Part shown: positions 1 to 64,000 of the stretch, one piece after another
Numbering within the stretch: the stretch's first letter is position 1
How the letters are laid out: each line of letters begins with the position of its first letter
IMG/VR virus record: IMGVR_UViG_3300042566_001780
Span: 124,001 to 188,000 of that record
Reading direction: 5' to 3' (one strand)
DNA: 64,000 nucleotides
The notes under the pieces: model-generated
Database searches by the model: none
The model's input: the letters and a program-made list of their open reading frames with translations, nothing else
Told to the model about the DNA's origin: nothing
Position numbers and translations under genes: made by a program

Positions 1-545
1 ACTATAGTCTTCTTATCCTTTGCTTTTAGATCGTTCCCCAAAAGACCTGACATTCTCTTAAATTCTTCAATCATAAAGTGAATAGAGAATTTTTGATCAT
101 CAACGCGAATCAACCTGAAATCATTCAGTGCCCGCGACACCATAATTTGCTCAAGTGGAGTACTTCCTCCATATGACCACAGCGTAGTTATCAGAAAGTC
201 AACATCTTCAAAGGTATATTTCAGATAACCCAAGGCCTCCTCAGAGTAAGGAGTTACGGTGTTTGAAAGGGTATTATCAAAGCTTGCAAAAATACCATTC
301 AGCTCATGATAATCATGGCGATAGTACTCATGGTTGCCAGGTACAAAAATGACTTTCTTAAACCGACGCTCTGCTTGCTCAAGAAAATCGTGAAGCAAAT
401 CTACATCTGAGCAAATATCACCTGCTAAAATTAGGACAGACTCTTTGTCTTTTTCTTCAAGCGGCAGAAATCTTTCCACGAGAAGAGGAATTGGCATAGA
501 AGAAAAACCTTCAAGATGAAGGTCTGATGCTACTCGTAGTTTCAT
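1..545 (-). CDS. Metallophosphoesterase (calcineurin-like), truncated by window edge
   Basis: Manual translation from ATG at 545: MKLRVASDLHLE...ILAGDI...VPGNHEYY (DxH, GD and GNHE motifs). The frame is open to position 1; absent from the ORF track. Confidence 0.85.
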   Translation of the reverse strand, partial: MKLRVASDLHLEGFSSMPIPLLVERFLPLEEKDKESVLILAGDICSDVDLLHDFLEQAERRFKKVIFVPGNHEYYRHDYHELNGIFASFDNTLSNTVTPYSEEALGYLKYTFEDVDFLITTLWSYGGSTPLEQIMVSRALNDFRLIRVDDQKFSIHFMIEEFKRMSGLLGNDLKAKDKKTI

Positions 546-546
546 T

Positions 547-708
547 TCAATCGTCTCTTTTTGAAAGATCTGTCCAAGATTTGAACTTTTGTTTTAATTC
601 CAAGAAAACACCTGGCTCATTTAGCCTTGGGAACATAGCAAGAATAGCTAGACCTATACGCCTAGCTAAGATTTTTCTCTTTGAGTCTTCGAAGTCATAG
701 ATGGCCAT
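547..708 (-). CDS. Small hypothetical protein (53 aa, MAIYDFEDSKRKILARRIG...)
   Basis: Manual translation. Its stop abuts the phosphoesterase start, and a CTAAATA late-promoter motif lies upstream (734-740, minus strand). Confidence 0.5.
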   Translation of the reverse strand: MAIYDFEDSKRKILARRIGLAILAMFPRLNEPGVFLELKQKFKSWTDLSKRDD

Positions 709-855
709 GAAGTTTGATTCTAACTTATCTGTCTATTTAGGTGTTACATGCTGATACCACTTTGTTTTGGTTCAGACCCTAAGATTGTTATATAATTCAT
801 TCATACACTAAAACAAACAAGTTATCTAGTGTATGAAACCTCAACTTTTTAACTT

Positions 856-1371
856 TTGGAAATTTTGAAAATGACCACTACCTTTGAAGCCGCGCTGAAG
901 CAAGCTGGTGTTAGCGTTCCCTCTCAACAAGAACGTGTGTGGCGTGTGATTAAGGATCATCCTGGTATCACGGCAAAGCGCATTTCGTCCATCACCAACA
1001 TTGATCAGGCGCAAGTCAGTTCTTACTGCTCTCTCATGCTGGCACGAAAAATGCTGGAAGTGGCTTATATCCCCATGCACCTGCGGTTGGGTCGTGGTCA
1101 CGGTATCAAAAATGTGTCTACTTTCAAGGTGACTCAGCAACAATACGAAGTTCTGCCCAAAGTTGAAGCAGAAAAGGAAGTGGTCAAGGGTAAGGGCCAA
1201 TGCTCTGAAGTGAAAATCATTCACCCCACGACCCCCGTTGAACAGCAAAAGGCCCCGCAGATTGCAAAGCGCGAATCTGAAGAACATTGGAAAGCTGATG
1301 TTGAATCCATGACGGTGGCAGAAGCTCGTGCTCTCTACAACGTGCTCCACAAAATGTTCGGCGCAAACTAA
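856..1371 (+). CDS. Hypothetical protein with probable winged-helix DNA-binding domain
   Basis: VWRVIKDHPGITAKRISSITNIDQAQVSSYCSLM resembles a MarR-like wHTH. Confidence 0.55.
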   Translation: MEILKMTTTFEAALKQAGVSVPSQQERVWRVIKDHPGITAKRISSITNIDQAQVSSYCSLMLARKMLEVAYIPMHLRLGRGHGIKNVSTFKVTQQQYEVLPKVEAEKEVVKGKGQCSEVKIIHPTTPVEQQKAPQIAKRESEEHWKADVESMTVAEARALYNVLHKMFGAN

Positions 1372-1378
1372 TTCTTTC

Positions 1379-1410
1379 TTCTCCTGCTATTTTGCAAAAT
1401 AGCAGGAGAA
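1379..1410. repeat. Perfect 32-bp palindrome (terminator or operator) directly upstream of a TTGACA -35 box
   Basis: TTCTCCTGCTATTTTG|CAAAATAGCAGGAGAA; TTGACA at 1413-1418. Confidence 0.8.
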
Positions 1411-1477
1411 AGTTGACAAAAATGATTTAAAATTCAACCTAGATCATTTCTCTCAATTCAATTTAGGAAACTACATC

Positions 1478-2674
1478 ATGGACATCGATCGCAAACTTGC
1501 CACTCTTCGCATTATTGACGACATTATTCCAATTGAAAAAGCTGACGCTATTGAATGCGCGGTTATCGGTGGTTGGAAAGTGGTTGTGAAGAAAAACACA
1601 TTCAAACCTGGTGACACCGCGCTTTACATTGAAATTGATGCATTCCTTCCTGAAGGAAATCCCGCTTGGCAGTTTCTTGTTGACAAGCAATCTCGCATTT
1701 TCAATGGTGTTAAGGGACATCAACTCCGCACCATTCGGCTGCGCGGTCAAATTTCTCAAGGCCTCATCCTACCTATTCATGAAATTAAGGAAGTTCAAGC
1801 AACCATTGACTTTGAAACTAATAGTGAAAAGTTGTTTGAAATGGACTTTGGACCAGTACTTGGCATTACCAAGTATGAAGCACCACTTCCGGCTGCATTG
1901 AGCGGTAAAGCTCTGGGCTTGTTCCCATCTTACATTCGTAAGACTGATGAGCCACGGTGCCAAAACATGGTTGGCGATATTTTTGGCTATGACCATCAAG
2001 AATACGAAATTGACGTCGATCCTACCGTAATTGATCAAGATGCTGTTGCACGCGGTCGACTTGCAGTCCGTGATGGCAAAGTGTTCGCTATTCATTACCC
2101 GAAAGCTAGTCGTGACACTGAATACGAAGTCACCATGAAGATGGATGGTAGCAGTGCTACTTACTTTTTCTACAATGGCCAAGTTGGCGTCTGCAGCCGG
2201 AATCTGCAACTGGACATTGGACCTGACAATGCAGAAAATTCTTTTGTGAAAATGCTGTATGACACCAAGCTGGATCAAATTCTCCCACAATTTGGGCATC
2301 TTGCTCTTCAGGGTGAATTGATGGGTCCTGGTATCCAAAACAATCGCGAGTCGCTGAGCGATTTTCAATTCTTCCTGTTCAACATTCAAAATATCGATGA
2401 GCAGCGGTATCTCAACCCGGTTGAGCGAAAAGTAGTGTATAATCAATTCATCCAAGCCGGAGCCGATCCCAAGAAATTCAAACATGTGCCAGTTCTGCAT
2501 GAAGCCGCAAAGCTTCCCGATCTGGGTATTCATGGTATTGATGATCTTCTGCAATTTGCAATTGGCCCTAGCCTGGTAAACAAGGTTCGAGAAGGTTTGG
2601 TTTTCAAACGTCTTGATGGTGGTTTCTCCTTCAAGGCAATCTCGAATGATTATTTGGCCCAAGTGAAAGATTAA
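1478..2674 (+). CDS. RNA ligase, DRB0094/Rnl5 family
   Basis: N-terminal OB-like segment (IIPIEKADAIECAVIGGWKVVV, LRTIRLRGQISQG), motif I KMDGSS, QGELMG, REGLVFK, FKAISNDYL. Confidence 0.9.
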   Translation: MDIDRKLATLRIIDDIIPIEKADAIECAVIGGWKVVVKKNTFKPGDTALYIEIDAFLPEGNPAWQFLVDKQSRIFNGVKGHQLRTIRLRGQISQGLILPIHEIKEVQATIDFETNSEKLFEMDFGPVLGITKYEAPLPAALSGKALGLFPSYIRKTDEPRCQNMVGDIFGYDHQEYEIDVDPTVIDQDAVARGRLAVRDGKVFAIHYPKASRDTEYEVTMKMDGSSATYFFYNGQVGVCSRNLQLDIGPDNAENSFVKMLYDTKLDQILPQFGHLALQGELMGPGIQNNRESLSDFQFFLFNIQNIDEQRYLNPVERKVVYNQFIQAGADPKKFKHVPVLHEAAKLPDLGIHGIDDLLQFAIGPSLVNKVREGLVFKRLDGGFSFKAISNDYLAQVKD

Positions 2675-2676
2675 TC

Positions 2677-3033
2677 ATGCATTCGCTCAATCCTCTCTTT
2701 TTGCACACCGTTAATGTTGAACGTTCTAATTTCAACAAAATGGCAAAAGATGCCAAGGTCGACAAATTTGTCTATCCCTCCAAGCATTTCTTTGAGAGAG
2801 TGGTTGAGCGAAATTTGAGTGCTCTTGATGCTTTCACTATGATGGTGCCGGTTATTCGTGAATTCCGAAATAGCACCTATAATCAACGATCGTTTTGCGT
2901 GATTTGGAAGCAATACAAATTGTTTGCAAATTTTACCGTTGGGCCAATTAGTGGTGAACGTAAAGTTTGCATGAAAACAATGTACGATCGGGACATTGAC
3001 GAATCTAACTTTGACGTTGTCATCAAACTGTGA
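2677..3033 (+). CDS. Hypothetical protein
   Basis: 118-aa ORF in operon orientation; SKHFFERVVERN is weakly reminiscent of small RNase-fold phage proteins. Confidence 0.6.
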   Translation: MHSLNPLFLHTVNVERSNFNKMAKDAKVDKFVYPSKHFFERVVERNLSALDAFTMMVPVIREFRNSTYNQRSFCVIWKQYKLFANFTVGPISGERKVCMKTMYDRDIDESNFDVVIKL

Positions 3034-3040
3034 TTTCATC

Positions 3041-4192
3041 ATGAGCACTACATTTTTCATCTTTATTGCTTTTTGTTTGGCTATGTCTGGAGTTGCAGTG
3101 TTTATGCTGCGATCTGAACTTGCTGAAGCTTTTGGTAAATGGCAAAGCCTGGTTGCATTTCCAGTTCTTGCTCTTGCCGGAGTCGTAATTACTGGACTCG
3201 TATTTTTGGCATCGTATGGATCTGCAGTCCATGACACAGAAATTTGGAATGGTCAGGTGACTGGTAAACAGCGAGTTCATGGTCATTATCTCCGTTCTTA
3301 CTCTTGCAATTGCCGCCAAGTGTGCAGTGGATCTGGCAATAACCGGTCTTGCTCTACTGTATGTGATACTTGCTATGAAGATCGGTATACAGTAGATTGG
3401 AGTTGCAATACGACTATTGGTAAATTTACCATTGAGCATTATGATCGATCTTCTAGGTCAGTATACATGTCTCCAGATCCTGCTCGATATACAAACATTT
3501 TGAATGGCGACCCGGTTTCTAAAACCTCGTCATACACCAATTATGTTCAAGCAGTACCTGATTCTTTGTTCAAGCCTGCAAGTGAAGAATTGAAAAAGCG
3601 TTTTGCGAAATTGATTCCGGAATATCCCGACAACATTTATGACATCTACAAAATTAACCGATTTGTGACTCCGGGTTTCTACTTTGCGGACACTCAAAAA
3701 TGGAATGAAGACATTTCTAATTTGCTGAAAACCCGTGGTCCCGCCAAACAAGTCAACTTGATTGTTGTAGTAGCAAAAACTGAAGATCGCAATTTCATCT
3801 ATGCTCTGCAGGACGCATGGGAAGGCGCAAATAAAAATGATGTAGTGCTTGTCATCGGTTCTCCTGACGGGCAAAAGATTAGTTGGGTGGATGTTATCTC
3901 TTGGACCAAGCGAGAATTGTTTAAGGTACAGCTTCGTGATGAAGTCTTTGCACTTGGCACCATTCAACGAGAAAAAGTGATGAGCATCGTTGCAAGTCAA
4001 ATCGACACAAACTTTGAACGTCGTCGGATGCGTGAATTCTCTTACCTCAAGAATGATATTGATCCTCCTATGTGGCTCATGACTTCTACCTTTGTTGTGC
4101 TGATGTTGATGTACGGCGGTTTGATCTTTGCTGCAAAAGCTGGAAAAATTTCAATCTTTCGCAAGAAATCTGTGTACCGTCGCAGGTTCTAG
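3041..4192 (+). CDS. Membrane protein with N-terminal TM helices, Cys-rich loop, TPM-like domain and C-terminal TM
   Basis: Start moved to ATG 3041. Hydrophobic ends, SYSCNCRQVCSG...CSTVCDTCYED, and an alpha/beta segment VNLIVVVAK...NKNDVVLVIG. Confidence 0.6.
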   Translation: MSTTFFIFIAFCLAMSGVAVFMLRSELAEAFGKWQSLVAFPVLALAGVVITGLVFLASYGSAVHDTEIWNGQVTGKQRVHGHYLRSYSCNCRQVCSGSGNNRSCSTVCDTCYEDRYTVDWSCNTTIGKFTIEHYDRSSRSVYMSPDPARYTNILNGDPVSKTSSYTNYVQAVPDSLFKPASEELKKRFAKLIPEYPDNIYDIYKINRFVTPGFYFADTQKWNEDISNLLKTRGPAKQVNLIVVVAKTEDRNFIYALQDAWEGANKNDVVLVIGSPDGQKISWVDVISWTKRELFKVQLRDEVFALGTIQREKVMSIVASQIDTNFERRRMREFSYLKNDIDPPMWLMTSTFVVLMLMYGGLIFAAKAGKISIFRKKSVYRRRF

Positions 4193-4257
4193 TGTATAAT
4201 TCAACCTGAGTTCAACACTATCTTACGAACTCCTTCAACTTTATAGGAATTTTCAAA

Positions 4258-4836
4258 ATGCGTAAATCTCAAATTGGTGCTATCTCTGGCGGTGTTATTG
4301 CAGCAATCACGGTTGGTACAGTTCTCCTGGTATCGGTTCCTTCCTACATCAGTGCTGCCAACTATGGCAATCGCACTGAAAATGCTCTCAAGGCAAAAAT
4401 GGAAGACAACGAGAACATTTATGCAAACGGCACCCAAAAGGTGATGGAAATTGCTCAAGTGCCGACGATGTACAAGAATGACCTGAAGGAAATCGTGACT
4501 GCCGCTATTCAAGGTCGTTACGGTGAAAATGGTTCTCAAGCTACTTTCCAATGGCTGAAGGAACAAAACCCTGGACTTGACAGCGCCATGTATGTTAAGA
4601 TTCAGCAAGTGATTGAATCTTTTCGCGATGAATTCAAGAATGCCCAGACGCAAATGCTTGATCAACGACGCGCATATGAAAATGCACTTGGCTACGTGTG
4701 GCAAGGTTTCTGGCTGAATATGGCAGGATATCCCAAAATCGATTTGAGCAAATTCACGATTGTGACTACCGACAAAGCCCGCCAAACTTTTGAAACGAAG
4801 CGCGATTCTGGAATTCAACTTCGCCCTGCAAACTGA
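4258..4836 (+). CDS. LemA-like membrane-anchored helical protein
   Basis: N-terminal TM followed by an amphipathic helical bundle; adjacent to a TPM-like gene, as in bacterial lemA operons. Confidence 0.55.
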   Translation: MRKSQIGAISGGVIAAITVGTVLLVSVPSYISAANYGNRTENALKAKMEDNENIYANGTQKVMEIAQVPTMYKNDLKEIVTAAIQGRYGENGSQATFQWLKEQNPGLDSAMYVKIQQVIESFRDEFKNAQTQMLDQRRAYENALGYVWQGFWLNMAGYPKIDLSKFTIVTTDKARQTFETKRDSGIQLRPAN

Positions 4837-4862
4837 TCTACCTTTACTAGGAACTATTCATC

Positions 4863-5528
4863 ATGTGGTCTTCTATTAAAAGTGCACTCTTCGTTGACGG
4901 TGAAGCTACGCCTGAAGCATCGAAGGTATCTGCTCCGGTCCAAGGCGTTCAGCCTACAGCTGGTGGTGCCATGAATGCACAACCAGTACCGGTGGTAAGT
5001 GACAATAGTTTCATTGAAGCATTGCGAAAAGCAGTGAAAACCCGACCTACCGCATTCACTTCTTTGCTGGCTGCGGCAGATAAACTGGCCAATATCATTC
5101 CTGATCCCAATACTCGTCTGAAAGCTGCATATGCTACTGTGAGTGGCGAAGGTCGTGGTTTGAAGGAAGTTGTTGGTGCTATTGAAGTGCATATTGCAGA
5201 TCTTGAAGGTCAAAAGCTGCAATTCATGAGTGCTCTTGAAGCTCAACGAACTGCGGCTCTTGGTACTCTTGAGTCTGAAATGAATTCTATTGGGCCGGCA
5301 AATCAATCTGCAGCTCAACAAATTCAATCGATGACACAACAAATCCAGCAGCTGCAGGAGTTGATCGCAAGAAATACAAATCGCGAAGCTGAACTTAAGG
5401 GTAAAATTACTGCTGAACAAGCACGATTTACTGTCAGCCAACAGCAATTTGAATCTGCTCTTGTCCTTGTCAAAACCGAACTTGAATCACAACGCTCTGC
5501 AATCACTTCCACTCTGACCTCTAACTAA
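4863..5528 (+). CDS. Coiled-coil hypothetical protein
   Basis: Long Gln/Ala-rich heptad pattern in the C-terminal half. Confidence 0.7.
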   Translation: MWSSIKSALFVDGEATPEASKVSAPVQGVQPTAGGAMNAQPVPVVSDNSFIEALRKAVKTRPTAFTSLLAAADKLANIIPDPNTRLKAAYATVSGEGRGLKEVVGAIEVHIADLEGQKLQFMSALEAQRTAALGTLESEMNSIGPANQSAAQQIQSMTQQIQQLQELIARNTNREAELKGKITAEQARFTVSQQQFESALVLVKTELESQRSAITSTLTSN

Positions 5529-5546
5529 TTTTTGGAACTTTACATC

Positions 5547-6578
5547 ATGATCCCCTCTATCGAAAACAAGCCGAAATCTTTCTGGTCTCGCCCTGAAGGA
5601 ACTACTGGTATGCTGGTTCTTGCAGGTGCTGGTGTTGGTCTCTACTTTGCACTGCCCACCTTGCTGATCTTCATGACCGGTCTGATGGCGCTGCTGGGCA
5701 AAACCATTGCTGTGGTTGTTCTTAGCGCTGTTCTTGGTGCACTGCTTTTTATTCTTACGAATAAAAAGTTCCTGACGCTGATGAACTTCATGTTCAAGTC
5801 GGCGATGCGCAAACTGACCGGGTGGTTCATTGAAATCGATCCTATCGGCATCATGAAGTCTTACATTGAAAAGATGCAAGAGCGTCGAGAAGTTGTTGCT
5901 ACTACTCGTGATCGTCTTCGCGGCCAAATCAAGGTGCTCGATGAAAAGATCCAAAAGGGCCAAAAGCAATATGAAAAATCGATGTCGATGGCCCAACTTG
6001 CAAAAGAGCGCGGTAATAATGGTGTTCTGACTGTTGAATCTCGGCAAGCTATGCGAGTTGAGCAGCTCAACAATGAAACTTACATTCCGCTCAAGATGCA
6101 AATGGAAGCTCATCTTCGTGCTGCAAATAAGTATTACGAAGTGACTGGCACGGTAATTGAAGATCTGAAGAATGAAGTTCAAGCACAATCTGATCGTCGT
6201 GAAATGATTATGGCATCTCATAGCATGATGAAAGCTGCTAAAGCTATTCTTCATGGTGGTACTGATGAGCGTGAAATGTTCGACCAAGCCCTTGAGTTTG
6301 TTGTGACCGATTACGGGATGAAACTTGCGGAAGTGGAAAGCTTTATTGAGAACAGCAAGCCATTTGTTGATAGCCTTGACATGCAAAATGGTGTCTTTGA
6401 AGCTGAAGCTCTTAAGCGACTGCAAGAATGGGAAAACAAGGCTGACAGCATCCTGCTCGGCGATAGCAAACGAATCATGATCGAACAATCTGCTGCAAAT
6501 TCCCCACTTAATTTTAGTGTGAATGTGCCAAGTGTCTCGGCCGTGGATTATAATTCTCTCATTGCTGGTAAGAAGTAA
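5547..6578 (+). CDS. Two-TM protein with long coiled coil, possibly PspA/ESCRT-III-like
   Basis: Start moved to ATG 5547. Two TM helices, then IDPIGIMKSYIEKMQE and about 250 aa of helical hairpin-type coiled coil. Confidence 0.5.
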   Translation: MIPSIENKPKSFWSRPEGTTGMLVLAGAGVGLYFALPTLLIFMTGLMALLGKTIAVVVLSAVLGALLFILTNKKFLTLMNFMFKSAMRKLTGWFIEIDPIGIMKSYIEKMQERREVVATTRDRLRGQIKVLDEKIQKGQKQYEKSMSMAQLAKERGNNGVLTVESRQAMRVEQLNNETYIPLKMQMEAHLRAANKYYEVTGTVIEDLKNEVQAQSDRREMIMASHSMMKAAKAILHGGTDEREMFDQALEFVVTDYGMKLAEVESFIENSKPFVDSLDMQNGVFEAEALKRLQEWENKADSILLGDSKRIMIEQSAANSPLNFSVNVPSVSAVDYNSLIAGKK

Positions 6579-6623
6579 TCTAGCAATAATCAACTTTGAA
6601 CTAACTTTTTAAGGAATTTTGAA

Positions 6624-7715
6624 ATGCTGCACAAACTGAAACCCATCCCCCGCATGATCCTGATTGCTGGTATTGTTGGTGGTATTGCATTTGCTGTGCT
6701 GAAGACTCCTCTTGGTGATAAGATTAGCGCTCCTGTAGAAACTGGTGGTGCAAAGCAAAGCGCGCCAATTTTCCAAAGCTCTGCCCCCAGTGCAGGTGAT
6801 TCTTACGATCGAATCATTTCGACTGGTGTGATGAAGGTCGGTGTTCAAGGCAATGCTCAACCTTTCTATGATGCCGGGGTTGGATTCAACGTCGAATTCA
6901 TGAAGATGGTTCTGGCACAACCCGAATTCCGCAATGTTCGCATCGACATTGCAGCAGAAACGGATACCTACGAAGACGTTCCGAAAACTCTGCTGAAGAA
7001 AGCAAATGGCGAATATGCTGTGGACATTGCAATCGACGGTCTCACTCTCCAAGATGGTGATGTTGGCGGTGTGACTTTTACCAAGCCGTATGTGTCTGGT
7101 TTTGGCTATGCACTGATTACCAATCGCACTTCGACTATCAGCACTATTGCTGCTGTTGGCAGTAAGCGGGTTGGTGTCTTGGCTGGTGATCCTGATGCAA
7201 TGTCTCATGTCAAGCGTCTTTTCCCTGATGCGGAGATTGTTGAACTGAGCGATGCTCTGGTAAATGGTCAACGTACTTGGATCGCAGATGCTTTCCGTGA
7301 TGGCAAAGTGGATGTTCTGGTCTACGATTATCCTTTTGCCGTGGCAGAAATTGCAAATACTTCCCTGCAATTCGCCATTTCGAAACTGCCCGAATCTGAC
7401 ATTGCATACAAGATTGGTATTCGTACCAGTGATGTGCAACTGAAAGAAAAGCTGAATGCTGCTATTTCGAAGGTGGTTGAAACTGACGAGTATCGTGAAC
7501 TGCTGAACAAGTACTTTGCTAGTAAGAAGGTTGTGGCTGCTCGTAAGAAGAGCGATGAAACTACCTACACTGTCAAGAAGGGCGACACCCTTTCGATGAT
7601 TGCAGAACGTGTGTATGGTGATCGCATGAAGTATTCTGTGATCGAAAGCCGCAACAACCTTCCTAATCCTGATCTGATTAGTGTTGGTCAAGTGTTGGTG
7701 ATTCCTTCTGTTTGA
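6624..7715 (+). CDS. Membrane-anchored amino-acid ABC-type solute-binding protein with C-terminal LysM domain
   Basis: SBP family 3 features (MKVGV...PF...GFNVE, VTFTKPY, KRVGVLAG); LysM YTVKKGDTLSMIAERVYG...NNLPNPDLISVGQVLVIP. Confidence 0.85.
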   Translation: MLHKLKPIPRMILIAGIVGGIAFAVLKTPLGDKISAPVETGGAKQSAPIFQSSAPSAGDSYDRIISTGVMKVGVQGNAQPFYDAGVGFNVEFMKMVLAQPEFRNVRIDIAAETDTYEDVPKTLLKKANGEYAVDIAIDGLTLQDGDVGGVTFTKPYVSGFGYALITNRTSTISTIAAVGSKRVGVLAGDPDAMSHVKRLFPDAEIVELSDALVNGQRTWIADAFRDGKVDVLVYDYPFAVAEIANTSLQFAISKLPESDIAYKIGIRTSDVQLKEKLNAAISKVVETDEYRELLNKYFASKKVVAARKKSDETTYTVKKGDTLSMIAERVYGDRMKYSVIESRNNLPNPDLISVGQVLVIPSV

Positions 7716-7732
7716 TCTAGACAGAAGAAAAT

Positions 7733-7760
7733 AAAGGGGAGCAATTTGCTCCCCTTTTCT
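7733..7760 (+). terminator. Intrinsic terminator
   Basis: AAAGGGGAGCAA-T-TTGCTCCCCTTTT hairpin with T tract. Confidence 0.75.
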
Positions 7761-7774
7761 TTAGGAGATTTCAA

Positions 7775-8026
7775 ATGACACAAACAACTATTGATCTTAG
7801 AGCAGAAATGTTGTCTCGGTGGCCCCAGATGACCCCAGAGATGATGGAAGAAATTTTGTGGTTGACACCTTATCCGGCAGGAACGGTGTCTCAGATCCTC
7901 ACGTCTTTAGATGAGGCAAAGAAAAATTACGGAGATAATCCAGCAACTGTGATCAAAATGATGTATAATCAAATTGACGAGGAATTTAGAGCTTTCAAAG
8001 AAAAGCAAGCAGCTGGAGAAATTTGA
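7775..8026 (+). CDS. Hypothetical protein
   Basis: RBS AGGAG; 83-aa ORF. Confidence 0.65.
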   Translation: MTQTTIDLRAEMLSRWPQMTPEMMEEILWLTPYPAGTVSQILTSLDEAKKNYGDNPATVIKMMYNQIDEEFRAFKEKQAAGEI

Positions 8027-8108
8027 CTTTTGGTTACAATTTTTTGACAATTTTCGAACTTTTTTGATTTAGAATCTCTTTACACCAACTTTTTTGGAGA
8101 TCAACTTT

Positions 8109-8387
8109 ATGATTCAAAACCTGAAACCCATCCCTCGCGCAATTGTGATTGCTATCATTGTTGGCGGACTTGGATATGCTGCTTCCAAGTTCATCCCTGA
8201 TAGCAAGCCGTCCGAAAATCCAGCTTCCCAAACAGAAGTGACTTCTGTTCCCACTGAACAATCAGCCCCTCCAGCTCCAGAAGCACAACAACAAGCTGCT
8301 ACCCCGCAGCCTTCTGTCCCTGAAACTATGGCACCAACTCCAATTGCTCCTGGTCTGTCGGCCGTGATCGAAGCTGGCAACAAGTAA
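8109..8387 (+). CDS. Membrane-anchored Pro/Ala-rich protein
   Basis: Start moved to ATG 8109. N-terminus LKPIPRAIVIAIIVGG is nearly identical to that of the 6624 protein. Confidence 0.7.
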   Translation: MIQNLKPIPRAIVIAIIVGGLGYAASKFIPDSKPSENPASQTEVTSVPTEQSAPPAPEAQQQAATPQPSVPETMAPTPIAPGLSAVIEAGNK

Positions 8388-8399
8388 GGATTTCACATC

Positions 8400-9296
8400 A
8401 TGAAAAAGATTTCTATTCTCGCGCTCGCAGCCGTTACTTTTGCCGCCCATGCAGCTCCTGTTGGCATTGCTTCTGGTCAACCGACTGGCACCAATCACCC
8501 CATGGCACGAGATATTGCTGCGGTTTGTTCTACTGCAGATTCTCCCATCAACAACATTGTCAGTGATGGTTCTCTCGACAATCTGTTCAAGATCTATGGA
8601 GACAAGTCTGTGCAATATGGCATTGTTCAGGCAGATGCAATGGTCTATCAAAAGGGCCAAGACCCGAAAATGATGGAACGCATCATGATGGTCTTTCCAT
8701 TCTTTAGCACAGAAATTCATCTGGTAGCAAAAGCTGGATCGAATATCAATTCTCTTGCTGATCTTGCCGGAAAACGGGTTGTTGAAGGCCCTGAAGGTTC
8801 TGGCACATGGGTGACAGTGCAAGTCATCAAGCAGCTTACTGGTATGAAGTGGCAGGGTTTTTATGCTTCGCAGCAAGATGGCTTCAATGCAGTGGTAAAT
8901 GGTCAAGCAGATGCCGAATTCATTGTGGCTGGAAAGCCAATTGTCATGCTGCAAAAGAATCAAGGATTCAAACTGGTACCATTGTCTCATCCCAAACTTG
9001 ATTCCTTTGGACTGTATACCAAGACGATGATTCCGAGTGGTACCTATGAATCATCGAAAAGCACTGTAGGCACATACAAAGTTGACAACGTGCTTGCCAC
9101 ATTTGCATTCAAAAACCAGTACCAAAAAGAAATTGGTACTCTGGTGACATGTATTTCTCGCAACATCGAAAAGCTGCAGACCGGTGCATCCTTCCACCCA
9201 AAGTGGAAGGATGTCGATCCTAAGGATATTAACCGTATTCAATGGCCAGCGCATCCTGCTGCAAAAGCTGCGATTGAGCGTGAAATCAAGCGGTGA
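8400..9296 (+). CDS. TAXI-family TRAP transporter solute-binding protein
   Basis: Signal peptide (AAHA-A), IASGQPTGT, GSLDNL, YGIVQAD, EIHLVAKAGSNINSLADLAGKRVVEGPEGSGT. Confidence 0.85.
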   Translation: MKKISILALAAVTFAAHAAPVGIASGQPTGTNHPMARDIAAVCSTADSPINNIVSDGSLDNLFKIYGDKSVQYGIVQADAMVYQKGQDPKMMERIMMVFPFFSTEIHLVAKAGSNINSLADLAGKRVVEGPEGSGTWVTVQVIKQLTGMKWQGFYASQQDGFNAVVNGQADAEFIVAGKPIVMLQKNQGFKLVPLSHPKLDSFGLYTKTMIPSGTYESSKSTVGTYKVDNVLATFAFKNQYQKEIGTLVTCISRNIEKLQTGASFHPKWKDVDPKDINRIQWPAHPAAKAAIEREIKR

Positions 9297-9354
9297 TTTA
9301 GTGTAAAATTCAATTAGGTAATTTCTTTTCTTTTTAACTTTAGGAGCTTTTCAA

Positions 9355-9975
9355 ATGACTACCAAAACTTTTTATGTTGCCAATGCCCTGCAAGCTGCAC
9401 TGATGAATCAAGTGTTTATTCACGAATTCACTGACGGCTTCTGGAAAGGTCAGCGCCCTATTGGTCATGGTGATGTGTGGAAAGATGTTGAGATCAAAGT
9501 GACTGAAGATGGCACTCTTGGCCCAGTTGGTTTTACTCCCGCCCGCATGTACAATCTACTCAATCCTGAATTCATTAAGGCATCTACTGATGCGCTGATT
9601 GAAGCAGGCAAACCTATCAAAGAAGACATCACCATTCAGAAAATCAAGTCTGAACTGCCTGAACTGTCTCGCATCATCGGCCAGCGCATGACCAAAGTCG
9701 ATGAAGCTCCCATCAAGCTGTGGCGTGGTCGTGGTGCAAATGCTACTCCTAGTGCAAAGGCTCGCGAAGCTAGTGCCAAGCTGGTGGATGCCGCAAATCA
9801 ACCGGTTGCTAAACCCGAAAAGGGTGCTAAGCGCACTGTGACTAAAGCCGCAAATGGTGTTACCACTACCCGTGTTGAAGTAACGAGTACGCCAACCTCG
9901 GCATTCCCATTCGCAGCTACTGAAGCAACTGAGACTGCTTCTGAAGAAACTACTTCCGAAACTTCTGCTGAGTAA
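9355..9975 (+). CDS. Hypothetical protein with low-complexity Thr/Glu/Ala tail
   Basis: RBS AGGAG; phage-like codon usage. Confidence 0.7.
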   Translation: MTTKTFYVANALQAALMNQVFIHEFTDGFWKGQRPIGHGDVWKDVEIKVTEDGTLGPVGFTPARMYNLLNPEFIKASTDALIEAGKPIKEDITIQKIKSELPELSRIIGQRMTKVDEAPIKLWRGRGANATPSAKAREASAKLVDAANQPVAKPEKGAKRTVTKAANGVTTTRVEVTSTPTSAFPFAATEATETASEETTSETSAE

Positions 9976-9981
9976 TCGGAT

Positions 9982-10007
9982 CTGGGAGGTTGAAAAATAC
10001 CTCCCAG
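9982..10007 (+). terminator. Hairpin/terminator
   Basis: CTGGGAGGT-N8-ACCTCCCAG. Confidence 0.6.
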
Positions 10008-10079
10008 CTTTGATAAATAAATCATCAAACTTCAGATGATAGACGTCTGAAGACAAATTAACCAAACGGAGAGTTCCGA

Positions 10080-11204
10080 ATGGCAAATGAAAAAGTCAAA
10101 AAAGTCAGTGTTGTTATTGGCCGCTTTTCTCCATTCCACAATGGACACAAGTACATTCTGGAAACTGTTGCCAAGCAATCTCATAAAGTCATTGTTCTGA
10201 TTGGGTCTTCTTTCCAATCGCGTTCATTGAAAAACCCGTTCACTTTTGCTGAACGTCAATCTGTTATCGAAGCTTGGGCCAAAGATAACGAGATTGAAAA
10301 CACCTACATTTATCCGATTCGCGACTATCCCTACAATGATGCGCAATGGATCAAATCTATCCAAGAAGCAGTGTCTTATGCTACGTTGCTCGACAATCGC
10401 CCTCTCGAAATCCATTTGACTGGGTGCGATAAAGATTCCTCTACTTGGTATCTCCATGCTTTCCCACAGTGGAAGACTCATTTCCTGTCGGAATACACTG
10501 GCCAGGATTTGAAGACTAACGCTACACTGGTTCGAGAAATTCTTTTTTCTGGCGATCCAATGTCTCATATTGCGCCTATGGTGCCAACTCAAACTCTTGA
10601 CTTTATTTCCAAGTTCAAACGAACTGCTGAATTTGAAAATCTGAAGCAGGAATATGAAATCAACCGCAAATATAAGGCGGCGTGGTCGGTAGCTCCTTAT
10701 GCTCCGACCTTTAACACTGCTGATGCAGTAGTGATTCAATCTGGGCATGTTCTTGTCGTAGAGCGTGGAGCAATGCCGGGTAAAGGTCTTTGGGCATTTC
10801 CTGGTGGATTCATAAATCAAAATGAGCGTATTCAGGATGCTGCAATTCGCGAGTTGATTGAAGAAACTGGTATTTGCTTGGCTGAAGGAAAAAGGAAGCA
10901 TGAACTAACGAAAAACATCCTTCAAGGCTCAATCCGAGCAAAAGAGATTTTTGATCATCCTACTCGATCTGAACGTGGCCGCACGATTACTGTGGCATAT
11001 TTGTTCAGGCTCGACGATACAAAGCCGCTTCCTCAAGTATCTGGTCAATACATTCCAGAATATGAAAGTCGTGGCCAACAGATTGTAGAAACTGCCAATG
11101 CATTTTGGCTGCCTATCAATGATGCTCTGCAACAAACTGAAAAATGGTTTGAAGATCACTGGAGTATTTTGGCATGGGCCACTGCAATTAAAGATTCTCG
11201 TTAA
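10080..11204 (+). CDS. nadM: Bifunctional NMN adenylyltransferase / ADP-ribose pyrophosphatase (NadM-Nudix)
   Basis: IGRFSPFHNGH (HxGH) nucleotidyltransferase motif, KNPFTFAER, Nudix box GGFINQNERIQDAAIRELIEETG, WFEDH terminus. Confidence 0.95.
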   Translation: MANEKVKKVSVVIGRFSPFHNGHKYILETVAKQSHKVIVLIGSSFQSRSLKNPFTFAERQSVIEAWAKDNEIENTYIYPIRDYPYNDAQWIKSIQEAVSYATLLDNRPLEIHLTGCDKDSSTWYLHAFPQWKTHFLSEYTGQDLKTNATLVREILFSGDPMSHIAPMVPTQTLDFISKFKRTAEFENLKQEYEINRKYKAAWSVAPYAPTFNTADAVVIQSGHVLVVERGAMPGKGLWAFPGGFINQNERIQDAAIRELIEETGICLAEGKRKHELTKNILQGSIRAKEIFDHPTRSERGRTITVAYLFRLDDTKPLPQVSGQYIPEYESRGQQIVETANAFWLPINDALQQTEKWFEDHWSILAWATAIKDSR

Positions 11205-11247
11205 CCAGTTTTTGTGTTAGAATTCAATTTTCTTTAAGGAGTTTATC

Positions 11248-11925
11248 ATGAGTATGAATATGAATTTCCCTGGTGCATCCAAGTTCATGGATCGCATGTT
11301 CCGTAAAGCTGACAACGTTGTATGGGATCTAACAAATGGATCCATCGGCGTCGTAACGTCTGAAGGCATTGCCACCCTTGAAGGTGAAGGCGATGATGCT
11401 CGCATCAACATTAACATGTTTGATGATTTTGGCATGGCACTTCCCGCCTTTGCCCAAAGCACCCCGAAAGATGGTGTGAAAGTCGGTGACATTATCTATC
11501 GTGGTTCCAGCAACAACATTGCTTGGGTCATCTCCAAGAACGAAGACAAGGGCACCTTCAAGCTGATGAAGCCCAATGGCGAAACTACCTCTTGGAATCC
11601 TCCCAAGGTCTCCATGCTTGGTTTTGAAAGTGGCGTGATGGTTCTTCGTTCGCTGGTTAGCATGTTGCCCAATGGTGATAAAGGCGTCAATCAAATGCAA
11701 ACTATGCTGATGCCGATGATGCTGATGGGCGGTCTTGAAGGCGAAGGTCTTGAGAAGATGATGCCGTTCCTTCTGATGAGCCAAATGAATGGTGGTGGCG
11801 ATTCTTCTGCTATGGGCGGTATGATGCAGGCCATGATGATGGCTCAAATGTTTAAGGGTGACGGAAAGCCTTCGCTGCCCAGCTTTGGTGGAAAGAAAAA
11901 CAATGGCCCTTTCTCGGGGAGCTAA
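11248..11925 (+). CDS. Hypothetical protein with Met/Gly-rich C-terminus
   Basis: RBS AAGGAG; 225-aa ORF. Confidence 0.75.
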   Translation: MSMNMNFPGASKFMDRMFRKADNVVWDLTNGSIGVVTSEGIATLEGEGDDARININMFDDFGMALPAFAQSTPKDGVKVGDIIYRGSSNNIAWVISKNEDKGTFKLMKPNGETTSWNPPKVSMLGFESGVMVLRSLVSMLPNGDKGVNQMQTMLMPMMLMGGLEGEGLEKMMPFLLMSQMNGGGDSSAMGGMMQAMMMAQMFKGDGKPSLPSFGGKKNNGPFSGS

Positions 11926-11993
11926 CTAGCAAAGAAGAGGTTGAGCGACTGTACTATGAAAATGCTCAACCTCTTCCCGAAAAGCTAGTTAGC
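11921..11993 (+). promoter_or_regulatory. Extended two-stem RNA hairpin
   Basis: Outer stem GCTAACTAGC/GCTAGTTAGC (10 bp) and inner stem AAGAGGTTGAGC/GCTCAACCTCTT (12 bp). Confidence 0.7.
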
Positions 11994-12017
11994 AGCAATT
12001 TTGCTACGATTGTTGGG

Positions 12018-12359
12018 ATGAGACATTATGATGATGCTTTCACTAGAATCATTGAAATGTCAAAGCTGCCAAAAGAACGGCAACGGTTTTTCTTAGTAAG
12101 GGAACCCACTAATCCTTTTGACAAAAACGCAATTATGTTGCATGATGGAGTCAGAAAACTAGGTCATGTTTCTGCAGTTGAAGCCGTAAGGGTTAACAAA
12201 ATTATTCAGAAATTGGTGGCGGATACAAACAATGAGCAAGTTCTCATTGCTACTATCAAGCCGAAGACTGAAGAGTTTAGATGGGTTAGTTCGTTTTCAG
12301 TTGAAATCATCGGGCATGTTTATGAACGATATGCTCGCAAATTTGGTCAAATTTTTTAA
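12018..12359 (+). CDS. HIRAN-domain protein (true start probably upstream)
   Basis: FLVREPTNPFDKNAIML...KLGHV is typical of HIRAN; in-frame FATIVG precedes the ATG. Confidence 0.8.
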   Translation: MRHYDDAFTRIIEMSKLPKERQRFFLVREPTNPFDKNAIMLHDGVRKLGHVSAVEAVRVNKIIQKLVADTNNEQVLIATIKPKTEEFRWVSSFSVEIIGHVYERYARKFGQIF

Positions 12360-13010
12360 TCACTGTACAGGTTGATATGAATATCCATTAAGACCTTCTT
12401 TACATTGTTTACTAATTTTCCTTCTTGGTTCTCCAGTAACTCGTTCAGCCTCTCTTGCAGATCCAAATTTTCCATTAGGAGTTATATACCAACCCTTAAA
12501 AGCATGATGCATGTGACCACGCTGATTTAAACTAATTTGCAATGCCGTTTCGGGCTTATGTTTTTTACCATAAAATGGATTTTTTTCACCAGTGATAGCT
12601 AAGGCTATTTTGTCTTTTGATTGTTGTTTATGTTTTTTACCAAGCATAGTACCCGGTTTTCCAAAAGCTGGATTTTTGAATCCACTATTATCAACTGGGT
12701 ATAATCCATCATTATTATGCTTATTAAGAAAGCGAGGATTATCTCTAGCATTTATTCGTTGTAAAAAACGCGTTTCAAACTGTTTTGCTTTTTCTACGCT
12801 ATTGAAAACTTTTCTTATTTCAAAAATAGCATTGACGTCTTGCTTCAATAAGCGTTGAACTGTTTTTGAGCTTGAAAAATATGTATTTCCTAGATCTTTA
12901 GGCTTGCAACCTTTAGCATACTTTACACCATAGTAAATTTGGTTAAACATTGGAAACCGTATCACATATGTAAAGGGCGTTCTATCGCCAGCAGTATGTT
13001 GATAATTCAT
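12360..13010 (-). CDS. Free-standing homing endonuclease (GIY-YIG-like) with NUMOD3 DNA-binding motifs
   Basis: FTYVIRF...IYYGVKY...YFSSSK; KKHKQQSKDKI and KKHKPETALQI NUMOD3-like repeats; antisense insertion with AT-rich codons. Confidence 0.75.
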   Translation of the reverse strand: MNYQHTAGDRTPFTYVIRFPMFNQIYYGVKYAKGCKPKDLGNTYFSSSKTVQRLLKQDVNAIFEIRKVFNSVEKAKQFETRFLQRINARDNPRFLNKHNNDGLYPVDNSGFKNPAFGKPGTMLGKKHKQQSKDKIALAITGEKNPFYGKKHKPETALQISLNQRGHMHHAFKGWYITPNGKFGSAREAERVTGEPRRKISKQCKEGLNGYSYQPVQ

Positions 13011-13058
13011 AATCGCAGTTATTCATTTTCGTGCTTTATTTAATGTTAAGGAGATTTT

Positions 13059-13958
13059 ATGGGACAAGGTCGCTGGACATCTGATAGTTTTACAACTTAC
13101 GCATCCACCACCAATTATCGTGCAATGAGCCGTGATGCTGTTTTCAGCAAATCTGTTCAGGCTGAACTGAAGACTGAATCTATCAAGGTTCGTGAATCTC
13201 GTGACTCTGCTGATAGCCCCAATTCGACTCCAATTATCCTCGGTCTGGATGTGACAGGCTCGATGGGTGAATATGCTGAGCGCATTGCCAAGGATGAACT
13301 GCCGAAGCTGATGAATGCAATTTTGGAACAGTCTCCTGTTGCTGATCCGCATCTGATGTTTATGGCTATTGACGATGTGCATGCATACAGTCAAGTGCCG
13401 CTGCAGGTGTCTCAATTTGAAGCCGACATTCGAATTCTGGAACAGCTTCGCAAGATTGTTCTGGTTGGCGGTGGCGGTGGCAACAAGTCTGAGTCTTACG
13501 ACTTGGCATGGTACTGTGCTGGTATGAAGACTTCGATCGACTCTTTCGAGAAGCGTGGTGAAAAAGGTTTCTTGTTTACCTTTGGTGATGAAGAAGCCCC
13601 TTACGAAACTTTGTCGATCAACGAGCAGACTCAAGTGTTTGGCGCTGGACAATATATTCCTATGCAGCCTCGAGAAATCCTGGATGCTGCAAAAAAGATG
13701 TATAATGTCTTTCACATCGTTATTGAACAAGGAAGTTATGCTCGAAGCCGATTCGATTCGGTGAAGAAAACATGGACTGATTTGCTTGGTAATAATGTTC
13801 TGTTCCTGAAAGATTTTCGAAATCTGTCGGAACTGGTAACAAGTACTATTCGAATTGCAAAAGGCGAAGACATGAGTCAAGTCATTCACAATTCGTCTAT
13901 TCCTCAAGAATTGAAGTACGCTTACCAAAATGCGTACGCATCGATGGAAACTGCGTGA
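13059..13958 (+). CDS. von Willebrand factor A (vWA) domain protein
   Basis: IILGLDVTGSMG (MIDAS-like), GGGGGNKSESY, LFTFGDE. Confidence 0.8.
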   Translation: MGQGRWTSDSFTTYASTTNYRAMSRDAVFSKSVQAELKTESIKVRESRDSADSPNSTPIILGLDVTGSMGEYAERIAKDELPKLMNAILEQSPVADPHLMFMAIDDVHAYSQVPLQVSQFEADIRILEQLRKIVLVGGGGGNKSESYDLAWYCAGMKTSIDSFEKRGEKGFLFTFGDEEAPYETLSINEQTQVFGAGQYIPMQPREILDAAKKMYNVFHIVIEQGSYARSRFDSVKKTWTDLLGNNVLFLKDFRNLSELVTSTIRIAKGEDMSQVIHNSSIPQELKYAYQNAYASMETA

Positions 13959-13959
13959 A

Positions 13960-15255
13960 ATGAACCACATAGTTGTTGGCTCTGGCTACGGTGATGAAGG
14001 CAAAGGATTGATGACCGATTATTTGGTCCGTCAATCCAATGCTAAAAACGTCGTTCGGTTTAATGGTGGTGCTCAAGCGGGCCATACTGTCCAAACTGAT
14101 CATCGCCGTTATGTATTTGGACACTTGTCTGCAGGTACGTTTGCCGGAGCCAACACTATTCTGACTCGAGATTTCCTAATCAATCCTCGTGCATTGGTCA
14201 AGGAAATCCAGGATATGGAGGGCATTGGCCCCTCTTGTTATCCTGAAATCAAAGCGCATCGTAGTTGCCGAGTTACAACCATTTTCGATATTGCTATCAA
14301 TGCAGTGTTGGAAATTTCTCGTGGATCTAGTGCTCACGGCTCTTGCGGGATGGGTATCAATGAGACTGTAGTTCGAAATGATAACCCGCTGCTTTTTGGA
14401 ACTCGTTTGTATGATGTCAAGCAAATGAGTGTCAAACAACTTGCAGAAAAACTGAAAACCATTCATGATAAATGGGTACCAATTCGCCTGAAAGAGCATG
14501 GCATTACGATTGGTTCACTCGAGAGCATGAATGACAATTTTGCAAATATTCTTTGCAAAGAAATCAACTACATCCAAGAAGCACGGTTGATGCTTGATGC
14601 ATTGTCTGAAATTTCATATGATGATCAATCTGCGCTGATCGGTAATACGGTTTTTGAGGGTGCTCAGGGTCTTGGGCTTGACGAAGAATTTGGACATTTT
14701 CCACATGTGACCCGGTCAAAAACTGGATCTGTGTGGGCATTCGATTATTTGGATGATTATTTCTTTGGTCAATATGTAGGCAGCTTGGTTTACGGACGAT
14801 CTGGCACGTATTGGCTTGAAAATGTAGAAGTAGTATATGTCACCAGGGCGTATGCTACTCGTCACGGTAATGGACCGCTGTCTGAAGCTGGTGGAAATAT
14901 TGGTGATGGGTCAAATGTTTATGATTTGACTAACAAACCAAATCCATTTCAAGGATCACTTCGATTTGCTCCATTGAATTTGCAATTACTTCGAGATAAC
15001 ATTCAAAAAGATATTGCTCGAACTGATAGAAGTTTGCGGAAAAATGGAAACGCTCCACAACACACATACCAGAAAGTGATTGCACTCACCTGTATGGATC
15101 AACTTGGCAATTATGTCAATGTGATTGATGTTAACGGTGTTATTCGCCCAGTCCTCTCGTCTGATCTTCCACAAATGATTGAGGAACAGGTTGGACTTAG
15201 AGTAAAATACATTAGTCATGGGCCAAAAGCCTCTGACATCAAAAAAGTTTTCTAA
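13960..15255 (+). CDS. Divergent adenylosuccinate synthetase (PurA)-like protein
   Basis: Start moved to ATG 13960. GYGDEGKG, RFNGGAQAGHT, FEGAQG, TRAYATRHGNGP, ISHGP; the aspartate-binding loop is divergent. Confidence 0.85.
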   Translation: MNHIVVGSGYGDEGKGLMTDYLVRQSNAKNVVRFNGGAQAGHTVQTDHRRYVFGHLSAGTFAGANTILTRDFLINPRALVKEIQDMEGIGPSCYPEIKAHRSCRVTTIFDIAINAVLEISRGSSAHGSCGMGINETVVRNDNPLLFGTRLYDVKQMSVKQLAEKLKTIHDKWVPIRLKEHGITIGSLESMNDNFANILCKEINYIQEARLMLDALSEISYDDQSALIGNTVFEGAQGLGLDEEFGHFPHVTRSKTGSVWAFDYLDDYFFGQYVGSLVYGRSGTYWLENVEVVYVTRAYATRHGNGPLSEAGGNIGDGSNVYDLTNKPNPFQGSLRFAPLNLQLLRDNIQKDIARTDRSLRKNGNAPQHTYQKVIALTCMDQLGNYVNVIDVNGVIRPVLSSDLPQMIEEQVGLRVKYISHGPKASDIKKVF

Positions 15256-15345
15256 CAGGCTTAGGGACTCTTGCCTTTTCAAAAAGAGTCTCACCCGCAA
15301 AGATCGATAGACGATCTCTTGCAATCATGATCAAGGAGCTTAATC

Positions 15346-16737
15346 ATGGAACAACTTAGCTACAACCCTATCCTCGACGTCGATTCGTACAAAGCTGCAC
15401 ACCAGTTTTCGTACCCAAAGAACGTCACCGGCATGTTCTCTTATATTGAGGCACGCACCAAGAATGATGTGATGATTCCGTTTGGACTGTCGATGTTCTT
15501 GCAAAAGTACATGTCAATCCAAATAACGAAGGCTTATATCGATGAAGCTGAAGAATTCTTCAAGCTGCACGGTGAACCATTTTCTCGTGAACCCTGGGAG
15601 CACATTGTCAACGAATATGACGGCTTTATGCCTCTCACTATTCGTGCAGTACCTGAAGGAACTCCGGTGAAAAGCTCTAATGCAATTGTCACTGTTCAAT
15701 GTGATGATCCTGCAGTGCACTGGCTGTCTTCTTACGTCGAAACCAAAATCCAACGCGCAATTTGGTATCCTACTACGATTGCTTCAATGGACTATGCAAT
15801 CAAGCGGGTCTTTAAGGAATTCTATGAAGCTACTGGGGCAGATATGAATTTGCTCCCGTTTGCCCTCCATGATTTTGGTGCGCGTGGTGTCGCAAGCTAC
15901 GAGCAATCTGAAATTGGCGGTGCAGCACACATGGTCAACTTCATGGGTTCTGACACCGTGGCAGGTATTCGTGCTGCAAACTTCTATTACAGTGAGCAAA
16001 TGGCCGGGTTTTCTGTGCCGGCTACTGAGCACAGTGTGGAATGCTCGTTTGGTGAAGAAAATGAAATCGGTTATCTGGAACACGTCATTGACAATCTGGC
16101 CAAGCCTGGTGGTATTGTGTCTATTGTGATTGACGGCTATGATGTTTATCGTGCTGCGCAAACTCTTTGCACTACGCTGAAAGACAAGATCATTGCAAGC
16201 GGCGTCAAGGTCGTATTCCGCCCTGATAGTGGGGATATGCAAGTGGTGGTGCCTCGTATCCTTGAATTGCAGGCCGCTACTTTTGGTTATGAAGTCAATG
16301 AAAAAGGCTTCAAGAAGATTAAATACGTTGGCATTATCCAAGGTGATGGCGTTGATCACTTGTCCATTCGTTCGCTGCTTGGCAAAATGAAGGTGATGGG
16401 TTTCTCTGCTGATAACGTGGTTTTTGGATCTGGTGGTGCACTGCTCCAAAAGGTCAATCGAGACGTTTTCAAATTCGCCCAAAAAGCTTCTGCTGTTCGG
16501 ATTGATGGGAAGTGGGTCGGTATCAGTAAAAATCCAATCACCGATCCCGGAAAGCGAAGCAAGGAAGGCGTTTTGACTCTTGTTAAGAGTCGACTGACTG
16601 GTGAATACTCTACGGCTCGAATTGATGATAAGCGTCTTGATTCTGAGTTTGAAGACCAAATGGAACTTGTCTACTACAATGGCAAGATCATGAATTCTCC
16701 AACTTTGTCTGAAATTCGAGAACGCTGCAAGCTGTAA
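15346..16737 (+). CDS. nadV: Nicotinamide phosphoribosyltransferase (NAMPT/NadV)
   Basis: ILDVDSYKAAH, LHDFGARG, VPATEHS, VSIVIDGYD, VVFRPDSGD, IIQGDG, FGSGGALLQKVNRD, KRSKEG. Confidence 0.95.
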   Translation: MEQLSYNPILDVDSYKAAHQFSYPKNVTGMFSYIEARTKNDVMIPFGLSMFLQKYMSIQITKAYIDEAEEFFKLHGEPFSREPWEHIVNEYDGFMPLTIRAVPEGTPVKSSNAIVTVQCDDPAVHWLSSYVETKIQRAIWYPTTIASMDYAIKRVFKEFYEATGADMNLLPFALHDFGARGVASYEQSEIGGAAHMVNFMGSDTVAGIRAANFYYSEQMAGFSVPATEHSVECSFGEENEIGYLEHVIDNLAKPGGIVSIVIDGYDVYRAAQTLCTTLKDKIIASGVKVVFRPDSGDMQVVVPRILELQAATFGYEVNEKGFKKIKYVGIIQGDGVDHLSIRSLLGKMKVMGFSADNVVFGSGGALLQKVNRDVFKFAQKASAVRIDGKWVGISKNPITDPGKRSKEGVLTLVKSRLTGEYSTARIDDKRLDSEFEDQMELVYYNGKIMNSPTLSEIRERCKL

Positions 16738-16740
16738 ACG

Positions 16741-16765
16741 TATGGGGACCTAAAAGGTCCCCATA
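16741..16765 (+). terminator. Hairpin/terminator after nadV
   Basis: TATGGGGACC-TAAAA-GGTCCCCATA. Confidence 0.7.
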
Positions 16766-16813
16766 ATAGTTTCTAATGCCTGCAAAATTTGAACACCTCT
16801 GGGATGTCCCGAA

Positions 16814-17425
16814 ATGACCGAAATTAACTTAGATAACTCCCCACTGCAATTCATTGTTACTACTTTAGACGAAGAAGATCGACCCAAAATTGAATCTCAT
16901 TTACTACGTCTTTCTAAAGAAGATCGCTATTTGCGATTTTTTGCTGCACTTGGTGATTCCCAAATCAAACACTACGCTTCAACTATTGACCTGAAAAAGG
17001 GGAAGGCTTTCGGCATCATTACCCTGCCAGATCGCAAGCTGGTTGCATTAGCTCATGTATCTGAGATTGAAAAATCTGATCATAGAGTCATTGCAGAAAT
17101 GGGCGTCTCAGTTGATGCCGATGTTCGAGTTCAAGGCCTTGGAAAAAGACTGATGGATCGCACGGTGACTTACTGCCAAACCCATGGAATCAACACACTG
17201 TTTATGTCATGCTTGCGCGAGAACAAAGTCATGCAAAAGCTGGCAAAAGATTTTGATTTGCGGATTGTGCTTGACGCTGGAGAGGCCATGGCAGAACTTG
17301 ATTTGGATCCACTGGACAAAATGAAAGCCATGCCGAAAGAAATGCTATACCAGCAAATTTCTTTGTTTGACAAAGCATTCAAGCACAACAAAATGTTGAT
17401 CGATGCCGTTTTTAGTGTACAATAA
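16814..17425 (+). CDS. GNAT-family acetyltransferase
   Basis: DRYLRFF, AEMGVSVDADVRVQGLGKRLM (acetyl-CoA binding motif), ENKVMQKLA. Confidence 0.85.
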   Translation: MTEINLDNSPLQFIVTTLDEEDRPKIESHLLRLSKEDRYLRFFAALGDSQIKHYASTIDLKKGKAFGIITLPDRKLVALAHVSEIEKSDHRVIAEMGVSVDADVRVQGLGKRLMDRTVTYCQTHGINTLFMSCLRENKVMQKLAKDFDLRIVLDAGEAMAELDLDPLDKMKAMPKEMLYQQISLFDKAFKHNKMLIDAVFSVQ

Positions 17426-17457
17426 CATTAACAAAACAAATTTTTGAAAGTCCCCAA

Positions 17458-17898
17458 ATGTTCAAATCTGCTATCTTGGCTTCTGCAATTCTTGCACTTT
17501 CTGCAAGTAGCATGGCTTCCAGCGACTCTGGAGATTGGGAACTCTTGGCAAAAGGCACAGATCGCACTTACACCGTTTTGACTGAAAGCATTCAAATTGA
17601 CATCACTAACCAAAGTGCTCAATTTGCAATGAAGGTTGAATATACACCGCCGGTCAAGTTGAGTAAGAAGCCAGGTGATGTACTTGTTACCTCTGTTGAG
17701 ACTACATTGGTGTTGTGTGATGCTGATAAAGTCATTTCAATGACTCGACTGGGCATGAATCAGAAGGGTGAATACGTGGTTGATGATAATTATGCCATGG
17801 TTTATTCCAAGACGAAAGCGCCAAACATGGTCATTACACACATTTACAATTTTGCATGTGAAAAAGTTTCGAAGCATGTGAAAAAGAAGACGATTTAG
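17458..17898 (+). CDS. Secreted/periplasmic hypothetical protein
   Basis: Signal peptide MFKSAILASAILALSASSMA; two Cys; ends TAG TGA. Confidence 0.7.
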   Translation: MFKSAILASAILALSASSMASSDSGDWELLAKGTDRTYTVLTESIQIDITNQSAQFAMKVEYTPPVKLSKKPGDVLVTSVETTLVLCDADKVISMTRLGMNQKGEYVVDDNYAMVYSKTKAPNMVITHIYNFACEKVSKHVKKKTI

Positions 17899-17915
17899 TG
17901 ATAGAATTCATTTAA

Positions 17916-17992
17916 CGCCACTTAGCTCAGTTGGTCAGAGCAAGAGCTTCTAACACTCCAGGTCGCGGGTTCGAGCCCCGCAGTGGCGACCA
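17916..17992 (+). tRNA. tRNA with CUA anticodon (putative amber suppressor); anticodon stem has two mismatches
   Basis: Acceptor CGCCACT/AGTGGCG, A73, encoded CCA; D arm GCTC/GAGC; loop TT-CTA-AC at 17948-17954 in standard register; variable AGGTC; T arm GCGGG-TTCGAGC-CCCGC. Confidence 0.75.
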
Positions 17993-18022
17993 GTTTTTCT
18001 CCTCGTTTAAGGATTTTTAAAA

Positions 18023-20017
18023 ATGTCTGATTTCAAGTTTTTTGCTACCAAAGTTTTTGACAAGTTTACTGAAATGTCGAAGGGTGAACTGTTCACCGTC
18101 GATATTGATGGTGACAACCTGTACGCCCATTACATCAGCTCTTTCCCTGATGGCACTAATCCGATCTTCAAGACTCGGACAGAGCATGAGTGCTCTACCT
18201 GCAAGAACTTCATTCGCAATCTGGGTCTTGTTGTTTCCATCTCTGGTGGCAAACTGGATTCTGTTTGGAATGTGAAGGGTCTGCAAAGTCCCTACAAAGA
18301 AGTGGCTGCTGCACTTCATCAATATGTGGTGGTGAATAATGTCAAGACCATCTTCCGCTCTACAGAACGTTCGTATGGTGTTGCCGAATCCAAGCAATTG
18401 ATTGACAACAACATTCATCGTTGGAATCACCTACACGGTGTTGTGGCTGCAAAGCATTATGCCAAAGCAAATGCTGCAACTCAAATTGGCGAGTTCAATG
18501 CCCATATTCAGGTATTTTCTCGTGGGCTGGAAGAATTTACGAAAGACTCGATTGATTCTGTTCTGGATCTGATTGCCAGCAAGTCCATTTATCGCGGTGA
18601 AGAGCATAAGCCGGCTGTCGATGCGTTCAAGAAGCTGTTTGATGCTTATCACAAGCTGAAGACTGCCAAAGAGAAGAACATTTTCGTCATGGAAAATGCA
18701 AATACCTTTGGTGCTCGTATTCGTAACACTGTGATTGGCACCCTGATTCAAGATCTGTCGGCTGGTGAAGACTTGGAAAAGGCAGTTCGCTCGTTTGAAA
18801 CGAAGGTTTCACCTACCAACTACAAGCGCACTACGGCTCTCATTACACCCCGAATGATTCAAGATGCAATGAAGACTATCGGTGAACTTGGTCTTGAGTC
18901 TGCGCTGGAACGTCGTCTGGCAAACATCTCGGATGTTAGTGTCAATAACGTTCTGTGGGTGGATAATGCTGTCAAGCCCATGATGAAGGGCGGTATTGAA
19001 GGCTTGTTGATGGAGGCAACTTCGAGCAAGGATGCTGCTATTAGCTTCAAGAATCCGGTCAATATCGGGATTGAAGAGTTTATGGCTGATATTCTGCCAA
19101 GCGCTTCTGAAATCAACATGTGCGTGAAGAATGAGCATCTGGCAAATTTTGCTACGCTCACTGCTCCTGTTCATGCTGATTCTGAAAAACTGTTTAAGTG
19201 GAACAATGCGTTTGGTTGGTCGTATGATGGCAACATCACTGATACCATTCGTGAACGAGTGAAGGCTGCTGGTGGTAACGTTGATGCTAAGCTTCGATTT
19301 AGCCTGTCGTGGTTCAACTACGATGATCTGGACATCTATGTGACTGAACCTAACGGTCGAGAAATTTATTTCTGCAACAAGGATGGAAAACTTGATGTTG
19401 ACATGAATGCTGGTGGTGGTCGCAGCCGTACCCCGGTTGAGAACGTCAGTTTCAAGAATCCTCAAGATGGAGTTTACGTTGTCAAGGTGAATCAGTATTC
19501 TCGTCGTGAAACTACAAATGTTGGTTTTGTGATTGAAGCAGCCTCGGGTTCTGGTACTAATCAGTACTCGTACAATAAGGCAGTTTCTGGCAAAATTAAT
19601 GTTGGTAGCTTTACCGTGAAGAACGGTGTCATTGTTGATGTCAAGATGGGTGCTGGAATTTCTGGTACTGGAATCTCCGAAACTAAATGGGGTGTCAAGA
19701 CTGAGAGCCCGGTGAAAGTGAAGACTGTTATGTTTAGCCCCAACTATTGGGATGACAATAAGGTCGGTAACAAGCATTGGTTCTTTATCTTGGAAGGTTG
19801 CAAAACTGACCAAGCAGCCCGAGGGATTTATAATGAATTCCTTGACGCGCGACTTGAAAAGCACCGCAAAGTGTTTGAAGTCCTGGGTGACAAGACAAAG
19901 TGTCCAGCTATTGATGATCAATTGAGTGGTTTGGGTTTCTCTTCTACTCGAAAAGATCAAGTTTTGGTTAGTGTGAAACTCGGTAAATCGACAAAAGTGT
20001 TTAATATCAATTTTTAA
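18023..20017 (+). CDS. Large hypothetical protein (664 aa) with YfaP/DUF2135-like segment
   Basis: HECSTCKNF Cys motif; DDLDIYVTEPNG...LDVDMNAGG...PVENV segment. Confidence 0.7.
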   Translation: MSDFKFFATKVFDKFTEMSKGELFTVDIDGDNLYAHYISSFPDGTNPIFKTRTEHECSTCKNFIRNLGLVVSISGGKLDSVWNVKGLQSPYKEVAAALHQYVVVNNVKTIFRSTERSYGVAESKQLIDNNIHRWNHLHGVVAAKHYAKANAATQIGEFNAHIQVFSRGLEEFTKDSIDSVLDLIASKSIYRGEEHKPAVDAFKKLFDAYHKLKTAKEKNIFVMENANTFGARIRNTVIGTLIQDLSAGEDLEKAVRSFETKVSPTNYKRTTALITPRMIQDAMKTIGELGLESALERRLANISDVSVNNVLWVDNAVKPMMKGGIEGLLMEATSSKDAAISFKNPVNIGIEEFMADILPSASEINMCVKNEHLANFATLTAPVHADSEKLFKWNNAFGWSYDGNITDTIRERVKAAGGNVDAKLRFSLSWFNYDDLDIYVTEPNGREIYFCNKDGKLDVDMNAGGGRSRTPVENVSFKNPQDGVYVVKVNQYSRRETTNVGFVIEAASGSGTNQYSYNKAVSGKINVGSFTVKNGVIVDVKMGAGISGTGISETKWGVKTESPVKVKTVMFSPNYWDDNKVGNKHWFFILEGCKTDQAARGIYNEFLDARLEKHRKVFEVLGDKTKCPAIDDQLSGLGFSSTRKDQVLVSVKLGKSTKVFNINF

Positions 20018-20024
20018 AAGGTGA

Positions 20025-20447
20025 ATGAAAATGACTGCAAATATCTTTATGCAAGCTTCCCGCATGAAACTGCGTTTCCCCTCTAACAAGGGTGATCTAA
20101 CTGTGGAACAACTGTGGGATCTTCCGCTGTCTTCCAAGACGGCTTTTGATCTGGATACCATTGCCCGTGCAGTGTATACTCAGATGAATGCTGTGTCGGA
20201 ACCGAGTTTTGTGGCAGTTCGTTCCAATCCCGTCAAGGAAAAGCTGGAATTGTCTCTGGAAATCGTGAAGCACATCATCTCGGTGAAGATGGCTGAAAAT
20301 GAAGTGGCCGCAAAGCGTGCCGCAGCTCGAGTGGAACGTGATCGACTGATGTCTATCCTGGCAGATAAGCAGGATGCAGAAACCCGATCGCTGTCTGTGG
20401 ATGAAATCCGCAAGCGCCTCGCGGATCTGGATGCAGAAACTGCTTAA
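20025..20447 (+). CDS. Hypothetical coiled-coil protein
   Basis: LRFPSNKGDLTVEQLWDLPL N-terminus and helical C-terminus; directly follows the 664-aa gene. Confidence 0.75.
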   Translation: MKMTANIFMQASRMKLRFPSNKGDLTVEQLWDLPLSSKTAFDLDTIARAVYTQMNAVSEPSFVAVRSNPVKEKLELSLEIVKHIISVKMAENEVAAKRAAARVERDRLMSILADKQDAETRSLSVDEIRKRLADLDAETA

Positions 20448-20458
20448 TTGAAAACGTA

Positions 20459-20489
20459 AATAGGATAGGGAATTGTTCCCTATCCTATT
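20459..20489 (+). terminator. 14-bp hairpin separating the amber-interrupted gene pair from the upstream operon
   Basis: AATAGGATAGGGAA-TTG-TTCCCTATCCTATT; no clear T tract. Confidence 0.7.
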
Positions 20490-20508
20490 ACCACTAATGG
20501 AGAAAATC

Positions 20509-20847
20509 ATGAAATCGTAGATCAACCAAAAATTCTATCTGTACTCTATCTCTCGCTGTGATATCCCAATCGCACATCGCGCCATTCAGGCAACACACTC
20601 CGCGATGGAGTATTGTTACCAATTTGGCCGCTCTCCGGATTTTCATCCGTCTTTCATTCATCTAACTGCAAAAGACAAAGATGCTCTACTTGAGCTAAAG
20701 TCTAAGCTGAATGCATCTGGCATTCAGACTGCAGAATTTCACGAACCGTACAGTGACTGGGGGCTGACCTCAATTTCATGTTGTCTTTCTGAAGATCAGC
20801 GTGGAATGTTGTCGCATCTCAAACTTTGGTCCATTAAGGAGAAATGA
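20509..20847 (+). CDS. Peptidyl-tRNA hydrolase PTH2-like protein with in-frame TAG at codon 4
   Basis: GGAG RBS, then ATG AAA TCG TAG ATC, in frame with ORF 20605. The intervening sequence encodes YLYSISRCDIPIAHRAIQATHSA, matching the PTH2-fold N-terminal RxD...QxxH pattern. Confidence 0.75.
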
Positions 20848-20849
20848 GC

Positions 20850-21431
20850 ATGACGACGTAGATTCCTACTGTTGAAGAAGCAATTGAGAAATCTAGTGAG
20901 GGTTTTCAGTTTGCTACGGTGTCATTCTTGAGGCACGGTGAGCTTGTTGCTGAAAGGTTTGAGGACCTTATGTCTTTGGAAAGAAAACACCCCTGGGCCT
21001 CACCGGGATGGTTCTCGAGTCATTTTGAAGACATTCGATCTAAGCTATTACCACAAATGGACATGATCAAGACCTATCAAAAATTTCACGACATTGGAAA
21101 ACCATTCTGTAAAGTGGTTGATGAAAATGGAAAAGCTCATTATCCCAATCATGCAAAAATTTCAGCACAAATCTGGAACACATCTGGTCGATGTCCTATC
21201 ATTGGAGAATTGATTGCCCGTGATATGGAATTTCATCTCTTGAAACCTAGTGAAATTGATGAAAACTATCCCATTGATTCGCTAAGCTTGATTTTGATGG
21301 TGACTGCGTTATGTGAACTTTATGCAAATGCAGAAATGTTTGATGGACTTGAGTCTGATAGCTTCAAGATTAAATGGAAGCGATTGGACAAAATTGGGAG
21401 CAAACTAATTAGTAGGATGTTGAATCTGTGA
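20850..21431 (+). CDS. HD-domain protein with in-frame TAG at codon 4
   Basis: AAGGAG RBS, then ATG ACG ACG TAG ATT, in frame with ORF 20919. LRHGELV...YQKFHDIGKPF...HYPNHA HD motifs; the GTG at 20919 has no RBS. Confidence 0.75.
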
Positions 21432-21444
21432 CCCAGTAGAATTG

Positions 21445-21451
21445 CTAAATA
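21445..21451 (+). promoter_or_regulatory. T4-like late promoter motif CTAAATA
   Basis: The (C/TA)TAAATA motif recurs about 20-65 nt upstream of virion-type genes: 34768, 39912, 41404, 42750, 50148, 52796, 59835, 63570 (+) and 734, 32676, 33291, 63394 (-). Confidence 0.75.
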
Positions 21452-21480
21452 GCTTATTAGTTTACAAGTAAAAAGCAATT

Positions 21481-22566
21481 ATGTCAGGTTCACCCTTTTT
21501 AGATCAGCTTCAAGAAAACGTAAGAAATTACGTTGAGCGCACCAGCGGAAATGGATCTAGAACTTTGGGAGTCGAAGACATAATTGCTTCATCATTAGCA
21601 CGAGTAAAACCTGCATCTTCGAATGTAGTAGATACTAATGTGCCGGGGTATCCGCCAACCCCAACCGGTTTTACTGTTTCAGCAGAATCTTCCTACATTG
21701 TTGTATCACATGATCAACCGATTTATACTTTGGGTGGCGGGCACTCTCTAACTAGAGTGTATGGTAAATTAAAAGTAGATTCTCAAATACCAGTTTTTGC
21801 TGACGCTGAAGAAATAGGTCAATTTACCGGATATATTTGGCTGATGCCGGCCAGCCCAAATGAAATTTGGCATTTGTGGATAAAGTGGGAAGCCATAAAT
21901 GAGAATATCAGTAATACTCCTGCTGGTGGAGATAATGGATTAGTCGCTACTACAAGTAAGGTAGATGCTGCCAGTATCGATACCCGTGGCTTAGACATTA
22001 AAGATGACTCTGGAAATACTATTTTTTCTCCGACTGGAGAAATTTCCAATCAAGCTTTCTTGAATGTTAATGGAAATAACATTCTTTTGTCTGATATTGC
22101 ATCAGGTAGTCTGATACCGGCATTAAGCTATGTTGGAGATTTTGCTACACCACCAACTGAAGGTACCCTGGGTGGTGATTGGCGACAAAATGCAGTCTAT
22201 AAAAACCCAACTGATGGAAAATCATATGTGTTAACCGGTTCTCCGTTAGCTTGGGTAGAATATTTGGTCGACGGCCAATCATTCTATTTGACAATAGAAT
22301 CTACTAATGGAACATCCTTTAGAGTTGGCCAGAATATAAATACAACATTGAAGGCACGATTATTTAAAAATGGTGCTGAAGTTACAAATGAAACCCCGGA
22401 AAGTTGGTTCTTTTGGCGCCGATTATCTGGAATACCCCAACAACCACCTAATGACGATGCAACATGGAATGCCCTGTACGCTGGCGGATATAAACAAGTG
22501 ACAATTAATGTCGATGATGTTTATGCTCGTGCTACATTTTTCTGTGACATCATAAGTAATTACTAA
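21481..22566 (+). CDS. Tail fibre/tail tip-associated structural protein
   Basis: Late promoter upstream; Thr/Gly/Ser-rich beta-type sequence; C-terminal Ig-like segment (TTLKARLFKNGAEVT...WFFWRR). Confidence 0.6.
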   Translation: MSGSPFLDQLQENVRNYVERTSGNGSRTLGVEDIIASSLARVKPASSNVVDTNVPGYPPTPTGFTVSAESSYIVVSHDQPIYTLGGGHSLTRVYGKLKVDSQIPVFADAEEIGQFTGYIWLMPASPNEIWHLWIKWEAINENISNTPAGGDNGLVATTSKVDAASIDTRGLDIKDDSGNTIFSPTGEISNQAFLNVNGNNILLSDIASGSLIPALSYVGDFATPPTEGTLGGDWRQNAVYKNPTDGKSYVLTGSPLAWVEYLVDGQSFYLTIESTNGTSFRVGQNINTTLKARLFKNGAEVTNETPESWFFWRRLSGIPQQPPNDDATWNALYAGGYKQVTINVDDVYARATFFCDIISNY

Positions 22567-22574
22567 GGAAAATC

Positions 22575-24041
22575 ATGGCCCAATTAGTTTCAACTGGTCA
22601 AATAACAATCGTTGATACCAACGATGCGCGCACCATAACAGCAGTTTTAGTTGCAAATGGAGCAACACAACAGATCTATACAAAAGATGAATCGACGGTA
22701 ACATATGTGCCAAGTTGGTTTACGACCAACTTGGTGATTACACCGCAGATTGCTATTGGCGGTATGACATCTGCGCAAACTTGGGCTGCACTTAGTAATA
22801 AAACTTTTGCTTTAACAGCAGGCGGTGCAGCTTTAACGACAGCCTCTACATCTGCTTCATTCGTCAATAACAGCGATGTGGTAGTGAACACGCCATTTGT
22901 CGTTACTCATGCAGCAGCAGGATCTTCCACACCGTCAACTATAGCTATAGCAGCAAACCTTAAAGATTCAGTGGCTGCATTTACGTTATTTTTTGATGCT
23001 GATTTTGTTGATCCAACCACACTTTTAGTAACGCATATCACATGTCAGATTACTCTCACCACGGTGAAGACTGGCACTAATGCTGTTTTTATTACGTTGC
23101 GCGGACAAACTAGTATCGAAGAAGCTACGGGATCTGTTAAAAACAATATTGCAATTGCCGCAGATTTAGTTCGCTCTAGCGGAATTGATACCACTAATTT
23201 AACTTATAAGTGGTATGAAGACGGAGGTGGTGTTCAGATCACGACATCACTTGCTAGTTATGCTACTAAATATGGGTTGAAAACATCCAGTGCCGGCACT
23301 GTACCAACAGCAACCGGCACTGACCTTGGTGTAAACATTCCAGGAGTTGGTACTGGAAATGCTTTTAACACATTAGTAATCAATGAAACTGCTGTTGCAG
23401 ATATTGAAATATATAAGGTTGAAATTACTGATGGTGATTCAAAAACATATGTAGCATATTTCACAATCTATGATTTAAGCGATCCTTATGAAGTCCGAGT
23501 TTTATCGTCAACTGGAGATAAGTTGCAAAATGGTCAGGGGAGCACAGTTTTAACACCTGAAGTATTTTACGGTGCCACAAAAGTCTCGTCATTGACAGAT
23601 TGGTCATTTACGTGGTTCTTCTATGATAGGAATGGTAAACGGGGTGCTTTTGTTGACACGGCAAAAATTAGCACTGCTGGCGGAGCTAATATTTCAGCAA
23701 ACACTACAGGTAATAGCGCCACTTTTACATATGGTGGTACTAGCTACGCCTTTACCGCTGGTATGATTATTAAGGCAGTGAAGCCAAATGGAGAAGCATT
23801 TTTCTATGAAGTTGCAAGTAGCACCACAAATAGCGTAACTATTAGAGCACCGTCGATTAACACATGGTTGACATTTGTTGATTATCCTGCCCCGTCATCT
23901 ACTACTGATTTTGTTAATGGAAAACTATTTGGATGTACTACAGGTGGCACCAGAACCACTATCAACAACAATAGCATTACATTGACTGGTGATGAAGTTG
24001 ACAGTAAAGCTAGAATCTTAGTTGAAGCTTATCGTCCATAA
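22575..24041 (+). CDS. Tail fibre-associated structural protein
   Basis: MAQLVSTGQITIVDTND start parallels MPTLVSSGDITISDVND of the next gene; Ig-like beta-rich sequence. Confidence 0.6.
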   Translation: MAQLVSTGQITIVDTNDARTITAVLVANGATQQIYTKDESTVTYVPSWFTTNLVITPQIAIGGMTSAQTWAALSNKTFALTAGGAALTTASTSASFVNNSDVVVNTPFVVTHAAAGSSTPSTIAIAANLKDSVAAFTLFFDADFVDPTTLLVTHITCQITLTTVKTGTNAVFITLRGQTSIEEATGSVKNNIAIAADLVRSSGIDTTNLTYKWYEDGGGVQITTSLASYATKYGLKTSSAGTVPTATGTDLGVNIPGVGTGNAFNTLVINETAVADIEIYKVEITDGDSKTYVAYFTIYDLSDPYEVRVLSSTGDKLQNGQGSTVLTPEVFYGATKVSSLTDWSFTWFFYDRNGKRGAFVDTAKISTAGGANISANTTGNSATFTYGGTSYAFTAGMIIKAVKPNGEAFFYEVASSTTNSVTIRAPSINTWLTFVDYPAPSSTTDFVNGKLFGCTTGGTRTTINNNSITLTGDEVDSKARILVEAYRP

Positions 24042-24092
24042 TAATAGATAACAAACTGCTGCAACTTTCATATTCGATAAAAATCTAAAAAT

Positions 24093-27000
24093 ATGCCAAC
24101 ATTAGTAAGTTCTGGTGACATCACTATTAGCGATGTCAATGATGGTCTTAATGCAAGACTATCTAATGAGTCACACGTTATTCCAACAGATGCAGATGGG
24201 TTAAATGGAGATTTCTCTGGTTGCTCTACTACTATATCTGTGTTTGTTGGTCCCATAGATGATTCTGCAAACTGGACTATTACAGCTTTGGCATCTCCAG
24301 GTTTAACTGGTACATTAGCTGGCAGGACGTATACGGTAACTGCATTGAGCGGAGATATTGGGTATGTTGATCTAACTGCTTCTAAAACTGGTTTCCCATC
24401 TATTACGTCTAGATTTTCTGTTTCTAAAGCAGTTGCTGGCACCAATGGTCAAGATGCATCTCAAATTGCTGTAGTTGCAACCCAATGGGATTATCGTGAC
24501 GATGATGCAGCTTGGGGCATCAGAATTAACGGTACACTGCAAACAGGCGCTGCACGTGGTCATAAACTTGTAGTATTGAACCCAGCTACTAATACAGTAT
24601 CGATAAATCAAAACTACGATACTTATGGATCTGTATCTAATACAGATAGTTTGGCTGCTGCAATTTCTGCGGTTGCGGACGGACTAGTGGTCATTCTTAC
24701 CACATATGATGCTACTCAATGTAATCAAAATTTGAGAAATGCTTTAAGATTATGCGGAAGTGAATCAACTGAAACCTGGGCAACACAACGTAAATCTCAC
24801 GCTTTCATTGGCCAAAAAGGTCTTCCTATTGGTGCTGCATATGAAAAGACTGGATTTGGCACCACCTCTGCTGGTACTTCAAGAGTAGCTGCATATTTTA
24901 CCACTAGTGGCGTTGTGCGAAATGGATCTACTGCATTTAATGCAGTTTCAGCAATTCTTTCTAATGAAGCACATGTGTTTACTGCATCAACTGCCGGTGT
25001 GGTTGCTTCATATGTTGGATCTGGCACTGAGCTACGGGTGTATGATGGTACTGTTTTATTGACATATGATGGTTCTGGTACTTTACCAGGTACTTGGAAG
25101 TTTACAAATGTTGCTTCAAACATCACAATTGGGGCGATATCTGATAGCGGCGCATTTGCCACTATTGGCGATCATTCAGGTGTTGCTGATGGTGTTGACA
25201 CATCTAGCATTACATACACTATTACTGGTAAATCGTTAATTAATTCCGATTTCACTTTAGTGAAGGTACAGACCTTTAGTAAAGCTAAACGTGGAATAGA
25301 AGGCGATAATGCTATATCCGTAACGCTATCAAATGAAACTCACGTTTTTCCAGCTACTTACACAAATATAGTTTCTAATTATAGGAATTCTGGAACTGAA
25401 ATCCAAGTTCTTGAAGGAGCAACTGAATTAGCATATGATGCGGCCGGGTTAACTCCCGGCACATGGAAAGTTGATACCTCATCAAGTAACATAGTTGCCG
25501 GTCCTGTCAAAAAATTTATTTTGGGAGATGATTGGGTTTTTAATGATGGGATGGGCAGCAGTGGATGGGGGGTTAATACTGCAGTAACTTGTATTATTTG
25601 GGCAAATAATCAATTTATTGCTGGTGGCACAAATGGAAAAATTGCTACTAGTTCTGATGGAATTACCTGGTCGGTAAATGAAAATTTATCAAAAACTGGG
25701 TGGGGAGATAGCGTAATTTTAGACATAATTTGGACTGGTGTTCAGTATGTTTTAGTAGGAGCCAATGCTACCTATTCTTCAGATCTTAGTATTTGGTATG
25801 CAAATGGATCAATAAATTCTACAGCTGTGGCTACTAGTTCTGATGGAATTAATTGGGAATATCAACCCGACTTAAATCTAAAAACAAATAATGGCGCATT
25901 ATGCATAGCTTGGAATGGATCAAAATATGTTGCTGGTGGTCAAGCTGGGTTAATAGCAACCAGTTTAGATGCTAAAACCTGGGAAATTAGCACAAATTTG
26001 TCGTCTACTGCGTGGGGCACAAATGTATCTGGTGATTCAGTTGATGTTCTTGATATAAATTGGAATGGATCGCAATTTTTAGCTGTAGGGGTTTTGGGGC
26101 GTGTGGCCACCAGTCCTGACGGTGTAACTTGGACATATCAGGCTGGGTTAACTAGTACAGCATGGGGGACCAGTTTAACTGGCGCGGTTAGATCAATTAA
26201 TTGGAATGGGTCCCAGTATGTTATTGTTGGGCAAGGCGGGAGAGTGGCTACAAGTCCTAATGGTATCACGTGGACATATCAAAGTGGATTAGCAAGTACT
26301 GCTTGGGGTGCAGGAGCAATATATTCTATAAATTGGAATGGATCTCAATATATTGTAGTTGGCGCATCTGGCAAAGTAGCTACAAGCCCAGATGGAATAA
26401 CTTGGACATATCAGAGCGGGATAACGAGTGTATGGGGGTCGAGTTATGATGCCTTTACTGTTATTTGGAATGGATCCAAATATGTCGTTGGTGGCGTTAG
26501 TGGATCAGTGGCAACGAGCGCCGATGGTATTACTTGGGCAAATCAGGGTGGGCTAGCTGGAACTGATAAGTGGTTAGATTCACCAGTTAATTCAGGAACA
26601 TTATTATCTAGATATGCTATTATTGGTGGTGACGGAGCTAAATTAGCAGTTAGATTTAATGATGAATGGGAATTTCAAGATGCTTTTGCCATTAAATCTG
26701 CTATCGATCTAACAGTTTTAGATTTTAATGGTTCGCAATATATTGTTGGCGGGACAAATGCAACGCTAGCTATAAGCAGTGATGGAATATATTGGACATA
26801 CCAAGATGGACTGGCTAATGCGAGCTGGGGGACCAGTGCTACTTACGATATAAATTGGAATGGATTTCAATACATGGCTGTCGGAGCTGGAGGCCGAGTA
26901 GCAACAAGTCCAGATGGTATTACCTGGACATATCAAAGCAGTCTAGCTAGTACAACTTGGGCGACAGCTACGGCTTATTCGATTAGTTGGAATGGATCTC

Positions 27001-30000
27001 AATATGTTATAGTTGGTACTTTAGGCAGGGTCGCTACAAGTCCAGATGGCATAACTTGGACTTATCAGGGCGGCTTGGCTAGTACAACTTGGAGCACTGC
27101 TACGGCCCGCTGTATTGTTTGGAACGGGTCACAATATCTCGTTGTAGGACAATCTGGACGAGTAGCTACAAGCCCAGATGGCATAACTTGGACTTATCAG
27201 GGTGGACTTAGAGCTACTTCGTGGGGAACATTAGATACGGTGTTTGATGTCCATTGGAATGGATCACAGTATTTGGTTGTTGGAGATTCAGGTAAAGTTG
27301 CAACTAGTCCAGATGGAATAACTTGGACAAATCAAACAGGCTTATCGAGTACTACTTGGGGGACGGTCAATGAAATATATTCAATTGGTTGGGATGGATC
27401 TCAATATGTAGTTTGCGGCATGGATGGTGATATAGCTACTAGCTTTGATGGTATAACATGGAAATACCAAGCGGGGCTTTGGAATACACCATGGGGAGCA
27501 TTAGATTATGCTAATAGCATTATTTGGGATGGAACACAATTCTTAGTTGTCGGGGATAATAGAAAATTAGCTACCAGCGTAGATGGAGTAAACTGGAAAT
27601 TTAAACCTAATTTATCTGGATGGAAAAATTCTGGGAATGTAAACCATCTTGCAAATATAGATAATACTGTTTATGCTCTTGGATCTGCTGGGAATATTGC
27701 ATGTTCAAATAATCTTATAGATTGGACATTTTTAGCCCCGGTTGGTGCTGTTGACATAGGGGCCGTTTCGCTTACTGGTATTGCAAAATCTGCAAATGAC
27801 ACATTATGTGCAATTGGGTCAAATAATCTAGTTATGGTGGGCAATGAGAATCAAAACTTATCATTACGCCTCGGTTATGCATCAATAAACACACGCTTTT
27901 TTGCTAATACCGCAAATAAAATAAATTGGAATGGTACACAATACCTTGCTGTTGGTAATGATGCAAGCATAGCAACTAGCGTAGATGGCGTAACGTGGGT
28001 TAATCAAGTTGGCTTAATAAGCGCTGACTGGGGAATAAGTAATATAAATGATGTCCATTGGAATGGATCACAATATGTCGTTGTTGGCAATTCTGGCAAA
28101 GTAGCTACGAGTCCAGATGGAATAACTTGGACAAATCAAACAGGCCTATCGAGTACTGCTTGGGGGATAGATGATATTTTTGCAGTGGCGTGGAATGGAT
28201 CGCAATACATAGTTGGTAGCAATTATGGTGGTATTGCAACTAGCCCAGATGGAATAACTTGGACATATAGAAGTGGATTAGCAAGCACAACGTGGGGAGC
28301 GGCTGCTGTGCGTGCAATTAACTGGAATGGATCGCAATATCTAGTGGCTGGTGCTTCTGGCAAAGTAGCTACAAGTCCAGATGGTATTACATGGGCATAT
28401 CAGGGGGGTTTAACCAGCACTACATGGGGGACAACTACGGCATATTTTGTTAACTGGAATGGATCACAGTATCTTATAGGCGGCGCAGCTGGGCGAATAG
28501 CAACTAGCCCAGATGGAATAACTTGGACATATAGAAGTGGATTAGCAAGCACAACGTGGGGGTCAGCATCGACAGCTATTGTTTATTCTATTAATTGGAA
28601 TGGATCGCAATATCTAGTGGCTGGTGGATCAGGTAAAGTTGCAACTAGCCCAGATGGAATAACTTGGACATATCAGAGCGGGTTGACTAGCACTGCGTGG
28701 AGTTCTAGCGCTGTTTTTTCAATTAGCTGGAATGGATCGCAATATCTAGTTGTTGGGGAATTGGGTAAAGTTGCAAGTAGCACAACTGGAGTATCTTGGG
28801 TGTATGGCCGCAGATTAACAAGTACTACATGGGGCGGGAGTGATATAAACGATATAGTTTGGAATGGATCTCAATATCTAGTTATTGGTGATTCAGGTAA
28901 AGTTGCAACTAGCACAACTGGAGTATCTTGGTCTTATCAACCATTATTGCAAGATACTTTATGGAGATCTACAAATATTAACGCAATTAACTGGAATGGA
29001 TCTCAATATCTTATATGCGGCGAGGGCGGTGCTATAGCAACCAGCCCAAATGGGGTAACTTGGACATATCAAAGTGGATTGACGAGCACTGCATGGGGGA
29101 CAACTGCCGTTTATGCAATTAACTGGAATGGATCGCAATATCTCATAGCTGGTGGATCAGGTAAAGTTGCAACTAGTCCAGATGGAATAACTTGGACAAA
29201 TCAAACAGGCCTATCGAGTACTGCTTGGGGGACAAATACTATATATTCTATTAGTTGGGGTGGATCTCAATATGTTATTGCTGGGAATTCTGGCGCTATA
29301 GCAACCAGCCCAAATGGGGTAACTTGGACATATCAAGGTGGTTTAGCCAGTACTGCTTGGGCGACTAGTGCAGTACGCAGCATTGTTTGGAATGGATCGC
29401 AATATCTAGTGGCTGGTGCTTCTGGCAAAGTAGCAACAAGCCCAAATGGAGTAACTTGGACATATCAAGGTGGTTTAGCCAGTACTGCTTGGGGTGCCGA
29501 AATAGTTTATTCAATAAGCTGGAATGGTTCACGTTATATAGTAGCAGGTGGTGATATTGGATCTACTGGTAAAGTAGCCACAAGTTCAAATGGCGTAACA
29601 TGGACATTTGCAGATATAAATAATGATTCTTCGTCTACGCCCATTTTAACAAAAAGTTATTACGATGGAACACGATTCATATTATGCAGCTCAGGCCAAT
29701 TGTGGTTTAGCACGGTCGGGGATATTAGCTTTTTATATCCTACTTGGACTATTACCCAAGCATTGCCAGCCGGATCTGAATGGAATACAAATACCTATGC
29801 TTCATCAATAGCATGGGGCAATAATGTTTTTTGTGTTGTTGGCGAATACGGAAGAGTGGCTACGAGTGTTGATGGTAATATTTGGATACACCAGGAATTG
29901 CTTAATTCAATTGGCGGATGGAACTATTCAAACATTAATCAAGTAATTTTTGCAAATGGAGTATTTTGCATTATTGGGGATTATGGCAATACAGCCATAA

Positions 30001-30935
30001 GCGCTGATGGCATCACCTGGCAAGTTAGCAATTCATTAGTTAGTACTGATTGGGGTAGAAATCCTATAACATCAATAGTTTGGGCTAATGGAAAATTCCA
30101 TATTTTTGGATATAATGGAAAGACCGCTTTTAGCTCGGACGGATTAACCTGGCAATTTAATAATAAAATTAGACTAACAGAATGGGGAATTGATAAAGAT
30201 ATTTTCTGCTCTTTTGCAAATGATGAAATCATTTACGCTGGGGGGACTGATGGATACCTAGTTTTTAGCGATGATTTTGTTGGTATTGAAATGCATTCCG
30301 ATTTCAATAATGGTGCAGATTCTGCCGTTATTGATTATCTAGTGACAGGATATTCCTCAAGAAACGAATATTTTAGTGTCAAAAAACAGCAAACTTTGAG
30401 TAAGGCTAAAACTGGAAATATTGCAACAGCCACATTTGGAGTAAACATTACTGGCCAAATAACACCAGCAAATGCAAGCACGTTTATTGCTAATACTGCA
30501 ATAGGAACTGCGCAAATTGCTGATGCAAGCGTAGAGACATTAAAGATTGCCGGTAATGCAGTTACCGTTCCGGCTTCAGCGTATACTGCCGCTGCATTTA
30601 CGCTGACTACAACATTTGCTGTTATTCAATCAGTTGTAGTTGATTTGCAGAGCGATATTCCGATACCAGTGATAATAACCTCATCATTTACTTTAAGTGG
30701 CGCAACGGTATCTCAGTTTAGAATTCTTCGTGGAACCACTGTGTTGTTTACATCTGGTGAAATAGTGCAGGGGACTGATGGCATAAATAAACCAACATCA
30801 CCTATTTCTATTGCTATTGGTGATACTGCTCCAATAGGAACGTCTACATATTACCTAGAAGCTAGATATGTAAGCGGGTTTACTGCTAGAACTGCCGCGA
30901 CTAGAAATCTAACAATATTAGGTGTAAAGAAATGA
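24093..30935 (+). CDS. Giant tail fibre / receptor-binding protein (2280 aa) with ILEI-like domain and about 30 Asp-box (BNR) repeats
   Basis: Three LSNExHV modules; ILEI/PANDER-like segment RGHKLVVLN...VVILTTYDA...SHAFIGQKG; about 30 copies of a ~44-aa unit KVATSPDGITWTYQSGLxSTAW...INWNGSQYLVxG. Confidence 0.8.
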   Translation: MPTLVSSGDITISDVNDGLNARLSNESHVIPTDADGLNGDFSGCSTTISVFVGPIDDSANWTITALASPGLTGTLAGRTYTVTALSGDIGYVDLTASKTGFPSITSRFSVSKAVAGTNGQDASQIAVVATQWDYRDDDAAWGIRINGTLQTGAARGHKLVVLNPATNTVSINQNYDTYGSVSNTDSLAAAISAVADGLVVILTTYDATQCNQNLRNALRLCGSESTETWATQRKSHAFIGQKGLPIGAAYEKTGFGTTSAGTSRVAAYFTTSGVVRNGSTAFNAVSAILSNEAHVFTASTAGVVASYVGSGTELRVYDGTVLLTYDGSGTLPGTWKFTNVASNITIGAISDSGAFATIGDHSGVADGVDTSSITYTITGKSLINSDFTLVKVQTFSKAKRGIEGDNAISVTLSNETHVFPATYTNIVSNYRNSGTEIQVLEGATELAYDAAGLTPGTWKVDTSSSNIVAGPVKKFILGDDWVFNDGMGSSGWGVNTAVTCIIWANNQFIAGGTNGKIATSSDGITWSVNENLSKTGWGDSVILDIIWTGVQYVLVGANATYSSDLSIWYANGSINSTAVATSSDGINWEYQPDLNLKTNNGALCIAWNGSKYVAGGQAGLIATSLDAKTWEISTNLSSTAWGTNVSGDSVDVLDINWNGSQFLAVGVLGRVATSPDGVTWTYQAGLTSTAWGTSLTGAVRSINWNGSQYVIVGQGGRVATSPNGITWTYQSGLASTAWGAGAIYSINWNGSQYIVVGASGKVATSPDGITWTYQSGITSVWGSSYDAFTVIWNGSKYVVGGVSGSVATSADGITWANQGGLAGTDKWLDSPVNSGTLLSRYAIIGGDGAKLAVRFNDEWEFQDAFAIKSAIDLTVLDFNGSQYIVGGTNATLAISSDGIYWTYQDGLANASWGTSATYDINWNGFQYMAVGAGGRVATSPDGITWTYQSSLASTTWATATAYSISWNGSQYVIVGTLGRVATSPDGITWTYQGGLASTTWSTATARCIVWNGSQYLVVGQSGRVATSPDGITWTYQGGLRATSWGTLDTVFDVHWNGSQYLVVGDSGKVATSPDGITWTNQTGLSSTTWGTVNEIYSIGWDGSQYVVCGMDGDIATSFDGITWKYQAGLWNTPWGALDYANSIIWDGTQFLVVGDNRKLATSVDGVNWKFKPNLSGWKNSGNVNHLANIDNTVYALGSAGNIACSNNLIDWTFLAPVGAVDIGAVSLTGIAKSANDTLCAIGSNNLVMVGNENQNLSLRLGYASINTRFFANTANKINWNGTQYLAVGNDASIATSVDGVTWVNQVGLISADWGISNINDVHWNGSQYVVVGNSGKVATSPDGITWTNQTGLSSTAWGIDDIFAVAWNGSQYIVGSNYGGIATSPDGITWTYRSGLASTTWGAAAVRAINWNGSQYLVAGASGKVATSPDGITWAYQGGLTSTTWGTTTAYFVNWNGSQYLIGGAAGRIATSPDGITWTYRSGLASTTWGSASTAIVYSINWNGSQYLVAGGSGKVATSPDGITWTYQSGLTSTAWSSSAVFSISWNGSQYLVVGELGKVASSTTGVSWVYGRRLTSTTWGGSDINDIVWNGSQYLVIGDSGKVATSTTGVSWSYQPLLQDTLWRSTNINAINWNGSQYLICGEGGAIATSPNGVTWTYQSGLTSTAWGTTAVYAINWNGSQYLIAGGSGKVATSPDGITWTNQTGLSSTAWGTNTIYSISWGGSQYVIAGNSGAIATSPNGVTWTYQGGLASTAWATSAVRSIVWNGSQYLVAGASGKVATSPNGVTWTYQGGLASTAWGAEIVYSISWNGSRYIVAGGDIGSTGKVATSSNGVTWTFADINNDSSSTPILTKSYYDGTRFILCSSGQLWFSTVGDISFLYPTWTITQALPAGSEWNTNTYASSIAWGNNVFCVVGEYGRVATSVDGNIWIHQELLNSIGGWNYSNINQVIFANGVFCIIGDYGNTAISADGITWQVSNSLVSTDWGRNPITSIVWANGKFHIFGYNGKTAFSSDGLTWQFNNKIRLTEWGIDKDIFCSFANDEIIYAGGTDGYLVFSDDFVGIEMHSDFNNGADSAVIDYLVTGYSSRNEYFSVKKQQTLSKAKTGNIATATFGVNITGQITPANASTFIANTAIGTAQIADASVETLKIAGNAVTVPASAYTAAAFTLTTTFAVIQSVVVDLQSDIPIPVIITSSFTLSGATVSQFRILRGTTVLFTSGEIVQGTDGINKPTSPISIAIGDTAPIGTSTYYLEARYVSGFTARTAATRNLTILGVKK
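25570..30290 (+). repeat. Tandem ~132-bp coding repeats within the tail fibre gene
   Basis: Near-identical blocks, e.g. GCAACTAGCCCAGATGGAATAACTTGGACATATAGAAGTGGATTAGCAAGCACAACGTGGGG at about 28237 and 28500. Boundaries are approximate. Confidence 0.85.
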
Positions 30936-31345
30936 AATTTACAATTTTCAATGTAACTACTGGAGAAATAGCTAAAAATGTCGATTGCTCAGAATCTACA
31001 ATTTTATTGCAGTATGATCCCTTAGAATATTCGCATATACCAGGAGAATGGGATTATTTTTCCACATACATAGAAAATGGCATCCCAATCCAAATGCCAG
31101 AGCGCCCAAGTGAATTTCACATCTTTGATTATTCTATTAAGGAATGGGTAGACCCAAGAACGCCAGATTCTGAATGGCTATTAGTTAGACAAAAACGAAA
31201 TCAATTGTTAGCTGAGTGTGATTGGACACAACTTCCAGATGTGCCGCTGCCAACCAAAGAGATATGGGCAATTTACCGTCAAGAATTAAGAGATATAACG
31301 CTTCAACCTGACCCATTTAATATTATTTGGCCTGAACAACCTTGA
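30932..31345 (+). CDS. Tail fibre assembly chaperone (XkdW-like C-terminus)
   Basis: VRQKRNQLLAECDWTQLPDVP...WAIYRQELRDIT...IIWPEQP. Confidence 0.85.
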   Translation: MKFTIFNVTTGEIAKNVDCSESTILLQYDPLEYSHIPGEWDYFSTYIENGIPIQMPERPSEFHIFDYSIKEWVDPRTPDSEWLLVRQKRNQLLAECDWTQLPDVPLPTKEIWAIYRQELRDITLQPDPFNIIWPEQP

Positions 31346-31392
31346 ATATGTTATAAAATAAATTTTCCATATAAATTCATAACATTATAAAT

Positions 31393-32646
31393 TTATAGAA
31401 CACCAACTAAACTTGTCGGTGATTGGAAAATTCTAAAAGACTCTTCACTAGGAAGAGGAACGCGATATTTCAATTTCGCTTTCTTTAGCCAGTCATGCAG
31501 CTCTTTCCACGAACTTACCATAGGTATCTGGGTTTCCTTCCATAGGTCCTCTAGATACCCCTTAGATGGGAGTTCAGGATAAAACTTTTTGCTTTTCTGG
31601 ATTACTACTTCATAGCCGCGCCTAGCAATTTCGCATGATGCGGCTATTGGATCTGGCAATGTTGGGTTTAGCACATTACCAATTGTTGACGAATAGGCGG
31701 CATTTATTTCACACAGTTTGAAATATTTTGATAAGACGGCTTTTAGTGTAGCTTTCTTCCATTGATTTTTGCAAAGCCGATTTAAATTTTTGCCTTTACC
31801 AATAGAACCACTTTTAAAATTTAACTGCTCAATAAAAAGAGTTTTCACATGCATATGCTGTAACCAGCGAGAAATTGCATGTCCTATTTCTCTAGTTTCA
31901 TGTTGGAGCTTATCAGCAGATGCCCGTTTGCCAGTTAAACTTTTCAAAGAAAATAATTTTGTTTCAACAATCTTATTTCCATCAAAAATGGATATGCCGA
32001 TGTAATTTGGGTTTAAGTCAATTCCAGCATACCTATTTGCTAAAGGTTTAGCGATAGGTTTTATGCTTTTCTTGACTTTAGAATCATCAAAAGACAAACA
32101 AATATGTTGCGAAGTGAGCGACACCGTAATTGGCAAACTCTTACTATTTGCCAGTGTAATTGCAAATTGCCATAGCTTACTCCAATTTTTCCTCATTTTT
32201 GGCAAAGAAATAAGGACCTGCTTACCTTGCCATGGCTTAAACAATACAGAATCTGCACCAAAACTAAATTTTCTATTGCCTTTAGCTGGAGACTCACCAA
32301 TAAGATAAACCGGATTTAGGCGTAGCTCTTTCCATTCGTCATTTGAGATCAAACCTTTAGCACGTCTGACTAGATTTTTAACTCCGCCAAAAACTCTACT
32401 TGTTCTATCAGTCTCAGAGTCAGCTCTAAACATACCAATACCACACTTAACAGCAGATTGTTGAAACCATGAATCTAATTGATCTTTGAACCTAGTTCTA
32501 ATTTCTGCTCTAACTGAAATTTCTGCGCACCCATAAGACGCCTGCTTGTAAGCAGTGCGAATCATCGAAGACTGCGCTATTTGCAGTTCTTTAATGAACT
32601 TAGCATCCTCTTCAGATAATTGTATTGGAAATTTCAGAGTGATCAT
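31393..32646 (-). CDS. tnpB: TnpB-like RNA-guided RuvC nuclease lacking the CxxC zinc finger
   Basis: RuvC-I AGIDLNP, RuvC-II LFIEQL, NAAYSSTIG, RuvC-III DPIAASCEI. Confidence 0.8.
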   Translation of the reverse strand: MITLKFPIQLSEEDAKFIKELQIAQSSMIRTAYKQASYGCAEISVRAEIRTRFKDQLDSWFQQSAVKCGIGMFRADSETDRTSRVFGGVKNLVRRAKGLISNDEWKELRLNPVYLIGESPAKGNRKFSFGADSVLFKPWQGKQVLISLPKMRKNWSKLWQFAITLANSKSLPITVSLTSQHICLSFDDSKVKKSIKPIAKPLANRYAGIDLNPNYIGISIFDGNKIVETKLFSLKSLTGKRASADKLQHETREIGHAISRWLQHMHVKTLFIEQLNFKSGSIGKGKNLNRLCKNQWKKATLKAVLSKYFKLCEINAAYSSTIGNVLNPTLPDPIAASCEIARRGYEVVIQKSKKFYPELPSKGYLEDLWKETQIPMVSSWKELHDWLKKAKLKYRVPLPSEESFRIFQSPTSLVGVL

Positions 32647-32670
32647 GACGAAATTGTTTTGTATGCTTGA

Positions 32671-33264
32671 TTATCTATTTATATCTTTTGCCATTTCTTT
32701 AGCAAATTCTTTGAGCTCTTTTCTTCGATTGGAATAAATTTTCATTGAAAAGTGATGAATGATTGAAACTAAATCTTGAGTTAACTCAATTTGGAAATCT
32801 TCCTCAACTGTTGCATTAATTGGTACAATCTTCACATCAAAATGCGCAAGGAAATTTTCAATATATCCATAACCAAATCTCGTCAATCTATCCTTATATG
32901 TCACATAAATTGTATCAATCTCTTTTGCAATACATTTACTAATTAGTTTGTTAAAAGATTTTCTAGATTCATTCATGCCAGATGCAATATCTTCAAACTC
33001 CTCGTCGATTATCACCCCGTTGGCACTGGCATATGATCTAAGTGTCTGTTTTTGCCTTATCAAATCATCTTTTTGCTTAGTTGTACTAACTCTAGCATAA
33101 ATGACTTTTTTCCTAGATTTAACTATTTCCTCTTCGAGGGGAAAATATAAAAATTTTCCAGATGGTAATTTTGAAAATTTAATGTGACCAGCCAATCTCC
33201 AGTTATGGAGAGTTTGACTACTAATCTTGTATTTTTCTTTAACCTGTTTAGCTGAAAGGTACAT
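32671..33264 (-). CDS. tnpA: IS607-family serine recombinase/transposase TnpA
   Basis: N-terminal MerR-like HTH, IYARVST, DLIRQ, EDIASGMN, VTYKDRLTRFG, ELTQDLVSIIHHFSMKIYSNRR. Confidence 0.92.
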   Translation of the reverse strand: MYLSAKQVKEKYKISSQTLHNWRLAGHIKFSKLPSGKFLYFPLEEEIVKSRKKVIYARVSTTKQKDDLIRQKQTLRSYASANGVIIDEEFEDIASGMNESRKSFNKLISKCIAKEIDTIYVTYKDRLTRFGYGYIENFLAHFDVKIVPINATVEEDFQIELTQDLVSIIHHFSMKIYSNRRKELKEFAKEMAKDINR

Positions 33265-33348
33265 ATAAAATATTTTTATGAACTATCATCTATTTATACG
33301 ATTTTGGCGATAAATGTTATAATAGCTCTAAAAAATAGAGGAGCTATT

Positions 33349-33648
33349 ATGTCGACGTCTGCACAAACTTGGTACAAAGCAAAGTTACTTCCTGCTGCGC
33401 AAAGTATCTTTACGGATTCTTTCTATCCAGAAGCCAAAAAGACAGGCACACAGTATGTGTGGTTCACTCAAGTTGATCCGTCTCCCTCTCATTCAAAAGT
33501 CTTAGTAGCGTCAAAACTTGCCGAAGGCTATCTTCGTATGATCACCCTTGAGTTAGCAAAACATTGCCTTGAACCTAAACAAAAAGCATCAAAAGCTGAA
33601 ATGGATCAGCTTAATGCTTTGATGCTTTCTTTGAAAGATAAAATCTAA
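33349..33648 (+). CDS. Hypothetical protein
   Basis: RBS GAGGAG before ATG 33349; TATAAT upstream. Confidence 0.7.
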   Translation: MSTSAQTWYKAKLLPAAQSIFTDSFYPEAKKTGTQYVWFTQVDPSPSHSKVLVASKLAEGYLRMITLELAKHCLEPKQKASKAEMDQLNALMLSLKDKI

Positions 33649-34140
33649 ATGAACAAGAATGTTCTATGGCTCGATCTTGAAGACACAATCATCGAGCCTG
33701 TGTTGAATGGATGGGGAAATGTCTCTCTTATCCCAGGTAAAATTGAAAAAATCAAAAATTTCATGAGGGAATACAAACCTGATGAAGTGAACATTTTTTC
33801 ATTTGCGATTCATAATGACTTTGAGAAACGTGGATTTGAGCATTTCGTGAAACCCTGGCTGGAAGAGAAGCTTGAATGCAAGTTCATGATGATTCCAACT
33901 GTAGATGATGAGATCAAATCTGCATGTTGTGCCCAATTGATGCTTGCGCGAAATGCAGTCACCTTCTCAGACATGGTAGAATTTTGGGGCAAGCAAATTG
34001 CATTTAGGCTGTTCATCAGGCACCATTTTCATAATCAAGAAGTAACACTGTTTGATGATGCAGTTCACGATGAAATCGTGTTTTTGCCTGAGAACAACAC
34101 ACGTATTGAAATTTTCAACATCGACAATTATGGACAATAA
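33649..34140 (+). CDS. HAD-superfamily-like protein
   Basis: LWLDLEDT (DxD-like motif I) and LFDD (motif IV). Confidence 0.6.
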   Translation: MNKNVLWLDLEDTIIEPVLNGWGNVSLIPGKIEKIKNFMREYKPDEVNIFSFAIHNDFEKRGFEHFVKPWLEEKLECKFMMIPTVDDEIKSACCAQLMLARNAVTFSDMVEFWGKQIAFRLFIRHHFHNQEVTLFDDAVHDEIVFLPENNTRIEIFNIDNYGQ

Positions 34141-34411
34141 TCAAGCACAATTCCAGCAATTTTCTGACACTATCACTTTTTCTAAGCAGCAAATTCTTGA
34201 AGCGTTGCTTAAGAAAATTGTGAAAGTGAAATTCACAAAAGCAGATGGATCTATCACTGAAATGGAATGTACTCTCAATGATGCGTTGATTCCACAAAAC
34301 GCTAAAACATCTGAATCTACAAGTGAAAGCGAACTTGTGATTCGTTGCTACTCTATTGATCGCCAGGGTTGGCGATCATTTCGCATTGATCGATTAATTG
34401 AACTCTCCTAA
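34130..34411 (+). CDS. WYL/SH3-like small phage protein
   Basis: Start moved to ATG 34130. VKVKFTKADGSITEMECTL...WRSFRIDRL. Confidence 0.7.
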   Translation: MDNNQAQFQQFSDTITFSKQQILEALLKKIVKVKFTKADGSITEMECTLNDALIPQNAKTSESTSESELVIRCYSIDRQGWRSFRIDRLIELS

Positions 34412-34419
34412 GGAAATCT

Positions 34420-34728
34420 ATGAACATCAAAATTTTCAAACCTATTTCTGGACCTGAAATCATTGCAGAACTGTTGAATGAAGGAGCAGAATTCTATCGA
34501 ATTTCACGACCACTCACTATTCATGTTATGCGTGGACCAGATGGAAATCCGTCTCTTGCATTTTCTGAATTTTCAATGGTGACTGCAGATAAGAGTCCAG
34601 TGATTCTTTACAAGTCTGCGCTGATTTGTGAACCAATGGAGCCGGTTCCTGAAATTGCAGCAAATTACCAGCAGAATGTGACAGGTCTTATTCTCCCACA
34701 ATCGAATGGGCAAATCCTAACAGGCTAA
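34420..34728 (+). CDS. Hypothetical protein (Sm-like fold typical of T4-like phages)
   Basis: KIFKPISGPEIIAEL...YRISRPL pattern. Confidence 0.6.
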   Translation: MNIKIFKPISGPEIIAELLNEGAEFYRISRPLTIHVMRGPDGNPSLAFSEFSMVTADKSPVILYKSALICEPMEPVPEIAANYQQNVTGLILPQSNGQILTG

Positions 34729-34731
34729 ATC

Positions 34732-34755
34732 AAAAGGTGCAAATTTGCACCTTTT
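34732..34755. terminator. Perfect 24-bp palindromic terminator
   Basis: AAAAGGTGCAAA|TTTGCACCTTTT. Confidence 0.7.
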
Positions 34756-34803
34756 CTGTATATTGCGCTAAATAATAAAAGATTGCCTTTTGGAGAGACT
34801 TTT

Positions 34804-35529
34804 ATGTCCATTTTACGTGAATTGATTAAACTGCAAGAGAATGCTGATGATATTAAGGTCGTTAAGTCTAATGAACCTTTAGAGTTGTCTGACATTGTTG
34901 AATATTTTCCGTCTAAGCATACAGCAGTGTTAGACAAACTTTGGGGAACTGAACGTTTGACTTGGCATGGTAAAAAGTTCTTTGATGCTAATAATCTCGG
35001 TGATGTTTATGTAGAAGCAGAAGACGCCGTAGATGCTGTTATTGGAGATGTATCTATTGATGCGGGTATTACCTTATCTCCCGTATATCGTTCAAATCTC
35101 CCTGAATTAGATTTTGATCCTGACACTATCGAGTGGCAATCAAAGATCGGCAAGAATGATAAGCAAGAAGTGTATCTTGGCTATGATCCAAAGACTGATA
35201 AGCTCTACATGGGTTTTGATGCTTGGATTGATGAGCAAGATTACAATGACGCCTTTGACGAGCAATTTGAACGTATTGTTGGTGAGCGCTTTGATGATGA
35301 AAACAAAGTCCATGAAGCGATCGCTGAAGAAACATGGAAAAAGTATACGAAGTCCAAGCAGAGCTTTTATGGAATCATTTTTGAAATTTCATATGATGAA
35401 GGTTCAAACTCGATTGATGAAGCATTAGAGTTACCGCAATTTACGAATCCTGGCGGGTTCTATGGTGGCGACTGCTATGGCGAGTTCAAGCGCCAATACC
35501 CTAACGTGATTGATCTTCGTTTGGACTAA
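34804..35529 (+). CDS. Acidic late hypothetical protein, possible internal head protein
   Basis: Late promoter at 34768; start MSILRELIKLQE. Confidence 0.65.
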   Translation: MSILRELIKLQENADDIKVVKSNEPLELSDIVEYFPSKHTAVLDKLWGTERLTWHGKKFFDANNLGDVYVEAEDAVDAVIGDVSIDAGITLSPVYRSNLPELDFDPDTIEWQSKIGKNDKQEVYLGYDPKTDKLYMGFDAWIDEQDYNDAFDEQFERIVGERFDDENKVHEAIAEETWKKYTKSKQSFYGIIFEISYDEGSNSIDEALELPQFTNPGGFYGGDCYGEFKRQYPNVIDLRLD

Positions 35530-35531
35530 AG

Positions 35532-36326
35532 ATGACTGCACATTTATCCGAGCAAGAATTTGACTTTTCGAAAAGTGTAGAACATGCGCTTTCGAAAACC
35601 CTCGACTTAGCAAAATCTGCTTATGTTAACGTCAAAGCTGCTCGTGATGAATACCAAACAAAACAGTCTGAACAAGATGAAGTTACCGATGATGCAGAAG
35701 CTGCTAGAAATGAAATAGAAGTTTCTGCATCAACAATAATTGCTAACTTGATTTTAGACACTGAAGATCCATCCGAAAAAGATATGGAAGCATTTGCTGA
35801 ATTATCTGATGATGAGCTTCAAGAAATTATTACAAAAATAGATGAGATTGCAAAAAACTTTAAACAAATTCCATCAGAGATGTTTAAGGCTTTGCAAGTA
35901 GCAGATTTCTTAGATGCGAGTGATAAAAATAGAGAAACTATCTCTAAAATAACATCTGAAGTCGATACTGCGTTATTGCCAAAAGTAGGCAAAACCATGA
36001 ACAACAATCACAGATATATTGTTGATTTATGGCAAGAAGTTATTGAATCCTATGACGGGAAAACATTCCAATCTGGATTCATTAAAACATTAAAAAAGCT
36101 GTCACAAGAAAATCAAAAGATTAACCAATCACGGGTAGGGATTGGTTCTTTTTTGTATGTGGGTACTAAACTTGTTGAAGTGTTTAGAGCCCAACTTCAA
36201 GTTTTAGAGGTAAGACTGAAGAAACTTAAAACTTTGGTACTAAAAGAGATGTCTACTAATATAGACCGTCCTATTACTAAAGAGCACCTCAAAGCTGTCA
36301 AGTCGCTAGTCCAAAAAATGAAGTAG
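35532..36326 (+). CDS. Helical hypothetical protein
   Basis: 264-aa ORF directly after 35529. Confidence 0.7.
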   Translation: MTAHLSEQEFDFSKSVEHALSKTLDLAKSAYVNVKAARDEYQTKQSEQDEVTDDAEAARNEIEVSASTIIANLILDTEDPSEKDMEAFAELSDDELQEIITKIDEIAKNFKQIPSEMFKALQVADFLDASDKNRETISKITSEVDTALLPKVGKTMNNNHRYIVDLWQEVIESYDGKTFQSGFIKTLKKLSQENQKINQSRVGIGSFLYVGTKLVEVFRAQLQVLEVRLKKLKTLVLKEMSTNIDRPITKEHLKAVKSLVQKMK

Positions 36327-36358
36327 ACCAAAGGTCACCATCATGGTAGAATTATACC

Positions 36359-36577
36359 ATGATCATTACTTCAAAACCCAAACTCTCCCCCGTTACTGCT
36401 GACCAAATTGTTCTTCGCCTTGAGGGTATTACCTTGAGTGCAAAGCAACGAGAGCTTGCAGTTCCTCATATCAATAGTTTCCATGAAGGAAAAATTTCGT
36501 ATATGCGAATGCTAGACTATGTCAAACGCGCATGCAGTCGAAATAAAGTTTCTCTACTGAATCATCATGATGCCTAA
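36359..36577 (+). CDS. Hypothetical protein
   Basis: 72-aa ORF overlapping the next start. Confidence 0.55.
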   Translation: MIITSKPKLSPVTADQIVLRLEGITLSAKQRELAVPHINSFHEGKISYMRMLDYVKRACSRNKVSLLNHHDA

Positions 36578-36755
36578 CTTCAAAACAATTGCTCTTCATG
36601 TAGTTGTGGCTCTATTAACCCTTGGGTTTCTTGTGCCGCCTTTCATTAACTCAACAAGCACTTTTCTCGTTATCATTGGTTTCATTCTTGCAATTGCCAG
36701 TGTGGGTTTGATTGTTTTGTCTGCTGTAAAAATTTACTTTTTCTTCCACAAATGA
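36567..36755 (+). CDS. Small two-TM membrane protein
   Basis: Two hydrophobic helices; precedes the SPFH gene. Confidence 0.65.
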   Translation: MMPNFKTIALHVVVALLTLGFLVPPFINSTSTFLVIIGFILAIASVGLIVLSAVKIYFFFHK

Positions 36756-36768
36756 GGATTTCTCAAAA

Positions 36769-37653
36769 ATGTCTAATCAATTGAAAGTTAAGTTATTCGG
36801 CATTCTGCTGGCACTATCAGGATTCTTCGGGTTGCTATACATAGCCGTGTTTTTAGAACGTGTGCCAGTAGGTCATGTTGGTGTTATTGTTAATCTACTT
36901 GGATCGGACAAAGGTGTTTCAATCCAGGAAGTTGGTCCAGGTCGACATTTTGTCGGCATCAACCAAAAGCTCTACACCTTCCCAACATTCACTATGACAG
37001 TTGGATGGACAGCAGATTCAAATCCTGAAGTGGGATCACCAAATAATGAGGAAATGAGTTTCCAAACATCTGATGGTCTAGTTGTGACTGCAGATGTCGG
37101 AGCATCAGTTAGTGTAGATCCAAGTAAAGTTTCTATCCTATTCCAAAAGTATCGAAAAGGCATGGATGAAATTGTCGATTCTTATGTTCGACGAAATATT
37201 CAAGATGCTTTGGTTCGAAAAGCCGGCGTAATGGGTGTAGAATCTGTCTATGGCGCTGGTAAGAATGAACTGCTGAATGCTGCCTTTGAGGATGTTAAGA
37301 AAGAGATGGCGGATCTCGGGATTATCATTGAAAAAATGTACTGGATTGGTCAGATTCGTCTCCCTGAAGTGGTGGTGACTGCAATCAACAAGAAGATCTC
37401 TGCTACCCAAGAAGCTGAACAGCGTCGAAATGAAGTTGAAAAAGCTAAAGCCCAAGCTGCAATTGAACGCGAAAAAGCGCAAGGCGAAGCTGATGCTGTG
37501 CTGATCGCCGCTGAGGCTCAAGCAGAAGCTAACCGTAAGTTGAGTGCGTCAATCACCAAAGAGCTGAATGACTATCGGTCTATTGAGAAATGGGATGGAA
37601 AGACCCCACAATATATGACAGGTCCAGTGCCTTTCGTCAACTTGCAAAAATGA
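36769..37653 (+). CDS. SPFH/Band-7 (prohibitin-like) membrane protein
   Basis: TM, RVPVGHVGVIVN, FQTSDGLVVTADV, LPEVVVTAINKKI, EAQAEANRKL, KWDG. Confidence 0.9.
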   Translation: MSNQLKVKLFGILLALSGFFGLLYIAVFLERVPVGHVGVIVNLLGSDKGVSIQEVGPGRHFVGINQKLYTFPTFTMTVGWTADSNPEVGSPNNEEMSFQTSDGLVVTADVGASVSVDPSKVSILFQKYRKGMDEIVDSYVRRNIQDALVRKAGVMGVESVYGAGKNELLNAAFEDVKKEMADLGIIIEKMYWIGQIRLPEVVVTAINKKISATQEAEQRRNEVEKAKAQAAIEREKAQGEADAVLIAAEAQAEANRKLSASITKELNDYRSIEKWDGKTPQYMTGPVPFVNLQK

Positions 37654-37695
37654 GTTGTATAATGGGAAGACTAATAATCTTCCCATTTTCATCAA

Positions 37696-38139
37696 ATGAA
37701 AAACCTCTACGCTACACAGAAACTTTGGGCTCGTCGGTGGATGGCTCTTGGATCTTTTCTGTACAAAATTTTCAAAGTGCCAATCAACTTTGTACTTTTT
37801 TGTATTAGAATTCCAATCGACTTCTATAAATTTTTGAAGGAAGAACCCGGCGCGGCAATATTTGTAAGCGTTGTCATTTCACTAGTTTTTTCGGTGATCT
37901 TTGCAGTATATACAGACGTACAATTGCAAAAACCAGCTGAAGGTCATCTCATAGCTGAAGTTATGGCAATTGACGGATGTACCGAAAATACTATGAAGCT
38001 GCGAGCAGAACGTCAATCTTCTCCAATGACGCGACGAGATGTTCAGCGTGTCAAAGAAGACTGTGAGAAATACTGGGAAGATCAACGCATTCTTAAAGAG
38101 CAAAAAGAAGCACTTCTGAAAAAAGCTAGACTTCTGTGA
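37696..38139 (+). CDS. Membrane-associated hypothetical protein
   Basis: One TM helix (AAIFVSVVISLVFSVIFAVY). Confidence 0.65.
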   Translation: MKNLYATQKLWARRWMALGSFLYKIFKVPINFVLFCIRIPIDFYKFLKEEPGAAIFVSVVISLVFSVIFAVYTDVQLQKPAEGHLIAEVMAIDGCTENTMKLRAERQSSPMTRRDVQRVKEDCEKYWEDQRILKEQKEALLKKARLL

Positions 38140-38146
38140 GATTATC

Positions 38147-38803
38147 ATGAAAAAGTATCCGCGAACTGTTCACCTCCCTTGGTCCCTTGGAACCGAGAGC
38201 GATGACAAGATGTTGCAAAATGTAGATCATTTTGTTGGCAAGCAGATTGTCGTCACTATCAAAATGGATGGTGAGAACTGTACTGCCCACGCAAATGGTC
38301 ACATTCATGCTCGTTCTTTGGATAGTGTCTCGGGTCCTGATCGTGATTGGGTTAAAAAGTTTCTGCTTGAAAATGTGTGTTACAATCTTCCTGAGAACTG
38401 GCGTGTTTGCGGTGAAAATCTTTTTGCTAAGCACTCTATCTTCTACGAAGATCTGAAATCCTACTTTATGGGTTTTAGCATTTGGAATAACGAAAACATC
38501 TGTCTTTCGTGGGATGACACTCTTGCATGGTTCGAGTTGCTGAATGTGACTCCAGTTGAAGTTGTCTATGAGGGTATTTTTGATGTTGATGCATTGAAGA
38601 AGCTTGAAAAGACTATGGATTTTTCTAAGCAGGAAGGATATGTCATTCGACTAAAAGATTCATTCCACTATGATGAATTTGGCACCAATGTAGCAAAGTT
38701 TGTAAGAGCAAATCACGTGCAGACTGATCAACACTGGCGCCATTCTGCAATTGTTCCCAATGTCCTTAAGGATGAAAATGAAAAAGAAACGTGCAATAGT
38801 TAA
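38147..38803 (+). CDS. RNA ligase (compact nucleotidyltransferase domain)
   Basis: KYPRTVHLPWS, motif I KMDGEN, VCGEN, EGYVIR, AKFVRANH. Confidence 0.85.
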   Translation: MKKYPRTVHLPWSLGTESDDKMLQNVDHFVGKQIVVTIKMDGENCTAHANGHIHARSLDSVSGPDRDWVKKFLLENVCYNLPENWRVCGENLFAKHSIFYEDLKSYFMGFSIWNNENICLSWDDTLAWFELLNVTPVEVVYEGIFDVDALKKLEKTMDFSKQEGYVIRLKDSFHYDEFGTNVAKFVRANHVQTDQHWRHSAIVPNVLKDENEKETCNS

Positions 38804-39065
38804 GTGTCAAGTCATGGTGAGCAACATTAAGCAACAGAATGCTGCTTCATTCATGACTGATTTGACTCCAACCTTACGGGTCAATAATCTATCTTGGATC
38901 CCCGGAAGTCATCACAAAAACAAACTTGTATTTGATGCTGAGTATGGTCCAGTTGCCGGTGGGTGGCAGTCTGACGTGATTGCAAAAGTGAAGCGAGGCC
39001 TTGCAAAAGCTGGGTCTACTGCAGGTGTTCAAATTCTTAGTTACAATCGACAGGTGGTAGAGTGA
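38772..39065 (+). CDS. Hypothetical protein
   Basis: Start moved to the ATG after AAGG; overlaps the ligase end. Confidence 0.55.
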   Translation: MKMKKKRAIVKCQVMVSNIKQQNAASFMTDLTPTLRVNNLSWIPGSHHKNKLVFDAEYGPVAGGWQSDVIAKVKRGLAKAGSTAGVQILSYNRQVVE

Positions 39066-39295
39066 TGTTTTTTGAAATTGTTTCTCCAAGTAATGCCCGG
39101 CAAATGCTAGTTCGTTTGTCTGAGCCTGAAAAGATTCAGATTCGCATGTTGCAAAATGAAGCTCAACTTGATTCTTTTCGACATGAATTTCTGAAAGCAG
39201 ACGGTCCTCCATCTCTTGACACTATGAAAGAAGTGCATGCATCACTGATGGAATCTTTCAAGCAAAAAACCAATTCTGTTTCTACTCAATTTTGA
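39062..39295 (+). CDS. Hypothetical protein
   Basis: Translationally coupled 77-aa ORF. Confidence 0.55.
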   Translation: MMFFEIVSPSNARQMLVRLSEPEKIQIRMLQNEAQLDSFRHEFLKADGPPSLDTMKEVHASLMESFKQKTNSVSTQF

Positions 39296-39305
39296 AGGAA
39301 TTATC

Positions 39306-39899
39306 ATGGAAGACGAAAACAAGCTAAAGCAACTCGTTGAGTACATCAAAGTCACTGCGCCCATCAAGATTGTGGATGATAATACTGCTAAGGTCATGGC
39401 AGAGATCATCACCACCAATCTGGTCAATGGCATTGAGAATCTGAAACGTGTTACCGGTTCTAGTGCAAAATCCATCCAGCTGCTTAATGAAAAGTTGGAC
39501 AGCTACATCCAAAAGGTGAAGTCTGAAGAGAATCAGAAAGCTATTAGGAATGTTGGGTTGAATCTTGCTCAAGCTATGGGCCTAAAGGCCGCGCAGAAAC
39601 CTGTAGTTCAACCAAAACCTGTGGTGCAAGTGGCTAAACCAGTTGTGTTGAAGCCAAATAATCTCCACGTAATGGTGAAGACCCACCCTGATCCAAAAGT
39701 CAAACAACCTACTGGTTTGTACAAGGTCCAAGAACTGGTGGTTGAAGGCGATAAAGTCCAAGTGAAAATTCATGGAAACCGCGGATGGGTTCTTGATAGT
39801 CGTGGTGCCATTCCTCTGTTCCTTGATTTCTACAAAAACTATCGAACCAACAAGACAAAGATGACATCTATGTATGATGTGATTCGAAACGCAGTCTAA
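39306..39899 (+). CDS. Hypothetical protein
   Basis: RBS AAGGA; 197 aa with a PVVQ linker. Confidence 0.7.
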   Translation: MEDENKLKQLVEYIKVTAPIKIVDDNTAKVMAEIITTNLVNGIENLKRVTGSSAKSIQLLNEKLDSYIQKVKSEENQKAIRNVGLNLAQAMGLKAAQKPVVQPKPVVQVAKPVVLKPNNLHVMVKTHPDPKVKQPTGLYKVQELVVEGDKVQVKIHGNRGWVLDSRGAIPLFLDFYKNYRTNKTKMTSMYDVIRNAV

Positions 39900-39950
39900 T
39901 CACGATAATCCTATAAATAGGCAATAGTAACTAAAGGACTATTGCCTATT

Positions 39951-40562
39951 ATGTTTTCTACTCTCAAAGAAATGTTATCCCTCCAAGAGGGTGATGTCAT
40001 CAAAGCCAATTTTGGTAAACCTATTCGGTCTTCAGGAATTCCTGTCCCTCCTGGATTCGACCGATTTGAAGTTGAAGATGTCAATGATTCTGCTTCCAAC
40101 ATCATTGGTATCAAGGATGGCAATCGCAAAAAAGTATCTACTGCTTCTCCTGAACTAGCAAAAGCTTTGGTAGATGCATATAATCGTGGTGGTGAAACGT
40201 CATTTGATATTCAGCCCATGAAATTTGGCTCCAGTGAACAGCTTGCTCTAGATGATGTTGGTATATCATTGACGGAAAAACCATCTTACTGGGATGATTT
40301 TGAAGGATCTGGGTATGCTGCTAAGAGAAATCTAAATGATCTCAGTTTAAAGAGAATTGAAAAAGTTTTAGGTAGAAAAATTCCTATAATGACTGGTGAA
40401 GAAATTTATGGGACTTCAGTGAAACCTCGTGGACCTTTGGCTTCAGTCAAGAATATGCCAGATGACAGTTTTGTTATCATCAAATTTGATGATGGATCAA
40501 AGTATCTGGCATATACTAGAGAAGCAAATACCTACATTCGCACATGGCAAAAAATCGACTGA
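39951..40562 (+). CDS. Late hypothetical protein, possible internal head protein
   Basis: TATAAATA at 39912; start MFSTLKEMLSLQE. Confidence 0.65.
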   Translation: MFSTLKEMLSLQEGDVIKANFGKPIRSSGIPVPPGFDRFEVEDVNDSASNIIGIKDGNRKKVSTASPELAKALVDAYNRGGETSFDIQPMKFGSSEQLALDDVGISLTEKPSYWDDFEGSGYAAKRNLNDLSLKRIEKVLGRKIPIMTGEEIYGTSVKPRGPLASVKNMPDDSFVIIKFDDGSKYLAYTREANTYIRTWQKID

Positions 40563-41044
40563 CTTCTTCAACCTAAAAATAGTTGAGAATTTTTACCAAA
40601 AGTTTGTACAAACTTGCTAAATAAGTGTATAATTCATTTTTAGTTTAAAACCTTCCCTAAAGCTTATCATGAAAACCTTCTTCGAGACCACTAAGAATAA
40701 TCATTTCTGGCATAATGACCAGATGATTTCTTTTGCTCAGGAGAAAGATGAGCACAGTCTACCCGGACTTAAAGAAGGCGGAAGAGGTACTTAAAAAGTA
40801 ACTTGACCACAAATCTAAAAAGTCTGGGAACCAAAAAGGTTCCCAGTTTTGTTTTAGAGATACGCTATCAATGGCACACCCGGTGACCGCAACGGCGTAA
40901 AACAAAATGTTGCAGTTAGGAGGGGGGTTCCGGAGGGCAATCCAATGGACAACTACATGATGTGTGTAGGATCTATTTTGAAGTTCATTCATTATGAATG
41001 AACTCTTTCAAGATCATTTTCAATAGTGATCTTAAAAGAGTTTT

Positions 41045-41129
41045 CCATCAGATGCCAAACTGGTTATGGCACTCGACTTTTAATCGAGCGCGTTACGCTT
41101 TGTGGGTTCGAGTCCCACCTGATGGACCA
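41045..41129 (+). tRNA. tRNA-Lys(UUU) with long variable arm
   Basis: CCATCAG/CTGATGG, A73, CCA; CTCGA-CTTTTAA-TCGAG; variable arm CGCGTTACGCTTT. Confidence 0.85.
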
Positions 41130-41137
41130 AAGTTTTT

Positions 41138-41213
41138 GCCTGTTTAGCTCAGTTGAGAGAGCAAAATGTTGATAACGTTTAGGTCGCTGGTTTGAGTCCA
41201 GCAACAGGCACCA
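41138..41213 (+). tRNA. tRNA-Ile(GAU)
   Basis: GCCTGTT/AACAGGC, CCA; AAATG-TTGATAA-CGTTT. Confidence 0.9.
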
Positions 41214-41219
41214 AAAAAT

Positions 41220-41304
41220 GTCGCGTGTTGGCTGCTGGTAACGGCCCTCACCCTTTCAAGGTGACGTCTTTATGACTGCGGTTCGATTCCGCCACGCGAC
41301 GCCA
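41220..41304 (+). tRNA. tRNA-Glu(UUC) with long variable arm
   Basis: GTCGCGT/ACGCGAC, G73, CCA; TCACC-CTTTCAA-GGTGA; variable arm CGTCTTTATGAC. Confidence 0.85.
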
Positions 41305-41310
41305 AGTTAT

Positions 41311-41382
41311 TGGGGGATTGTCATCTGGTGATGACATTGCGCTTTGACCGCAAGAAGGTGGGTTCGATCCCCACTCCCCTTG
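41311..41382 (+). tRNA. tRNA-Gln(UUG), no encoded CCA
   Basis: TTGCG-CTTTGAC-CGCAA; T arm GTGGG-TTCGATC-CCCAC; 1-72 mismatch. Confidence 0.8.
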
Positions 41383-41430
41383 CACTTGACATAATTGTTC
41401 TCCTATAAATAGAGTATAAGGAGAACAATT

Positions 41431-42099
41431 ATGCAAAAAACACAAAAGAAATATCATTATATTTATAAAACAACTTGTCTAATTACTAAAAAATTTTATA
41501 TAGGCATGCACTCAACTGATAACTTAAATGATGGTTATCTTGGAAGTGGAAAGATTCTTAGTTATTCTATTGCCAAATATGGTAAGGCCAATCATGTTTG
41601 CGAAATTTTAGAATATCTACCTAATAGAGAAGCACTAAACGATCGTGAAAAAGAAATAGTAAATGAGGATTTATTAAATCATCCATTAAATATTAATCTT
41701 GTATATGGTGGTTCTGGTGGAACTCATGGAAAAGAGGCCGAGGTATGGGCAAGACCGGGGTATAAAGAAAGAGTAGCTATTTCTTTATCTAATGCGATGA
41801 AAAAACGTTGGTTACATATAGAATATGCAAATAAAATTAGTTTGCATAGGAAAATACTTTGGACTAATGATGAATATCGAAACAATATGCTTGTTGTTTT
41901 GCGATCGGCTTTTTTGGGAAAACAACACACTGCAAAAAGCAAAGCATTAATTGGTGAAAAAAATTCAATAAGTCAATTAGGATCAAAGAATTCCCAGTTT
42001 GGAACTTGCTGGATTACTAATGGAATAAAACCAATTAAAATAAAGAAAGAGTGTCTTGACGAATATTTGGTGAAGGGGTATCGTTTAGGAAGAAAATAA
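41431..42099 (+). CDS. Seg-like GIY-YIG homing endonuclease inside the tRNA cluster
   Basis: YHYIYKTTCLITKKFYIGMHSTDNLNDGYLGSG; NUMOD3-like GKQHTAKSKALI; own TATAAATA promoter at 41404. Confidence 0.88.
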   Translation: MQKTQKKYHYIYKTTCLITKKFYIGMHSTDNLNDGYLGSGKILSYSIAKYGKANHVCEILEYLPNREALNDREKEIVNEDLLNHPLNINLVYGGSGGTHGKEAEVWARPGYKERVAISLSNAMKKRWLHIEYANKISLHRKILWTNDEYRNNMLVVLRSAFLGKQHTAKSKALIGEKNSISQLGSKNSQFGTCWITNGIKPIKIKKECLDEYLVKGYRLGRK

Positions 42100-42124
42100 T
42101 TTGTTCATGTTTAGTGTTATTTGC

Positions 42125-42197
42125 TGGCCGGTAGCTCAGTTGGTAGAGTGTCGGGTTGTTACCCCGGGTGTCGCGAGTTCGAATCTTGCCCGGCCAG
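42125..42197 (+). tRNA. tRNA-Asn(GUU), no encoded CCA
   Basis: TGGCCGG/CCGGCCA, G73; TCGGG-TTGTTAC-CCCGG. Confidence 0.88.
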
Positions 42198-42210
42198 CAA
42201 ATAGCATTAT

Positions 42211-42288
42211 AGGGGAGTAGCTCAATTGGCAGAGCGCTGGTCTCCAAAACCAGAGGCTGTTCCGGTTCAAATCCGACCTCCCCTGCCA
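42211..42288 (+). tRNA. tRNA-Trp(CCA)
   Basis: AGGGGAG/CTCCCCT, G73, CCA; CTGGT-CTCCAAA-ACCAG; irregular T stem. Confidence 0.85.
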
Positions 42289-42343
42289 ATAATTATAACT
42301 TCGATCATCAAAATTTGGTGATGATGGAGATTTTAAAAACAAT

Positions 42344-42419
42344 CTGCACTTAGCTGTTCTGGTGAAAGCATGGCGCTGAAAACGCCGGGAGACTGGTTCG
42401 ATCCCAGTAGTGCAGGCCA
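42344..42419 (+). tRNA. tRNA-Phe(GAA)
   Basis: CTGCACT/AGTGCAG, CCA; TGGCG-CTGAAAA-CGCCG. Confidence 0.85.
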
Positions 42420-42426
42420 AAATTAT

Positions 42427-42500
42427 GGTGTTGGTAAGATAGTGGTAGTCCGCCTGTCTGTGAAACAGGAAGCGAGGGTTCGATTCCCCCCTTCACCCCA
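42427..42500 (+). tRNA. tRNA-His(GUG), degenerate
   Basis: CCTGT-CTGTGAA-ACAGG; two T-T mismatches in the acceptor; T rather than G at -1. Confidence 0.7.
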
Positions 42501-42507
42501 AAATAAT

Positions 42508-42583
42508 GCCAATGAAGCAATCTGGTGATTGCACCTGACTGTCGATCAGGTTCAGGCGAGTTCGATCCTCGTCATTGGCGCCA
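42508..42583 (+). tRNA. tRNA-Asp(GUC)
   Basis: GCCAATG/CATTGGC, G73, CCA; CCTGA-CTGTCGA-TCAGG. Confidence 0.88.
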
Positions 42584-42588
42584 TTCAT

Positions 42589-42663
42589 GGTTCATTGGCC
42601 GAGAGGCGAGGCAACTTCTTCATGCGGAGTCCTACAGTAGTTCGAATCTACTATGAACCACCA
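42589..42663 (+). tRNA. tRNA with CAU anticodon (Met or Ile2)
   Basis: GGTTCAT/ATGAACC, A73, CCA; ACTTC-TTCATGC-GGAGT. Confidence 0.8.
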
Positions 42664-42667
42664 AAAA

Positions 42668-42741
42668 GCCCCTGTAGTTCAATGAAAGAACACACCTTTG
42701 GTACGGGTGAGAAGACAGTTTGATTCTGTCCTTGGGCACCA
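42668..42741 (+). tRNA. tRNA-Thr(GGU), degenerate
   Basis: CACCT-TTGGTAC-GGGTG; acceptor has two mismatches; CCA encoded. Confidence 0.7.
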
Positions 42742-42790
42742 ATCTTTTGCTAAATAGATCCTATGTAGCCTTTTCGTAGGAGAAACACTC

Positions 42791-43387
42791 ATGCTAGTTA
42801 GCGAGCTTTTTGAAGCAAGAAACCCAAAATTAACCTATACCGAGAAACAAGTCAAGAAGGTCTTAGACCGGGTGACCGTTGAATTGACTGGAAATGAGAG
42901 TGGCGTTATGTCACGTTTAACTACTCGTTATTCCCGTTTAGACAAAGCTGCAAAATTAATGCAGGAAAAGCGTAATGCTCTAAACGAGGAAATGAAGCAA
43001 GTAGCAGAAAGCTTGTTTGATGCTCAAGATGAAGTGTTGACTCGTGTTGTGGATACGGTGTCATACACCATTACTTTGTCTAAAGCAGAAAAGGCAGAAT
43101 CAAAATCCCCAACCAAAAAAGTTGATTATTCTGCAGTGGTAAAAGAGCTTGCTCAGATGTTGCCTGAATTACAAGAAAAGATCGACCAAATCACTGAGCA
43201 ATACACCGAAATTATTCAACCAAAAGATACCCCGGTTAAGTTAATTGTTAAGTCAAAACTTGATGAAGGATTCACCGCTTTTGCAAAATCTTTAGTCAAG
43301 TCATTCAAAGAAATGCTGAAATCTATCAAATCTTGGGGTAAGGATTATGATAAGAGATTGGCTGCTTTGAAGAAACAGACATCATGA
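42791..43387 (+). CDS. Late helical protein, probable internal head protein
   Basis: CTAAATA at 42750; RBS AGGAG; start MLVSELFEA; internal KLDEGF. Confidence 0.7.
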   Translation: MLVSELFEARNPKLTYTEKQVKKVLDRVTVELTGNESGVMSRLTTRYSRLDKAAKLMQEKRNALNEEMKQVAESLFDAQDEVLTRVVDTVSYTITLSKAEKAESKSPTKKVDYSAVVKELAQMLPELQEKIDQITEQYTEIIQPKDTPVKLIVKSKLDEGFTAFAKSLVKSFKEMLKSIKSWGKDYDKRLAALKKQTS

Positions 43388-44100
43388 AACTTAGACAATT
43401 GCTTGAAAGCCAATCTCAATTTCTTCAAACAAGAGAAGAGATTGAAGCATGGCTCCAAAAGATGAAAATTGAAAACTACACCATTAGAAATGATCTTATG
43501 GTAGATGTTGATGGGGATGTTAACCTTTCTTTTAAAGGCTTATCATTCATTCCAGTCCAATTTTTCACAGTTATTGGAAATTTTTGGTGTTCACATAATC
43601 AATTAACATCACTCGACGGAGCACCTAGAGAAGTTGGCAGAGATTTTGAATGCGGTGAAAATGAGTTAACTTCTCTTAAGGGAGCACCTAGGGAAGTTGG
43701 TGGAGATTTTGATTGTTCTCATAATCAATTAACATCTCTTAAGGGAGCACCAAAAGATGTTGGCAAAGATTTTGATTGCAGCAATAATCAATTAACATCT
43801 CTTAAGGGTGCACCTAGAGAAGTGGGCGGAAATTTTTGGTGTTCACATAATCAATTAACATCACTCGACGGAGCACCAAGAGAGATAGGCGGTCATTTTA
43901 ATTGCAGCACAAATCAATTAACATCTCTTGAAGGTGCTCCAAGAGAAGTAGGCGGAAGTTTTTATTGTAGATGGAATAAATTAACTTCCCTTGAAGGTGC
44001 ACCTAGAGAAGTTGGTGGAAGTTTCAATTGTACTGGTAATGAATTGGCTTCATTAGATGGCATTGGAAATGTCACAGGTCAAATTTATTCGGATCTCTAA
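43384..44100 (+). CDS. Leucine-rich repeat protein 1 (eight 21-aa units)
   Basis: MKLRQLLES cap, then repeats of NQLTSLxGAPREVGGxFxCxx. Confidence 0.85.
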   Translation: MKLRQLLESQSQFLQTREEIEAWLQKMKIENYTIRNDLMVDVDGDVNLSFKGLSFIPVQFFTVIGNFWCSHNQLTSLDGAPREVGRDFECGENELTSLKGAPREVGGDFDCSHNQLTSLKGAPKDVGKDFDCSNNQLTSLKGAPREVGGNFWCSHNQLTSLDGAPREIGGHFNCSTNQLTSLEGAPREVGGSFYCRWNKLTSLEGAPREVGGSFNCTGNELASLDGIGNVTGQIYSDL

Positions 44101-44101
44101 A

Positions 44102-44572
44102 ATGAAGCTAAAACAATTATTTGAAAATAGCAATAACCAATTTCTTCAAACCCGAGAAGAAATTGAGACATGGCTCCAAAAGATGAAAATTAGAAACTAC
44201 ACCATCAGAGATGATCTGATGGTAGATGTTGATGGTAATGTAGATTTAAGTAAAAAGAATTTATCATTTATTCCAGTCAAATTTTGGGAAGTTGGTGGAG
44301 ATTTTGATTGTTCTCATAATCAATTAACATCACTCAATGGTGCTCCCAGAGAAGTTGGTGGAAGTTTTTGGTGTGGCCGTAATCAATTAACATCTCTTAA
44401 GGGAGCACCTAGAGAAGTTGGTAGAGGTTTTTTCTGCTATAACAATCAATTAACATCTATTGAAGGTGCTCCCAGAGAAGTAGGCGCGGATTTTAACTGC
44501 AGATTTAATAAATTAACATCTCTTGATGGCATTGGTAATGTAGGTGGCCAGATTTATTCGGATCTATCATGA
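44102..44572 (+). CDS. Leucine-rich repeat protein 2 (about four units)
   Basis: Start moved to ATG 44102 (MKLKQLFEN); close paralogue of protein 1. Confidence 0.85.
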   Translation: MKLKQLFENSNNQFLQTREEIETWLQKMKIRNYTIRDDLMVDVDGNVDLSKKNLSFIPVKFWEVGGDFDCSHNQLTSLNGAPREVGGSFWCGRNQLTSLKGAPREVGRGFFCYNNQLTSIEGAPREVGADFNCRFNKLTSLDGIGNVGGQIYSDLS

Positions 44573-45330
44573 AATTAAGACAATTATTTGAAAATAGCAA
44601 TACCCAATTTCTTCAAACTAGAGAAGAAATTTCTAATTGGTTGCTCGACAATACCATTCTCAAACCTCATGATTTCCAAATCAATGCCGATTTAACTGTT
44701 GACGTTTTTTCTAGCTTCAAAATCTTCATGTCAGCATGGGATTATGATTTGTACCGGCTGCCAGTGCGATTTGGATATTGCACTGGCAGTTTTGCACTAT
44801 CTCGTATAGCAAATCTACAAACATTAGAAGGTTGTCCAACCCATGTTGAAGGCTCTTTCTTTTGTGAAAGAACAGGCATCCAGGACCTCCAGGGTGCTCC
44901 CAGGGAAGTCGGTGGAGATTTCTTTTGTGGCTATTCAGAATCTCTAATGTCACTCGTGGGTGCTCCAGATAAGGTTGGAAGAAACTTTAAATGCAATAAT
45001 TGCCCTGATTTAGAATCTCTAGAGGGCGGTCCTTCTGAAGTTGGCTATGACTACAATTGCTCTTATAATGCATTGCGATCCTTAGTCGGAGCTCCTAGAG
45101 AAATAGGTGGTGAATTTGACTGCTCAAATAATGAATTATTTTCTCTAAAGGGAGCGCCTAGGGATGTTGGTCTTTCATTTGATTGCGCAAATAATAATTT
45201 GACATCATTGAAGGGTGCTCCATTGCACATAGGCGAAGATCTTATAGCTTGGGGAAATCAAATCGCCGGTTCTGCAAATTACGGCTATACACCCCGATCT
45301 ATTGGCGGTGAAATAATCGGGGTTGAATAA
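44569..45330 (+). CDS. Leucine-rich repeat protein 3
   Basis: MKLRQLFEN start; the same repeat type, more diverged. Confidence 0.85.
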   Translation: MKLRQLFENSNTQFLQTREEISNWLLDNTILKPHDFQINADLTVDVFSSFKIFMSAWDYDLYRLPVRFGYCTGSFALSRIANLQTLEGCPTHVEGSFFCERTGIQDLQGAPREVGGDFFCGYSESLMSLVGAPDKVGRNFKCNNCPDLESLEGGPSEVGYDYNCSYNALRSLVGAPREIGGEFDCSNNELFSLKGAPRDVGLSFDCANNNLTSLKGAPLHIGEDLIAWGNQIAGSANYGYTPRSIGGEIIGVE

Positions 45331-46100
45331 TGAAATTAGTTGACTTGTTTGAATCAGAAGATGATTTTGATTTCACTACCAAAGATGGAATAGCAGAGTG
45401 GTTAAAAGTAAATTATATTTGGGAGTTTTATGACATTCATGATGACTTAAGTGTATCTGTTTTTGACAATGTCAATATCACAGTTCTTGGAAAAGACAAG
45501 TCAAAAATTCCAGTTAAGTTTAGAAAAGTATACGCATTTTTAACTGACGTACCAATTACCTCTCTTGAAAATTTTCCAGATTCAGCAAGAGAAATTATTA
45601 TTCAAAGTGCAAAAATAAAGAATTTGCAAGGAATCACCCAAGATACCTTTGCATATTCAATACAAGCATGTAAAGAGTTGGAATCTTTAGATGGATTGCC
45701 GCAAGAAGTTAATGGAAGCATTTACATTAACAGATGCCCAATTACTTCCTTAAAGGGATCACCATTAAGAATCGACGGAGATTTTTCTGTTGTTCGGTGT
45801 GGTTTAAAGTCGTTGAGATATGGCCCAAGAGAAGTCACTGGATTACTCGATATACGAAAAAATGAACTAACTTCACTAAAAGGATGTCCTGAAGGTGTTG
45901 ATTACATAGATGCCACATCTAATTTGATCACTAATTTGATTGGTGTTCCGGAATCAGCAGATGAACTCTATTTAACAGATAATCCTTTAGAATCTTTAGA
46001 AGGATTGCATGATGGTCGTATTGTTGTTAGATCTATAGGTGCTAATATTTCAAAAGACGAAAAATTGAAATACCCAAATGCCACAATTGTGACTGAATGA
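45330..46100 (+). CDS. Leucine-rich repeat protein 4
   Basis: MKLVDLFES start; LESLDGLP and LTSLKGCP repeats. Confidence 0.8.
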   Translation: MKLVDLFESEDDFDFTTKDGIAEWLKVNYIWEFYDIHDDLSVSVFDNVNITVLGKDKSKIPVKFRKVYAFLTDVPITSLENFPDSAREIIIQSAKIKNLQGITQDTFAYSIQACKELESLDGLPQEVNGSIYINRCPITSLKGSPLRIDGDFSVVRCGLKSLRYGPREVTGLLDIRKNELTSLKGCPEGVDYIDATSNLITNLIGVPESADELYLTDNPLESLEGLHDGRIVVRSIGANISKDEKLKYPNATIVTE

Positions 46101-46115
46101 AACTGGAGAAAAGTT

Positions 46116-47615
46116 ATGAAATTGAAAGAACTATTAGAATCATATGATGAATTTGACTTTTCTACCAAAGAAGGTATTTCTAATTGGCTAAAAGAAAAAG
46201 GCAACAGAATTGGCAATTACACTATACACGATGATTTGAGTGTATCATTCCATAGCACTGTTTATTGGCATTGGCTGGATGGGATTACTAAATTACCATT
46301 CAAAATTCGCGATGTTAATGGCACCTTTGAGCTCAATGACGTTCCATTAACTACCCTGGAAAATTTTCCAGATAACGCTAATACAATCCATCTTGAAAGT
46401 CTTGATATTGAAGACTTGACAGGAATTACCCAAACAGCAGAACGATATATTATCAAACACTGCCCTAATTTGAAAAGTCTAGATGGATTGCCGCCTCATG
46501 TAGAAGGCCTAGACCAATGGGCTGGAGTGTTTATTCATAATTCTGGAGTTGAAAGTTTAAGCGGAAGTCCAAGCACAATAAACGGCGATTTTGTTGTAAT
46601 TCGATGCAAATTGAAGTCACTCAAATACGGTCCCAGAGAAGTAACTGGTGAATATGACGTTGAATATAACCAGTTAGAATCGCTGAAACACAGCCCAAGA
46701 GCAGCAAGCCAACTATTAGTCGGATATAACAAAATAACATCTCTTAAGGGATGCACACCTGGTATTACTGTATTGAATATTGAGGGAAATCCAATATCTT
46801 CACTAGATGGATTGCCGGAATCTCTACATAATGATGGTATCGTGTATGCCGAGAGGACAAATATCAGTGATGAAGAAATAGCAAAATACCCAAATGGATT
46901 CTTCATCAAAGATCATGGAATGTTTGTTGCTGAAGGATGGAAAGAAAAAGCGCAAGTTGCGGGCGCAGCGGCATTAATGGCTACTGCTCTATTGGTGAAT
47001 CGCGGACCAGAGGAAGCCCCAAGTGATAGGGCAATTGCAGGAAAAATTGATCATTCTAACATTTCTGTAGAAAAACCAAAATTGAATAACAAATCGTCTG
47101 TCTTTAGTGGTTCAGCTAAAGTTCTTTATGATGAAGCGAAGAAGCAGGGTATACGCGGGGCAGAATTGATTCAATTGATTGCGCAATCTGCACATGAGAC
47201 TGCAAATTTTGGTAAGCTTATTGAGATGGGTAGTAAGGATTATTTCAAGAAATATGATCCCAAACATAACCCAAGGAAAGCCGAAATACTTGGAAATACT
47301 AAGGTTGGAGATGGTGAAAAATTTAAAGGTCGCGGTTTTCTCCAATTAACGGGTCGTGATGTTTATATGCGAGCTGGAAAAGCTTTAGGATTGCCACTAG
47401 AAGAGAAACCGGAATTGTTAGAAGATCCAAAGATTGGTGCTAAAGCGTCAATTTGGTTCTGGAAAACCAGGGTTCAGCCAAAGGTCAAAGATTTCTCTGA
47501 CGTTGAAGAAGTCACCCAATACATTAACCCGGGATTAAAGGGGTTATCTGATCGACAAAAGAAATTTCGAGAATTTTCTAATCTCTATAATCTAGAAACA
47601 AAAAAGTCAAAATGA
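46116..47615 (+). CDS. LRR protein 5 fused to a GH19 (chitinase/lysozyme) domain
   Basis: MKLKELLES; LRR units; hydrophobic linker; QSAHETANF, FKGRGFLQLTGR, ASIWFW, VTQYINPG GH19 motifs. Confidence 0.85.
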   Translation: MKLKELLESYDEFDFSTKEGISNWLKEKGNRIGNYTIHDDLSVSFHSTVYWHWLDGITKLPFKIRDVNGTFELNDVPLTTLENFPDNANTIHLESLDIEDLTGITQTAERYIIKHCPNLKSLDGLPPHVEGLDQWAGVFIHNSGVESLSGSPSTINGDFVVIRCKLKSLKYGPREVTGEYDVEYNQLESLKHSPRAASQLLVGYNKITSLKGCTPGITVLNIEGNPISSLDGLPESLHNDGIVYAERTNISDEEIAKYPNGFFIKDHGMFVAEGWKEKAQVAGAAALMATALLVNRGPEEAPSDRAIAGKIDHSNISVEKPKLNNKSSVFSGSAKVLYDEAKKQGIRGAELIQLIAQSAHETANFGKLIEMGSKDYFKKYDPKHNPRKAEILGNTKVGDGEKFKGRGFLQLTGRDVYMRAGKALGLPLEEKPELLEDPKIGAKASIWFWKTRVQPKVKDFSDVEEVTQYINPGLKGLSDRQKKFREFSNLYNLETKKSK

Positions 47616-47654
47616 GTTAGAATGAATAGAGTTTTTGTGAAGGTTCTATTCAAC

Positions 47655-48296
47655 ATGTCAGATCAATTGATTTCTTTGGAATTAACTGCGCAACAGTTTT
47701 ATCATTCAAAGTTCAACACATATCACAATTGGGAGCATATTTCTTATGTGCTTTCCCAATATAGAGCAATCTTCAAAAAAGATCCAAGCAAGACAGAATT
47801 TGCAGCCATTCTGTTTCACGATTGCATCTATGTACCAGGTTCTCCTCATGGAGTCAATGAAATGCTGAGTGCGATAACTGCATGTAAAGTTGTCAAGTTC
47901 TCAAACTTCAAAGACATTGATGTAGAGTTGTTAGAGAAAATTATTCTGGCTACGAAGGTCCAAAATTATTTAGATCCTGGATTCTATGATGAAGATTGCA
48001 ATCGCGTGCTGGATGCAGATGTCGCGTCGCTAGCTGCACCGTATGAAGATTTTTTGCAAAACAATGCAAATATCATTTTTGAGAATCATGGGCCCGTTCG
48101 ATTTGGGTATGAAATGGATATTTGCAGTTATGCTTCTGTTGAATTTCTGTTGAAACTTAGTTCAAGATTATACATTTACAGAACTCAAGAAGCGCGAGAA
48201 TTACTTGAGGAAAAAGCACGCGACAATATTGACAGGTTTAAACGAAATCCAAGAGACATCAATAGCTATTTGATTAAGTCTTCAGATTTTTGCTAA
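47655..48296 (+). CDS. HD-superfamily metal-dependent phosphohydrolase
   Basis: YHNWEHI...AILFHDCIY...LDADVASL; start moved to ATG 47655. Confidence 0.8.
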   Translation: MSDQLISLELTAQQFYHSKFNTYHNWEHISYVLSQYRAIFKKDPSKTEFAAILFHDCIYVPGSPHGVNEMLSAITACKVVKFSNFKDIDVELLEKIILATKVQNYLDPGFYDEDCNRVLDADVASLAAPYEDFLQNNANIIFENHGPVRFGYEMDICSYASVEFLLKLSSRLYIYRTQEARELLEEKARDNIDRFKRNPRDINSYLIKSSDFC

Positions 48297-48299
48297 TTT

Positions 48300-48623
48300 C
48301 TAGCAATCTTCTCCATTTGGTATGTTTTGATCATGCCACTCCCCTTCAATGCAATGCCTGATTTCGTGCAGAAGGCATCTAGGGTAATTTCGCAAATTAA
48401 TTATGCAAATTTTTTGTTGATTGACATCTATTAATCTAGCGGATCCTTGAATTTGGGGATTATTGAATCTACTAGGATCGGAATGAATAATTAGCCTGAA
48501 ATCGGAATGAACGATTTCGGGTTTTTTACTGGCACTGAATTGCGAATGACCAGTGCCCGCGCATGCAGTCAGAAGCACAATGAATAGAACAGATATGAAA
48601 TAATTCATAGGTGGGAATAGCAT
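48300..48623 (-). CDS. Small lipoprotein
   Basis: Lipobox LLTAC; HEIRH (HExxH-like) near the C-terminus. Confidence 0.6.
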   Translation of the reverse strand: MLFPPMNYFISVLFIVLLTACAGTGHSQFSASKKPEIVHSDFRLIIHSDPSRFNNPQIQGSARLIDVNQQKICIINLRNYPRCLLHEIRHCIEGEWHDQNIPNGEDC

Positions 48624-48714
48624 TTTGTTGATTATTTAGCCTCGAATCATCCTAAAATCATTTTCTTCTATATTTGCATTTTTGATACAATGTTTTCTCT
48701 ATAAGGAGAAATCA

Positions 48715-49113
48715 GTGTCATTTAACATCAACACACAAACGATTAACGTCTCAAAATCTGAATTGCTTAAGATCATGAAGCAAAACCTTGAACAGCATAA
48801 GGTTGAGTTTCAAGAAGCAGTGAAAGATTTTCATCAACGTCTTCAAGAAGATTTGAAACTTGCTCTTAAGAAAGTTTCAAAGATTGAAGATCCCCAACAA
48901 TTGAAGCAGTTCAAATTCAATGTGGCATTTCCAGAAAATCATGAAGAAGATTATCGTCAAGTAATTGAAATGCTTGAAATGTCGGTTGACGAAACCATTC
49001 AACTGGATACTCGCACATTCAAAGCGTATGTCAAGAATGAGTGGGAATGGAAAATGCGATTCAAGTCACTGACTGAAGTTTATAAGACTGCCGGGTCTTC
49101 ACTGTCTCTGTGA
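48715..49113 (+). CDS. Hypothetical protein
   Basis: RBS AAGGAG before GTG 48715. Confidence 0.7.
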   Translation: MSFNINTQTINVSKSELLKIMKQNLEQHKVEFQEAVKDFHQRLQEDLKLALKKVSKIEDPQQLKQFKFNVAFPENHEEDYRQVIEMLEMSVDETIQLDTRTFKAYVKNEWEWKMRFKSLTEVYKTAGSSLSL

Positions 49114-49607
49114 GGACGACACCTTTAGTTCGAGATGAGGTCATTCCCATCTCGAATACTGCTTTATTGAAGGTAGCCGAGTTGAAAGACAAAGAATCCC
49201 TTTTACTCGGTCATCTTGCCCAATTCACACACGATGAATGTTTCCAAAATGCTGGTTGGAAAATCATTCCGAGTGAACCAAGAGCGCTATATGACCGAGA
49301 ATTAGTCGGATCTGATTTATTACAAGATGATAAAATTGCTACCTTCATGACACAAAATGGAAAGCTGTCATTGAACCACACGATTACCCACGATGAATAT
49401 AACTTTTGGGTCAATAGATTAAGATCCGGATTAGACACAATAATCCAAAGTTTCGAATTTACAGATAACACATATTCTGCGATTCGATATAAAGGTGCAA
49501 TTTCGTTTAGATTATTGTACGCAGCCAGAGATCTTGGAATAAGAGCAGGAATAAGCTCTTACTTTTTTAACCGAGAATTAGCTTACACATTCAACTTGAA
49601 GGAATGA
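49110..49607 (+). CDS. Hypothetical protein
   Basis: GTGA overlap with the previous stop. Confidence 0.6.
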   Translation: MRTTPLVRDEVIPISNTALLKVAELKDKESLLLGHLAQFTHDECFQNAGWKIIPSEPRALYDRELVGSDLLQDDKIATFMTQNGKLSLNHTITHDEYNFWVNRLRSGLDTIIQSFEFTDNTYSAIRYKGAISFRLLYAARDLGIRAGISSYFFNRELAYTFNLKE

Positions 49608-50113
49608 AAATTATGGATCAACACGACCACTCTTTTAATGGTATTTCTGAAGATGATCTGATGTCTCTCGATGATTCGTTGGATTTAGATATGGCATTCA
49701 ACACTGATCCATTTCCTGATTGGGTCTATGATATTGCCTGCATGCATCGCAAGTTTGGCGTCAATGAAATTGTACGTGGATTTGATCCAGAAAAGCTGAA
49801 GAAGTTTATTGAATTCCGAATCAAGTTTCTTGAAGAAGAACTTAATGAATCGAAAATTGCAATGGACCAACAAAAGTATGATGACTTTGTTGATGCCATG
49901 ATTGATCTTTGTGTGGTAGCAATTGGCACGCTAAATGCACTGGATGTAGATGCATATACAGCATGGGATCGTGTTCATAAGGCAAATATGTCTAAGCAGC
50001 CGGGGATTAAGCCTGGTCGAGTTAATCCACTTGGCTTGCCCGATTTGATAAAGCCGGAAGGGTGGCAAGCGCCAGAACATACTGATAACATCGGGCTAAT
50101 GAGCAAACTGTGA
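49604..50113 (+). CDS. MazG-like / all-alpha NTP pyrophosphohydrolase
   Basis: FLEEELNE...FVDAMIDLCVVAIG...VHKANMSK...LIKPEGWQAP. Confidence 0.8.
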   Translation: MKIMDQHDHSFNGISEDDLMSLDDSLDLDMAFNTDPFPDWVYDIACMHRKFGVNEIVRGFDPEKLKKFIEFRIKFLEEELNESKIAMDQQKYDDFVDAMIDLCVVAIGTLNALDVDAYTAWDRVHKANMSKQPGIKPGRVNPLGLPDLIKPEGWQAPEHTDNIGLMSKL

Positions 50114-50117
50114 TTTT

Positions 50118-50145
50118 AAAAAGGCATTCATATGAATGCCTTTTT
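50118..50145. terminator. Perfect palindromic terminator
   Basis: AAAAAGGCATTCAT|ATGAATGCCTTTTT. Confidence 0.75.
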
Positions 50146-50182
50146 TGCTAAATAGTTCATTGAACATTATCGATTTAGTAAA

Positions 50183-51040
50183 ATGCGCACACTCCCGATA
50201 TTATCCATAGTCCACACACCAGTTGCAGGTCCTGCATATATTGAGGTAGCTGGGGATTTTACCTCATTGTTCCATGGTAAAGAATGGATTAACCCATCTA
50301 CGCTTGCCAGATATCCGTTTTACACGTACACTGCGGCACCGTATGGAATAAAGTTGCTGACTGCTACAACGTTTTCACTAAATGAAAATGAGTTATACGA
50401 CGGCAACTATGTGGTGTACACAAAAACATCAGCATCAGATTTTGAGCCCGTTGAATTTGTTGGTGGAAATACACGAATACGTGTTATACAGACAATAAGT
50501 ACCGATGGAGCAGGCTCTCAGTTAACAACTGGTACAGTTTACAATATTTCAACATATTTGTTGAGCATTGCAGATGAATCTGATAAGCTAGTCCTAGAAA
50601 CACAGTATGATAATGATCGCCCTCTAGAATTGGTTGGGCGAAATTTTTCTGGTTGGGGAGAGATTCTTCATCAAAACCAAATAAGATTAGCTCAAAATTT
50701 TGCATCAGACACTGCGCCAACAAACCCCTTCACCGGTCAACTTTGGTTCAATAGTACATCAAACGTGCTTTCAATATATAATGGTTCATGGTTGCCAGTG
50801 AACGTGGCCATTGTTGGATTAATGTATCGGCACACCCAAGTAACACCCCAGTTGATTTGGACAATCAACCACAATTTGGGCGAGCGCATCGTGGACATAC
50901 AAGTATTCAAAAATACAGGTTTGGCTGCCCCAAATGATGTAAAATTAATATTTCCAAATGATGTGACATTCAACAGTGCGACTCAAGTAACAGTGACATT
51001 CTCGAATGCTGAGAGTGGGTATGCTATAATTAGAGGATGA
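50183..51040 (+). CDS. Virion structural protein (baseplate wedge-like)
   Basis: Late promoter at 50148; LVGRNFSGWGE...QNFA...PTNPFTGQLWF; WTINHNLG. Confidence 0.65.
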   Translation: MRTLPILSIVHTPVAGPAYIEVAGDFTSLFHGKEWINPSTLARYPFYTYTAAPYGIKLLTATTFSLNENELYDGNYVVYTKTSASDFEPVEFVGGNTRIRVIQTISTDGAGSQLTTGTVYNISTYLLSIADESDKLVLETQYDNDRPLELVGRNFSGWGEILHQNQIRLAQNFASDTAPTNPFTGQLWFNSTSNVLSIYNGSWLPVNVAIVGLMYRHTQVTPQLIWTINHNLGERIVDIQVFKNTGLAAPNDVKLIFPNDVTFNSATQVTVTFSNAESGYAIIRG

Positions 51041-51045
51041 AGTCG

Positions 51046-51146
51046 CCAGTTTTTTCTGCACCACTTTTTTCTGCACATTTATTTTTACGCCAGTTTTTTC
51101 TGCACCAGTTTTTCTGCAAAATAATTTTTACACCAGTTTTTTCTGC
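51046..51146 (+). repeat. Five intergenic direct repeats CCA(G/C)T5-6CTGC(A)
   Basis: Copies at 51046, 51061, 51090, 51105 and 51133. Confidence 0.85.
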
Positions 51147-51157
51147 TTTAGATTTTT

Positions 51158-51790
51158 ATGAACATCTTTGCACTTCACCAAGATCCAGTTCTTGCTTCAC
51201 GGTACCATCTTGACAAGCATGTAGTCAAGATGATTACAGAGTATAATCAAATCGCTTCTACTGCGCATCGGGTCATTGATGGTGTTCCGGTTGAACTTCG
51301 AGTCAATAATCGCAAACGTAATACATTTGTATTCAAAGATGAAGTTGTGAATATCGTTGAGAAAAATGGCCGGCAAGTTCTTGATCTGCAGCCATTTACT
51401 TGTTATGTTGCAAGTCACATCAATCACCCTTCATCAAAGTGGGCTCGCACTACAAAAGAGAACTATCTTTGGCTAGTTGAATTGATTACTGCCCTTCATG
51501 CAGAATTTGAATTTCGATATGGCAAAGAACATGGTGGCAAAAAGCTGCTTCCCTTTCTCAGCAATGCACCAAAAAATCTGAAGTCGTCTATTCTTACCCC
51601 ATTTGCACAAGCAATGCCTAATGAATACCAAAATGAAAATGATCCAATTGCTGCATACCGTGCTTTCTACCTTGGGAGTAAAAAGAGATTTGCAACCTGG
51701 ACAAAACGAGAAGTCCCAGATTGGTTTGCAGCAGGACTTAAGCCCGATGAAAGCGTCATCGATTTCCAAAGAGTCCGTAACAGCCATTGA
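51158..51790 (+). CDS. Pyrimidine-dimer DNA glycosylase-like protein
   Basis: MNIFALHQDP...DKHVVKMITEYNQ...HINHPSSKW...PFAQAMP...AYRAFY. Confidence 0.75.
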   Translation: MNIFALHQDPVLASRYHLDKHVVKMITEYNQIASTAHRVIDGVPVELRVNNRKRNTFVFKDEVVNIVEKNGRQVLDLQPFTCYVASHINHPSSKWARTTKENYLWLVELITALHAEFEFRYGKEHGGKKLLPFLSNAPKNLKSSILTPFAQAMPNEYQNENDPIAAYRAFYLGSKKRFATWTKREVPDWFAAGLKPDESVIDFQRVRNSH

Positions 51791-51977
51791 AGATCGGTTA
51801 AAAATTGTAGAAGCTACAAGAAAAAATCTCACAAAAAAATCTGATTTTTATCGAGGGCTTTTCCAAACAAATCAAGCTGCACTTTCAGCAGTGTATAATC
51901 AACTTATAGCAGAAGAAATTTTACTTACAGTTGAACGAGACACTATTTTGGAATTGCTAAAAAATGAAAAATACTAA
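51747..51977 (+). CDS. Small hypothetical protein
   Basis: ATG 51747 after AGGA; overlaps both neighbours. Confidence 0.45.
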   Translation: MKASSISKESVTAIEDRLKIVEATRKNLTKKSDFYRGLFQTNQAALSAVYNQLIAEEILLTVERDTILELLKNEKY

Positions 51978-52530
51978 AGAAATTTTTGTTGTTGATCTTG
52001 AAGCTACTTGCTGGGAAACAAAGCAAGAACAAGGTTACAAACCGAATGAAATCATTGAGATCGGCATTTGCAAAGTTGATCTTGAAAGTGAAGAAGTTCA
52101 CCAAGCACAATCTTGGATTGTCAAACCTAGGTTCACAGAAGTAAGTCCATTCTGTACGCAGTTGACCACTTTGACTCAAGATGTAGTCAACAATGGTTTT
52201 GACATTGTTGATGCGCTAAGAGAAATCAAGCAAGTCTACTCCTTGACTCGAGAAGACATTTGGTGTAGTTGGGGACAATACGATAGGAATAAGCTTTCCA
52301 ATCAAGGTGGTGGTTCTCTACGAGCAATTTATGGTCATGAGATTGATTCTATCTTTGCTCAAATGGAACATTTTAACTTAAAGACACTGTTTGCTCTTCA
52401 GCGCAAGGTCCCACCCTGTGGAATGGCAAAAGCTCTTCAAATTTGTAAGTTGCCACTTATTGGCACCCATCATCGTGGCGATGACGATGCTCATAACATT
52501 GGTCGAATTGCATTGCAAATGTTCAAGTGA
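51964..52530 (+). CDS. DEDDh 3'-5' exonuclease (ERI-1/KapD-like)
   Basis: VVDLEATCW, EIIEIG, SWGQYD, GTHHRGDDDA. Confidence 0.9.
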   Translation: MKNTKEIFVVDLEATCWETKQEQGYKPNEIIEIGICKVDLESEEVHQAQSWIVKPRFTEVSPFCTQLTTLTQDVVNNGFDIVDALREIKQVYSLTREDIWCSWGQYDRNKLSNQGGGSLRAIYGHEIDSIFAQMEHFNLKTLFALQRKVPPCGMAKALQICKLPLIGTHHRGDDDAHNIGRIALQMFK

Positions 52531-52551
52531 TCTAAAAATCTAAATGACACC

Positions 52552-52574
52552 AGGGCTCCGTAGGAGCCCTTTTT
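52552..52574 (+). terminator. Intrinsic terminator
   Basis: AGGGCTCC-GTA-GGAGCCCT-TTTT. Confidence 0.8.
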
Positions 52575-52821
52575 CTTGTCTGTGTGAAACTCATTATGGC
52601 GCAATTTTGGGTGTCCCTGAGTGCTTCTGGTGACTTCTAGCAATAGCGCTAAATTAGCTTGGTCTATTGCATCTCTTCTCAAAAGCTTCTTATTTGCAAC
52701 TGCTCAGCACTAAAGCTTATTTGCCCCATAATGCCTATAAATTGCGCGCACAGCTTATGGCATAGCCTTTTTCTCTTTCTCTCAAGTTCATTCTTCTAAA
52801 TAGACTATTGAAGAACTGTGT

Positions 52822-54735
52822 TTGTCGTCAAACAAAGAGAAGGTTATTGCGATCATGGCATCAAATGAAATCAACCAACTTACTACCCATGACTTATGGG
52901 TAGAAGCAAGAAAATTTAACTTAAGTATTACAAGACCAACATCAAATACTATTCAACTATCTATTCGCAAGCCAGTTAGTGATGGTCCTGTTGATGGTGC
53001 AGTCTTAACCTTAAGTGATCATCCTATTACTGCTACTGAGTATCCTGAAGATGGGACTCAGTATACCGGTGGATCTCTAGTATTTGGGCAAACTGGAGTT
53101 CAAAAGATAGGTAGAGCTCAAGTCATTTCATTCTGGTCAACCTTCTTTCAAGTTCCATTCCCTTCCGGGACAATTTCATCAGATGGAATGATAGAGTGGA
53201 CTGTCACAGTAACTGGTACTAACCCATCTGCGACATACTATGCATCTATTCATGCGTGCACCAATATTCTTCAGTACTACCCAATTGGTATTCAATCATA
53301 TCCTTTGGAAAGTTCACGCGTCGAAAAAGATTCTTCTGCATATACAGGATCTATTCCTACACTTCCGTCTGCACCAACGTCCCCAACACCTGGGATGGTG
53401 TATCATGATCTTCAACTAAACTCGGTTCAATATTGGGATGATACTCGTTCTGTATGGGTGCCCACCCGCTCAGATACTATTACGACTGGGCCTATCAATC
53501 CAGGAATTCCTGGCCAAACTTATCTATTTTCTCCAGCAACTACACTAAAGGTTTTTAATGGAAAAGAATGGACGATAGCTTCATCCACGAATCTACAACT
53601 TAAAACGAGTCCTACTCAATGGACAAATATGGGATCAGTAACATCTGGTACAAAATTTCCAGAAACGCCTAATGTAGCAGACTTCTTCTATGATTTTACG
53701 AGTCAAAGAATTCAATTTTGGGATGGCGCAGCTTGGCAGATTCCAACTACAAGCAATACCTTGTTTAATACAGGAAGTTCAATCGTGCCTGCATTTGCTG
53801 GCAACTTTACTGTAGAACCAATTGATTTTGTCAATCCATATGTGGGCCTACTTTTCTACAATACGTCCCAGAAAATTCTGAATGTGTGGAATGGTACCTC
53901 TTGGCAACAAGCAAATACATCCCAACAGGGTACACCCACTACTGACAAAATCCGAATTGGCAATGATGGTTCTTATGACGAACGTCTGCGTCTAATTCGC
54001 GTCATCAAATCAGAATTTGGATGGCCCAATTCCTGTATTGAGTTAACTGAAGATAATTTCAACACAGCTATTGATAATGCGCTTGAGACATATCGCCAAC
54101 TTTCTGCTGGTGCTTATGAAAAACGGTATATCCTACAGACGTTAGTTACAGATCAGCAAACTTACTATCTCAATAACCCAGTAGACGAGACTGACAGGAT
54201 AGTTACAGTTCAGAAAATTCACAGATTGAATATTCTGGGTGCTAATTCTATGAATTGGGACACTAACGTTTACTTCCAAACTTTCCTATCTCAGTTCTAT
54301 AGTTCTGGATACACTGACATTCTGTCTATCCATTTGATGCATTCTTTAAGTGAAGAATTCCAAAGAATCTTTGCAGGTGAAATGACATTTTTGTGGAATG
54401 AAGCCCGAAGAGAATTAATGATCACCCGCCGAGTAGCTAGAAATGAGAAAGTCGTTCTTGAAGTAGATCTTGAGAGAACTGAGCAGGAACTCCTACTCGA
54501 TCGATATGCAAAGCAATTTATTCAGCAATATGCTACTGCCACAGTCAAAGAGATGCTCGGATTACTTCGTTCAAAATATTCAAGTGGTACTCCAGGTCCT
54601 GCTGGTACTATCACATTGAATGGTGATACCTTGATTGCTGAAGCTCGCCAAGATTTTGCAGAACTCAAAGAAGCACTTTTAAATTGGGAATATCAAAGTG
54701 CTGCAATGGGCAATGTGTCAATGATATTTGGGTAA
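52822..54735 (+). CDS. Neck protein (T4 gp13-like C-terminal domain) with N-terminal beta-repeat extension; start may be 52855
   Basis: IKSEFGWP...IELTEDNFNTAIDNAL...ITLNGDTLIAEARQD; GxxYxD repeats upstream; late promoter at 52796. Confidence 0.75.
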   Translation: MSSNKEKVIAIMASNEINQLTTHDLWVEARKFNLSITRPTSNTIQLSIRKPVSDGPVDGAVLTLSDHPITATEYPEDGTQYTGGSLVFGQTGVQKIGRAQVISFWSTFFQVPFPSGTISSDGMIEWTVTVTGTNPSATYYASIHACTNILQYYPIGIQSYPLESSRVEKDSSAYTGSIPTLPSAPTSPTPGMVYHDLQLNSVQYWDDTRSVWVPTRSDTITTGPINPGIPGQTYLFSPATTLKVFNGKEWTIASSTNLQLKTSPTQWTNMGSVTSGTKFPETPNVADFFYDFTSQRIQFWDGAAWQIPTTSNTLFNTGSSIVPAFAGNFTVEPIDFVNPYVGLLFYNTSQKILNVWNGTSWQQANTSQQGTPTTDKIRIGNDGSYDERLRLIRVIKSEFGWPNSCIELTEDNFNTAIDNALETYRQLSAGAYEKRYILQTLVTDQQTYYLNNPVDETDRIVTVQKIHRLNILGANSMNWDTNVYFQTFLSQFYSSGYTDILSIHLMHSLSEEFQRIFAGEMTFLWNEARRELMITRRVARNEKVVLEVDLERTEQELLLDRYAKQFIQQYATATVKEMLGLLRSKYSSGTPGPAGTITLNGDTLIAEARQDFAELKEALLNWEYQSAAMGNVSMIFG

Positions 54736-54741
54736 TCAATT

Positions 54742-56556
54742 ATGGCAGATTTAAACACTTGTCCAAATGGGGCTGGATCAATTAACAATCCAGCAAATGC
54801 ATTACCTGAAATTCCGGCATATGTAGTACCTGAAATTCCAGATGTCAACTATTCAGTCACTGACTGTTTAGTTGACTCAAATATACAAGAGCAAATTGCA
54901 GTTGAGGCTCTCAATATCAGCGGAGCTCCGCTCAACATATTCAAGCTCCTAGGTGTTCATGAACAGGGCAAACTAATTGACTTAACAGGAAATGGTACTC
55001 CGCTTAATGGAAGTGATAATGTTTTTGATTCACTCGCATCTAATTGGGCATCTTCTCAAGTGGGAATGGCTGTGTTGACAACCCCATCATGGGTAGGATA
55101 TGATTTTGGTGTTATAAAAACGAGTTATGGATTGGACGCAAATGGACCTGGTATTGCAAACAATCAGCATATTACATCATTGAGAATTACTCAACCTGCT
55201 CAAAATAGACGGGCTCTTCAAATTAAAGTTGAACAATCTGATGGGCAATATTCATTATCCAGCCTAATCATTACTGGTTCTGGTACTGCTACTATTACTG
55301 ACTTCACCGCTGGGCCCAAATGCAAACCTGGTATATTTTCATTAGTAGCTGATGCAACTAATTCATTTACGGTTTTCTTTATTTCAGGTACCACTGAATT
55401 AGTCGGCATCTTAAAGCCTAATCTTAGATTCAATTCAAATTACGGATCATTCACGTTAACATCAAATTCCACTTTTGCCAATGGCGACATCATCACTGCA
55501 TCAATTCAATTGAAGTGGAATCGTGTTGATATTGTTAATTTAGTAGATGACGCTACAGCGCAGAATGTTCGCATTAAACAATCTAAGCCATCTCGCTATT
55601 GGAGAATAGTGCCTACATCATTTAGTGGTGTTGCTTTAAATGAGCCCTGGGAAATATCAAAGCTTGAGCTTTTTGATTATCAAACCACACGGCTTGATGA
55701 TATTCAGGATCCACTATTACTTGAGAATCGCGACCGTGATTATGCATCTCAATCAGTTCAATTAAAGGTTGCCTATCAACCAACTGATACTATATCTGAT
55801 CTATCCAAATTTGGATTTCAGATGACAGATAGTTTCACATTTACCGCAAGCTTTGCCCAAATGGTGAAATTACTTGGAAGGCCTATCGTAGTCGGTGACG
55901 TTTTAGAGCTTCCAAGTGAAATGCAATATGACCAAAATCTGAAACCGGTTAGAAAGTTCTTAGAAGTATCAGATACATCATGGGCGGCTGATGGGTATAC
56001 GACTGCCTGGAAACCGATTATGTATCGATTCCAAGCATCTCAGTTAATTCCATCTCAGGAACATCGCGACATTCTTGGCACCGTTGACACTCAGAAATTC
56101 CTTGTTGATGACGGTACTTTCCTTGATGGTATTGAACAAATTCAAACTGCTCCATTAACGATTTCGCAACAAGTAAAAACTGAAGCCTTACAAGAAGTAC
56201 CAGAAAAAGGTACGAACGTAACTGAAATTGCATCTGGTACTAGTCGATACGGTGAACCTGGTACTTATGATGGACGTGATCTTTATGTTGAAGATGGGTT
56301 ACCACCAGATGGGTTACCATATACCGAAGGCTTCAAACTCCCAGATGTAACTGATGCTTCTGATGGAGATTATTTCAGATTAAACTATGATCCAAAGATG
56401 AATATTGCTTCACGTCTTTACAAGTTTAGCTCAGTTAAAAATAAGTGGATTTATGTTGAAACTGATAGACGTCCTATTAATACTTCACACAAGCCTTCAC
56501 AATTACAAGTCATGCAACAACCTAAAGTCGTTTCCTTAGAAAGCAAAAACCTATGA
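54742..56556 (+). CDS. Neck protein (T4 gp14-like) with large insertions
   Basis: IAVEALNISGAPLNIFKL; DPLLLENRDRDY; LSKFGFQM...VGDVLELP; position between gp13 and gp15. Confidence 0.7.
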   Translation: MADLNTCPNGAGSINNPANALPEIPAYVVPEIPDVNYSVTDCLVDSNIQEQIAVEALNISGAPLNIFKLLGVHEQGKLIDLTGNGTPLNGSDNVFDSLASNWASSQVGMAVLTTPSWVGYDFGVIKTSYGLDANGPGIANNQHITSLRITQPAQNRRALQIKVEQSDGQYSLSSLIITGSGTATITDFTAGPKCKPGIFSLVADATNSFTVFFISGTTELVGILKPNLRFNSNYGSFTLTSNSTFANGDIITASIQLKWNRVDIVNLVDDATAQNVRIKQSKPSRYWRIVPTSFSGVALNEPWEISKLELFDYQTTRLDDIQDPLLLENRDRDYASQSVQLKVAYQPTDTISDLSKFGFQMTDSFTFTASFAQMVKLLGRPIVVGDVLELPSEMQYDQNLKPVRKFLEVSDTSWAADGYTTAWKPIMYRFQASQLIPSQEHRDILGTVDTQKFLVDDGTFLDGIEQIQTAPLTISQQVKTEALQEVPEKGTNVTEIASGTSRYGEPGTYDGRDLYVEDGLPPDGLPYTEGFKLPDVTDASDGDYFRLNYDPKMNIASRLYKFSSVKNKWIYVETDRRPINTSHKPSQLQVMQQPKVVSLESKNL

Positions 56557-57293
56557 GACTAAAAGAATTATTCGAAGACATTCATGTCATAAAGGATATC
56601 TGGACTAAGGAAGAAGCAGATGATCGAGTAGCCAATACTGCATTTCGGCTTGAAGATAAATGGAAAAAATATCCATCAAAAATAAAGTTTCCAGTCGAAA
56701 ACTTTGAAGTAGTTCAAGTTAGAAATGCTGGCATCATTATTGACTGGGAAATAGGTTTGCGTAACAAACTGAACGGGCAATTTGCTGCTATCTTGAATGC
56801 AGACCAGACCTCTATCAAAGTTGGCAAAAAGAAAATAGTTGGTAAAGCTACATCTGTTGCTTCAGTGAATGGCAATTATCTTGGTCAAGGACTAATGCAA
56901 AAGCTCTACCAATACTTGTCTGATAATGGAGAAATTCTATTCTCGTCAACAGACCAGTCTTTTGGTGGTAAAAAGCTATGGCAAAAATTTGTTCAGGAAA
57001 ACAACGAAAACACCTTCTTAGTGTTAGAACTGTTTGAGCATAGCTTTTCATTTGTTCAATCAAAAAATAGTTTTGGCAGATTAAGAAATGCTGAAGGAGT
57101 GTCACCACTTGAATTCTATGAAAAGAATAAGAGTAAAAATGGTGTAGCTCTCATCATCAAAGCTGATTATGACAAACTAATCAAACTTGCATATTTGAAG
57201 TCTTCGGGTAGTTTCAATCCAAGCTATTTTATGACACTGCCAAAAGGCCATCCCCTCATTAGCGAATTCAATTCAATAGCTTTCAGACCATGA
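56553..57293 (+). CDS. GNAT-like protein with MRLKELFE N-terminus
   Basis: YLGQGLMQKLYQYL...STDQSFGGKKLWQKF resembles GNAT motifs A/B. Confidence 0.55.
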   Translation: MRLKELFEDIHVIKDIWTKEEADDRVANTAFRLEDKWKKYPSKIKFPVENFEVVQVRNAGIIIDWEIGLRNKLNGQFAAILNADQTSIKVGKKKIVGKATSVASVNGNYLGQGLMQKLYQYLSDNGEILFSSTDQSFGGKKLWQKFVQENNENTFLVLELFEHSFSFVQSKNSFGRLRNAEGVSPLEFYEKNKSKNGVALIIKADYDKLIKLAYLKSSGSFNPSYFMTLPKGHPLISEFNSIAFRP

Positions 57294-58234
57294 TTACAAA
57301 CTATCATTACTCTGCGCAATTAAAATCATATTTGCGCCAAATTGCTCTTATATTCAATGGTCTCCAAGTAAAAACTGGAGTTGGTGAATGCGGTGAAGAG
57401 GAATTTATTTCTGTTCCATGCGTTATTGGTAGCAAAGATCGAGTAGTCGCTGCGTTAATGTCTGGAAATACGAAGAACCGAGTATTCTCACTACCAACTA
57501 TGTCTCTGTTTCTTCAAAACTTGGCCATGGCGCCAGAAAGAAGAAAAGTACAGGCAATGGTAGATCAACGTGTCACAATGAAAACAGGTGGCGTATTTCC
57601 TGACGACTTGACTGTCGTCAAACGCGCGATGCCCGTACCATTCAATATGACAGTTGAACTGACAATCTATACTTCTAACAATGATCAGATGTATCAGATA
57701 TTGGAGCAAATATTAGTTCTATTCAATCCAGATGTTCAATTTCAAAAATCAGATGCGCCATTTGACTGGACAAAACTAACAAAAATTGAACTTATTGATA
57801 TTGCTAATGAAGAAAATTATCCTGCAGCTACAGATAGAAGAATCATAAATTGGACTCTTACTTTTGAGGTGCCTATCTATATGAGCGTGCCAATGGGTGT
57901 CAAGGACGATTTAGTAAGAAAAGTCACTATTCAACTTTCTGCCAATTCAAATATGACTCCAATTAATGAGGTTGATGAAGATGGTAATTTAACTCCCTTT
58001 GGAACACCGATTGCTATCATGGAATATGATACTCGGCCATTCCCGACTATAACTGAGCAAGATTGTACGTTTACTTCAACTTCTGTGCCAGAAAATCCGC
58101 AAGTTAATGATACTTGGTGGAGACCTGCTCTAAATAAAGCATTTAGGTGGAACGGTGCTTCATGGGTAGATTTTGAACAATACCTTCCTCCACAGAGAAC
58201 TAATGTTGATCCTTTTGAGCCAAAACCACTATGA
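57290..58234 (+). CDS. Tail terminator / sheath stabilizer (T4 gp15-like)
   Basis: YHYSAQLKSYL...ISVPCVIGSKDR...LPTMS...PVPFNMTVEL...QILEQILVLFNP. Confidence 0.85.
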   Translation: MITNYHYSAQLKSYLRQIALIFNGLQVKTGVGECGEEEFISVPCVIGSKDRVVAALMSGNTKNRVFSLPTMSLFLQNLAMAPERRKVQAMVDQRVTMKTGGVFPDDLTVVKRAMPVPFNMTVELTIYTSNNDQMYQILEQILVLFNPDVQFQKSDAPFDWTKLTKIELIDIANEENYPAATDRRIINWTLTFEVPIYMSVPMGVKDDLVRKVTIQLSANSNMTPINEVDEDGNLTPFGTPIAIMEYDTRPFPTITEQDCTFTSTSVPENPQVNDTWWRPALNKAFRWNGASWVDFEQYLPPQRTNVDPFEPKPL

Positions 58235-59808
58235 AATTATCTGAAGCAAAAATGTCATCTAGTCGCTTTAAAGCGGCCTTAGATAAAGGAGATGCAACTA
58301 TTGGTTTTGAATTTGAGATGTTGATTTCTCCAGATTCAAATTTGTACCGACCAGTTAAAGATCCAGATGCGTTAAGGACACTTGATGTCAGCAATTTGAC
58401 AGATATTAACGAATTACTAGATATTCCTGGTGTTGGGAGATATGATAAAAATAATGTCCAAACCGCATTTTGGAAATGGCAAGATGAACAAGCTGAAGAA
58501 TGGATAGATGACAATTGGCGAGATTGGGATGATGAAGATGAGCCTAGTGAATCTGCAGCTCGAGACCAGGCAGAATTTCACATTCTAGATCAAGTTAGAA
58601 AACAAGCAGTCTTTACATTTGAAGATTACTGGAAAACATTCAAGAATGCAAAAGAGGCATTATTTGAGTTCAACATTGATCCGGCATTTGGTTGGGTAGA
58701 TGATAACGAAGTCTATATTGACATTGAAGAAGATCTAGAAACACGATATGACAAAACATGGGCCGAAGTTAAAGAAATTGTTGCACAGAGTTTACTAAAT
58801 TCCCCTGAACTTGGCATTGCTAAATTTGGTGAATCATCAAATGGTCAATGGAAATTAATGGATGACGGATCTATTACAGACAAAGATGCAAATGAGTATC
58901 CAAATATTGTTGGTTATGGATATGAATTAATATCGCCACCATTAGCTGCAAGTGAAGCATTAGAAGCAATGCAAAAAGTGTTTGATTGGATGAGTAGACA
59001 CAAAATTGAAACTAATCAATCGACCGGCTTCCATATCAACATTTCGATGGATAATTTAGATTCATTAGACCCAGTCAAATTGATCTTATTTTTGGGTGAC
59101 GATTACGTATTGAACAAATTTGATAGATCGACATCAAAGTACACAAAATCACAAATCCAAAATCTTTATTGGTATGTGAAGAACAGCAATCCTTCAAAAG
59201 ATATAAAACATGAAAATGGAATTTACACGATTGCAAAACGTGTCTTACTAAGCTCTGAAAAATATCGATCTGTTAATTTCAAAAAATTAGAACTTCAAAA
59301 TCCGTATCTTGAATTTAGATCAGTTGGTAATGAAGATTATCATAGAAGATCAGAAGCAATTTTAGACACTATTGGAAGATTTCTGGTGGCATTGAATATT
59401 GCATGTGACCCAGAAGCTTATAAGCAAGAATTCCTTAAGAAACTTGTGCTACTTGGTGCAAATAACAAAGATGAAATGTCAGACGACCCATTAGCTTCAC
59501 TTATACCTTTAGCTGATGTATATGCTAAAGCACTCGATGATTTGAAACAATGGGGCAATGAGCCTACATTGGCGGGACTATTAGCCTTAAAGTCAATTAT
59601 TAGGATGGCGCATTTTGAAGTTCAATATGAACACAAAAAACTAAGATCAACGCATATCAACAGACTGCGTGATTTGATTTCTATGATTGGACTGACTCCA
59701 AAAAGTTTCATTGAATTAATTAGCAGTGATGAATATAACAAATTATTTCAAGTGCAGCAAATCACTAGTCAAATGCAAGATCTAAAACTACTTCCGAAAA
59801 GCGCTTAA
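58231..59808 (+). CDS. Putative amidoligase (COOH-NH2 ligase type 2)
   Basis: IGFEFE, DGS, GYELISPPL, STGFHINIS, KYRSVNF, YLEFR. Confidence 0.8.
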   Translation: MKLSEAKMSSSRFKAALDKGDATIGFEFEMLISPDSNLYRPVKDPDALRTLDVSNLTDINELLDIPGVGRYDKNNVQTAFWKWQDEQAEEWIDDNWRDWDDEDEPSESAARDQAEFHILDQVRKQAVFTFEDYWKTFKNAKEALFEFNIDPAFGWVDDNEVYIDIEEDLETRYDKTWAEVKEIVAQSLLNSPELGIAKFGESSNGQWKLMDDGSITDKDANEYPNIVGYGYELISPPLAASEALEAMQKVFDWMSRHKIETNQSTGFHINISMDNLDSLDPVKLILFLGDDYVLNKFDRSTSKYTKSQIQNLYWYVKNSNPSKDIKHENGIYTIAKRVLLSSEKYRSVNFKKLELQNPYLEFRSVGNEDYHRRSEAILDTIGRFLVALNIACDPEAYKQEFLKKLVLLGANNKDEMSDDPLASLIPLADVYAKALDDLKQWGNEPTLAGLLALKSIIRMAHFEVQYEHKKLRSTHINRLRDLISMIGLTPKSFIELISSDEYNKLFQVQQITSQMQDLKLLPKSA

Positions 59809-59899
59809 TTCTGGCCAGAAAAATAGTCATTTGTCTAAATACTAAGAATCAATCAAATTAGATTTGATTATCGTAATCACCCTTTAGGAGATAAAAACA

Positions 59900-61741
59900 A
59901 TGGCTACTTTAGTTTCCGCTGGCGTATCAGTTAGCGTTATAAATCAAAGCTTCTTCTTCCCTGCAGTTAGCACTACCGTGCCGCTTTTCTTCGTTGCTAC
60001 CAAATCTGGTAAAGTGCAGCTTGATGGCGTGACTCCTGCTCTCGGCACATTAGAAGCTGGTGTTGTTCGTACTGTGACTTCTTTAGCTCAATCCCTTGAG
60101 TTATATGGAGTTCCAAGTTTCAGAACCGACATTTCTGGCAATGCACATCATGGCGATGCTCGCAATGAATACGGTCTTATGGCTCTTAACCAATATCTTG
60201 GCGCCGGTAACCGTGCTTATGTGGTTCGCGCTGACATTGATCTTGACGATGAGCAACCTGAAACCTTCTACACATTTGGCACCCCAGTTTTAGTTGGCAC
60301 CCCGTCCTTCTCTGGACTTGGTAACGGTACTATTTCTGGCATCACTGCTACTAATAACAAAGTGAAGCCGCAAACCTTCACTGTGTCATTTACTTCTGCT
60401 ACTGCATTCACAGTGCGTGGTTCTATTTCCGGTTTCATTGGTTCAGGCACTGTTGGCACCCCATTCACTTCTTCAAGAATCAACTTGACTGTTGCTGATG
60501 GCTCCGTTGACTTCCAATCTGGCGATTCTTTCACCTTTGGCGTAGCATATGCTGCTACCGCTGGTGCAAATGCTGGTAATGGTACTATGACTGGAATTGC
60601 TGCAGATACGTTAGCAGTTGCAGAAAACTGGACTATTACCTTCACCTCTGCTACTTCGTTCAACGTAGTTGGCTCAGTGTCTGGTACTTTAGCTGGTGGT
60701 ACTACTGGTGTTGTTTATGACAACAATCGCATCATCTTCACTATTACTCCTGGAAGCACGCCATTTACCTCAGGTGACACCTTCACATTGACAACAACTC
60801 AAGTGACAGTATCTGATGTTCTTGGATCTACTGATGCTGCTCGTCGCACTGCTATTGTGACCGCTCTTGCTGCTGCTATGAATTCAAATACTGAAGTTCG
60901 TTCAGATTTGTATGAGTTCACTTTAGTTGCTGCTCCTGGGTATCATGAGCTTTCTGATGAATTAGCTGCATTAGTTGCTGATGTGAAAGAAGAAGCATTT
61001 GCAGTGGTTGACACTCCATGCAATCTGTCTCCTGCACAAACTGCAGCTTGGGCTATGACTTCGGGCAAATCTGCTTCTAACAACTTGGCTTATTACTATC
61101 CATGGTGTGTCGTGAGCAACCTTGATGGCAAGGACGTTTTAGCTGCTCCTTCTGGTACTGCTATCCGCACAATTGCTTTTAGCGATCAAAATGGTTATGT
61201 CTGGACTCCTCCAGCAGGTGTAGCCAATGGCTTAGTGACAGGTGTTTCTAAGGTTGGTTACGTGACTGGTACTCTTGGTACAGCTACTACTTTTGTGGAA
61301 GCAGCGCTTAATGAAGGCCAACGCGATGCTCTTTATGAGTACAACAAGAACATCAACCCAATCACCTTCTTCCCTGGAAGAGGTATTTTGATCTGGGGTC
61401 AAAAGACTGCTGCTCCTGCTGCATCTGCTCTTGATCGTATCAACGTGGCTCGTTTGGTTGCTTATGTTCGTAGAGTTATTCGTAAGGGTGCAATGCCATT
61501 CGTGTTCCAACCTAACGACCAAATCACTCGTGATAACCTAAAGGCTGCCGTTGATGGTATCTTGTCTGATGTTCTTTCTAAGCGTGGTTTGTATGACTTT
61601 GCTACTTTATGCGATGAGTCAAACAATACACCTGATAGAATTGATCGCAATGAATTGGTTGTAAGTGTCGCCATAAATCCTACGCGCGCGGCAGAATTTA
61701 TTTATATCCCGGTGACAATTACTGGGTCGAGCGGTGTCTAA
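59900..61741 (+). CDS. Tail sheath protein (T4 gp18-like)
   Basis: LVSAGVSVSV, APSG, PPAG, YNKNINPI, ILIWGQKT, ALDRINVARL, FQPND, IDRNEL, PTRAAEFI. Confidence 0.95.
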   Translation: MATLVSAGVSVSVINQSFFFPAVSTTVPLFFVATKSGKVQLDGVTPALGTLEAGVVRTVTSLAQSLELYGVPSFRTDISGNAHHGDARNEYGLMALNQYLGAGNRAYVVRADIDLDDEQPETFYTFGTPVLVGTPSFSGLGNGTISGITATNNKVKPQTFTVSFTSATAFTVRGSISGFIGSGTVGTPFTSSRINLTVADGSVDFQSGDSFTFGVAYAATAGANAGNGTMTGIAADTLAVAENWTITFTSATSFNVVGSVSGTLAGGTTGVVYDNNRIIFTITPGSTPFTSGDTFTLTTTQVTVSDVLGSTDAARRTAIVTALAAAMNSNTEVRSDLYEFTLVAAPGYHELSDELAALVADVKEEAFAVVDTPCNLSPAQTAAWAMTSGKSASNNLAYYYPWCVVSNLDGKDVLAAPSGTAIRTIAFSDQNGYVWTPPAGVANGLVTGVSKVGYVTGTLGTATTFVEAALNEGQRDALYEYNKNINPITFFPGRGILIWGQKTAAPAASALDRINVARLVAYVRRVIRKGAMPFVFQPNDQITRDNLKAAVDGILSDVLSKRGLYDFATLCDESNNTPDRIDRNELVVSVAINPTRAAEFIYIPVTITGSSGV

Positions 61742-61757
61742 CTAAATTTTTGCAAAT

Positions 61758-61781
61758 AAAAGGGCTCCTAGGAGCCCTTTT
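61758..61781. terminator. Bidirectional terminator between convergent genes
   Basis: AAAAGGGCTCCT|AGGAGCCCTTTT. Confidence 0.8.
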
Positions 61782-62634
61782 TCAATTTTTGAATCTCAGA
61801 CATTAATTCTTCTAATGTAATGCTGCTTCTATGCCATTTCCCATTATTCTCTCTCCATGGGATGAATTGTAGATTACAATGGTGCCCTATTATTTCTGGT
61901 GCAATTTGCCGCATGAAACCCTCATAGATAGATAATTTATGGTCAACTTGAAAATTATCTATTTGCCGGTCATTAAGCCCTCTTTTGGATGCATCATAAT
62001 TGCTAATGTAGCACACATTCTTTTCTGTTACTGCTCTCACTTTTCTTCGATAGATTTCAAATTCAGAAATTTGGTCCAGCGGAATCCAGTATCCACGTTC
62101 TTCTTGAGTCTTACGTATTTGTGCAGCTTTCTGTTTTGAGTTATTAGAAATCTTTTGTTTAACTTCTGCAGTATGCTTTTTCCCTTTCATTCCACCAACA
62201 AAATCTGGGGCACTGCGAATTTTTTCCATTGCTATGCGATGTTTTTCTTTTTGTTCTGGAGTTATTTTTTGCCCTGTTACCTTTTTTCTTATTTTCTCTT
62301 TCGTTTCTTCAGACAGTGTTTTGCCCTTCAAATGATTATCCCTAGCAGCAACTCGCTGACGTGCTTCATCTGACCATTCATTTTTGTATCCACTTTTGCC
62401 AAAATTCCATGGAATTCTCTTAGTCAGCTTTTTTGATTTTTTTGCTTCCTTCCTCTCTCTTGCTGCTTCTGACATATCTTTTTTAGCAGCACTACGTTTT
62501 GCAGCACTTTCTTCACTTTGCATAGGTGCATCTGGGAATTTCTCTAAATACTGGTCCCTTGTTAATCCATGATGCACCAAGTGACGCTTGGTGATAGCGT
62601 GAAATTCTCTACCGCAAATTTTGCAAGTTATCAT
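61768..62634 (-). CDS. HNH-type homing endonuclease with N-terminal zinc finger and NUMOD3 motifs
   Basis: CKICG...H...H; LSEETKEKI and GKKHTAEVKQKIS; VDHKLS...GHHCNLQFIPWRENNGK. Confidence 0.75.
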   Translation of the reverse strand: MITCKICGREFHAITKRHLVHHGLTRDQYLEKFPDAPMQSEESAAKRSAAKKDMSEAARERKEAKKSKKLTKRIPWNFGKSGYKNEWSDEARQRVAARDNHLKGKTLSEETKEKIRKKVTGQKITPEQKEKHRIAMEKIRSAPDFVGGMKGKKHTAEVKQKISNNSKQKAAQIRKTQEERGYWIPLDQISEFEIYRRKVRAVTEKNVCYISNYDASKRGLNDRQIDNFQVDHKLSIYEGFMRQIAPEIIGHHCNLQFIPWRENNGKWHRSSITLEELMSEIQKLKKGS

Positions 62635-62741
62635 TTTGTGTTAAGCAAAAATAGTTAATTAGCTATTTTAACAAATTGTTACAGATTCGTGCAAAAACAA
62701 AGGGAGCTAATAGCTCCCTTTTTAATAAGCTTTTTAGCTTA

Positions 62742-63338
62742 TTAGGCGTTGAAACCGCCAAGTGCAGTACCAAGGCCTTCGCCACCTTCGCTGAGCGAAC
62801 GAGCATGATCATAACGCAATGTCAATTGGATAGTAACAGCTTCAGAAGCAGAGTAATCAAGATCAGAGAAGTCGGCAGCTTGAATAAAGCAGCCTTCTAA
62901 AATCCAGGTTTCAACCACAGTCTCATCACCATCTAATTGCTCAAGTTTCATGCCAAACTTGTAGTCAGAACCCGTAGCTGCAGTATTGAGCCAACGGCCG
63001 TCAAGATCAACACCAACTAAACGTTGTTGAGTCTCTAATTGACCCTTGACCACTTTAGTAGCTAAACCAGTAATGTCATCTTCAAGAGTAAGGTTAACTG
63101 GAGACCAGGTATGCTTGCCAGATACATATGCCACTGAGTTATAACGGTGGATTGGCACTTCCTCAAATTCGATCTGGGGACGTGTAATTGTCGTTGCTTG
63201 CATGGAAAGGTCTCTGGAATTGACACCAGACACTAGACGACCCATATCTTGGAACGTCACTCTCCACTTGTTTTTCATTTTTGGGTGATATATTCCAGAC
63301 CCAACGCCAGGAATTCCAAAACTTGATAATGTTGCCAT
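62742..63338 (-). CDS. Tail tube protein (T4 gp19-like)
   Basis: PKMKNKWRVTF, RPQIEFEEV, GKHTWSPVNLTLEDD, WILEGCF, TIQLTLRYDHA; CTAAATA upstream. Confidence 0.9.
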   Translation of the reverse strand: MATLSSFGIPGVGSGIYHPKMKNKWRVTFQDMGRLVSGVNSRDLSMQATTITRPQIEFEEVPIHRYNSVAYVSGKHTWSPVNLTLEDDITGLATKVVKGQLETQQRLVGVDLDGRWLNTAATGSDYKFGMKLEQLDGDETVVETWILEGCFIQAADFSDLDYSASEAVTIQLTLRYDHARSLSEGGEGLGTALGGFNA

Positions 63339-63606
63339 TTTTATTTTCTCCGAGAAATAAAAGCCGGTTGTCTTTCAACCTAATTCTTATAAGTATTTAG
63401 CAATTTTGACTTTTTTCTAACGATTTTTCAAAAAGCAATACTCCAGACATATGTATTGGCAATTATAGGAGTCACCCAGGGACACCCAGAGGTGATATCG
63501 CTCTATAAGATGATGGGCTCTAAAGCTAAGTGCCGAAAAATGCCCCCAGGTTCACTAAATGAAACCCAGCTAAATAGATTATGACAATTCTCTTTTGGAA
63601 AATTAA

Positions 63607-64000
63607 ATGGCTGATATCTCAAGCTTACTTAAAACGAGCGGTTTAGATTTGGAAAGAACTGCAACTGACATATTTGGCACAGTTGTATCTGATTTTTCCA
63701 AAGGTACTTTAGAACCAGCATTACGCTCAATTACGGGTGTTCCTGCGCAGCCATTACCAGATAGAAATGCTGGCGGGTGGTATGCTACATCATATGCCCA
63801 TTCATTAGCAAATACTAATACTCGACCTAAGCTAAAATTCCTGTTTAAGGTGGAGTTCTTATTTCGTGCAGAGATAATAAATGCTTATCCATCTCTAAAG
63901 GACAATACTTTTGTGTTTTCTATTAAATCAGTTGATAGACCGAAGGTAGACTTTGAGTATGAAGAGGTTAATAGATACAACTTTAGAACAAAAGTGTTGA
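63607..64000 (+). CDS. Tail tube/baseplate hub-like protein, truncated by window edge
   Basis: Manual translation MADISSLLK...RPKLKFLFKVEF...IKSVDRPKVDFEYEEVNRYNFRTKV parallels gp19 motifs; CTAAATA at 63570. Confidence 0.7.
   Translation, partial: MADISSLLKTSGLDLERTATDIFGTVVSDFSKGTLEPALRSITGVPAQPLPDRNAGGWYATSYAHSLANTNTRPKLKFLFKVEFLFRAEIINAYPSLKDNTFVFSIKSVDRPKVDFEYEEVNRYNFRTKVL

Follow-up and report, generated by a model that had tools for sequence, protein, structure and literature searches.

Leader-bearing genes of the window

The 64,000-nucleotide stretch of DNA analysed here (the window) belongs to an uncultured T4-related jumbo phage with a genome of 291,687 bp (~300 kb). The closest cultured relative is Ralstonia phage RsoM2USA, whose capsid protein shares 53% identity with that of the source phage. 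A preliminary description had listed ten similar protein N-termini, starting at 34804, 39951, 42791, 43384, 44102, 44569, 45330, 46116, 56553 and 58231, and all were present at these coordinates. The genes and the neighbouring promoter elements are given below, with a slash marking the predicted cleavage point.

34768..34774, + strand: CTAAATA, late-promoter-like, 36 nt 5' of gene 34804
34804..35529, + strand: 241-aa protein with no assigned function; 12-residue leader MSILRELIKLQE/N of the long class, ending L-Q-E
39912..39919, + strand: TATAAATA, the exact T4 late-promoter octamer, 39 nt 5' of gene 39951
39951..40562, + strand: 203-aa protein with no assigned function; 13-residue leader MFSTLKEMLSLQE/G
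42750..42757, + strand: CTAAATAG, putative late promoter heading operon 42791-47615
42791..43387, + strand: helical protein, 198 aa; leader MLVSELFE/A
43384..44100, + strand: LRR paralogue, 238 aa; leader MKLRQLLE/S
44102..44572, + strand: LRR paralogue, 156 aa; leader MKLKQLFE/N
44569..45330, + strand: LRR paralogue, 253 aa; leader MKLRQLFE/N
45330..46100, + strand: LRR paralogue, 256 aa; leader MKLVDLFE/S
46116..47615, + strand: LRR protein with a C-terminal GH19 (lysozyme/chitinase-like) domain, 499 aa; leader MKLKELLE/S
52796..52803, + strand: CTAAATAG, putative late promoter for the neck operon, whose neck gene has its ATG at 52855
56553..57293, + strand: 246-aa neck-operon protein with no assigned function; leader MRLKELFE/DIHV
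57290..58234, + strand: tail sheath stabilizer (T4 gp15-like; PHROG 227/11196), leaderless
58231..59808, + strand: amidoligase-domain protein, 525 aa; short possible leader MKLSE/A
59835..59841, + strand: CTAAATA, putative late promoter serving the tail sheath gene (59900-61741)

The proteins had been described as unrelated to one another. This stands for 42791, 56553, 58231, 34804 and 39951, which are related neither to the LRR proteins nor to each other, but not for 43384, 44102, 44569, 45330 and 46116. These five of the eight strong cases in the window are paralogues from one LRR family, which has 12 copies in the source genome and matches internally by blastp at 1e-8 to 1e-80 with the first 12 residues removed. 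For gene 44102, an alternative ATG at 44057 was rejected since the family register gives 44102 as the start. The tandem repeat of ~21 residues has the consensus NxLTSLEGAPxxVGGxFxC and reaches 32.6 bits against Pfam LRR_4 (cut-off 27). The AF2 model of 43384 (pLDDT 95.9) has regular beta-strand periodicity, and the paralogues are predicted to form the curved solenoid of tandem repeats typical of short bacterial (IpaH/YopM-like) LRR proteins; Foldseek matched the model to IpaH/SspH/YopM-type LRRs (probability 1.0, TM 0.6). The leader lies outside the LRR fold in this model, residues 1-10 having a pLDDT of 66 against >94 elsewhere and residues 2-10 forming a separate helix. More than 7,466 homologues of 43384 were found, certain of which are leaderless and open at the cap helix. 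The predicted GH19 domain of the 46116 product spans residues 345-457 (PF00182, 41.8 bits against a gathering cut-off of 25.5), and the protein also matches the PHROG 181 endolysin (2.9e-33).

The remaining genes were compared with their orthologues in two related genomes, G001 and G005. The 34804 product matches nothing in Pfam or PHROG, and its orthologues retain the leader (MQLLKELLSLQE/S in G001, MQTLHELLNLIKE/A in G005). It shares a leader class with 39951, with no blastp match between the two proteins, which are not homologous. For 42791, whose Pfam matches are weak and of coiled-coil type only, the orthologues open with MKVSELLVE/D (G001) and MHKFTTINQLLNE/A (G005). The 56553 orthologue in G001 begins MKVTFKQFLE/DIHV, and the aligned leader of metagenome homologues, M(K/I)TFKQFL(x)E, leads into the same [DE]I-x-V. 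The amidoligase-domain protein 58231 (PF12224, 46.6 bits) has orthologues with full leaders, MKLDVLFE/R in G005 and MITFKQFLSE/R in G001. Genes 56553 and 58231 are situated in the neck/tail operon, outside the head module; in RsoM2USA, three leader-bearing paralogues occupy the equivalent slot.

The preliminary description had also placed these genes behind TAAATA late motifs. This holds in a refined form, as the consensus CTAAATA(G) is found 27-45 nt 5' of operon-leading ATGs, while plain TAAATA shows no enrichment genome-wide (131 copies against ~400 expected from base composition). The tagged genes lie in putative late operons downstream of CTAAATAG, and CTAAATA also precedes the protease, neck (PHROG 211 head-tail adaptor) and sheath genes. 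Using CTAAATA-headed units as a promoter proxy, 19 of 22 leader genes fall in such units versus 128 of 349 others (odds ratio 10.9, p = 5e-6). The leader itself is absent from the neck, sheath, tube, fibre and major structural genes of the source genome.

Form and genome-wide distribution of the leader

The tag comprises 8-13 residues, always starts at residue 1 and opens ~20 putatively late proteins of the source phage. Its main form is M-[KR]-[LIV]-x-x-L-[LF]-E, and longer leaders in the same genome read M-x-x-L-x-E-L-[IL]-x-L-Q-E and M-K-L-T-L-K-Q-F-L-T-E; these looser classes were defined post hoc, after inspection of the data. Of the 39 strict 8-mers, 38 end in L-[FL]-E; the longer classes end in L-Q-E, L-T-E or L-V-E. 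The leader is amphipathic, with hydrophobic residues at i, i+3 and i+4, and other sets of orthologues besides that of 56553 exchange the 8-mer for a T4-like leader or the reverse. Selection acts at the protein level: the two Leu positions, 3 and 6, draw on all six codons for this residue. Further, the leader codons are GC-richer in G005.

All three genomes were scanned for [KR][LIFV]x2-3[LIFM][LFIM]E at residue 2, with the expectation derived from the internal frequency of the pattern (27 internal matches in the 92,334 aa of the whole source genome). The source genome (G000) has 14 ORFs with the N-terminal motif against 0.11 expected, G005 has 19 against 0.125 and G001 has 9 against 0.147, an excess far above chance. 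The reversed DNA pattern gave no match in any of these three genomes, in all of which the forward pattern did match. The 43 motif bearers of the three genomes fall into ~30 BLAST families. Most bearers in the source genome, however, come from a single family, and gene duplication therefore accounts for some of the excess.

Putative processing machinery and comparison with known systems

The source phage encodes a gp21-family protease at genome positions 70238-70864 (PF03420 Peptidase_S77, 95 bits). In T4, gp21 cleaves after L/I-x-E (PMC9026906), and the tag ends in this very motif, L-x-E. The capsid protein, with the N-terminus MQLME/N, contains only four [LIM]-x-E sites, all within its N-terminal 40 residues (positions 3, 14, 29 and 37), and none in the other 384; nearly all of the ~75 capsid-protein N-termini compared retain these sites, including those of the cultured phages XacN1, RAS14 and 121Q. 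By blastp, scaffold gene 71217-72098 is homologous to the ORF that immediately precedes the capsid gene in XacN1 and in RsoM2USA, a position held in 121Q by an annotated gp22-like scaffold. The scaffold carries 6.8 [LIM]-x-E sites per 100 aa compared with 1.27 proteome-wide. In the mature parts of the leader proteins, the observed/shuffled ratio of L-x-E is 0.73 versus 1.19 in other proteins, a modest depletion to which the paralogues contribute as non-independent samples.

The T4 record (NC_000866) confirms the internal-protein leader cited in the preliminary description, MKTYQEFIAE, for ipII and ipIII; ipI begins MKTFKEF, a 54-aa ORF MKTFKEFIKE and gp24 MAKINELLRE. Homologues of 56553 opening with MKTFKQFLAE, MITFKQFIAE or MITFKQFLE align residue for residue with MRLKELFE and continue with DI-x-V. 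In the T4 capsid-targeting sequence (CTS), residues 4 and 7 are needed for targeting, and 8 and 10 for processing (PMC9026906); these functional residues correspond to the conserved aromatic/aliphatic and Glu positions of the source-phage leader. Both the CTS of IPI, IPII and IPIII and the leader are short (10-19 residues in T4, 8-13 here), lie at the extreme N-terminus, are common to otherwise unrelated proteins and end in L/I-x-E. Both phages also encode a gp21-family protease, and the promoter proxy suggests that the tagged genes of the source phage may be expressed late, as those of T4 are. In contrast to the T4 10-mer, the source-phage 8-mer, MK-L-x-x-L-F-E, lacks the spacer and ends hydrophobic-hydrophobic-E instead of hydrophobic-hydrophobic-x-E, so that the rules of recognition may differ from those of T4. 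By itself, the 8-mer shares with the T4 strings only x-hydrophobic-K-[QE]-hydrophobic-hydrophobic-E. The source phage is also only distantly related to T4, and its cargo set would be far larger, consisting mostly of the expanded LRR family and enzymes. The N-termini of T4 structural and core head proteins have a similar length and the same hydrophobic-hydrophobic-x-E end, whereas the bearers here are accessory proteins. In the source phage, the capsid protein (MQLME/N) and the amidoligase-domain protein (MKLSE/A) invite the same comparison. The T4 targeting signal would thus be far older than the T-even phages and extend well beyond them.

In phiKZ and SPN3US, ejection and inner-body proteins are cleaved after Glu by a gp21-related protease, the N-termini of head proteins are conserved between diverged paralogues, and cleavage follows S/A-x-E with propeptides usually of >100 residues (PMC5694885). 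A propeptide of this type was rejected for the source phage, where Leu stands two places before the predicted cut and the leaders, at 8-13 residues, are far nearer those of T4. In RsoM2USA, ORF89 (MKTFKQFLSE...) is a blastp homologue of the window LRR family (1e-12), and LC-MS/MS of purified virions identified its product in one of the ten strongest bands (PMC8504454), a placement that refers to whole virions. ORF257, the source of another of these bands, lies within a cluster of leader-bearing genes.

Proposed prohead targeting and its alternatives

The tag looks and behaves like the T4 capsid-loading signal and may mark the injected proteins of the source phage. The T4-like capsid-targeting leader put forward in the preliminary description is the explanation best supported by independent comparative lines, even with most of its strong examples in the window reduced to paralogues. 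We assign a probability of about 0.65 to the shared N-terminus being a short, cleavable, T4-type prohead-targeting leader whose bearers are packaged and injected. From these comparisons we infer core binding, cleavage after Glu, a location inside the capsid and injection of the tagged proteins. Late in infection, tagged proteins would be expressed from the CTAAATAG promoters and would dock, through the amphipathic leader, on the scaffolding core while the prohead is being assembled. The gp21-family serine protease would then cleave after the terminal Glu of L-x-E, the same enzyme trimming the major capsid protein and shredding the gp22-like scaffold. Mature cargo would remain in the head alongside the DNA, to be expelled into the host on infection. 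This putative cargo would comprise the 12-member LRR family (one member fused to a GH19 wall hydrolase), the amidoligase-domain protein, an AAA-type NTPase and several proteins of no known function.

The leader could instead be a tag for virion assembly or a chaperone, directing proteins to the neck, tail, capsid exterior or chaperonin without being a cleaved signal for the capsid interior. The neck/tail-operon position of 56553 and the amidoligase gene, the three leader-bearing paralogues in the same slot of RsoM2USA and the detection of ORF89 in whole virions only are in line with this, as is the T4 gp23 N-terminus, which reportedly directs the protein to the chaperonin GroEL. We nevertheless regard it as unlikely: the leader ends in a protease motif that is depleted from the mature parts, its best sequence match is the CTS of T4 internal proteins and no tail protein, and the neck, sheath, tube and fibre genes are all leaderless. 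Somewhat less likely still is an N-terminus inherited with the LRR family and passed to a few other genes through recombination involving a conserved 5' end, with no targeting function. LRR paralogues do make up 12 of the ~20 bearers in the source genome, three of them have an identical 24-nt 5' end, and an LFE-type N-terminus occurs in 48 of the 120 best-ranked metagenome LRR homologues. However, ~30 unrelated families bear the motif across three genomes, and the non-LRR 56553 family keeps its leader over wide divergence, switching leader type on the way. The codons vary freely, and the leader, modelled outside the LRR fold, remains at residue 1 even in paralogue 190661, where ~140 residues intervene before the LRR domain.

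An effect on mRNA or translation initiation, in which late expression is boosted by a 5' coding region that is rich in A/T and has Lys at the second codon, is highly improbable. Initiation is commonly enhanced by AAA or AAG in second place, and the leader genes, late by promoter proxy, are probably expressed at a high level; against this stand conservation at the amino-acid level, with six Leu codons in use and GC-richer codons in G005, the lack of the motif in the major structural genes and an invariant Glu8 with no rationale at the RNA level.

To our knowledge, nearly nothing has been learnt about the injected cargo of jumbo phages outside the phiKZ group, and our literature search found no paper describing such a leader in these jumbo phages. 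Host defences meet the proteins injected with the DNA before any other phage product; all three known injected proteins of T4 inhibit type IV restriction enzymes (PMC12373910). If the prohead-targeting reading is true, packaged or injected proteins could be predicted by sequence alone for thousands of jumbo phages that have not been cultured, and the large LRR family, the wall hydrolase fusion and the amidoligase-domain protein would become candidates for delivered effectors. The 8-residue tag could also be used to load foreign proteins into large capsids. A more tentative proposal, which we consider less likely than not, is that a T4-type leader 'code' is conserved throughout a very large group of T4-related jumbo phages, most of them uncultured, and tags the whole injected proteome. 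The main cargo on this proposal would be the LRR family, hypervariable and thousands of members strong, binding host proteins as anti-defence or takeover effectors, and sequence alone would suffice to list what such phages inject.

In role, such LRR cargo would be comparable to the T4 Ip proteins, and in architecture to the LRR effectors of bacterial secretion systems. The type III secreted effectors IpaH, SspH and YopM have a short-repeat LRR fold like that predicted for the window paralogues, and both groups would be delivered, with the LRR binding host targets. The likeness is at fold level only, the ~20-30% identity being usual for repeats; the phage LRRs lack an E3-ligase domain, and delivery route and target organism differ.

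Distribution of the N-terminal tag

The window spans positions 124,001-188,000 of an IMG/VR virus record that is 291,687 bp long, with an estimated completeness of 82%. In its tail sheath and major capsid proteins the phage comes closest to Ralstonia phage RsoM2USA (53-56% identity); jumbo phages of Stenotrophomonas and Xanthomonas (RAS14, CM1, Xoo-sp13 and XacN1) rank second and the Rak2/121Q group third (~40% identity). At the DNA level, megablast with 18 kb of the window matched no cultured phage. Two nearly complete related genomes, G005 (342,591 bp) and G001 (336,116 bp), were retrieved via their capsid genes and compared with the genome of the window, G000.

All ten N-termini quoted in the preliminary description are present where it placed them. 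Further, a genome-wide motif scan, which it had proposed, revealed a clear N-terminal excess. Using a simple ORF caller (371 ORFs, 92,334 amino acids in G000), the pattern [KR][LIFV]x2-3[LIFM][LFIM]E was found at residue 2 in 14 ORFs, as against 0.11 expected from the rate of its internal occurrences (27 in all). The corresponding numbers are 19 against 0.125 in G005 and 9 against 0.147 in G001, and the reversed degenerate DNA pattern, serving as a control, had no match in the three genomes. The bearers had been described as unrelated, which is true of the proteins starting at 42791, 56553, 58231, 34804 and 39951, whereas those at 43384, 44102, 44569, 45330 and 46116 are paralogs. The central point, one N-terminal tag on many unrelated proteins, still stands, because the 43 bearers in the three genomes fall into ~30 BLAST families. 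Outside the leucine-rich-repeat (LRR) family, most leader proteins could not be given a function from Pfam or PHROGs.

Other tag-bearing genes of G000 (genome coordinates of gene starts)
5872: same tag
16895: same tag
288926: same tag
229602: looser, longer variant MKLTLKQFLTE, recognised through its orthologs
261837: looser, longer variant MVKLTLSEFLVE, recognised through its orthologs
283260: looser, longer variant MKLHQLVSSLTE, recognised through its orthologs

The exact 8-mer DNA pattern has one to two matches in RsoM2USA, XacN1 and RAS14 and none in 121Q or PA5oct, where counts of a loose T4-like 10-mer pattern are also no higher than the reversed control; no claim is therefore made for those two phages. 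The leader system does reach beyond the studied clade, since JGI contig Ga0620612_0000047 (384,578 bp), from an uncultured jumbo phage, has LRR as well as non-LRR genes opening with leaders like MIHIKNYRIFE, MKRIIKYEIFE and (L)KHLKIYENF.

A leucine-rich-repeat family with a modular leader

With their first 12 residues cut off, the five window paralogs still match one another (1e-8 to 1e-67), and seven further genes of G000 match them (75025, 75558, 77494, 190661, 196470, 260549 and 261187); together they therefore form one family of 12 members. They encode short-repeat LRR proteins with the repeat consensus NxLTSLEGAPxxVGGxFxC. The AF2 model (pLDDT 95.9) matched IpaH/SspH/YopM-type LRR domains in Foldseek and places residues 1-10 in a helix of their own, at a pLDDT of 66 as against >94 elsewhere.

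The tag is a module and not a component of a fold. One paralog carries the tag at residue 1 while its LRR domain begins ~140 residues further on, after an insert that has no Pfam or PHROG match.

LRR paralog with a displaced repeat domain (genome coordinates)
190661-191842, minus strand, just beyond the window: leader MKLAQLFE

Some metagenomic LRR homologs have no tag and start straight at the cap helix. Among the best 120 of >7,466 LRR homologs, 48 show hydrophobic-hydrophobic-Glu within the first 16 residues (~4 expected), the dominant leader lengths being 8 (MKHVKLFE, MKLIQLFE) and 11 (MKYLKTYQLFE).

The window gene at 46116-47615 (499 aa) joins a leader, an LRR domain and an extra C-terminal GH19 (lysozyme/chitinase-like) domain in one protein which, if packaged, could act on the cell wall in ejection. 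The virion chitinase ORF272 of XacN1 was considered as support for such packaging and rejected, because it is closer to a leaderless GH19 protein (genome 111443-112060) than to the fusion. For another paralog (window 44057-44572), the longest ORF begins at 44057, yet the family register and a stop at 44100, ahead of the leader ATG at 44102, show this ATG to be the true start. Automatic gene callers, including those behind the public protein collection, used the wrong start.

Likeness to the T4 capsid-targeting sequence

The T4 capsid-targeting sequence is textbook knowledge, as is its use to spot the internal protein genes of T-even phages (PMC3012670, PMC12373910). Read directly off the T4 record, ipII and ipIII open with MKTYQEFIAE, ipI with MKTFKEF and a 54-aa ORF at 19,110 with MKTFKEFIKE, while gp24 has MAKINELLRE, gp67 MEGLIE and gp21 QLLIE. 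The link to the window tag is provided by the neck-operon protein at 56553, which belongs to a non-LRR family. Word patterns found it no relatives in IMG/VR; an exhaustive HMMER search yielded 37, with N-termini that include MKLRELFE, MRLKDLLE, MKTFKQFLAE, MITFKQFIAE, MITFKQFLE, MKTFRQFLE and MKPTFKQFLE, each followed by the same [DE]-I-x-V-D at the start of the mature domain. In the MAFFT alignment, R-L-K-E-L-F-E of the window matches T-F-K-Q-F-L-E column for column. Orthologs also switch leader type, as in the amidoligase-domain protein (MKLDVLFE in G005, MITFKQFLSE in G001, MKLSE in G000), in 42791 (MLVSELFE in G000, MKVSELLVE in G001) and in 229602 (MKLTLKQFLTE in G000, MRSFKQFLLQE in G005). 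In T4, mutational work assigned residues 4 and 7 to targeting and 8 and 10 to processing (PMC9026906); these correspond to the aromatic/aliphatic and Glu positions conserved in the leaders here. The common pattern is x-hydrophobic-K-[QE]-hydrophobic-hydrophobic-E, the 8-mer lacking one N-terminal residue and the spacer ahead of Glu. From the alignment, the leader-type swaps and the conserved T4 functional positions, the window 8-mer is taken to be the T4-type leader in a more compact form.

Proposed late expression, processing and packaging

The preliminary description had placed the leader genes behind TAAATA late motifs or in the neck operon. The motif is real, but plain TAAATA is too loose and not enriched, and was rejected as a promoter mark; the consensus is CTAAATA(G), a variant of T4 TATAAATA, 27-45 nt upstream of the ATG.

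Putative CTAAATA(G) late-promoter sites in the window (~50 genome-wide)
34768
42750
50148
52796
59835

The consensus precedes the protease, small head, neck, sheath, tube and giant structural genes, as well as the operon-leading leader genes 5872, 75025, 190661 and 261187 (genome) and 34804 and 42791 (window). Of the 22 leader genes, 19 belong to transcription units with this element at their head, as do 128 of the 349 remaining genes (odds ratio 10.9, p = 5e-6). Plain TATAAATA has only 16 copies in G000; the exact octamer precedes gene 39951, and copies on both strands (window 41404 and 41467) lie near a homing-endonuclease gene (41431-42099; PHROG 314, 2e-35) just upstream of the leader operon.

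A T4-type head module is present in G000 beyond the window limits.

Head module (genome coordinates)
68497-70161: portal
70238-70864: gp21-family prohead protease (PF03420, 95 bits)
71217-72098: gp22-like scaffold
72131-73405: gp23-family capsid protein

T4 gp21 cleaves after L/I-x-E (PMC9026906), and the tag has L-[FL]-E at its end. In the capsid protein, [LIM]-x-E occurs just four times, at residues 3, 14, 29 and 37; its other 384 residues have none, where 4.9 (proteome rate) or 1.8 (own composition) would be expected. These sites (MQLME/N, ALLE/G, TLxE/N and HLxE/T) are conserved in almost all of ~75 compared capsid-protein N-termini, XacN1, RAS14 and 121Q among them, and the fourth site directly precedes the conserved mature N-terminal region. 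Such sites number 6.8 per 100 residues in the scaffold, against 1.27 across the proteome. They show a modest depletion in the mature parts of leader proteins (observed/shuffled 0.73, against 1.19 in other proteins), which carries little weight because paralogs are not independent samples. A co-fold of the protease and the first 30 residues of protein 43384 scored 0.00, with no bearing either way. The annotated protease start reads MFWSENMQLLVEQ, while a start at Met7 would read MQLLVE, resembling MQLME of the capsid protein and QLLIE-9 of T4 gp21; this could point to an alternative start or to self-cleavage at the N-terminus.

We consider it probable (roughly 65%) that the leaders are prohead-targeting signals, removed by the gp21-like protease, which mark packaged, and probably ejected, proteins; core binding, cleavage, a place inside the head and injection are inferences on our part. 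An assembly or chaperone tag that is not a cleaved interior signal is unlikely beside the L-[FL]-E ending and the likeness to the T4 internal-protein leaders. That the tag is a family heirloom spread by recombination is less likely still: ~30 families bear it in the three genomes. A translation-level feature is highly improbable: all six leucine codons are in use at Leu3 and Leu6, and the motif codons of G005 are GC-richer throughout, so that it is the peptide, rather than the RNA, that is under selection.

Long S/A-x-E propeptides are known in the phiKZ/SPN3US group (PMC5694885). In the literature searched, no description was found of T4-type short leaders in RsoM2USA/XacN1/Rak2-related jumbo phages or of an LRR cargo family.

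In RsoM2USA, five ORFs open with M-x-T-F-K-x-[FY]-L-x-E and further ORFs have 8-mer-like tags. ORF89 (MKTFKQFLSE/SKDYL...) is a blastp homolog of the LRR family (1e-12); LC-MS/MS identified it in one of the ten strongest protein bands from purified virions (PMC8504454). Another of these bands is ORF257 (PMC8504454), whose gene is surrounded by leader-bearing ones (ORF254-258). The position that 56553 takes up in the window, after the neck genes and before the sheath stabilizer, is occupied in RsoM2USA by three leader-bearing paralogs, ORF403-405 (MG752970.1 271358-274009). The amidoligase-domain protein (window 58231-59808; PF12224) is conserved beside the sheath gene in each of the three related genomes, with full leaders on its orthologs, which makes it a candidate for a packaged enzyme. 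ORF403-405 are ~290 aa each, and their [FY]RG motif ~60 residues in may recall ADP-ribosyltransferases, among them Alt, an enzyme that T4 packages.

Follow-up and report, generated by a model that had tools for sequence, protein, structure and literature searches.

A tandem family of leucine-rich-repeat proteins in a T4-related jumbo phage: candidate head-packaged binders for delivery into the host

An uncultured T4-related jumbo phage from lake water, with a genome of at least 292 kb, encodes 15 paralogous leucine-rich-repeat (LRR) proteins, five of them in a tandem operon in the window, i.e. the whole stretch of 64,000 nucleotides analysed here. Nearly all of these paralogues begin with a short peptide that resembles the capsid-targeting sequence (CTS) of T4 internal head proteins, and we propose, with a probability slightly below one half (about 0.45), that the LRR proteins would be binders packaged in the phage head and delivered into the host. 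The original prediction had already spoken of injected proteins, and three features of the genome favour this idea: the CTS-like peptide, which 13 of the 15 paralogues carry, a prohead protease of the T4 type and a motif resembling a late promoter. The gp23-type capsid protein of the phage is nearest to those of RsoM2USA/XacN1/Rak2-like phages, and four of the 15 paralogues lie directly after the gp23-type capsid gene, within the head-gene block.

The tandem array of five LRR paralogues reported earlier is confirmed as five co-oriented open reading frames (ORFs) (Table 1); the start given for it (43384) stands, whereas the end (46950) falls short of the fifth gene, which reaches 47615. Gene 1 is absent from the gene calls of the source annotation, and the start chosen for gene 2 agrees with its gene call there. 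The genes would form one late-transcribed operon, leading from the CTAAATAG motif through ORF198 and LRR genes 1–5 to the HD hydrolase gene, which is probably its last gene. The product of ORF198 is helical, matches no Pfam or PHROG family and is 99.5% identical to its orthologue in the related strain L013 (dN/dS 0.01).

Table 1. The operon, its surroundings and the prohead protease gene (positions in the window unless preceded by G000).
Feature	Position	Strand	Remarks
11-tRNA cluster	41045..42741	+	directly upstream of operon; interrupted by homing endonuclease gene
SegB-like GIY-YIG homing endonuclease	41431-42099		inside tRNA cluster; 39% identity to T4 SegB, E 1e-36
CTAAATAG late-promoter-like motif	42750..42757	+	33 nt 5' of ORF198
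ORF198	42791..43387	+	first gene of operon; starts MLVSELFEA; ATGA overlap with gene 1
LRR paralogue 1	43384..44100	+	238 aa; MKLRQLLE↓S peptide, N-cap, 7 canonical 21-aa units, C-cap
Exact 50-bp block	43576..43625	+	recurs at 43828-43877; encodes GNFWCSHNQLTSLDGAP, face residues included
Exact 46-bp block, gene 1	43691..43736	+	same in gene 2 at 44286-44331
LRR paralogue 2	44102..44572	+	156 aa; ATG at 44102; MKLKQLFE↓N peptide, N-cap, 3 canonical units, C-cap
LRR paralogue 3	44569..45330	+	253 aa; units more degenerate
LRR paralogue 4	45330..46100	+	256 aa; degenerate units
Gene 5, whole ORF	46116-47615	+	499 aa
Gene 5, N-terminal part	46116..46910	+	MKLKELLE↓S peptide and LRR domain, aa 1-265
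Gene 5, hydrophobic helix, EGWKEKAQVAGAAALMATALLVNR	46932..47003	+	aa 273-296; Gly/Ala-rich
Gene 5, GH19 muramidase/chitinase-like domain	47109..47600	+	aa 332-495
HD-type phosphohydrolase gene	47655..48296	+	downstream; phrog_19425; 92% identity in L013
Intrinsic-terminator-like hairpin, then T run	48493..48523	+	consensus scan only
Prohead protease gene	G000 70238-70864

The proteins follow a common plan: an N-terminal peptide of 8–9 residues, a helical/beta N-cap, three to eight bacterial-type LRR units and a C-cap. An HMM built from the gene 1 units and run on the 15 paralogues gives 99 ungapped units with the 21-aa consensus NxLTSLxGAPxxVGGxFxCxx, in which F17, C19, N1, L3 and L6 occupy the canonical LRR positions L4, L6, N9, L11 and L14. 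According to Tandem Repeats Finder, gene 1 contains 7.0 copies of a 63-nt period and gene 2 contains 3.1; the number of units does differ between genes, but as seven versus three canonical units plus caps rather than the eight versus about four counted before. Structure prediction and structural comparison bear out the identification as LRR proteins. The AF2 model of gene 1 (pLDDT 94.9) has regular strands every 21 residues, and the top 50 Foldseek matches to it are all LRR proteins, the best being the LRR domains of YopM, IpaH and SspH (E 1e-5 to 1e-3, TM about 0.6, 16–34% identity). Pfam LRR_4 (cut-off 27) scores 32.6 bits for gene 1, 21.5 for gene 2 and 24.5 for gene 5, with nothing for genes 3 and 4. 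YopM, IpaH and SspH1/2, which represent the short ‘bacterial’ LRR class, likewise combine repeats of 20–22 residues with an N-terminal helical cap, and the LRR domain of these effectors binds host proteins. Unlike them, the present proteins have no secretion signal, show the convex-side consensus LxGAPxxVGG instead of LPxLPxxL and are encoded by a phage of bacteria, with Atlas neighbours almost all from Uroviricota; Pfam finds no NEL E3-ligase domain in the five, genes 1–4 ending in the LRR C-cap and gene 5 in GH19.

Entropy calculated for each position peaks at 18, 21, 20, 2 and 16 of the unit (the x residues of x-F-x-C-x-x-N-x) and lowest at L3, L6, G8, P10, V13 and F17; the most variable residues thus sit in the canonical concave-face register, as had been claimed. 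Among the units of genes 1 and 2, dN/dS is 0.74 on the face and 0.02 on the scaffold, at a dS of about 0.9–1.2. The per-site comparison that had been suggested therefore places the face above the scaffold, but nowhere does dN/dS exceed 1, and the face can be called hypervariable relative to the scaffold, not in absolute terms.

The strict motif MKLxxL(L/F/Y)E(S/N) starts 13 of the 15 paralogues and is found after only 3 of 3590 Met positions in non-family ORFs; a looser pattern occurs in 12 of 15 family members versus 9 of 380 other ORFs (≥100 aa). T4 IPII and IPIII start with MKTYQEFIAE↓A (read from AF158101), and 19 of the 120 best metagenomic homologues start with MK(Y/H)LKTYQLFE(S/A) or a close variant, e.g. 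MKYLKTYQLFE. The paralogue peptide resembles the T4 CTS MKTYQEFIAE, as a short, low-information motif of 8–9 residues and not by statistical homology. CTSs of T4 are propeptides of 10–20 residues that are cut after Glu, the internal proteins that carry them are diverse and have only the CTS in common, and IPI* blocks GmrSD (PMC9026906, PMC3012670, PMC5694885).

Model confidence for the peptide is low (pLDDT 67 in gene 1, <50 in gene 5), and one paralogue (G000 190661-191842) has about 150 residues between peptide and N-cap. The peptide is also present on three non-LRR ORFs, and a peptide of the same kind starts 60 of 119 GH19-domain homologues, mostly ahead of non-LRR N-domains. Its separability from the LRR domain, its occurrence on unrelated ORFs and on many non-LRR GH19 fusions and its CTS-like character favour a signal over a structural helix; and since a peptide like that of T4 head packing stands on nearly all paralogues, delivery into the host is possible. 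LRR homologues in some other phages are without it, and only about 14–33% of family members elsewhere have it, which counts against a role in packaging. The phage encodes a T4-type (gp21-family) prohead protease (PF03420, 95.1 bits, G000 70265-70729), and in its capsid protein LVE↓T stands immediately before the stretch aligned with the N-terminus of mature T4 gp23. An S77 protease domain occurs in both 100%-complete IMG/VR genomes with KTYQ-type LRR genes (2/2); against packaging speaks Vibrio phage VB_VaC_TDDLMA, where such a protease is accompanied by an LRR gene without the peptide. As many large myoviruses have proteases of the gp21 type, a protease beside LRR genes is weak evidence.

Under the proposed mechanism, the N-terminal peptide would act as a T4-CTS-like signal that brings the protein into the prohead scaffolding core, the gp21-type protease of the phage would cut it off after Glu, and the mature, mostly acidic LRR solenoids would leave the head with the DNA; in the host, the concave face of each paralogue would bind its own specific target, a host or phage protein. 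The likeness to T4 IPI, IPII and IPIII extends from the short N-terminal MK-hydrophobic...E peptide common to otherwise diverse proteins to the gp21-family protease, the late-type promoter motif, the presence in variable regions of several genes that are paralogous or diverse, and the proximity of a lysozyme-type domain and of a tRNA cluster that includes a segB(-like) gene. The T4 arrangement, in which tRNAs and segB are flanked by ipI and by e/ipIII/ipII, matches. In contrast to T4, however, sequence similarity ends at the peptide, which has 8–9 residues here and 10–19 there, and the putative cargo consists of LRR solenoids of 16–55 kDa instead of small globular proteins.

The CTAAATAG motif occurs in 42 copies in the genome versus 17 expected, and 31 of these lie 5–100 nt 5' of a same-strand gene start (random positions, 5.9%; p 1e-29). 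CTAAATA has been proposed, from sequence analysis, as the late promoter of the T4-like phage Aeh1 (PMC1524935). Additionally, the motif heads the LRR genes at G000 75025, 190661 and 261187 and is found 5' of the prohead protease, baseplate wedge, tail tube, tail fibre, neck protein and endolysin genes; the operon may be transcribed late, together with the head genes. A run search that did not target RNA showed no RNA run containing the stretch. A late promoter suits any virion or lysis protein, not internal ones specifically.

The motif also precedes the genes for a gp32-like ssDNA-binding protein and a plain GH19 endolysin and is therefore not specific to virion proteins, which lends weight to an intracellular alternative: the LRR proteins would be expressed late and stay unpackaged, acting in the infected cell, for example as assembly or lysis adaptors, regulators or host-factor binders, the peptide being a mere conserved N-terminal helix and gene 5 a membrane-tethered (SAR-like) endolysin regulated or localised by its cytoplasmic LRR domain. 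The weakly hydrophobic, Gly/Ala-rich helix ahead of GH19 in gene 5 is SAR-typical, genes 3–5 are under ordinary purifying selection, and many family members elsewhere lack the peptide. This account is at odds with the occurrence of the CTS-like peptide independently of LRR domains, with the plain canonical GH19 endolysin that the genome already encodes separately from gene 5, and with the four paralogues in the head-gene block, and we regard it as unlikely, although to be taken seriously.

Gene 5 itself can be accommodated by head packaging. Its AF2 model has pLDDT 81–94 over residues 10–265 and a helix at 275–293. Across eight homologues (alignment A2), EGWKEKAQVAGAAALMATALLVNR does not vary, and this set includes five with an overall identity to gene 5 of only ~50%; a related EEGWKDWVAGAALGAAAL motif precedes GH19 domains in many non-LRR fusion proteins. 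The C-terminal third matches PF00182 (41.8 bits, cut-off 25.5) and phrog_181 (endolysin; E 2.9e-33). Among PDB structures it is closest to the PWe2 endolysin (9ms7, E 5e-19), whose AHES aligns with an AHET motif retained in gene 5; by these matches, the domain is a GH19 family member and a predicted muramidase. An AHE(S/T)-bearing GH19 domain after a hydrophobic helix recalls phage GH19 endolysins and muralytic ejection proteins, with the difference from the endolysins that gene 5 adds an N-terminal LRR domain and the CTS-like peptide. T7 gp16 is a virion-borne muralytic ejection protein, and the helix and GH19 muramidase of gene 5 would fit an ejected membrane- and wall-active protein.

GH19 domains of some phages are annotated within tail or baseplate proteins, and the LRR proteins could instead be accessory adhesins or host-recognition modules on the virion surface, their concave faces binding varied cell-surface structures and GH19 aiding wall penetration from outside. 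The late-type promoter motif would suit such a role, as would the strain variability of genes 1–2, often seen in receptor-binding genes, and Goslar DUF7941 fibre proteins with LRR and GH modules set a precedent. In these, a constant N-terminal module is followed by LRR, GH or carbohydrate-binding domains, and host recognition has been proposed (bioRxiv 10.64898/2026.04.21.720040). The family described here is similarly a multi-paralogue jumbo-phage family with a constant N-terminal element before LRR/GH modules; however, it has no DUF7941, its constant element is a 9-residue peptide plus the LRR domain's own N-cap, and Goslar (Chimalliviridae) belongs to another phage lineage. Moreover, beyond the first 8–9 residues, the proteins are all LRR solenoid and caps, with no anchoring or oligomerisation domain, and the LRR part matches no Pfam or PHROG tail/fibre family. 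The unpaired core Cys carried by every unit and the mostly acidic pI do not suggest an extracellular protein, and it is difficult to see where on a virion surface the hydrophobic helix within gene 5 would sit. We consider a surface location quite improbable.

As to how the set of candidate binders arose, both repeated blocks named in the original prediction are real: the 50-bp block at 43576 and 43828 is exactly identical, and the block common to genes 1 and 2, estimated at ~40 bp, measures 46 bp (43691 and 44286). The two 50-bp copies have 0 mismatches, compared with a median of 15 mismatches when 55 pairs of units are compared in register (column-permutation test, p about 0.0065), and the interpretation of the exact blocks as traces of gene conversion or unit duplication is supported. 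Comparison with relatives divides the array. Between related strains, remodelling is confined to genes 1–2: the 7- and 3-unit genes are swapped in position, lineages A and B depart from the window in both the number of repeats and the order of these genes, and identity across strains is 64–72%, with a face dN/dS of about 0.9. Genes 3–5, on the other hand, are stable, being conserved orthologues under purifying selection in two other lineages (dN/dS 0.06–0.15), with face positions also conserved between strains (face dN/dS 0.13). Relative to the L013 orthologues, gene 3 is 88% identical (dN/dS 0.15) and gene 4 is 85% identical (dN/dS 0.11); dN/dS is 0.05 for the LRR part of gene 5 (aa 1–265) versus its orthologue. 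Binding surfaces thus appear to be kept in genes 3–5, not continually diversified, and the unit dS, near saturation, indicates that most units are old.

A programmed, recombination-driven hypervariable repertoire, VLR-like or the target of a DGR, would account for the face codons carried in exact blocks between units and between genes, for the varying repeat number and order of genes 1–2 and for gene R2 of a related strain, which has two identical consecutive units. It is nevertheless largely refuted, and we give it hardly any credence: inter-unit synonymous divergence marks most units as old, lineages A and B have the same gene architecture and a 99% identical position-2 gene, faces of genes 3–5 are conserved, dN/dS on the face is nowhere above 1, silent donor cassettes were not seen, and no reverse transcriptase (PF00078) was matched in 291,687 bases (~18% of the genome being missing), while control genomes matched. 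Lamprey VLRs share the LRR scaffold and the focusing of variability on concave-face positions, but the phage genes differ in having no somatic assembly or donor cassettes, old units and strain-conserved orthologues. What survives of the predicted recombination-diversified repertoire is therefore the traces of gene conversion and unit duplication, not VLR-like diversification; the family would have evolved through duplication of whole genes in tandem and of single units, together with gene conversion over short tracts, and with fast turnover in genes 1–2.

By analogy, head packaging could be taken further, to the doubtful but conceivable proposal that freshwater T4-related jumbo phages pack a whole set of LRR ‘effectors’ by means of a portable CTS-like tag and deliver them with the DNA, each LRR protein neutralising or redirecting a host protein (e.g. 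a defence sensor); the inhibitors of host defence named in the original prediction are a pure conjecture. If this were true, LRR delivery by phage would parallel the type III secretion of LRR effectors, and the tag, the EGWK hydrophobic helix and GH19 would constitute a general delivery chassis on which cargo domains are swapped.

The record is a 291,687-bp IMG/VR virus sequence from a lake-water metagenome (CheckV completeness estimate 82%), of which the window spans bases 124001-188000. On its gene content, the source is an uncultured jumbo phage and a distant relative of T4, because its major capsid protein is of the T4 gp23 type (PF07068, 297 bits) and its prohead protease of the T4 gp21 type (PF03420, 95 bits), and because the closest cultured capsid proteins are those of Ralstonia phage RsoM2USA (53%), Stenotrophomonas phages CM1 and RAS14, Xanthomonas phage XacN1, and the Rak2/121Q group (40%). 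One tRNA has the amber-suppressor anticodon CUA (ARAGORN label tRNA-Pyl); TAG is the least common stop (32 of 362 crude gene calls) yet in use, and the genes studied here are all readable without recoding. A 2280-codon ORF lies in a region of unusually high GC skew (0.22–0.25 at 26–30 kb).

Coordinates of the features discussed (window positions unless a source is named)
Feature	Position	Strand	Remark
LRR gene 1	43384-44100		genes 1–5 co-oriented, closely packed
LRR gene 2	44102-44572
LRR gene 3	44569-45330
LRR gene 4	45330-46100
LRR gene 5	46116-47615
Operon's first gene (ORF198)	42791-43387
CTAAATAG copies	42750, 50148, 52796, 63570, 21445	+
SegB-like GIY-YIG homing endonuclease gene	41431-42099		inside tRNA cluster directly upstream; 39% identical to T4 SegB, E 1e-36
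tRNA (CUA)	17916-17992
2280-codon ORF	24093-30935
Non-LRR ORF with peptide-like start	56553-57293
Non-LRR ORFs with peptide-like starts, whole record	5872-6402, 16895-17170, 288926-289624
Exact repeat, 50 bp	43576 and 43828
Exact repeat, 46 bp	43691 and 44286
EGWKEKAQVAGAAALMATALLVNRG in gene 5	46932-47003		aa 273-296
Position-2 gene of the related strain, contig L013	1213-1941

Three of the gene junctions in the array are overlaps of 1–4 bases or a 1-base gap. All five proteins are built from a 21-residue unit with the consensus NxLTSLxGAPxxVGGxFxCxx, which Tandem Repeats Finder registers as a 63-nt period, and among the five genes Pfam LRR_4 rises above threshold in gene 1 only. AF2 models gene 1 with very high confidence (pLDDT 94.9), and the solved structures that match this model best are short-repeat LRR domains, from YopM, IpaH, and SspH. 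Gene 1 is an intact 238-codon ORF that is uncalled in the source record's annotation, and its exact protein is missing from the protein collection. Neither a megablast search with the array (50,697 phage records) nor IMG/VR searches with the two flanking genes and the single proteins P0086 and P0115 returned a match.

The genome carries 15 paralogues in four regions (75–80 kb, 167–172 kb [the array], 190–197 kb, and 257–262 kb of the record), the first group lying immediately downstream of the genes for portal, protease, scaffold, and capsid. Clustered at 50% identity, a library of 1.84 billion proteins contains 22,447 representatives that match this LRR type at E ≤ 0.001 and 12,394 that do so at 1e-10; the closest Atlas clusters are nearly all Uroviricota ‘hypothetical proteins’, and tandem LRR arrays occur on other large phage contigs (L039, L040, and LR756501). 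The LRR type is both very common and unannotated. A Pfam scan of ten long proteins of the type (525–680 aa) found no informative partner domain. In a tree of the N-terminal heads, resolution is poor outside the gene 3–5 orthologue pairs.

The operon may be expressed late. The motif CTAAATAG, most likely the late promoter of the phage, is present in 42 copies (17 expected). In 31 of them a gene on the same strand starts 5–100 nt further downstream (5.9% expected, p 1e-29), and 35 fall inside the non-coding 5% of the genome. It stands ahead of virion genes (prohead protease, baseplate wedge, tail tube, tail fibres, a head-decoration-like protein, and a gp13-like neck protein), ahead of a plain GH19 endolysin, and ahead of ORF198 at the operon head, three other LRR loci, and one peptide-bearing non-LRR ORF. 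For the T4-like phage Aeh1, CTAAATA has been proposed as late promoter by sequence analysis (PMC1524935). Sigma-70-type promoters at the locus show no excess over chance (18 found, 18.6 expected).

Thirteen of the 15 paralogues start with MKL(x)xxL(L/F/Y)E(S/N), a peptide whose strict form only three other ORFs in the genome carry; of 3590 Met positions in ORFs outside the family, 3 are followed by it. This peptide lies outside the LRR fold, because it is the sole low-confidence part of both models (genes 1 and 5), because about 150 residues separate it from the N-cap in one paralogue, because LRR genes of other lineages begin right at the N-cap, and because other homologues have a similar peptide ahead of a different N-cap. 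Starts of the kind MK(Y/H)LKTYQLFE(S/A) occur in 19 of the best 120 homologues. Four non-LRR ORFs have peptide-like starts (MRLKELFED, MKLTDLFET, MKIRELIEG, and MKLLKELLEG), one of them sitting among neck genes, and ORF198 starts with MLVSELFEA. The three strict-motif non-LRR ORFs have no PHROG match, and one also lacks a Pfam match.

Injected internal proteins of T4 are the classic case of phage counter-defence delivered ahead of any phage gene expression; to our knowledge, almost nothing is known of packed or injected proteins in large phages beyond its close relatives. The T4 proteins IPII and IPIII begin with MKTYQEFIAE|A and IPI with MKTFKEF (from AF158101). In T4, segB likewise lies within a tRNA cluster, with ipI on one side and e, ipIII, and ipII on the other. 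In the capsid protein of the present phage, LVE|T stands just before the segment aligned with the N-terminus of mature T4 gp23; gp23 of T4 is cleaved after residue 65. Capsid-targeting sequences (CTSs) of T4 are propeptides of 10–20 residues that bring otherwise unrelated proteins into the prohead core and are removed by gp21 after Glu; T-even internal proteins are diverse except for the CTS, and one of them, IPI*, inhibits GmrSD (PMC9026906, PMC3012670, PMC5694885).

The reading we favour, at a probability of about 0.45, is that the LRR proteins are late products which the peptide would tag for the prohead, which the gp21-type protease would process, and which would enter the host together with the DNA, each protein recognising a specific partner by its concave face; from packaging onward, this is what we infer. 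Both complete IMG/VR carriers of peptide-type LRR genes (2/2) have an S77 protease; the protease also occurs in Vibrio phage VB_VaC_TDDLMA, whose LRR gene is untagged. A predicted complex of the prohead protease with gene 2 scored 0.00, with controls absent, and speaks neither for nor against binding.

Gene 5 runs to a later end than the original prediction gave it and comprises an LRR domain (aa 1–265), a hydrophobic helix, a disordered linker, and a GH19 muramidase-like domain. On the favoured reading, its combination of LRR domain, membrane helix, and wall hydrolase would suit the role of an ejected, envelope-active protein. CTS-like peptides (MRxxEFIxE, MRLQELLE(T/N), MRFTDLKET) also stand at the start of 60 of 119 homologues of its GH19 domain, and the N-domains of these are mostly non-LRR. 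Many metagenomic proteins (within P0130–P0248), several on contigs of 290–345 kb, have a common modular order of M(R/K)xx(E/D/Q)(L/F/I)xxE peptide, variable N-domain, Gly/Ala-rich hydrophobic helix (‘EEGWK(D/E)W/K..AGAA.GAAAL’), PQ-rich linker, and GH19. Within the LRR subfamily, the 25 residues EGWKEKAQVAGAAALMATALLVNRG do not vary even among proteins that are only ~50% identical overall. Among cultured phages in the collection searched, the EGWK-helix-GH19 arrangement is absent. Alternatively, the LRR proteins would be late products that are not packaged and act inside the cell, with gene 5 as a tethered or SAR-like lysin; we hold this possible, at clearly lower odds than packaging and injection. 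That the proteins are external adhesins, as proposed for the DUF7941-LRR/GH proteins of Goslar, we consider improbable.

The original prediction had described a hypervariable concave face and identical repeat blocks, and both are borne out, the variability relative to the scaffold. Across 99 units, entropy peaks at unit positions 18, 21, 20, 2, and 16, which are the x residues of x-F-x-C-x-x-N-x, i.e. canonical LRR positions x3, x5, x7, x8, and x10, forming the concave face and its ascending edge; in the gene 1 model, DSSP assigns a strand to F17-x18 of each unit. Genes 1 and 2 have ten canonical units between them, with dN/dS of 0.74 at face positions vs 0.02 at scaffold positions; dS of ~0.9–1.2 marks these units as old rather than recent copies. 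The median number of mismatches is 15, but the 50-bp pair has 0 (permutation p ~0.0065). This pair and the 46-bp pair are most readily explained as short tracts of gene conversion or partial duplication, which carried face codons along.

Syntenic loci of relatives were recovered from several metagenome assemblies (ENA accessions) by exact-protein look-up of the flanking ORF198 and fall into lineages A (L013, L015–L017) and B (L019 and L020). In both, ORF198 is followed by genes of 155, 242, and 251 aa, and the longer lineage A contig L013 continues with genes of 256 and 495 aa (GH19), compared with 198, 238, 156, 253, 256, and 499 aa in the window. Genes 3, 4, and 5 are clear orthologues (protein identity 88, 85, and 88%; dN/dS 0.15, 0.11, and 0.06; dS 0.43–1.06). 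Their face positions are conserved (pooled dN/dS 0.13 vs 0.07 elsewhere in the genes), which argues for fixed binding partners. The first 90 nt of genes 1 and 2 pair by position with the relatives (88 and 82%, respectively); the bodies do not, position 1 having seven units in the window vs three in the relatives and position 2 the reverse. Best overall identity for genes 1 and 2 is only 64–72%, face dN/dS is ~0.9, and the face-residue sets differ. Lineages A and B share one architecture, with position-2 genes 99% identical. In the L013 copy of the position-2 gene, NNQLTSLKGAPREVGGSFYCS occurs twice in succession as identical 21-residue units, which suggests that a unit was duplicated very recently.

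In short assembler contigs from three further freshwater runs (X2–X4), joints and skips occur only at ~43500-44560, single low-depth X4 contigs excepted, which is suggestive of array variation confined to that interval. Across 42791-48296, strain divergence from these runs is a mosaic (the X2 strain is identical across 46376-46738 and 46881-48300, and 2–7% different in genes 3 and 4 and ORF198), which suggests recombination between co-occurring strains.

The array thus evolves by birth-and-death with unit duplication and conversion, concentrated in genes 1 and 2. Of the original proposal of a recombination-diversified repertoire resembling VLRs, the duplication and conversion traces and the remodelling of genes 1 and 2 stand; the age of the units, the conservation of genes 3–5, and the lack of a reverse transcriptase in the 82%-complete record speak against the rest. 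Whole-gene dN/dS is below 1 in every pair (0.06–0.21, dS being saturated for genes 1 and 2), and with dN/dS above 1 not reached and face residues of genes 3–5 conserved, VLR-like diversification is very unlikely. The same old units, conserved genes, and absence of a reverse transcriptase from that record, together with the stability between lineages A and B, speak against programmed hypervariation. Host-dependent variation of the partners would be consistent with the turnover of genes 1 and 2, although no pair gave a dN/dS above 1.

LRR proteins, CTS-tagged internal proteins of T4, and GH19 lysins are each already known. Our literature searches found no paper on a phage-specific LRR multigene family with a CTS-like tag, on an architecture of tag, cargo, EGWK-helix, and GH19, or describing LRR internal proteins of phages. 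If the peptide is a packaging tag, sequence alone could suffice to identify injected proteins throughout a large group of uncultured jumbo phages, and the LRR family, if tagged and injected, would supply natural protein binders with targets that could point towards host defence or physiology. Should packaging prove wrong, the array still offers a clean contrast between fast-turnover (genes 1 and 2) and stable (genes 3–5) LRR paralogues.
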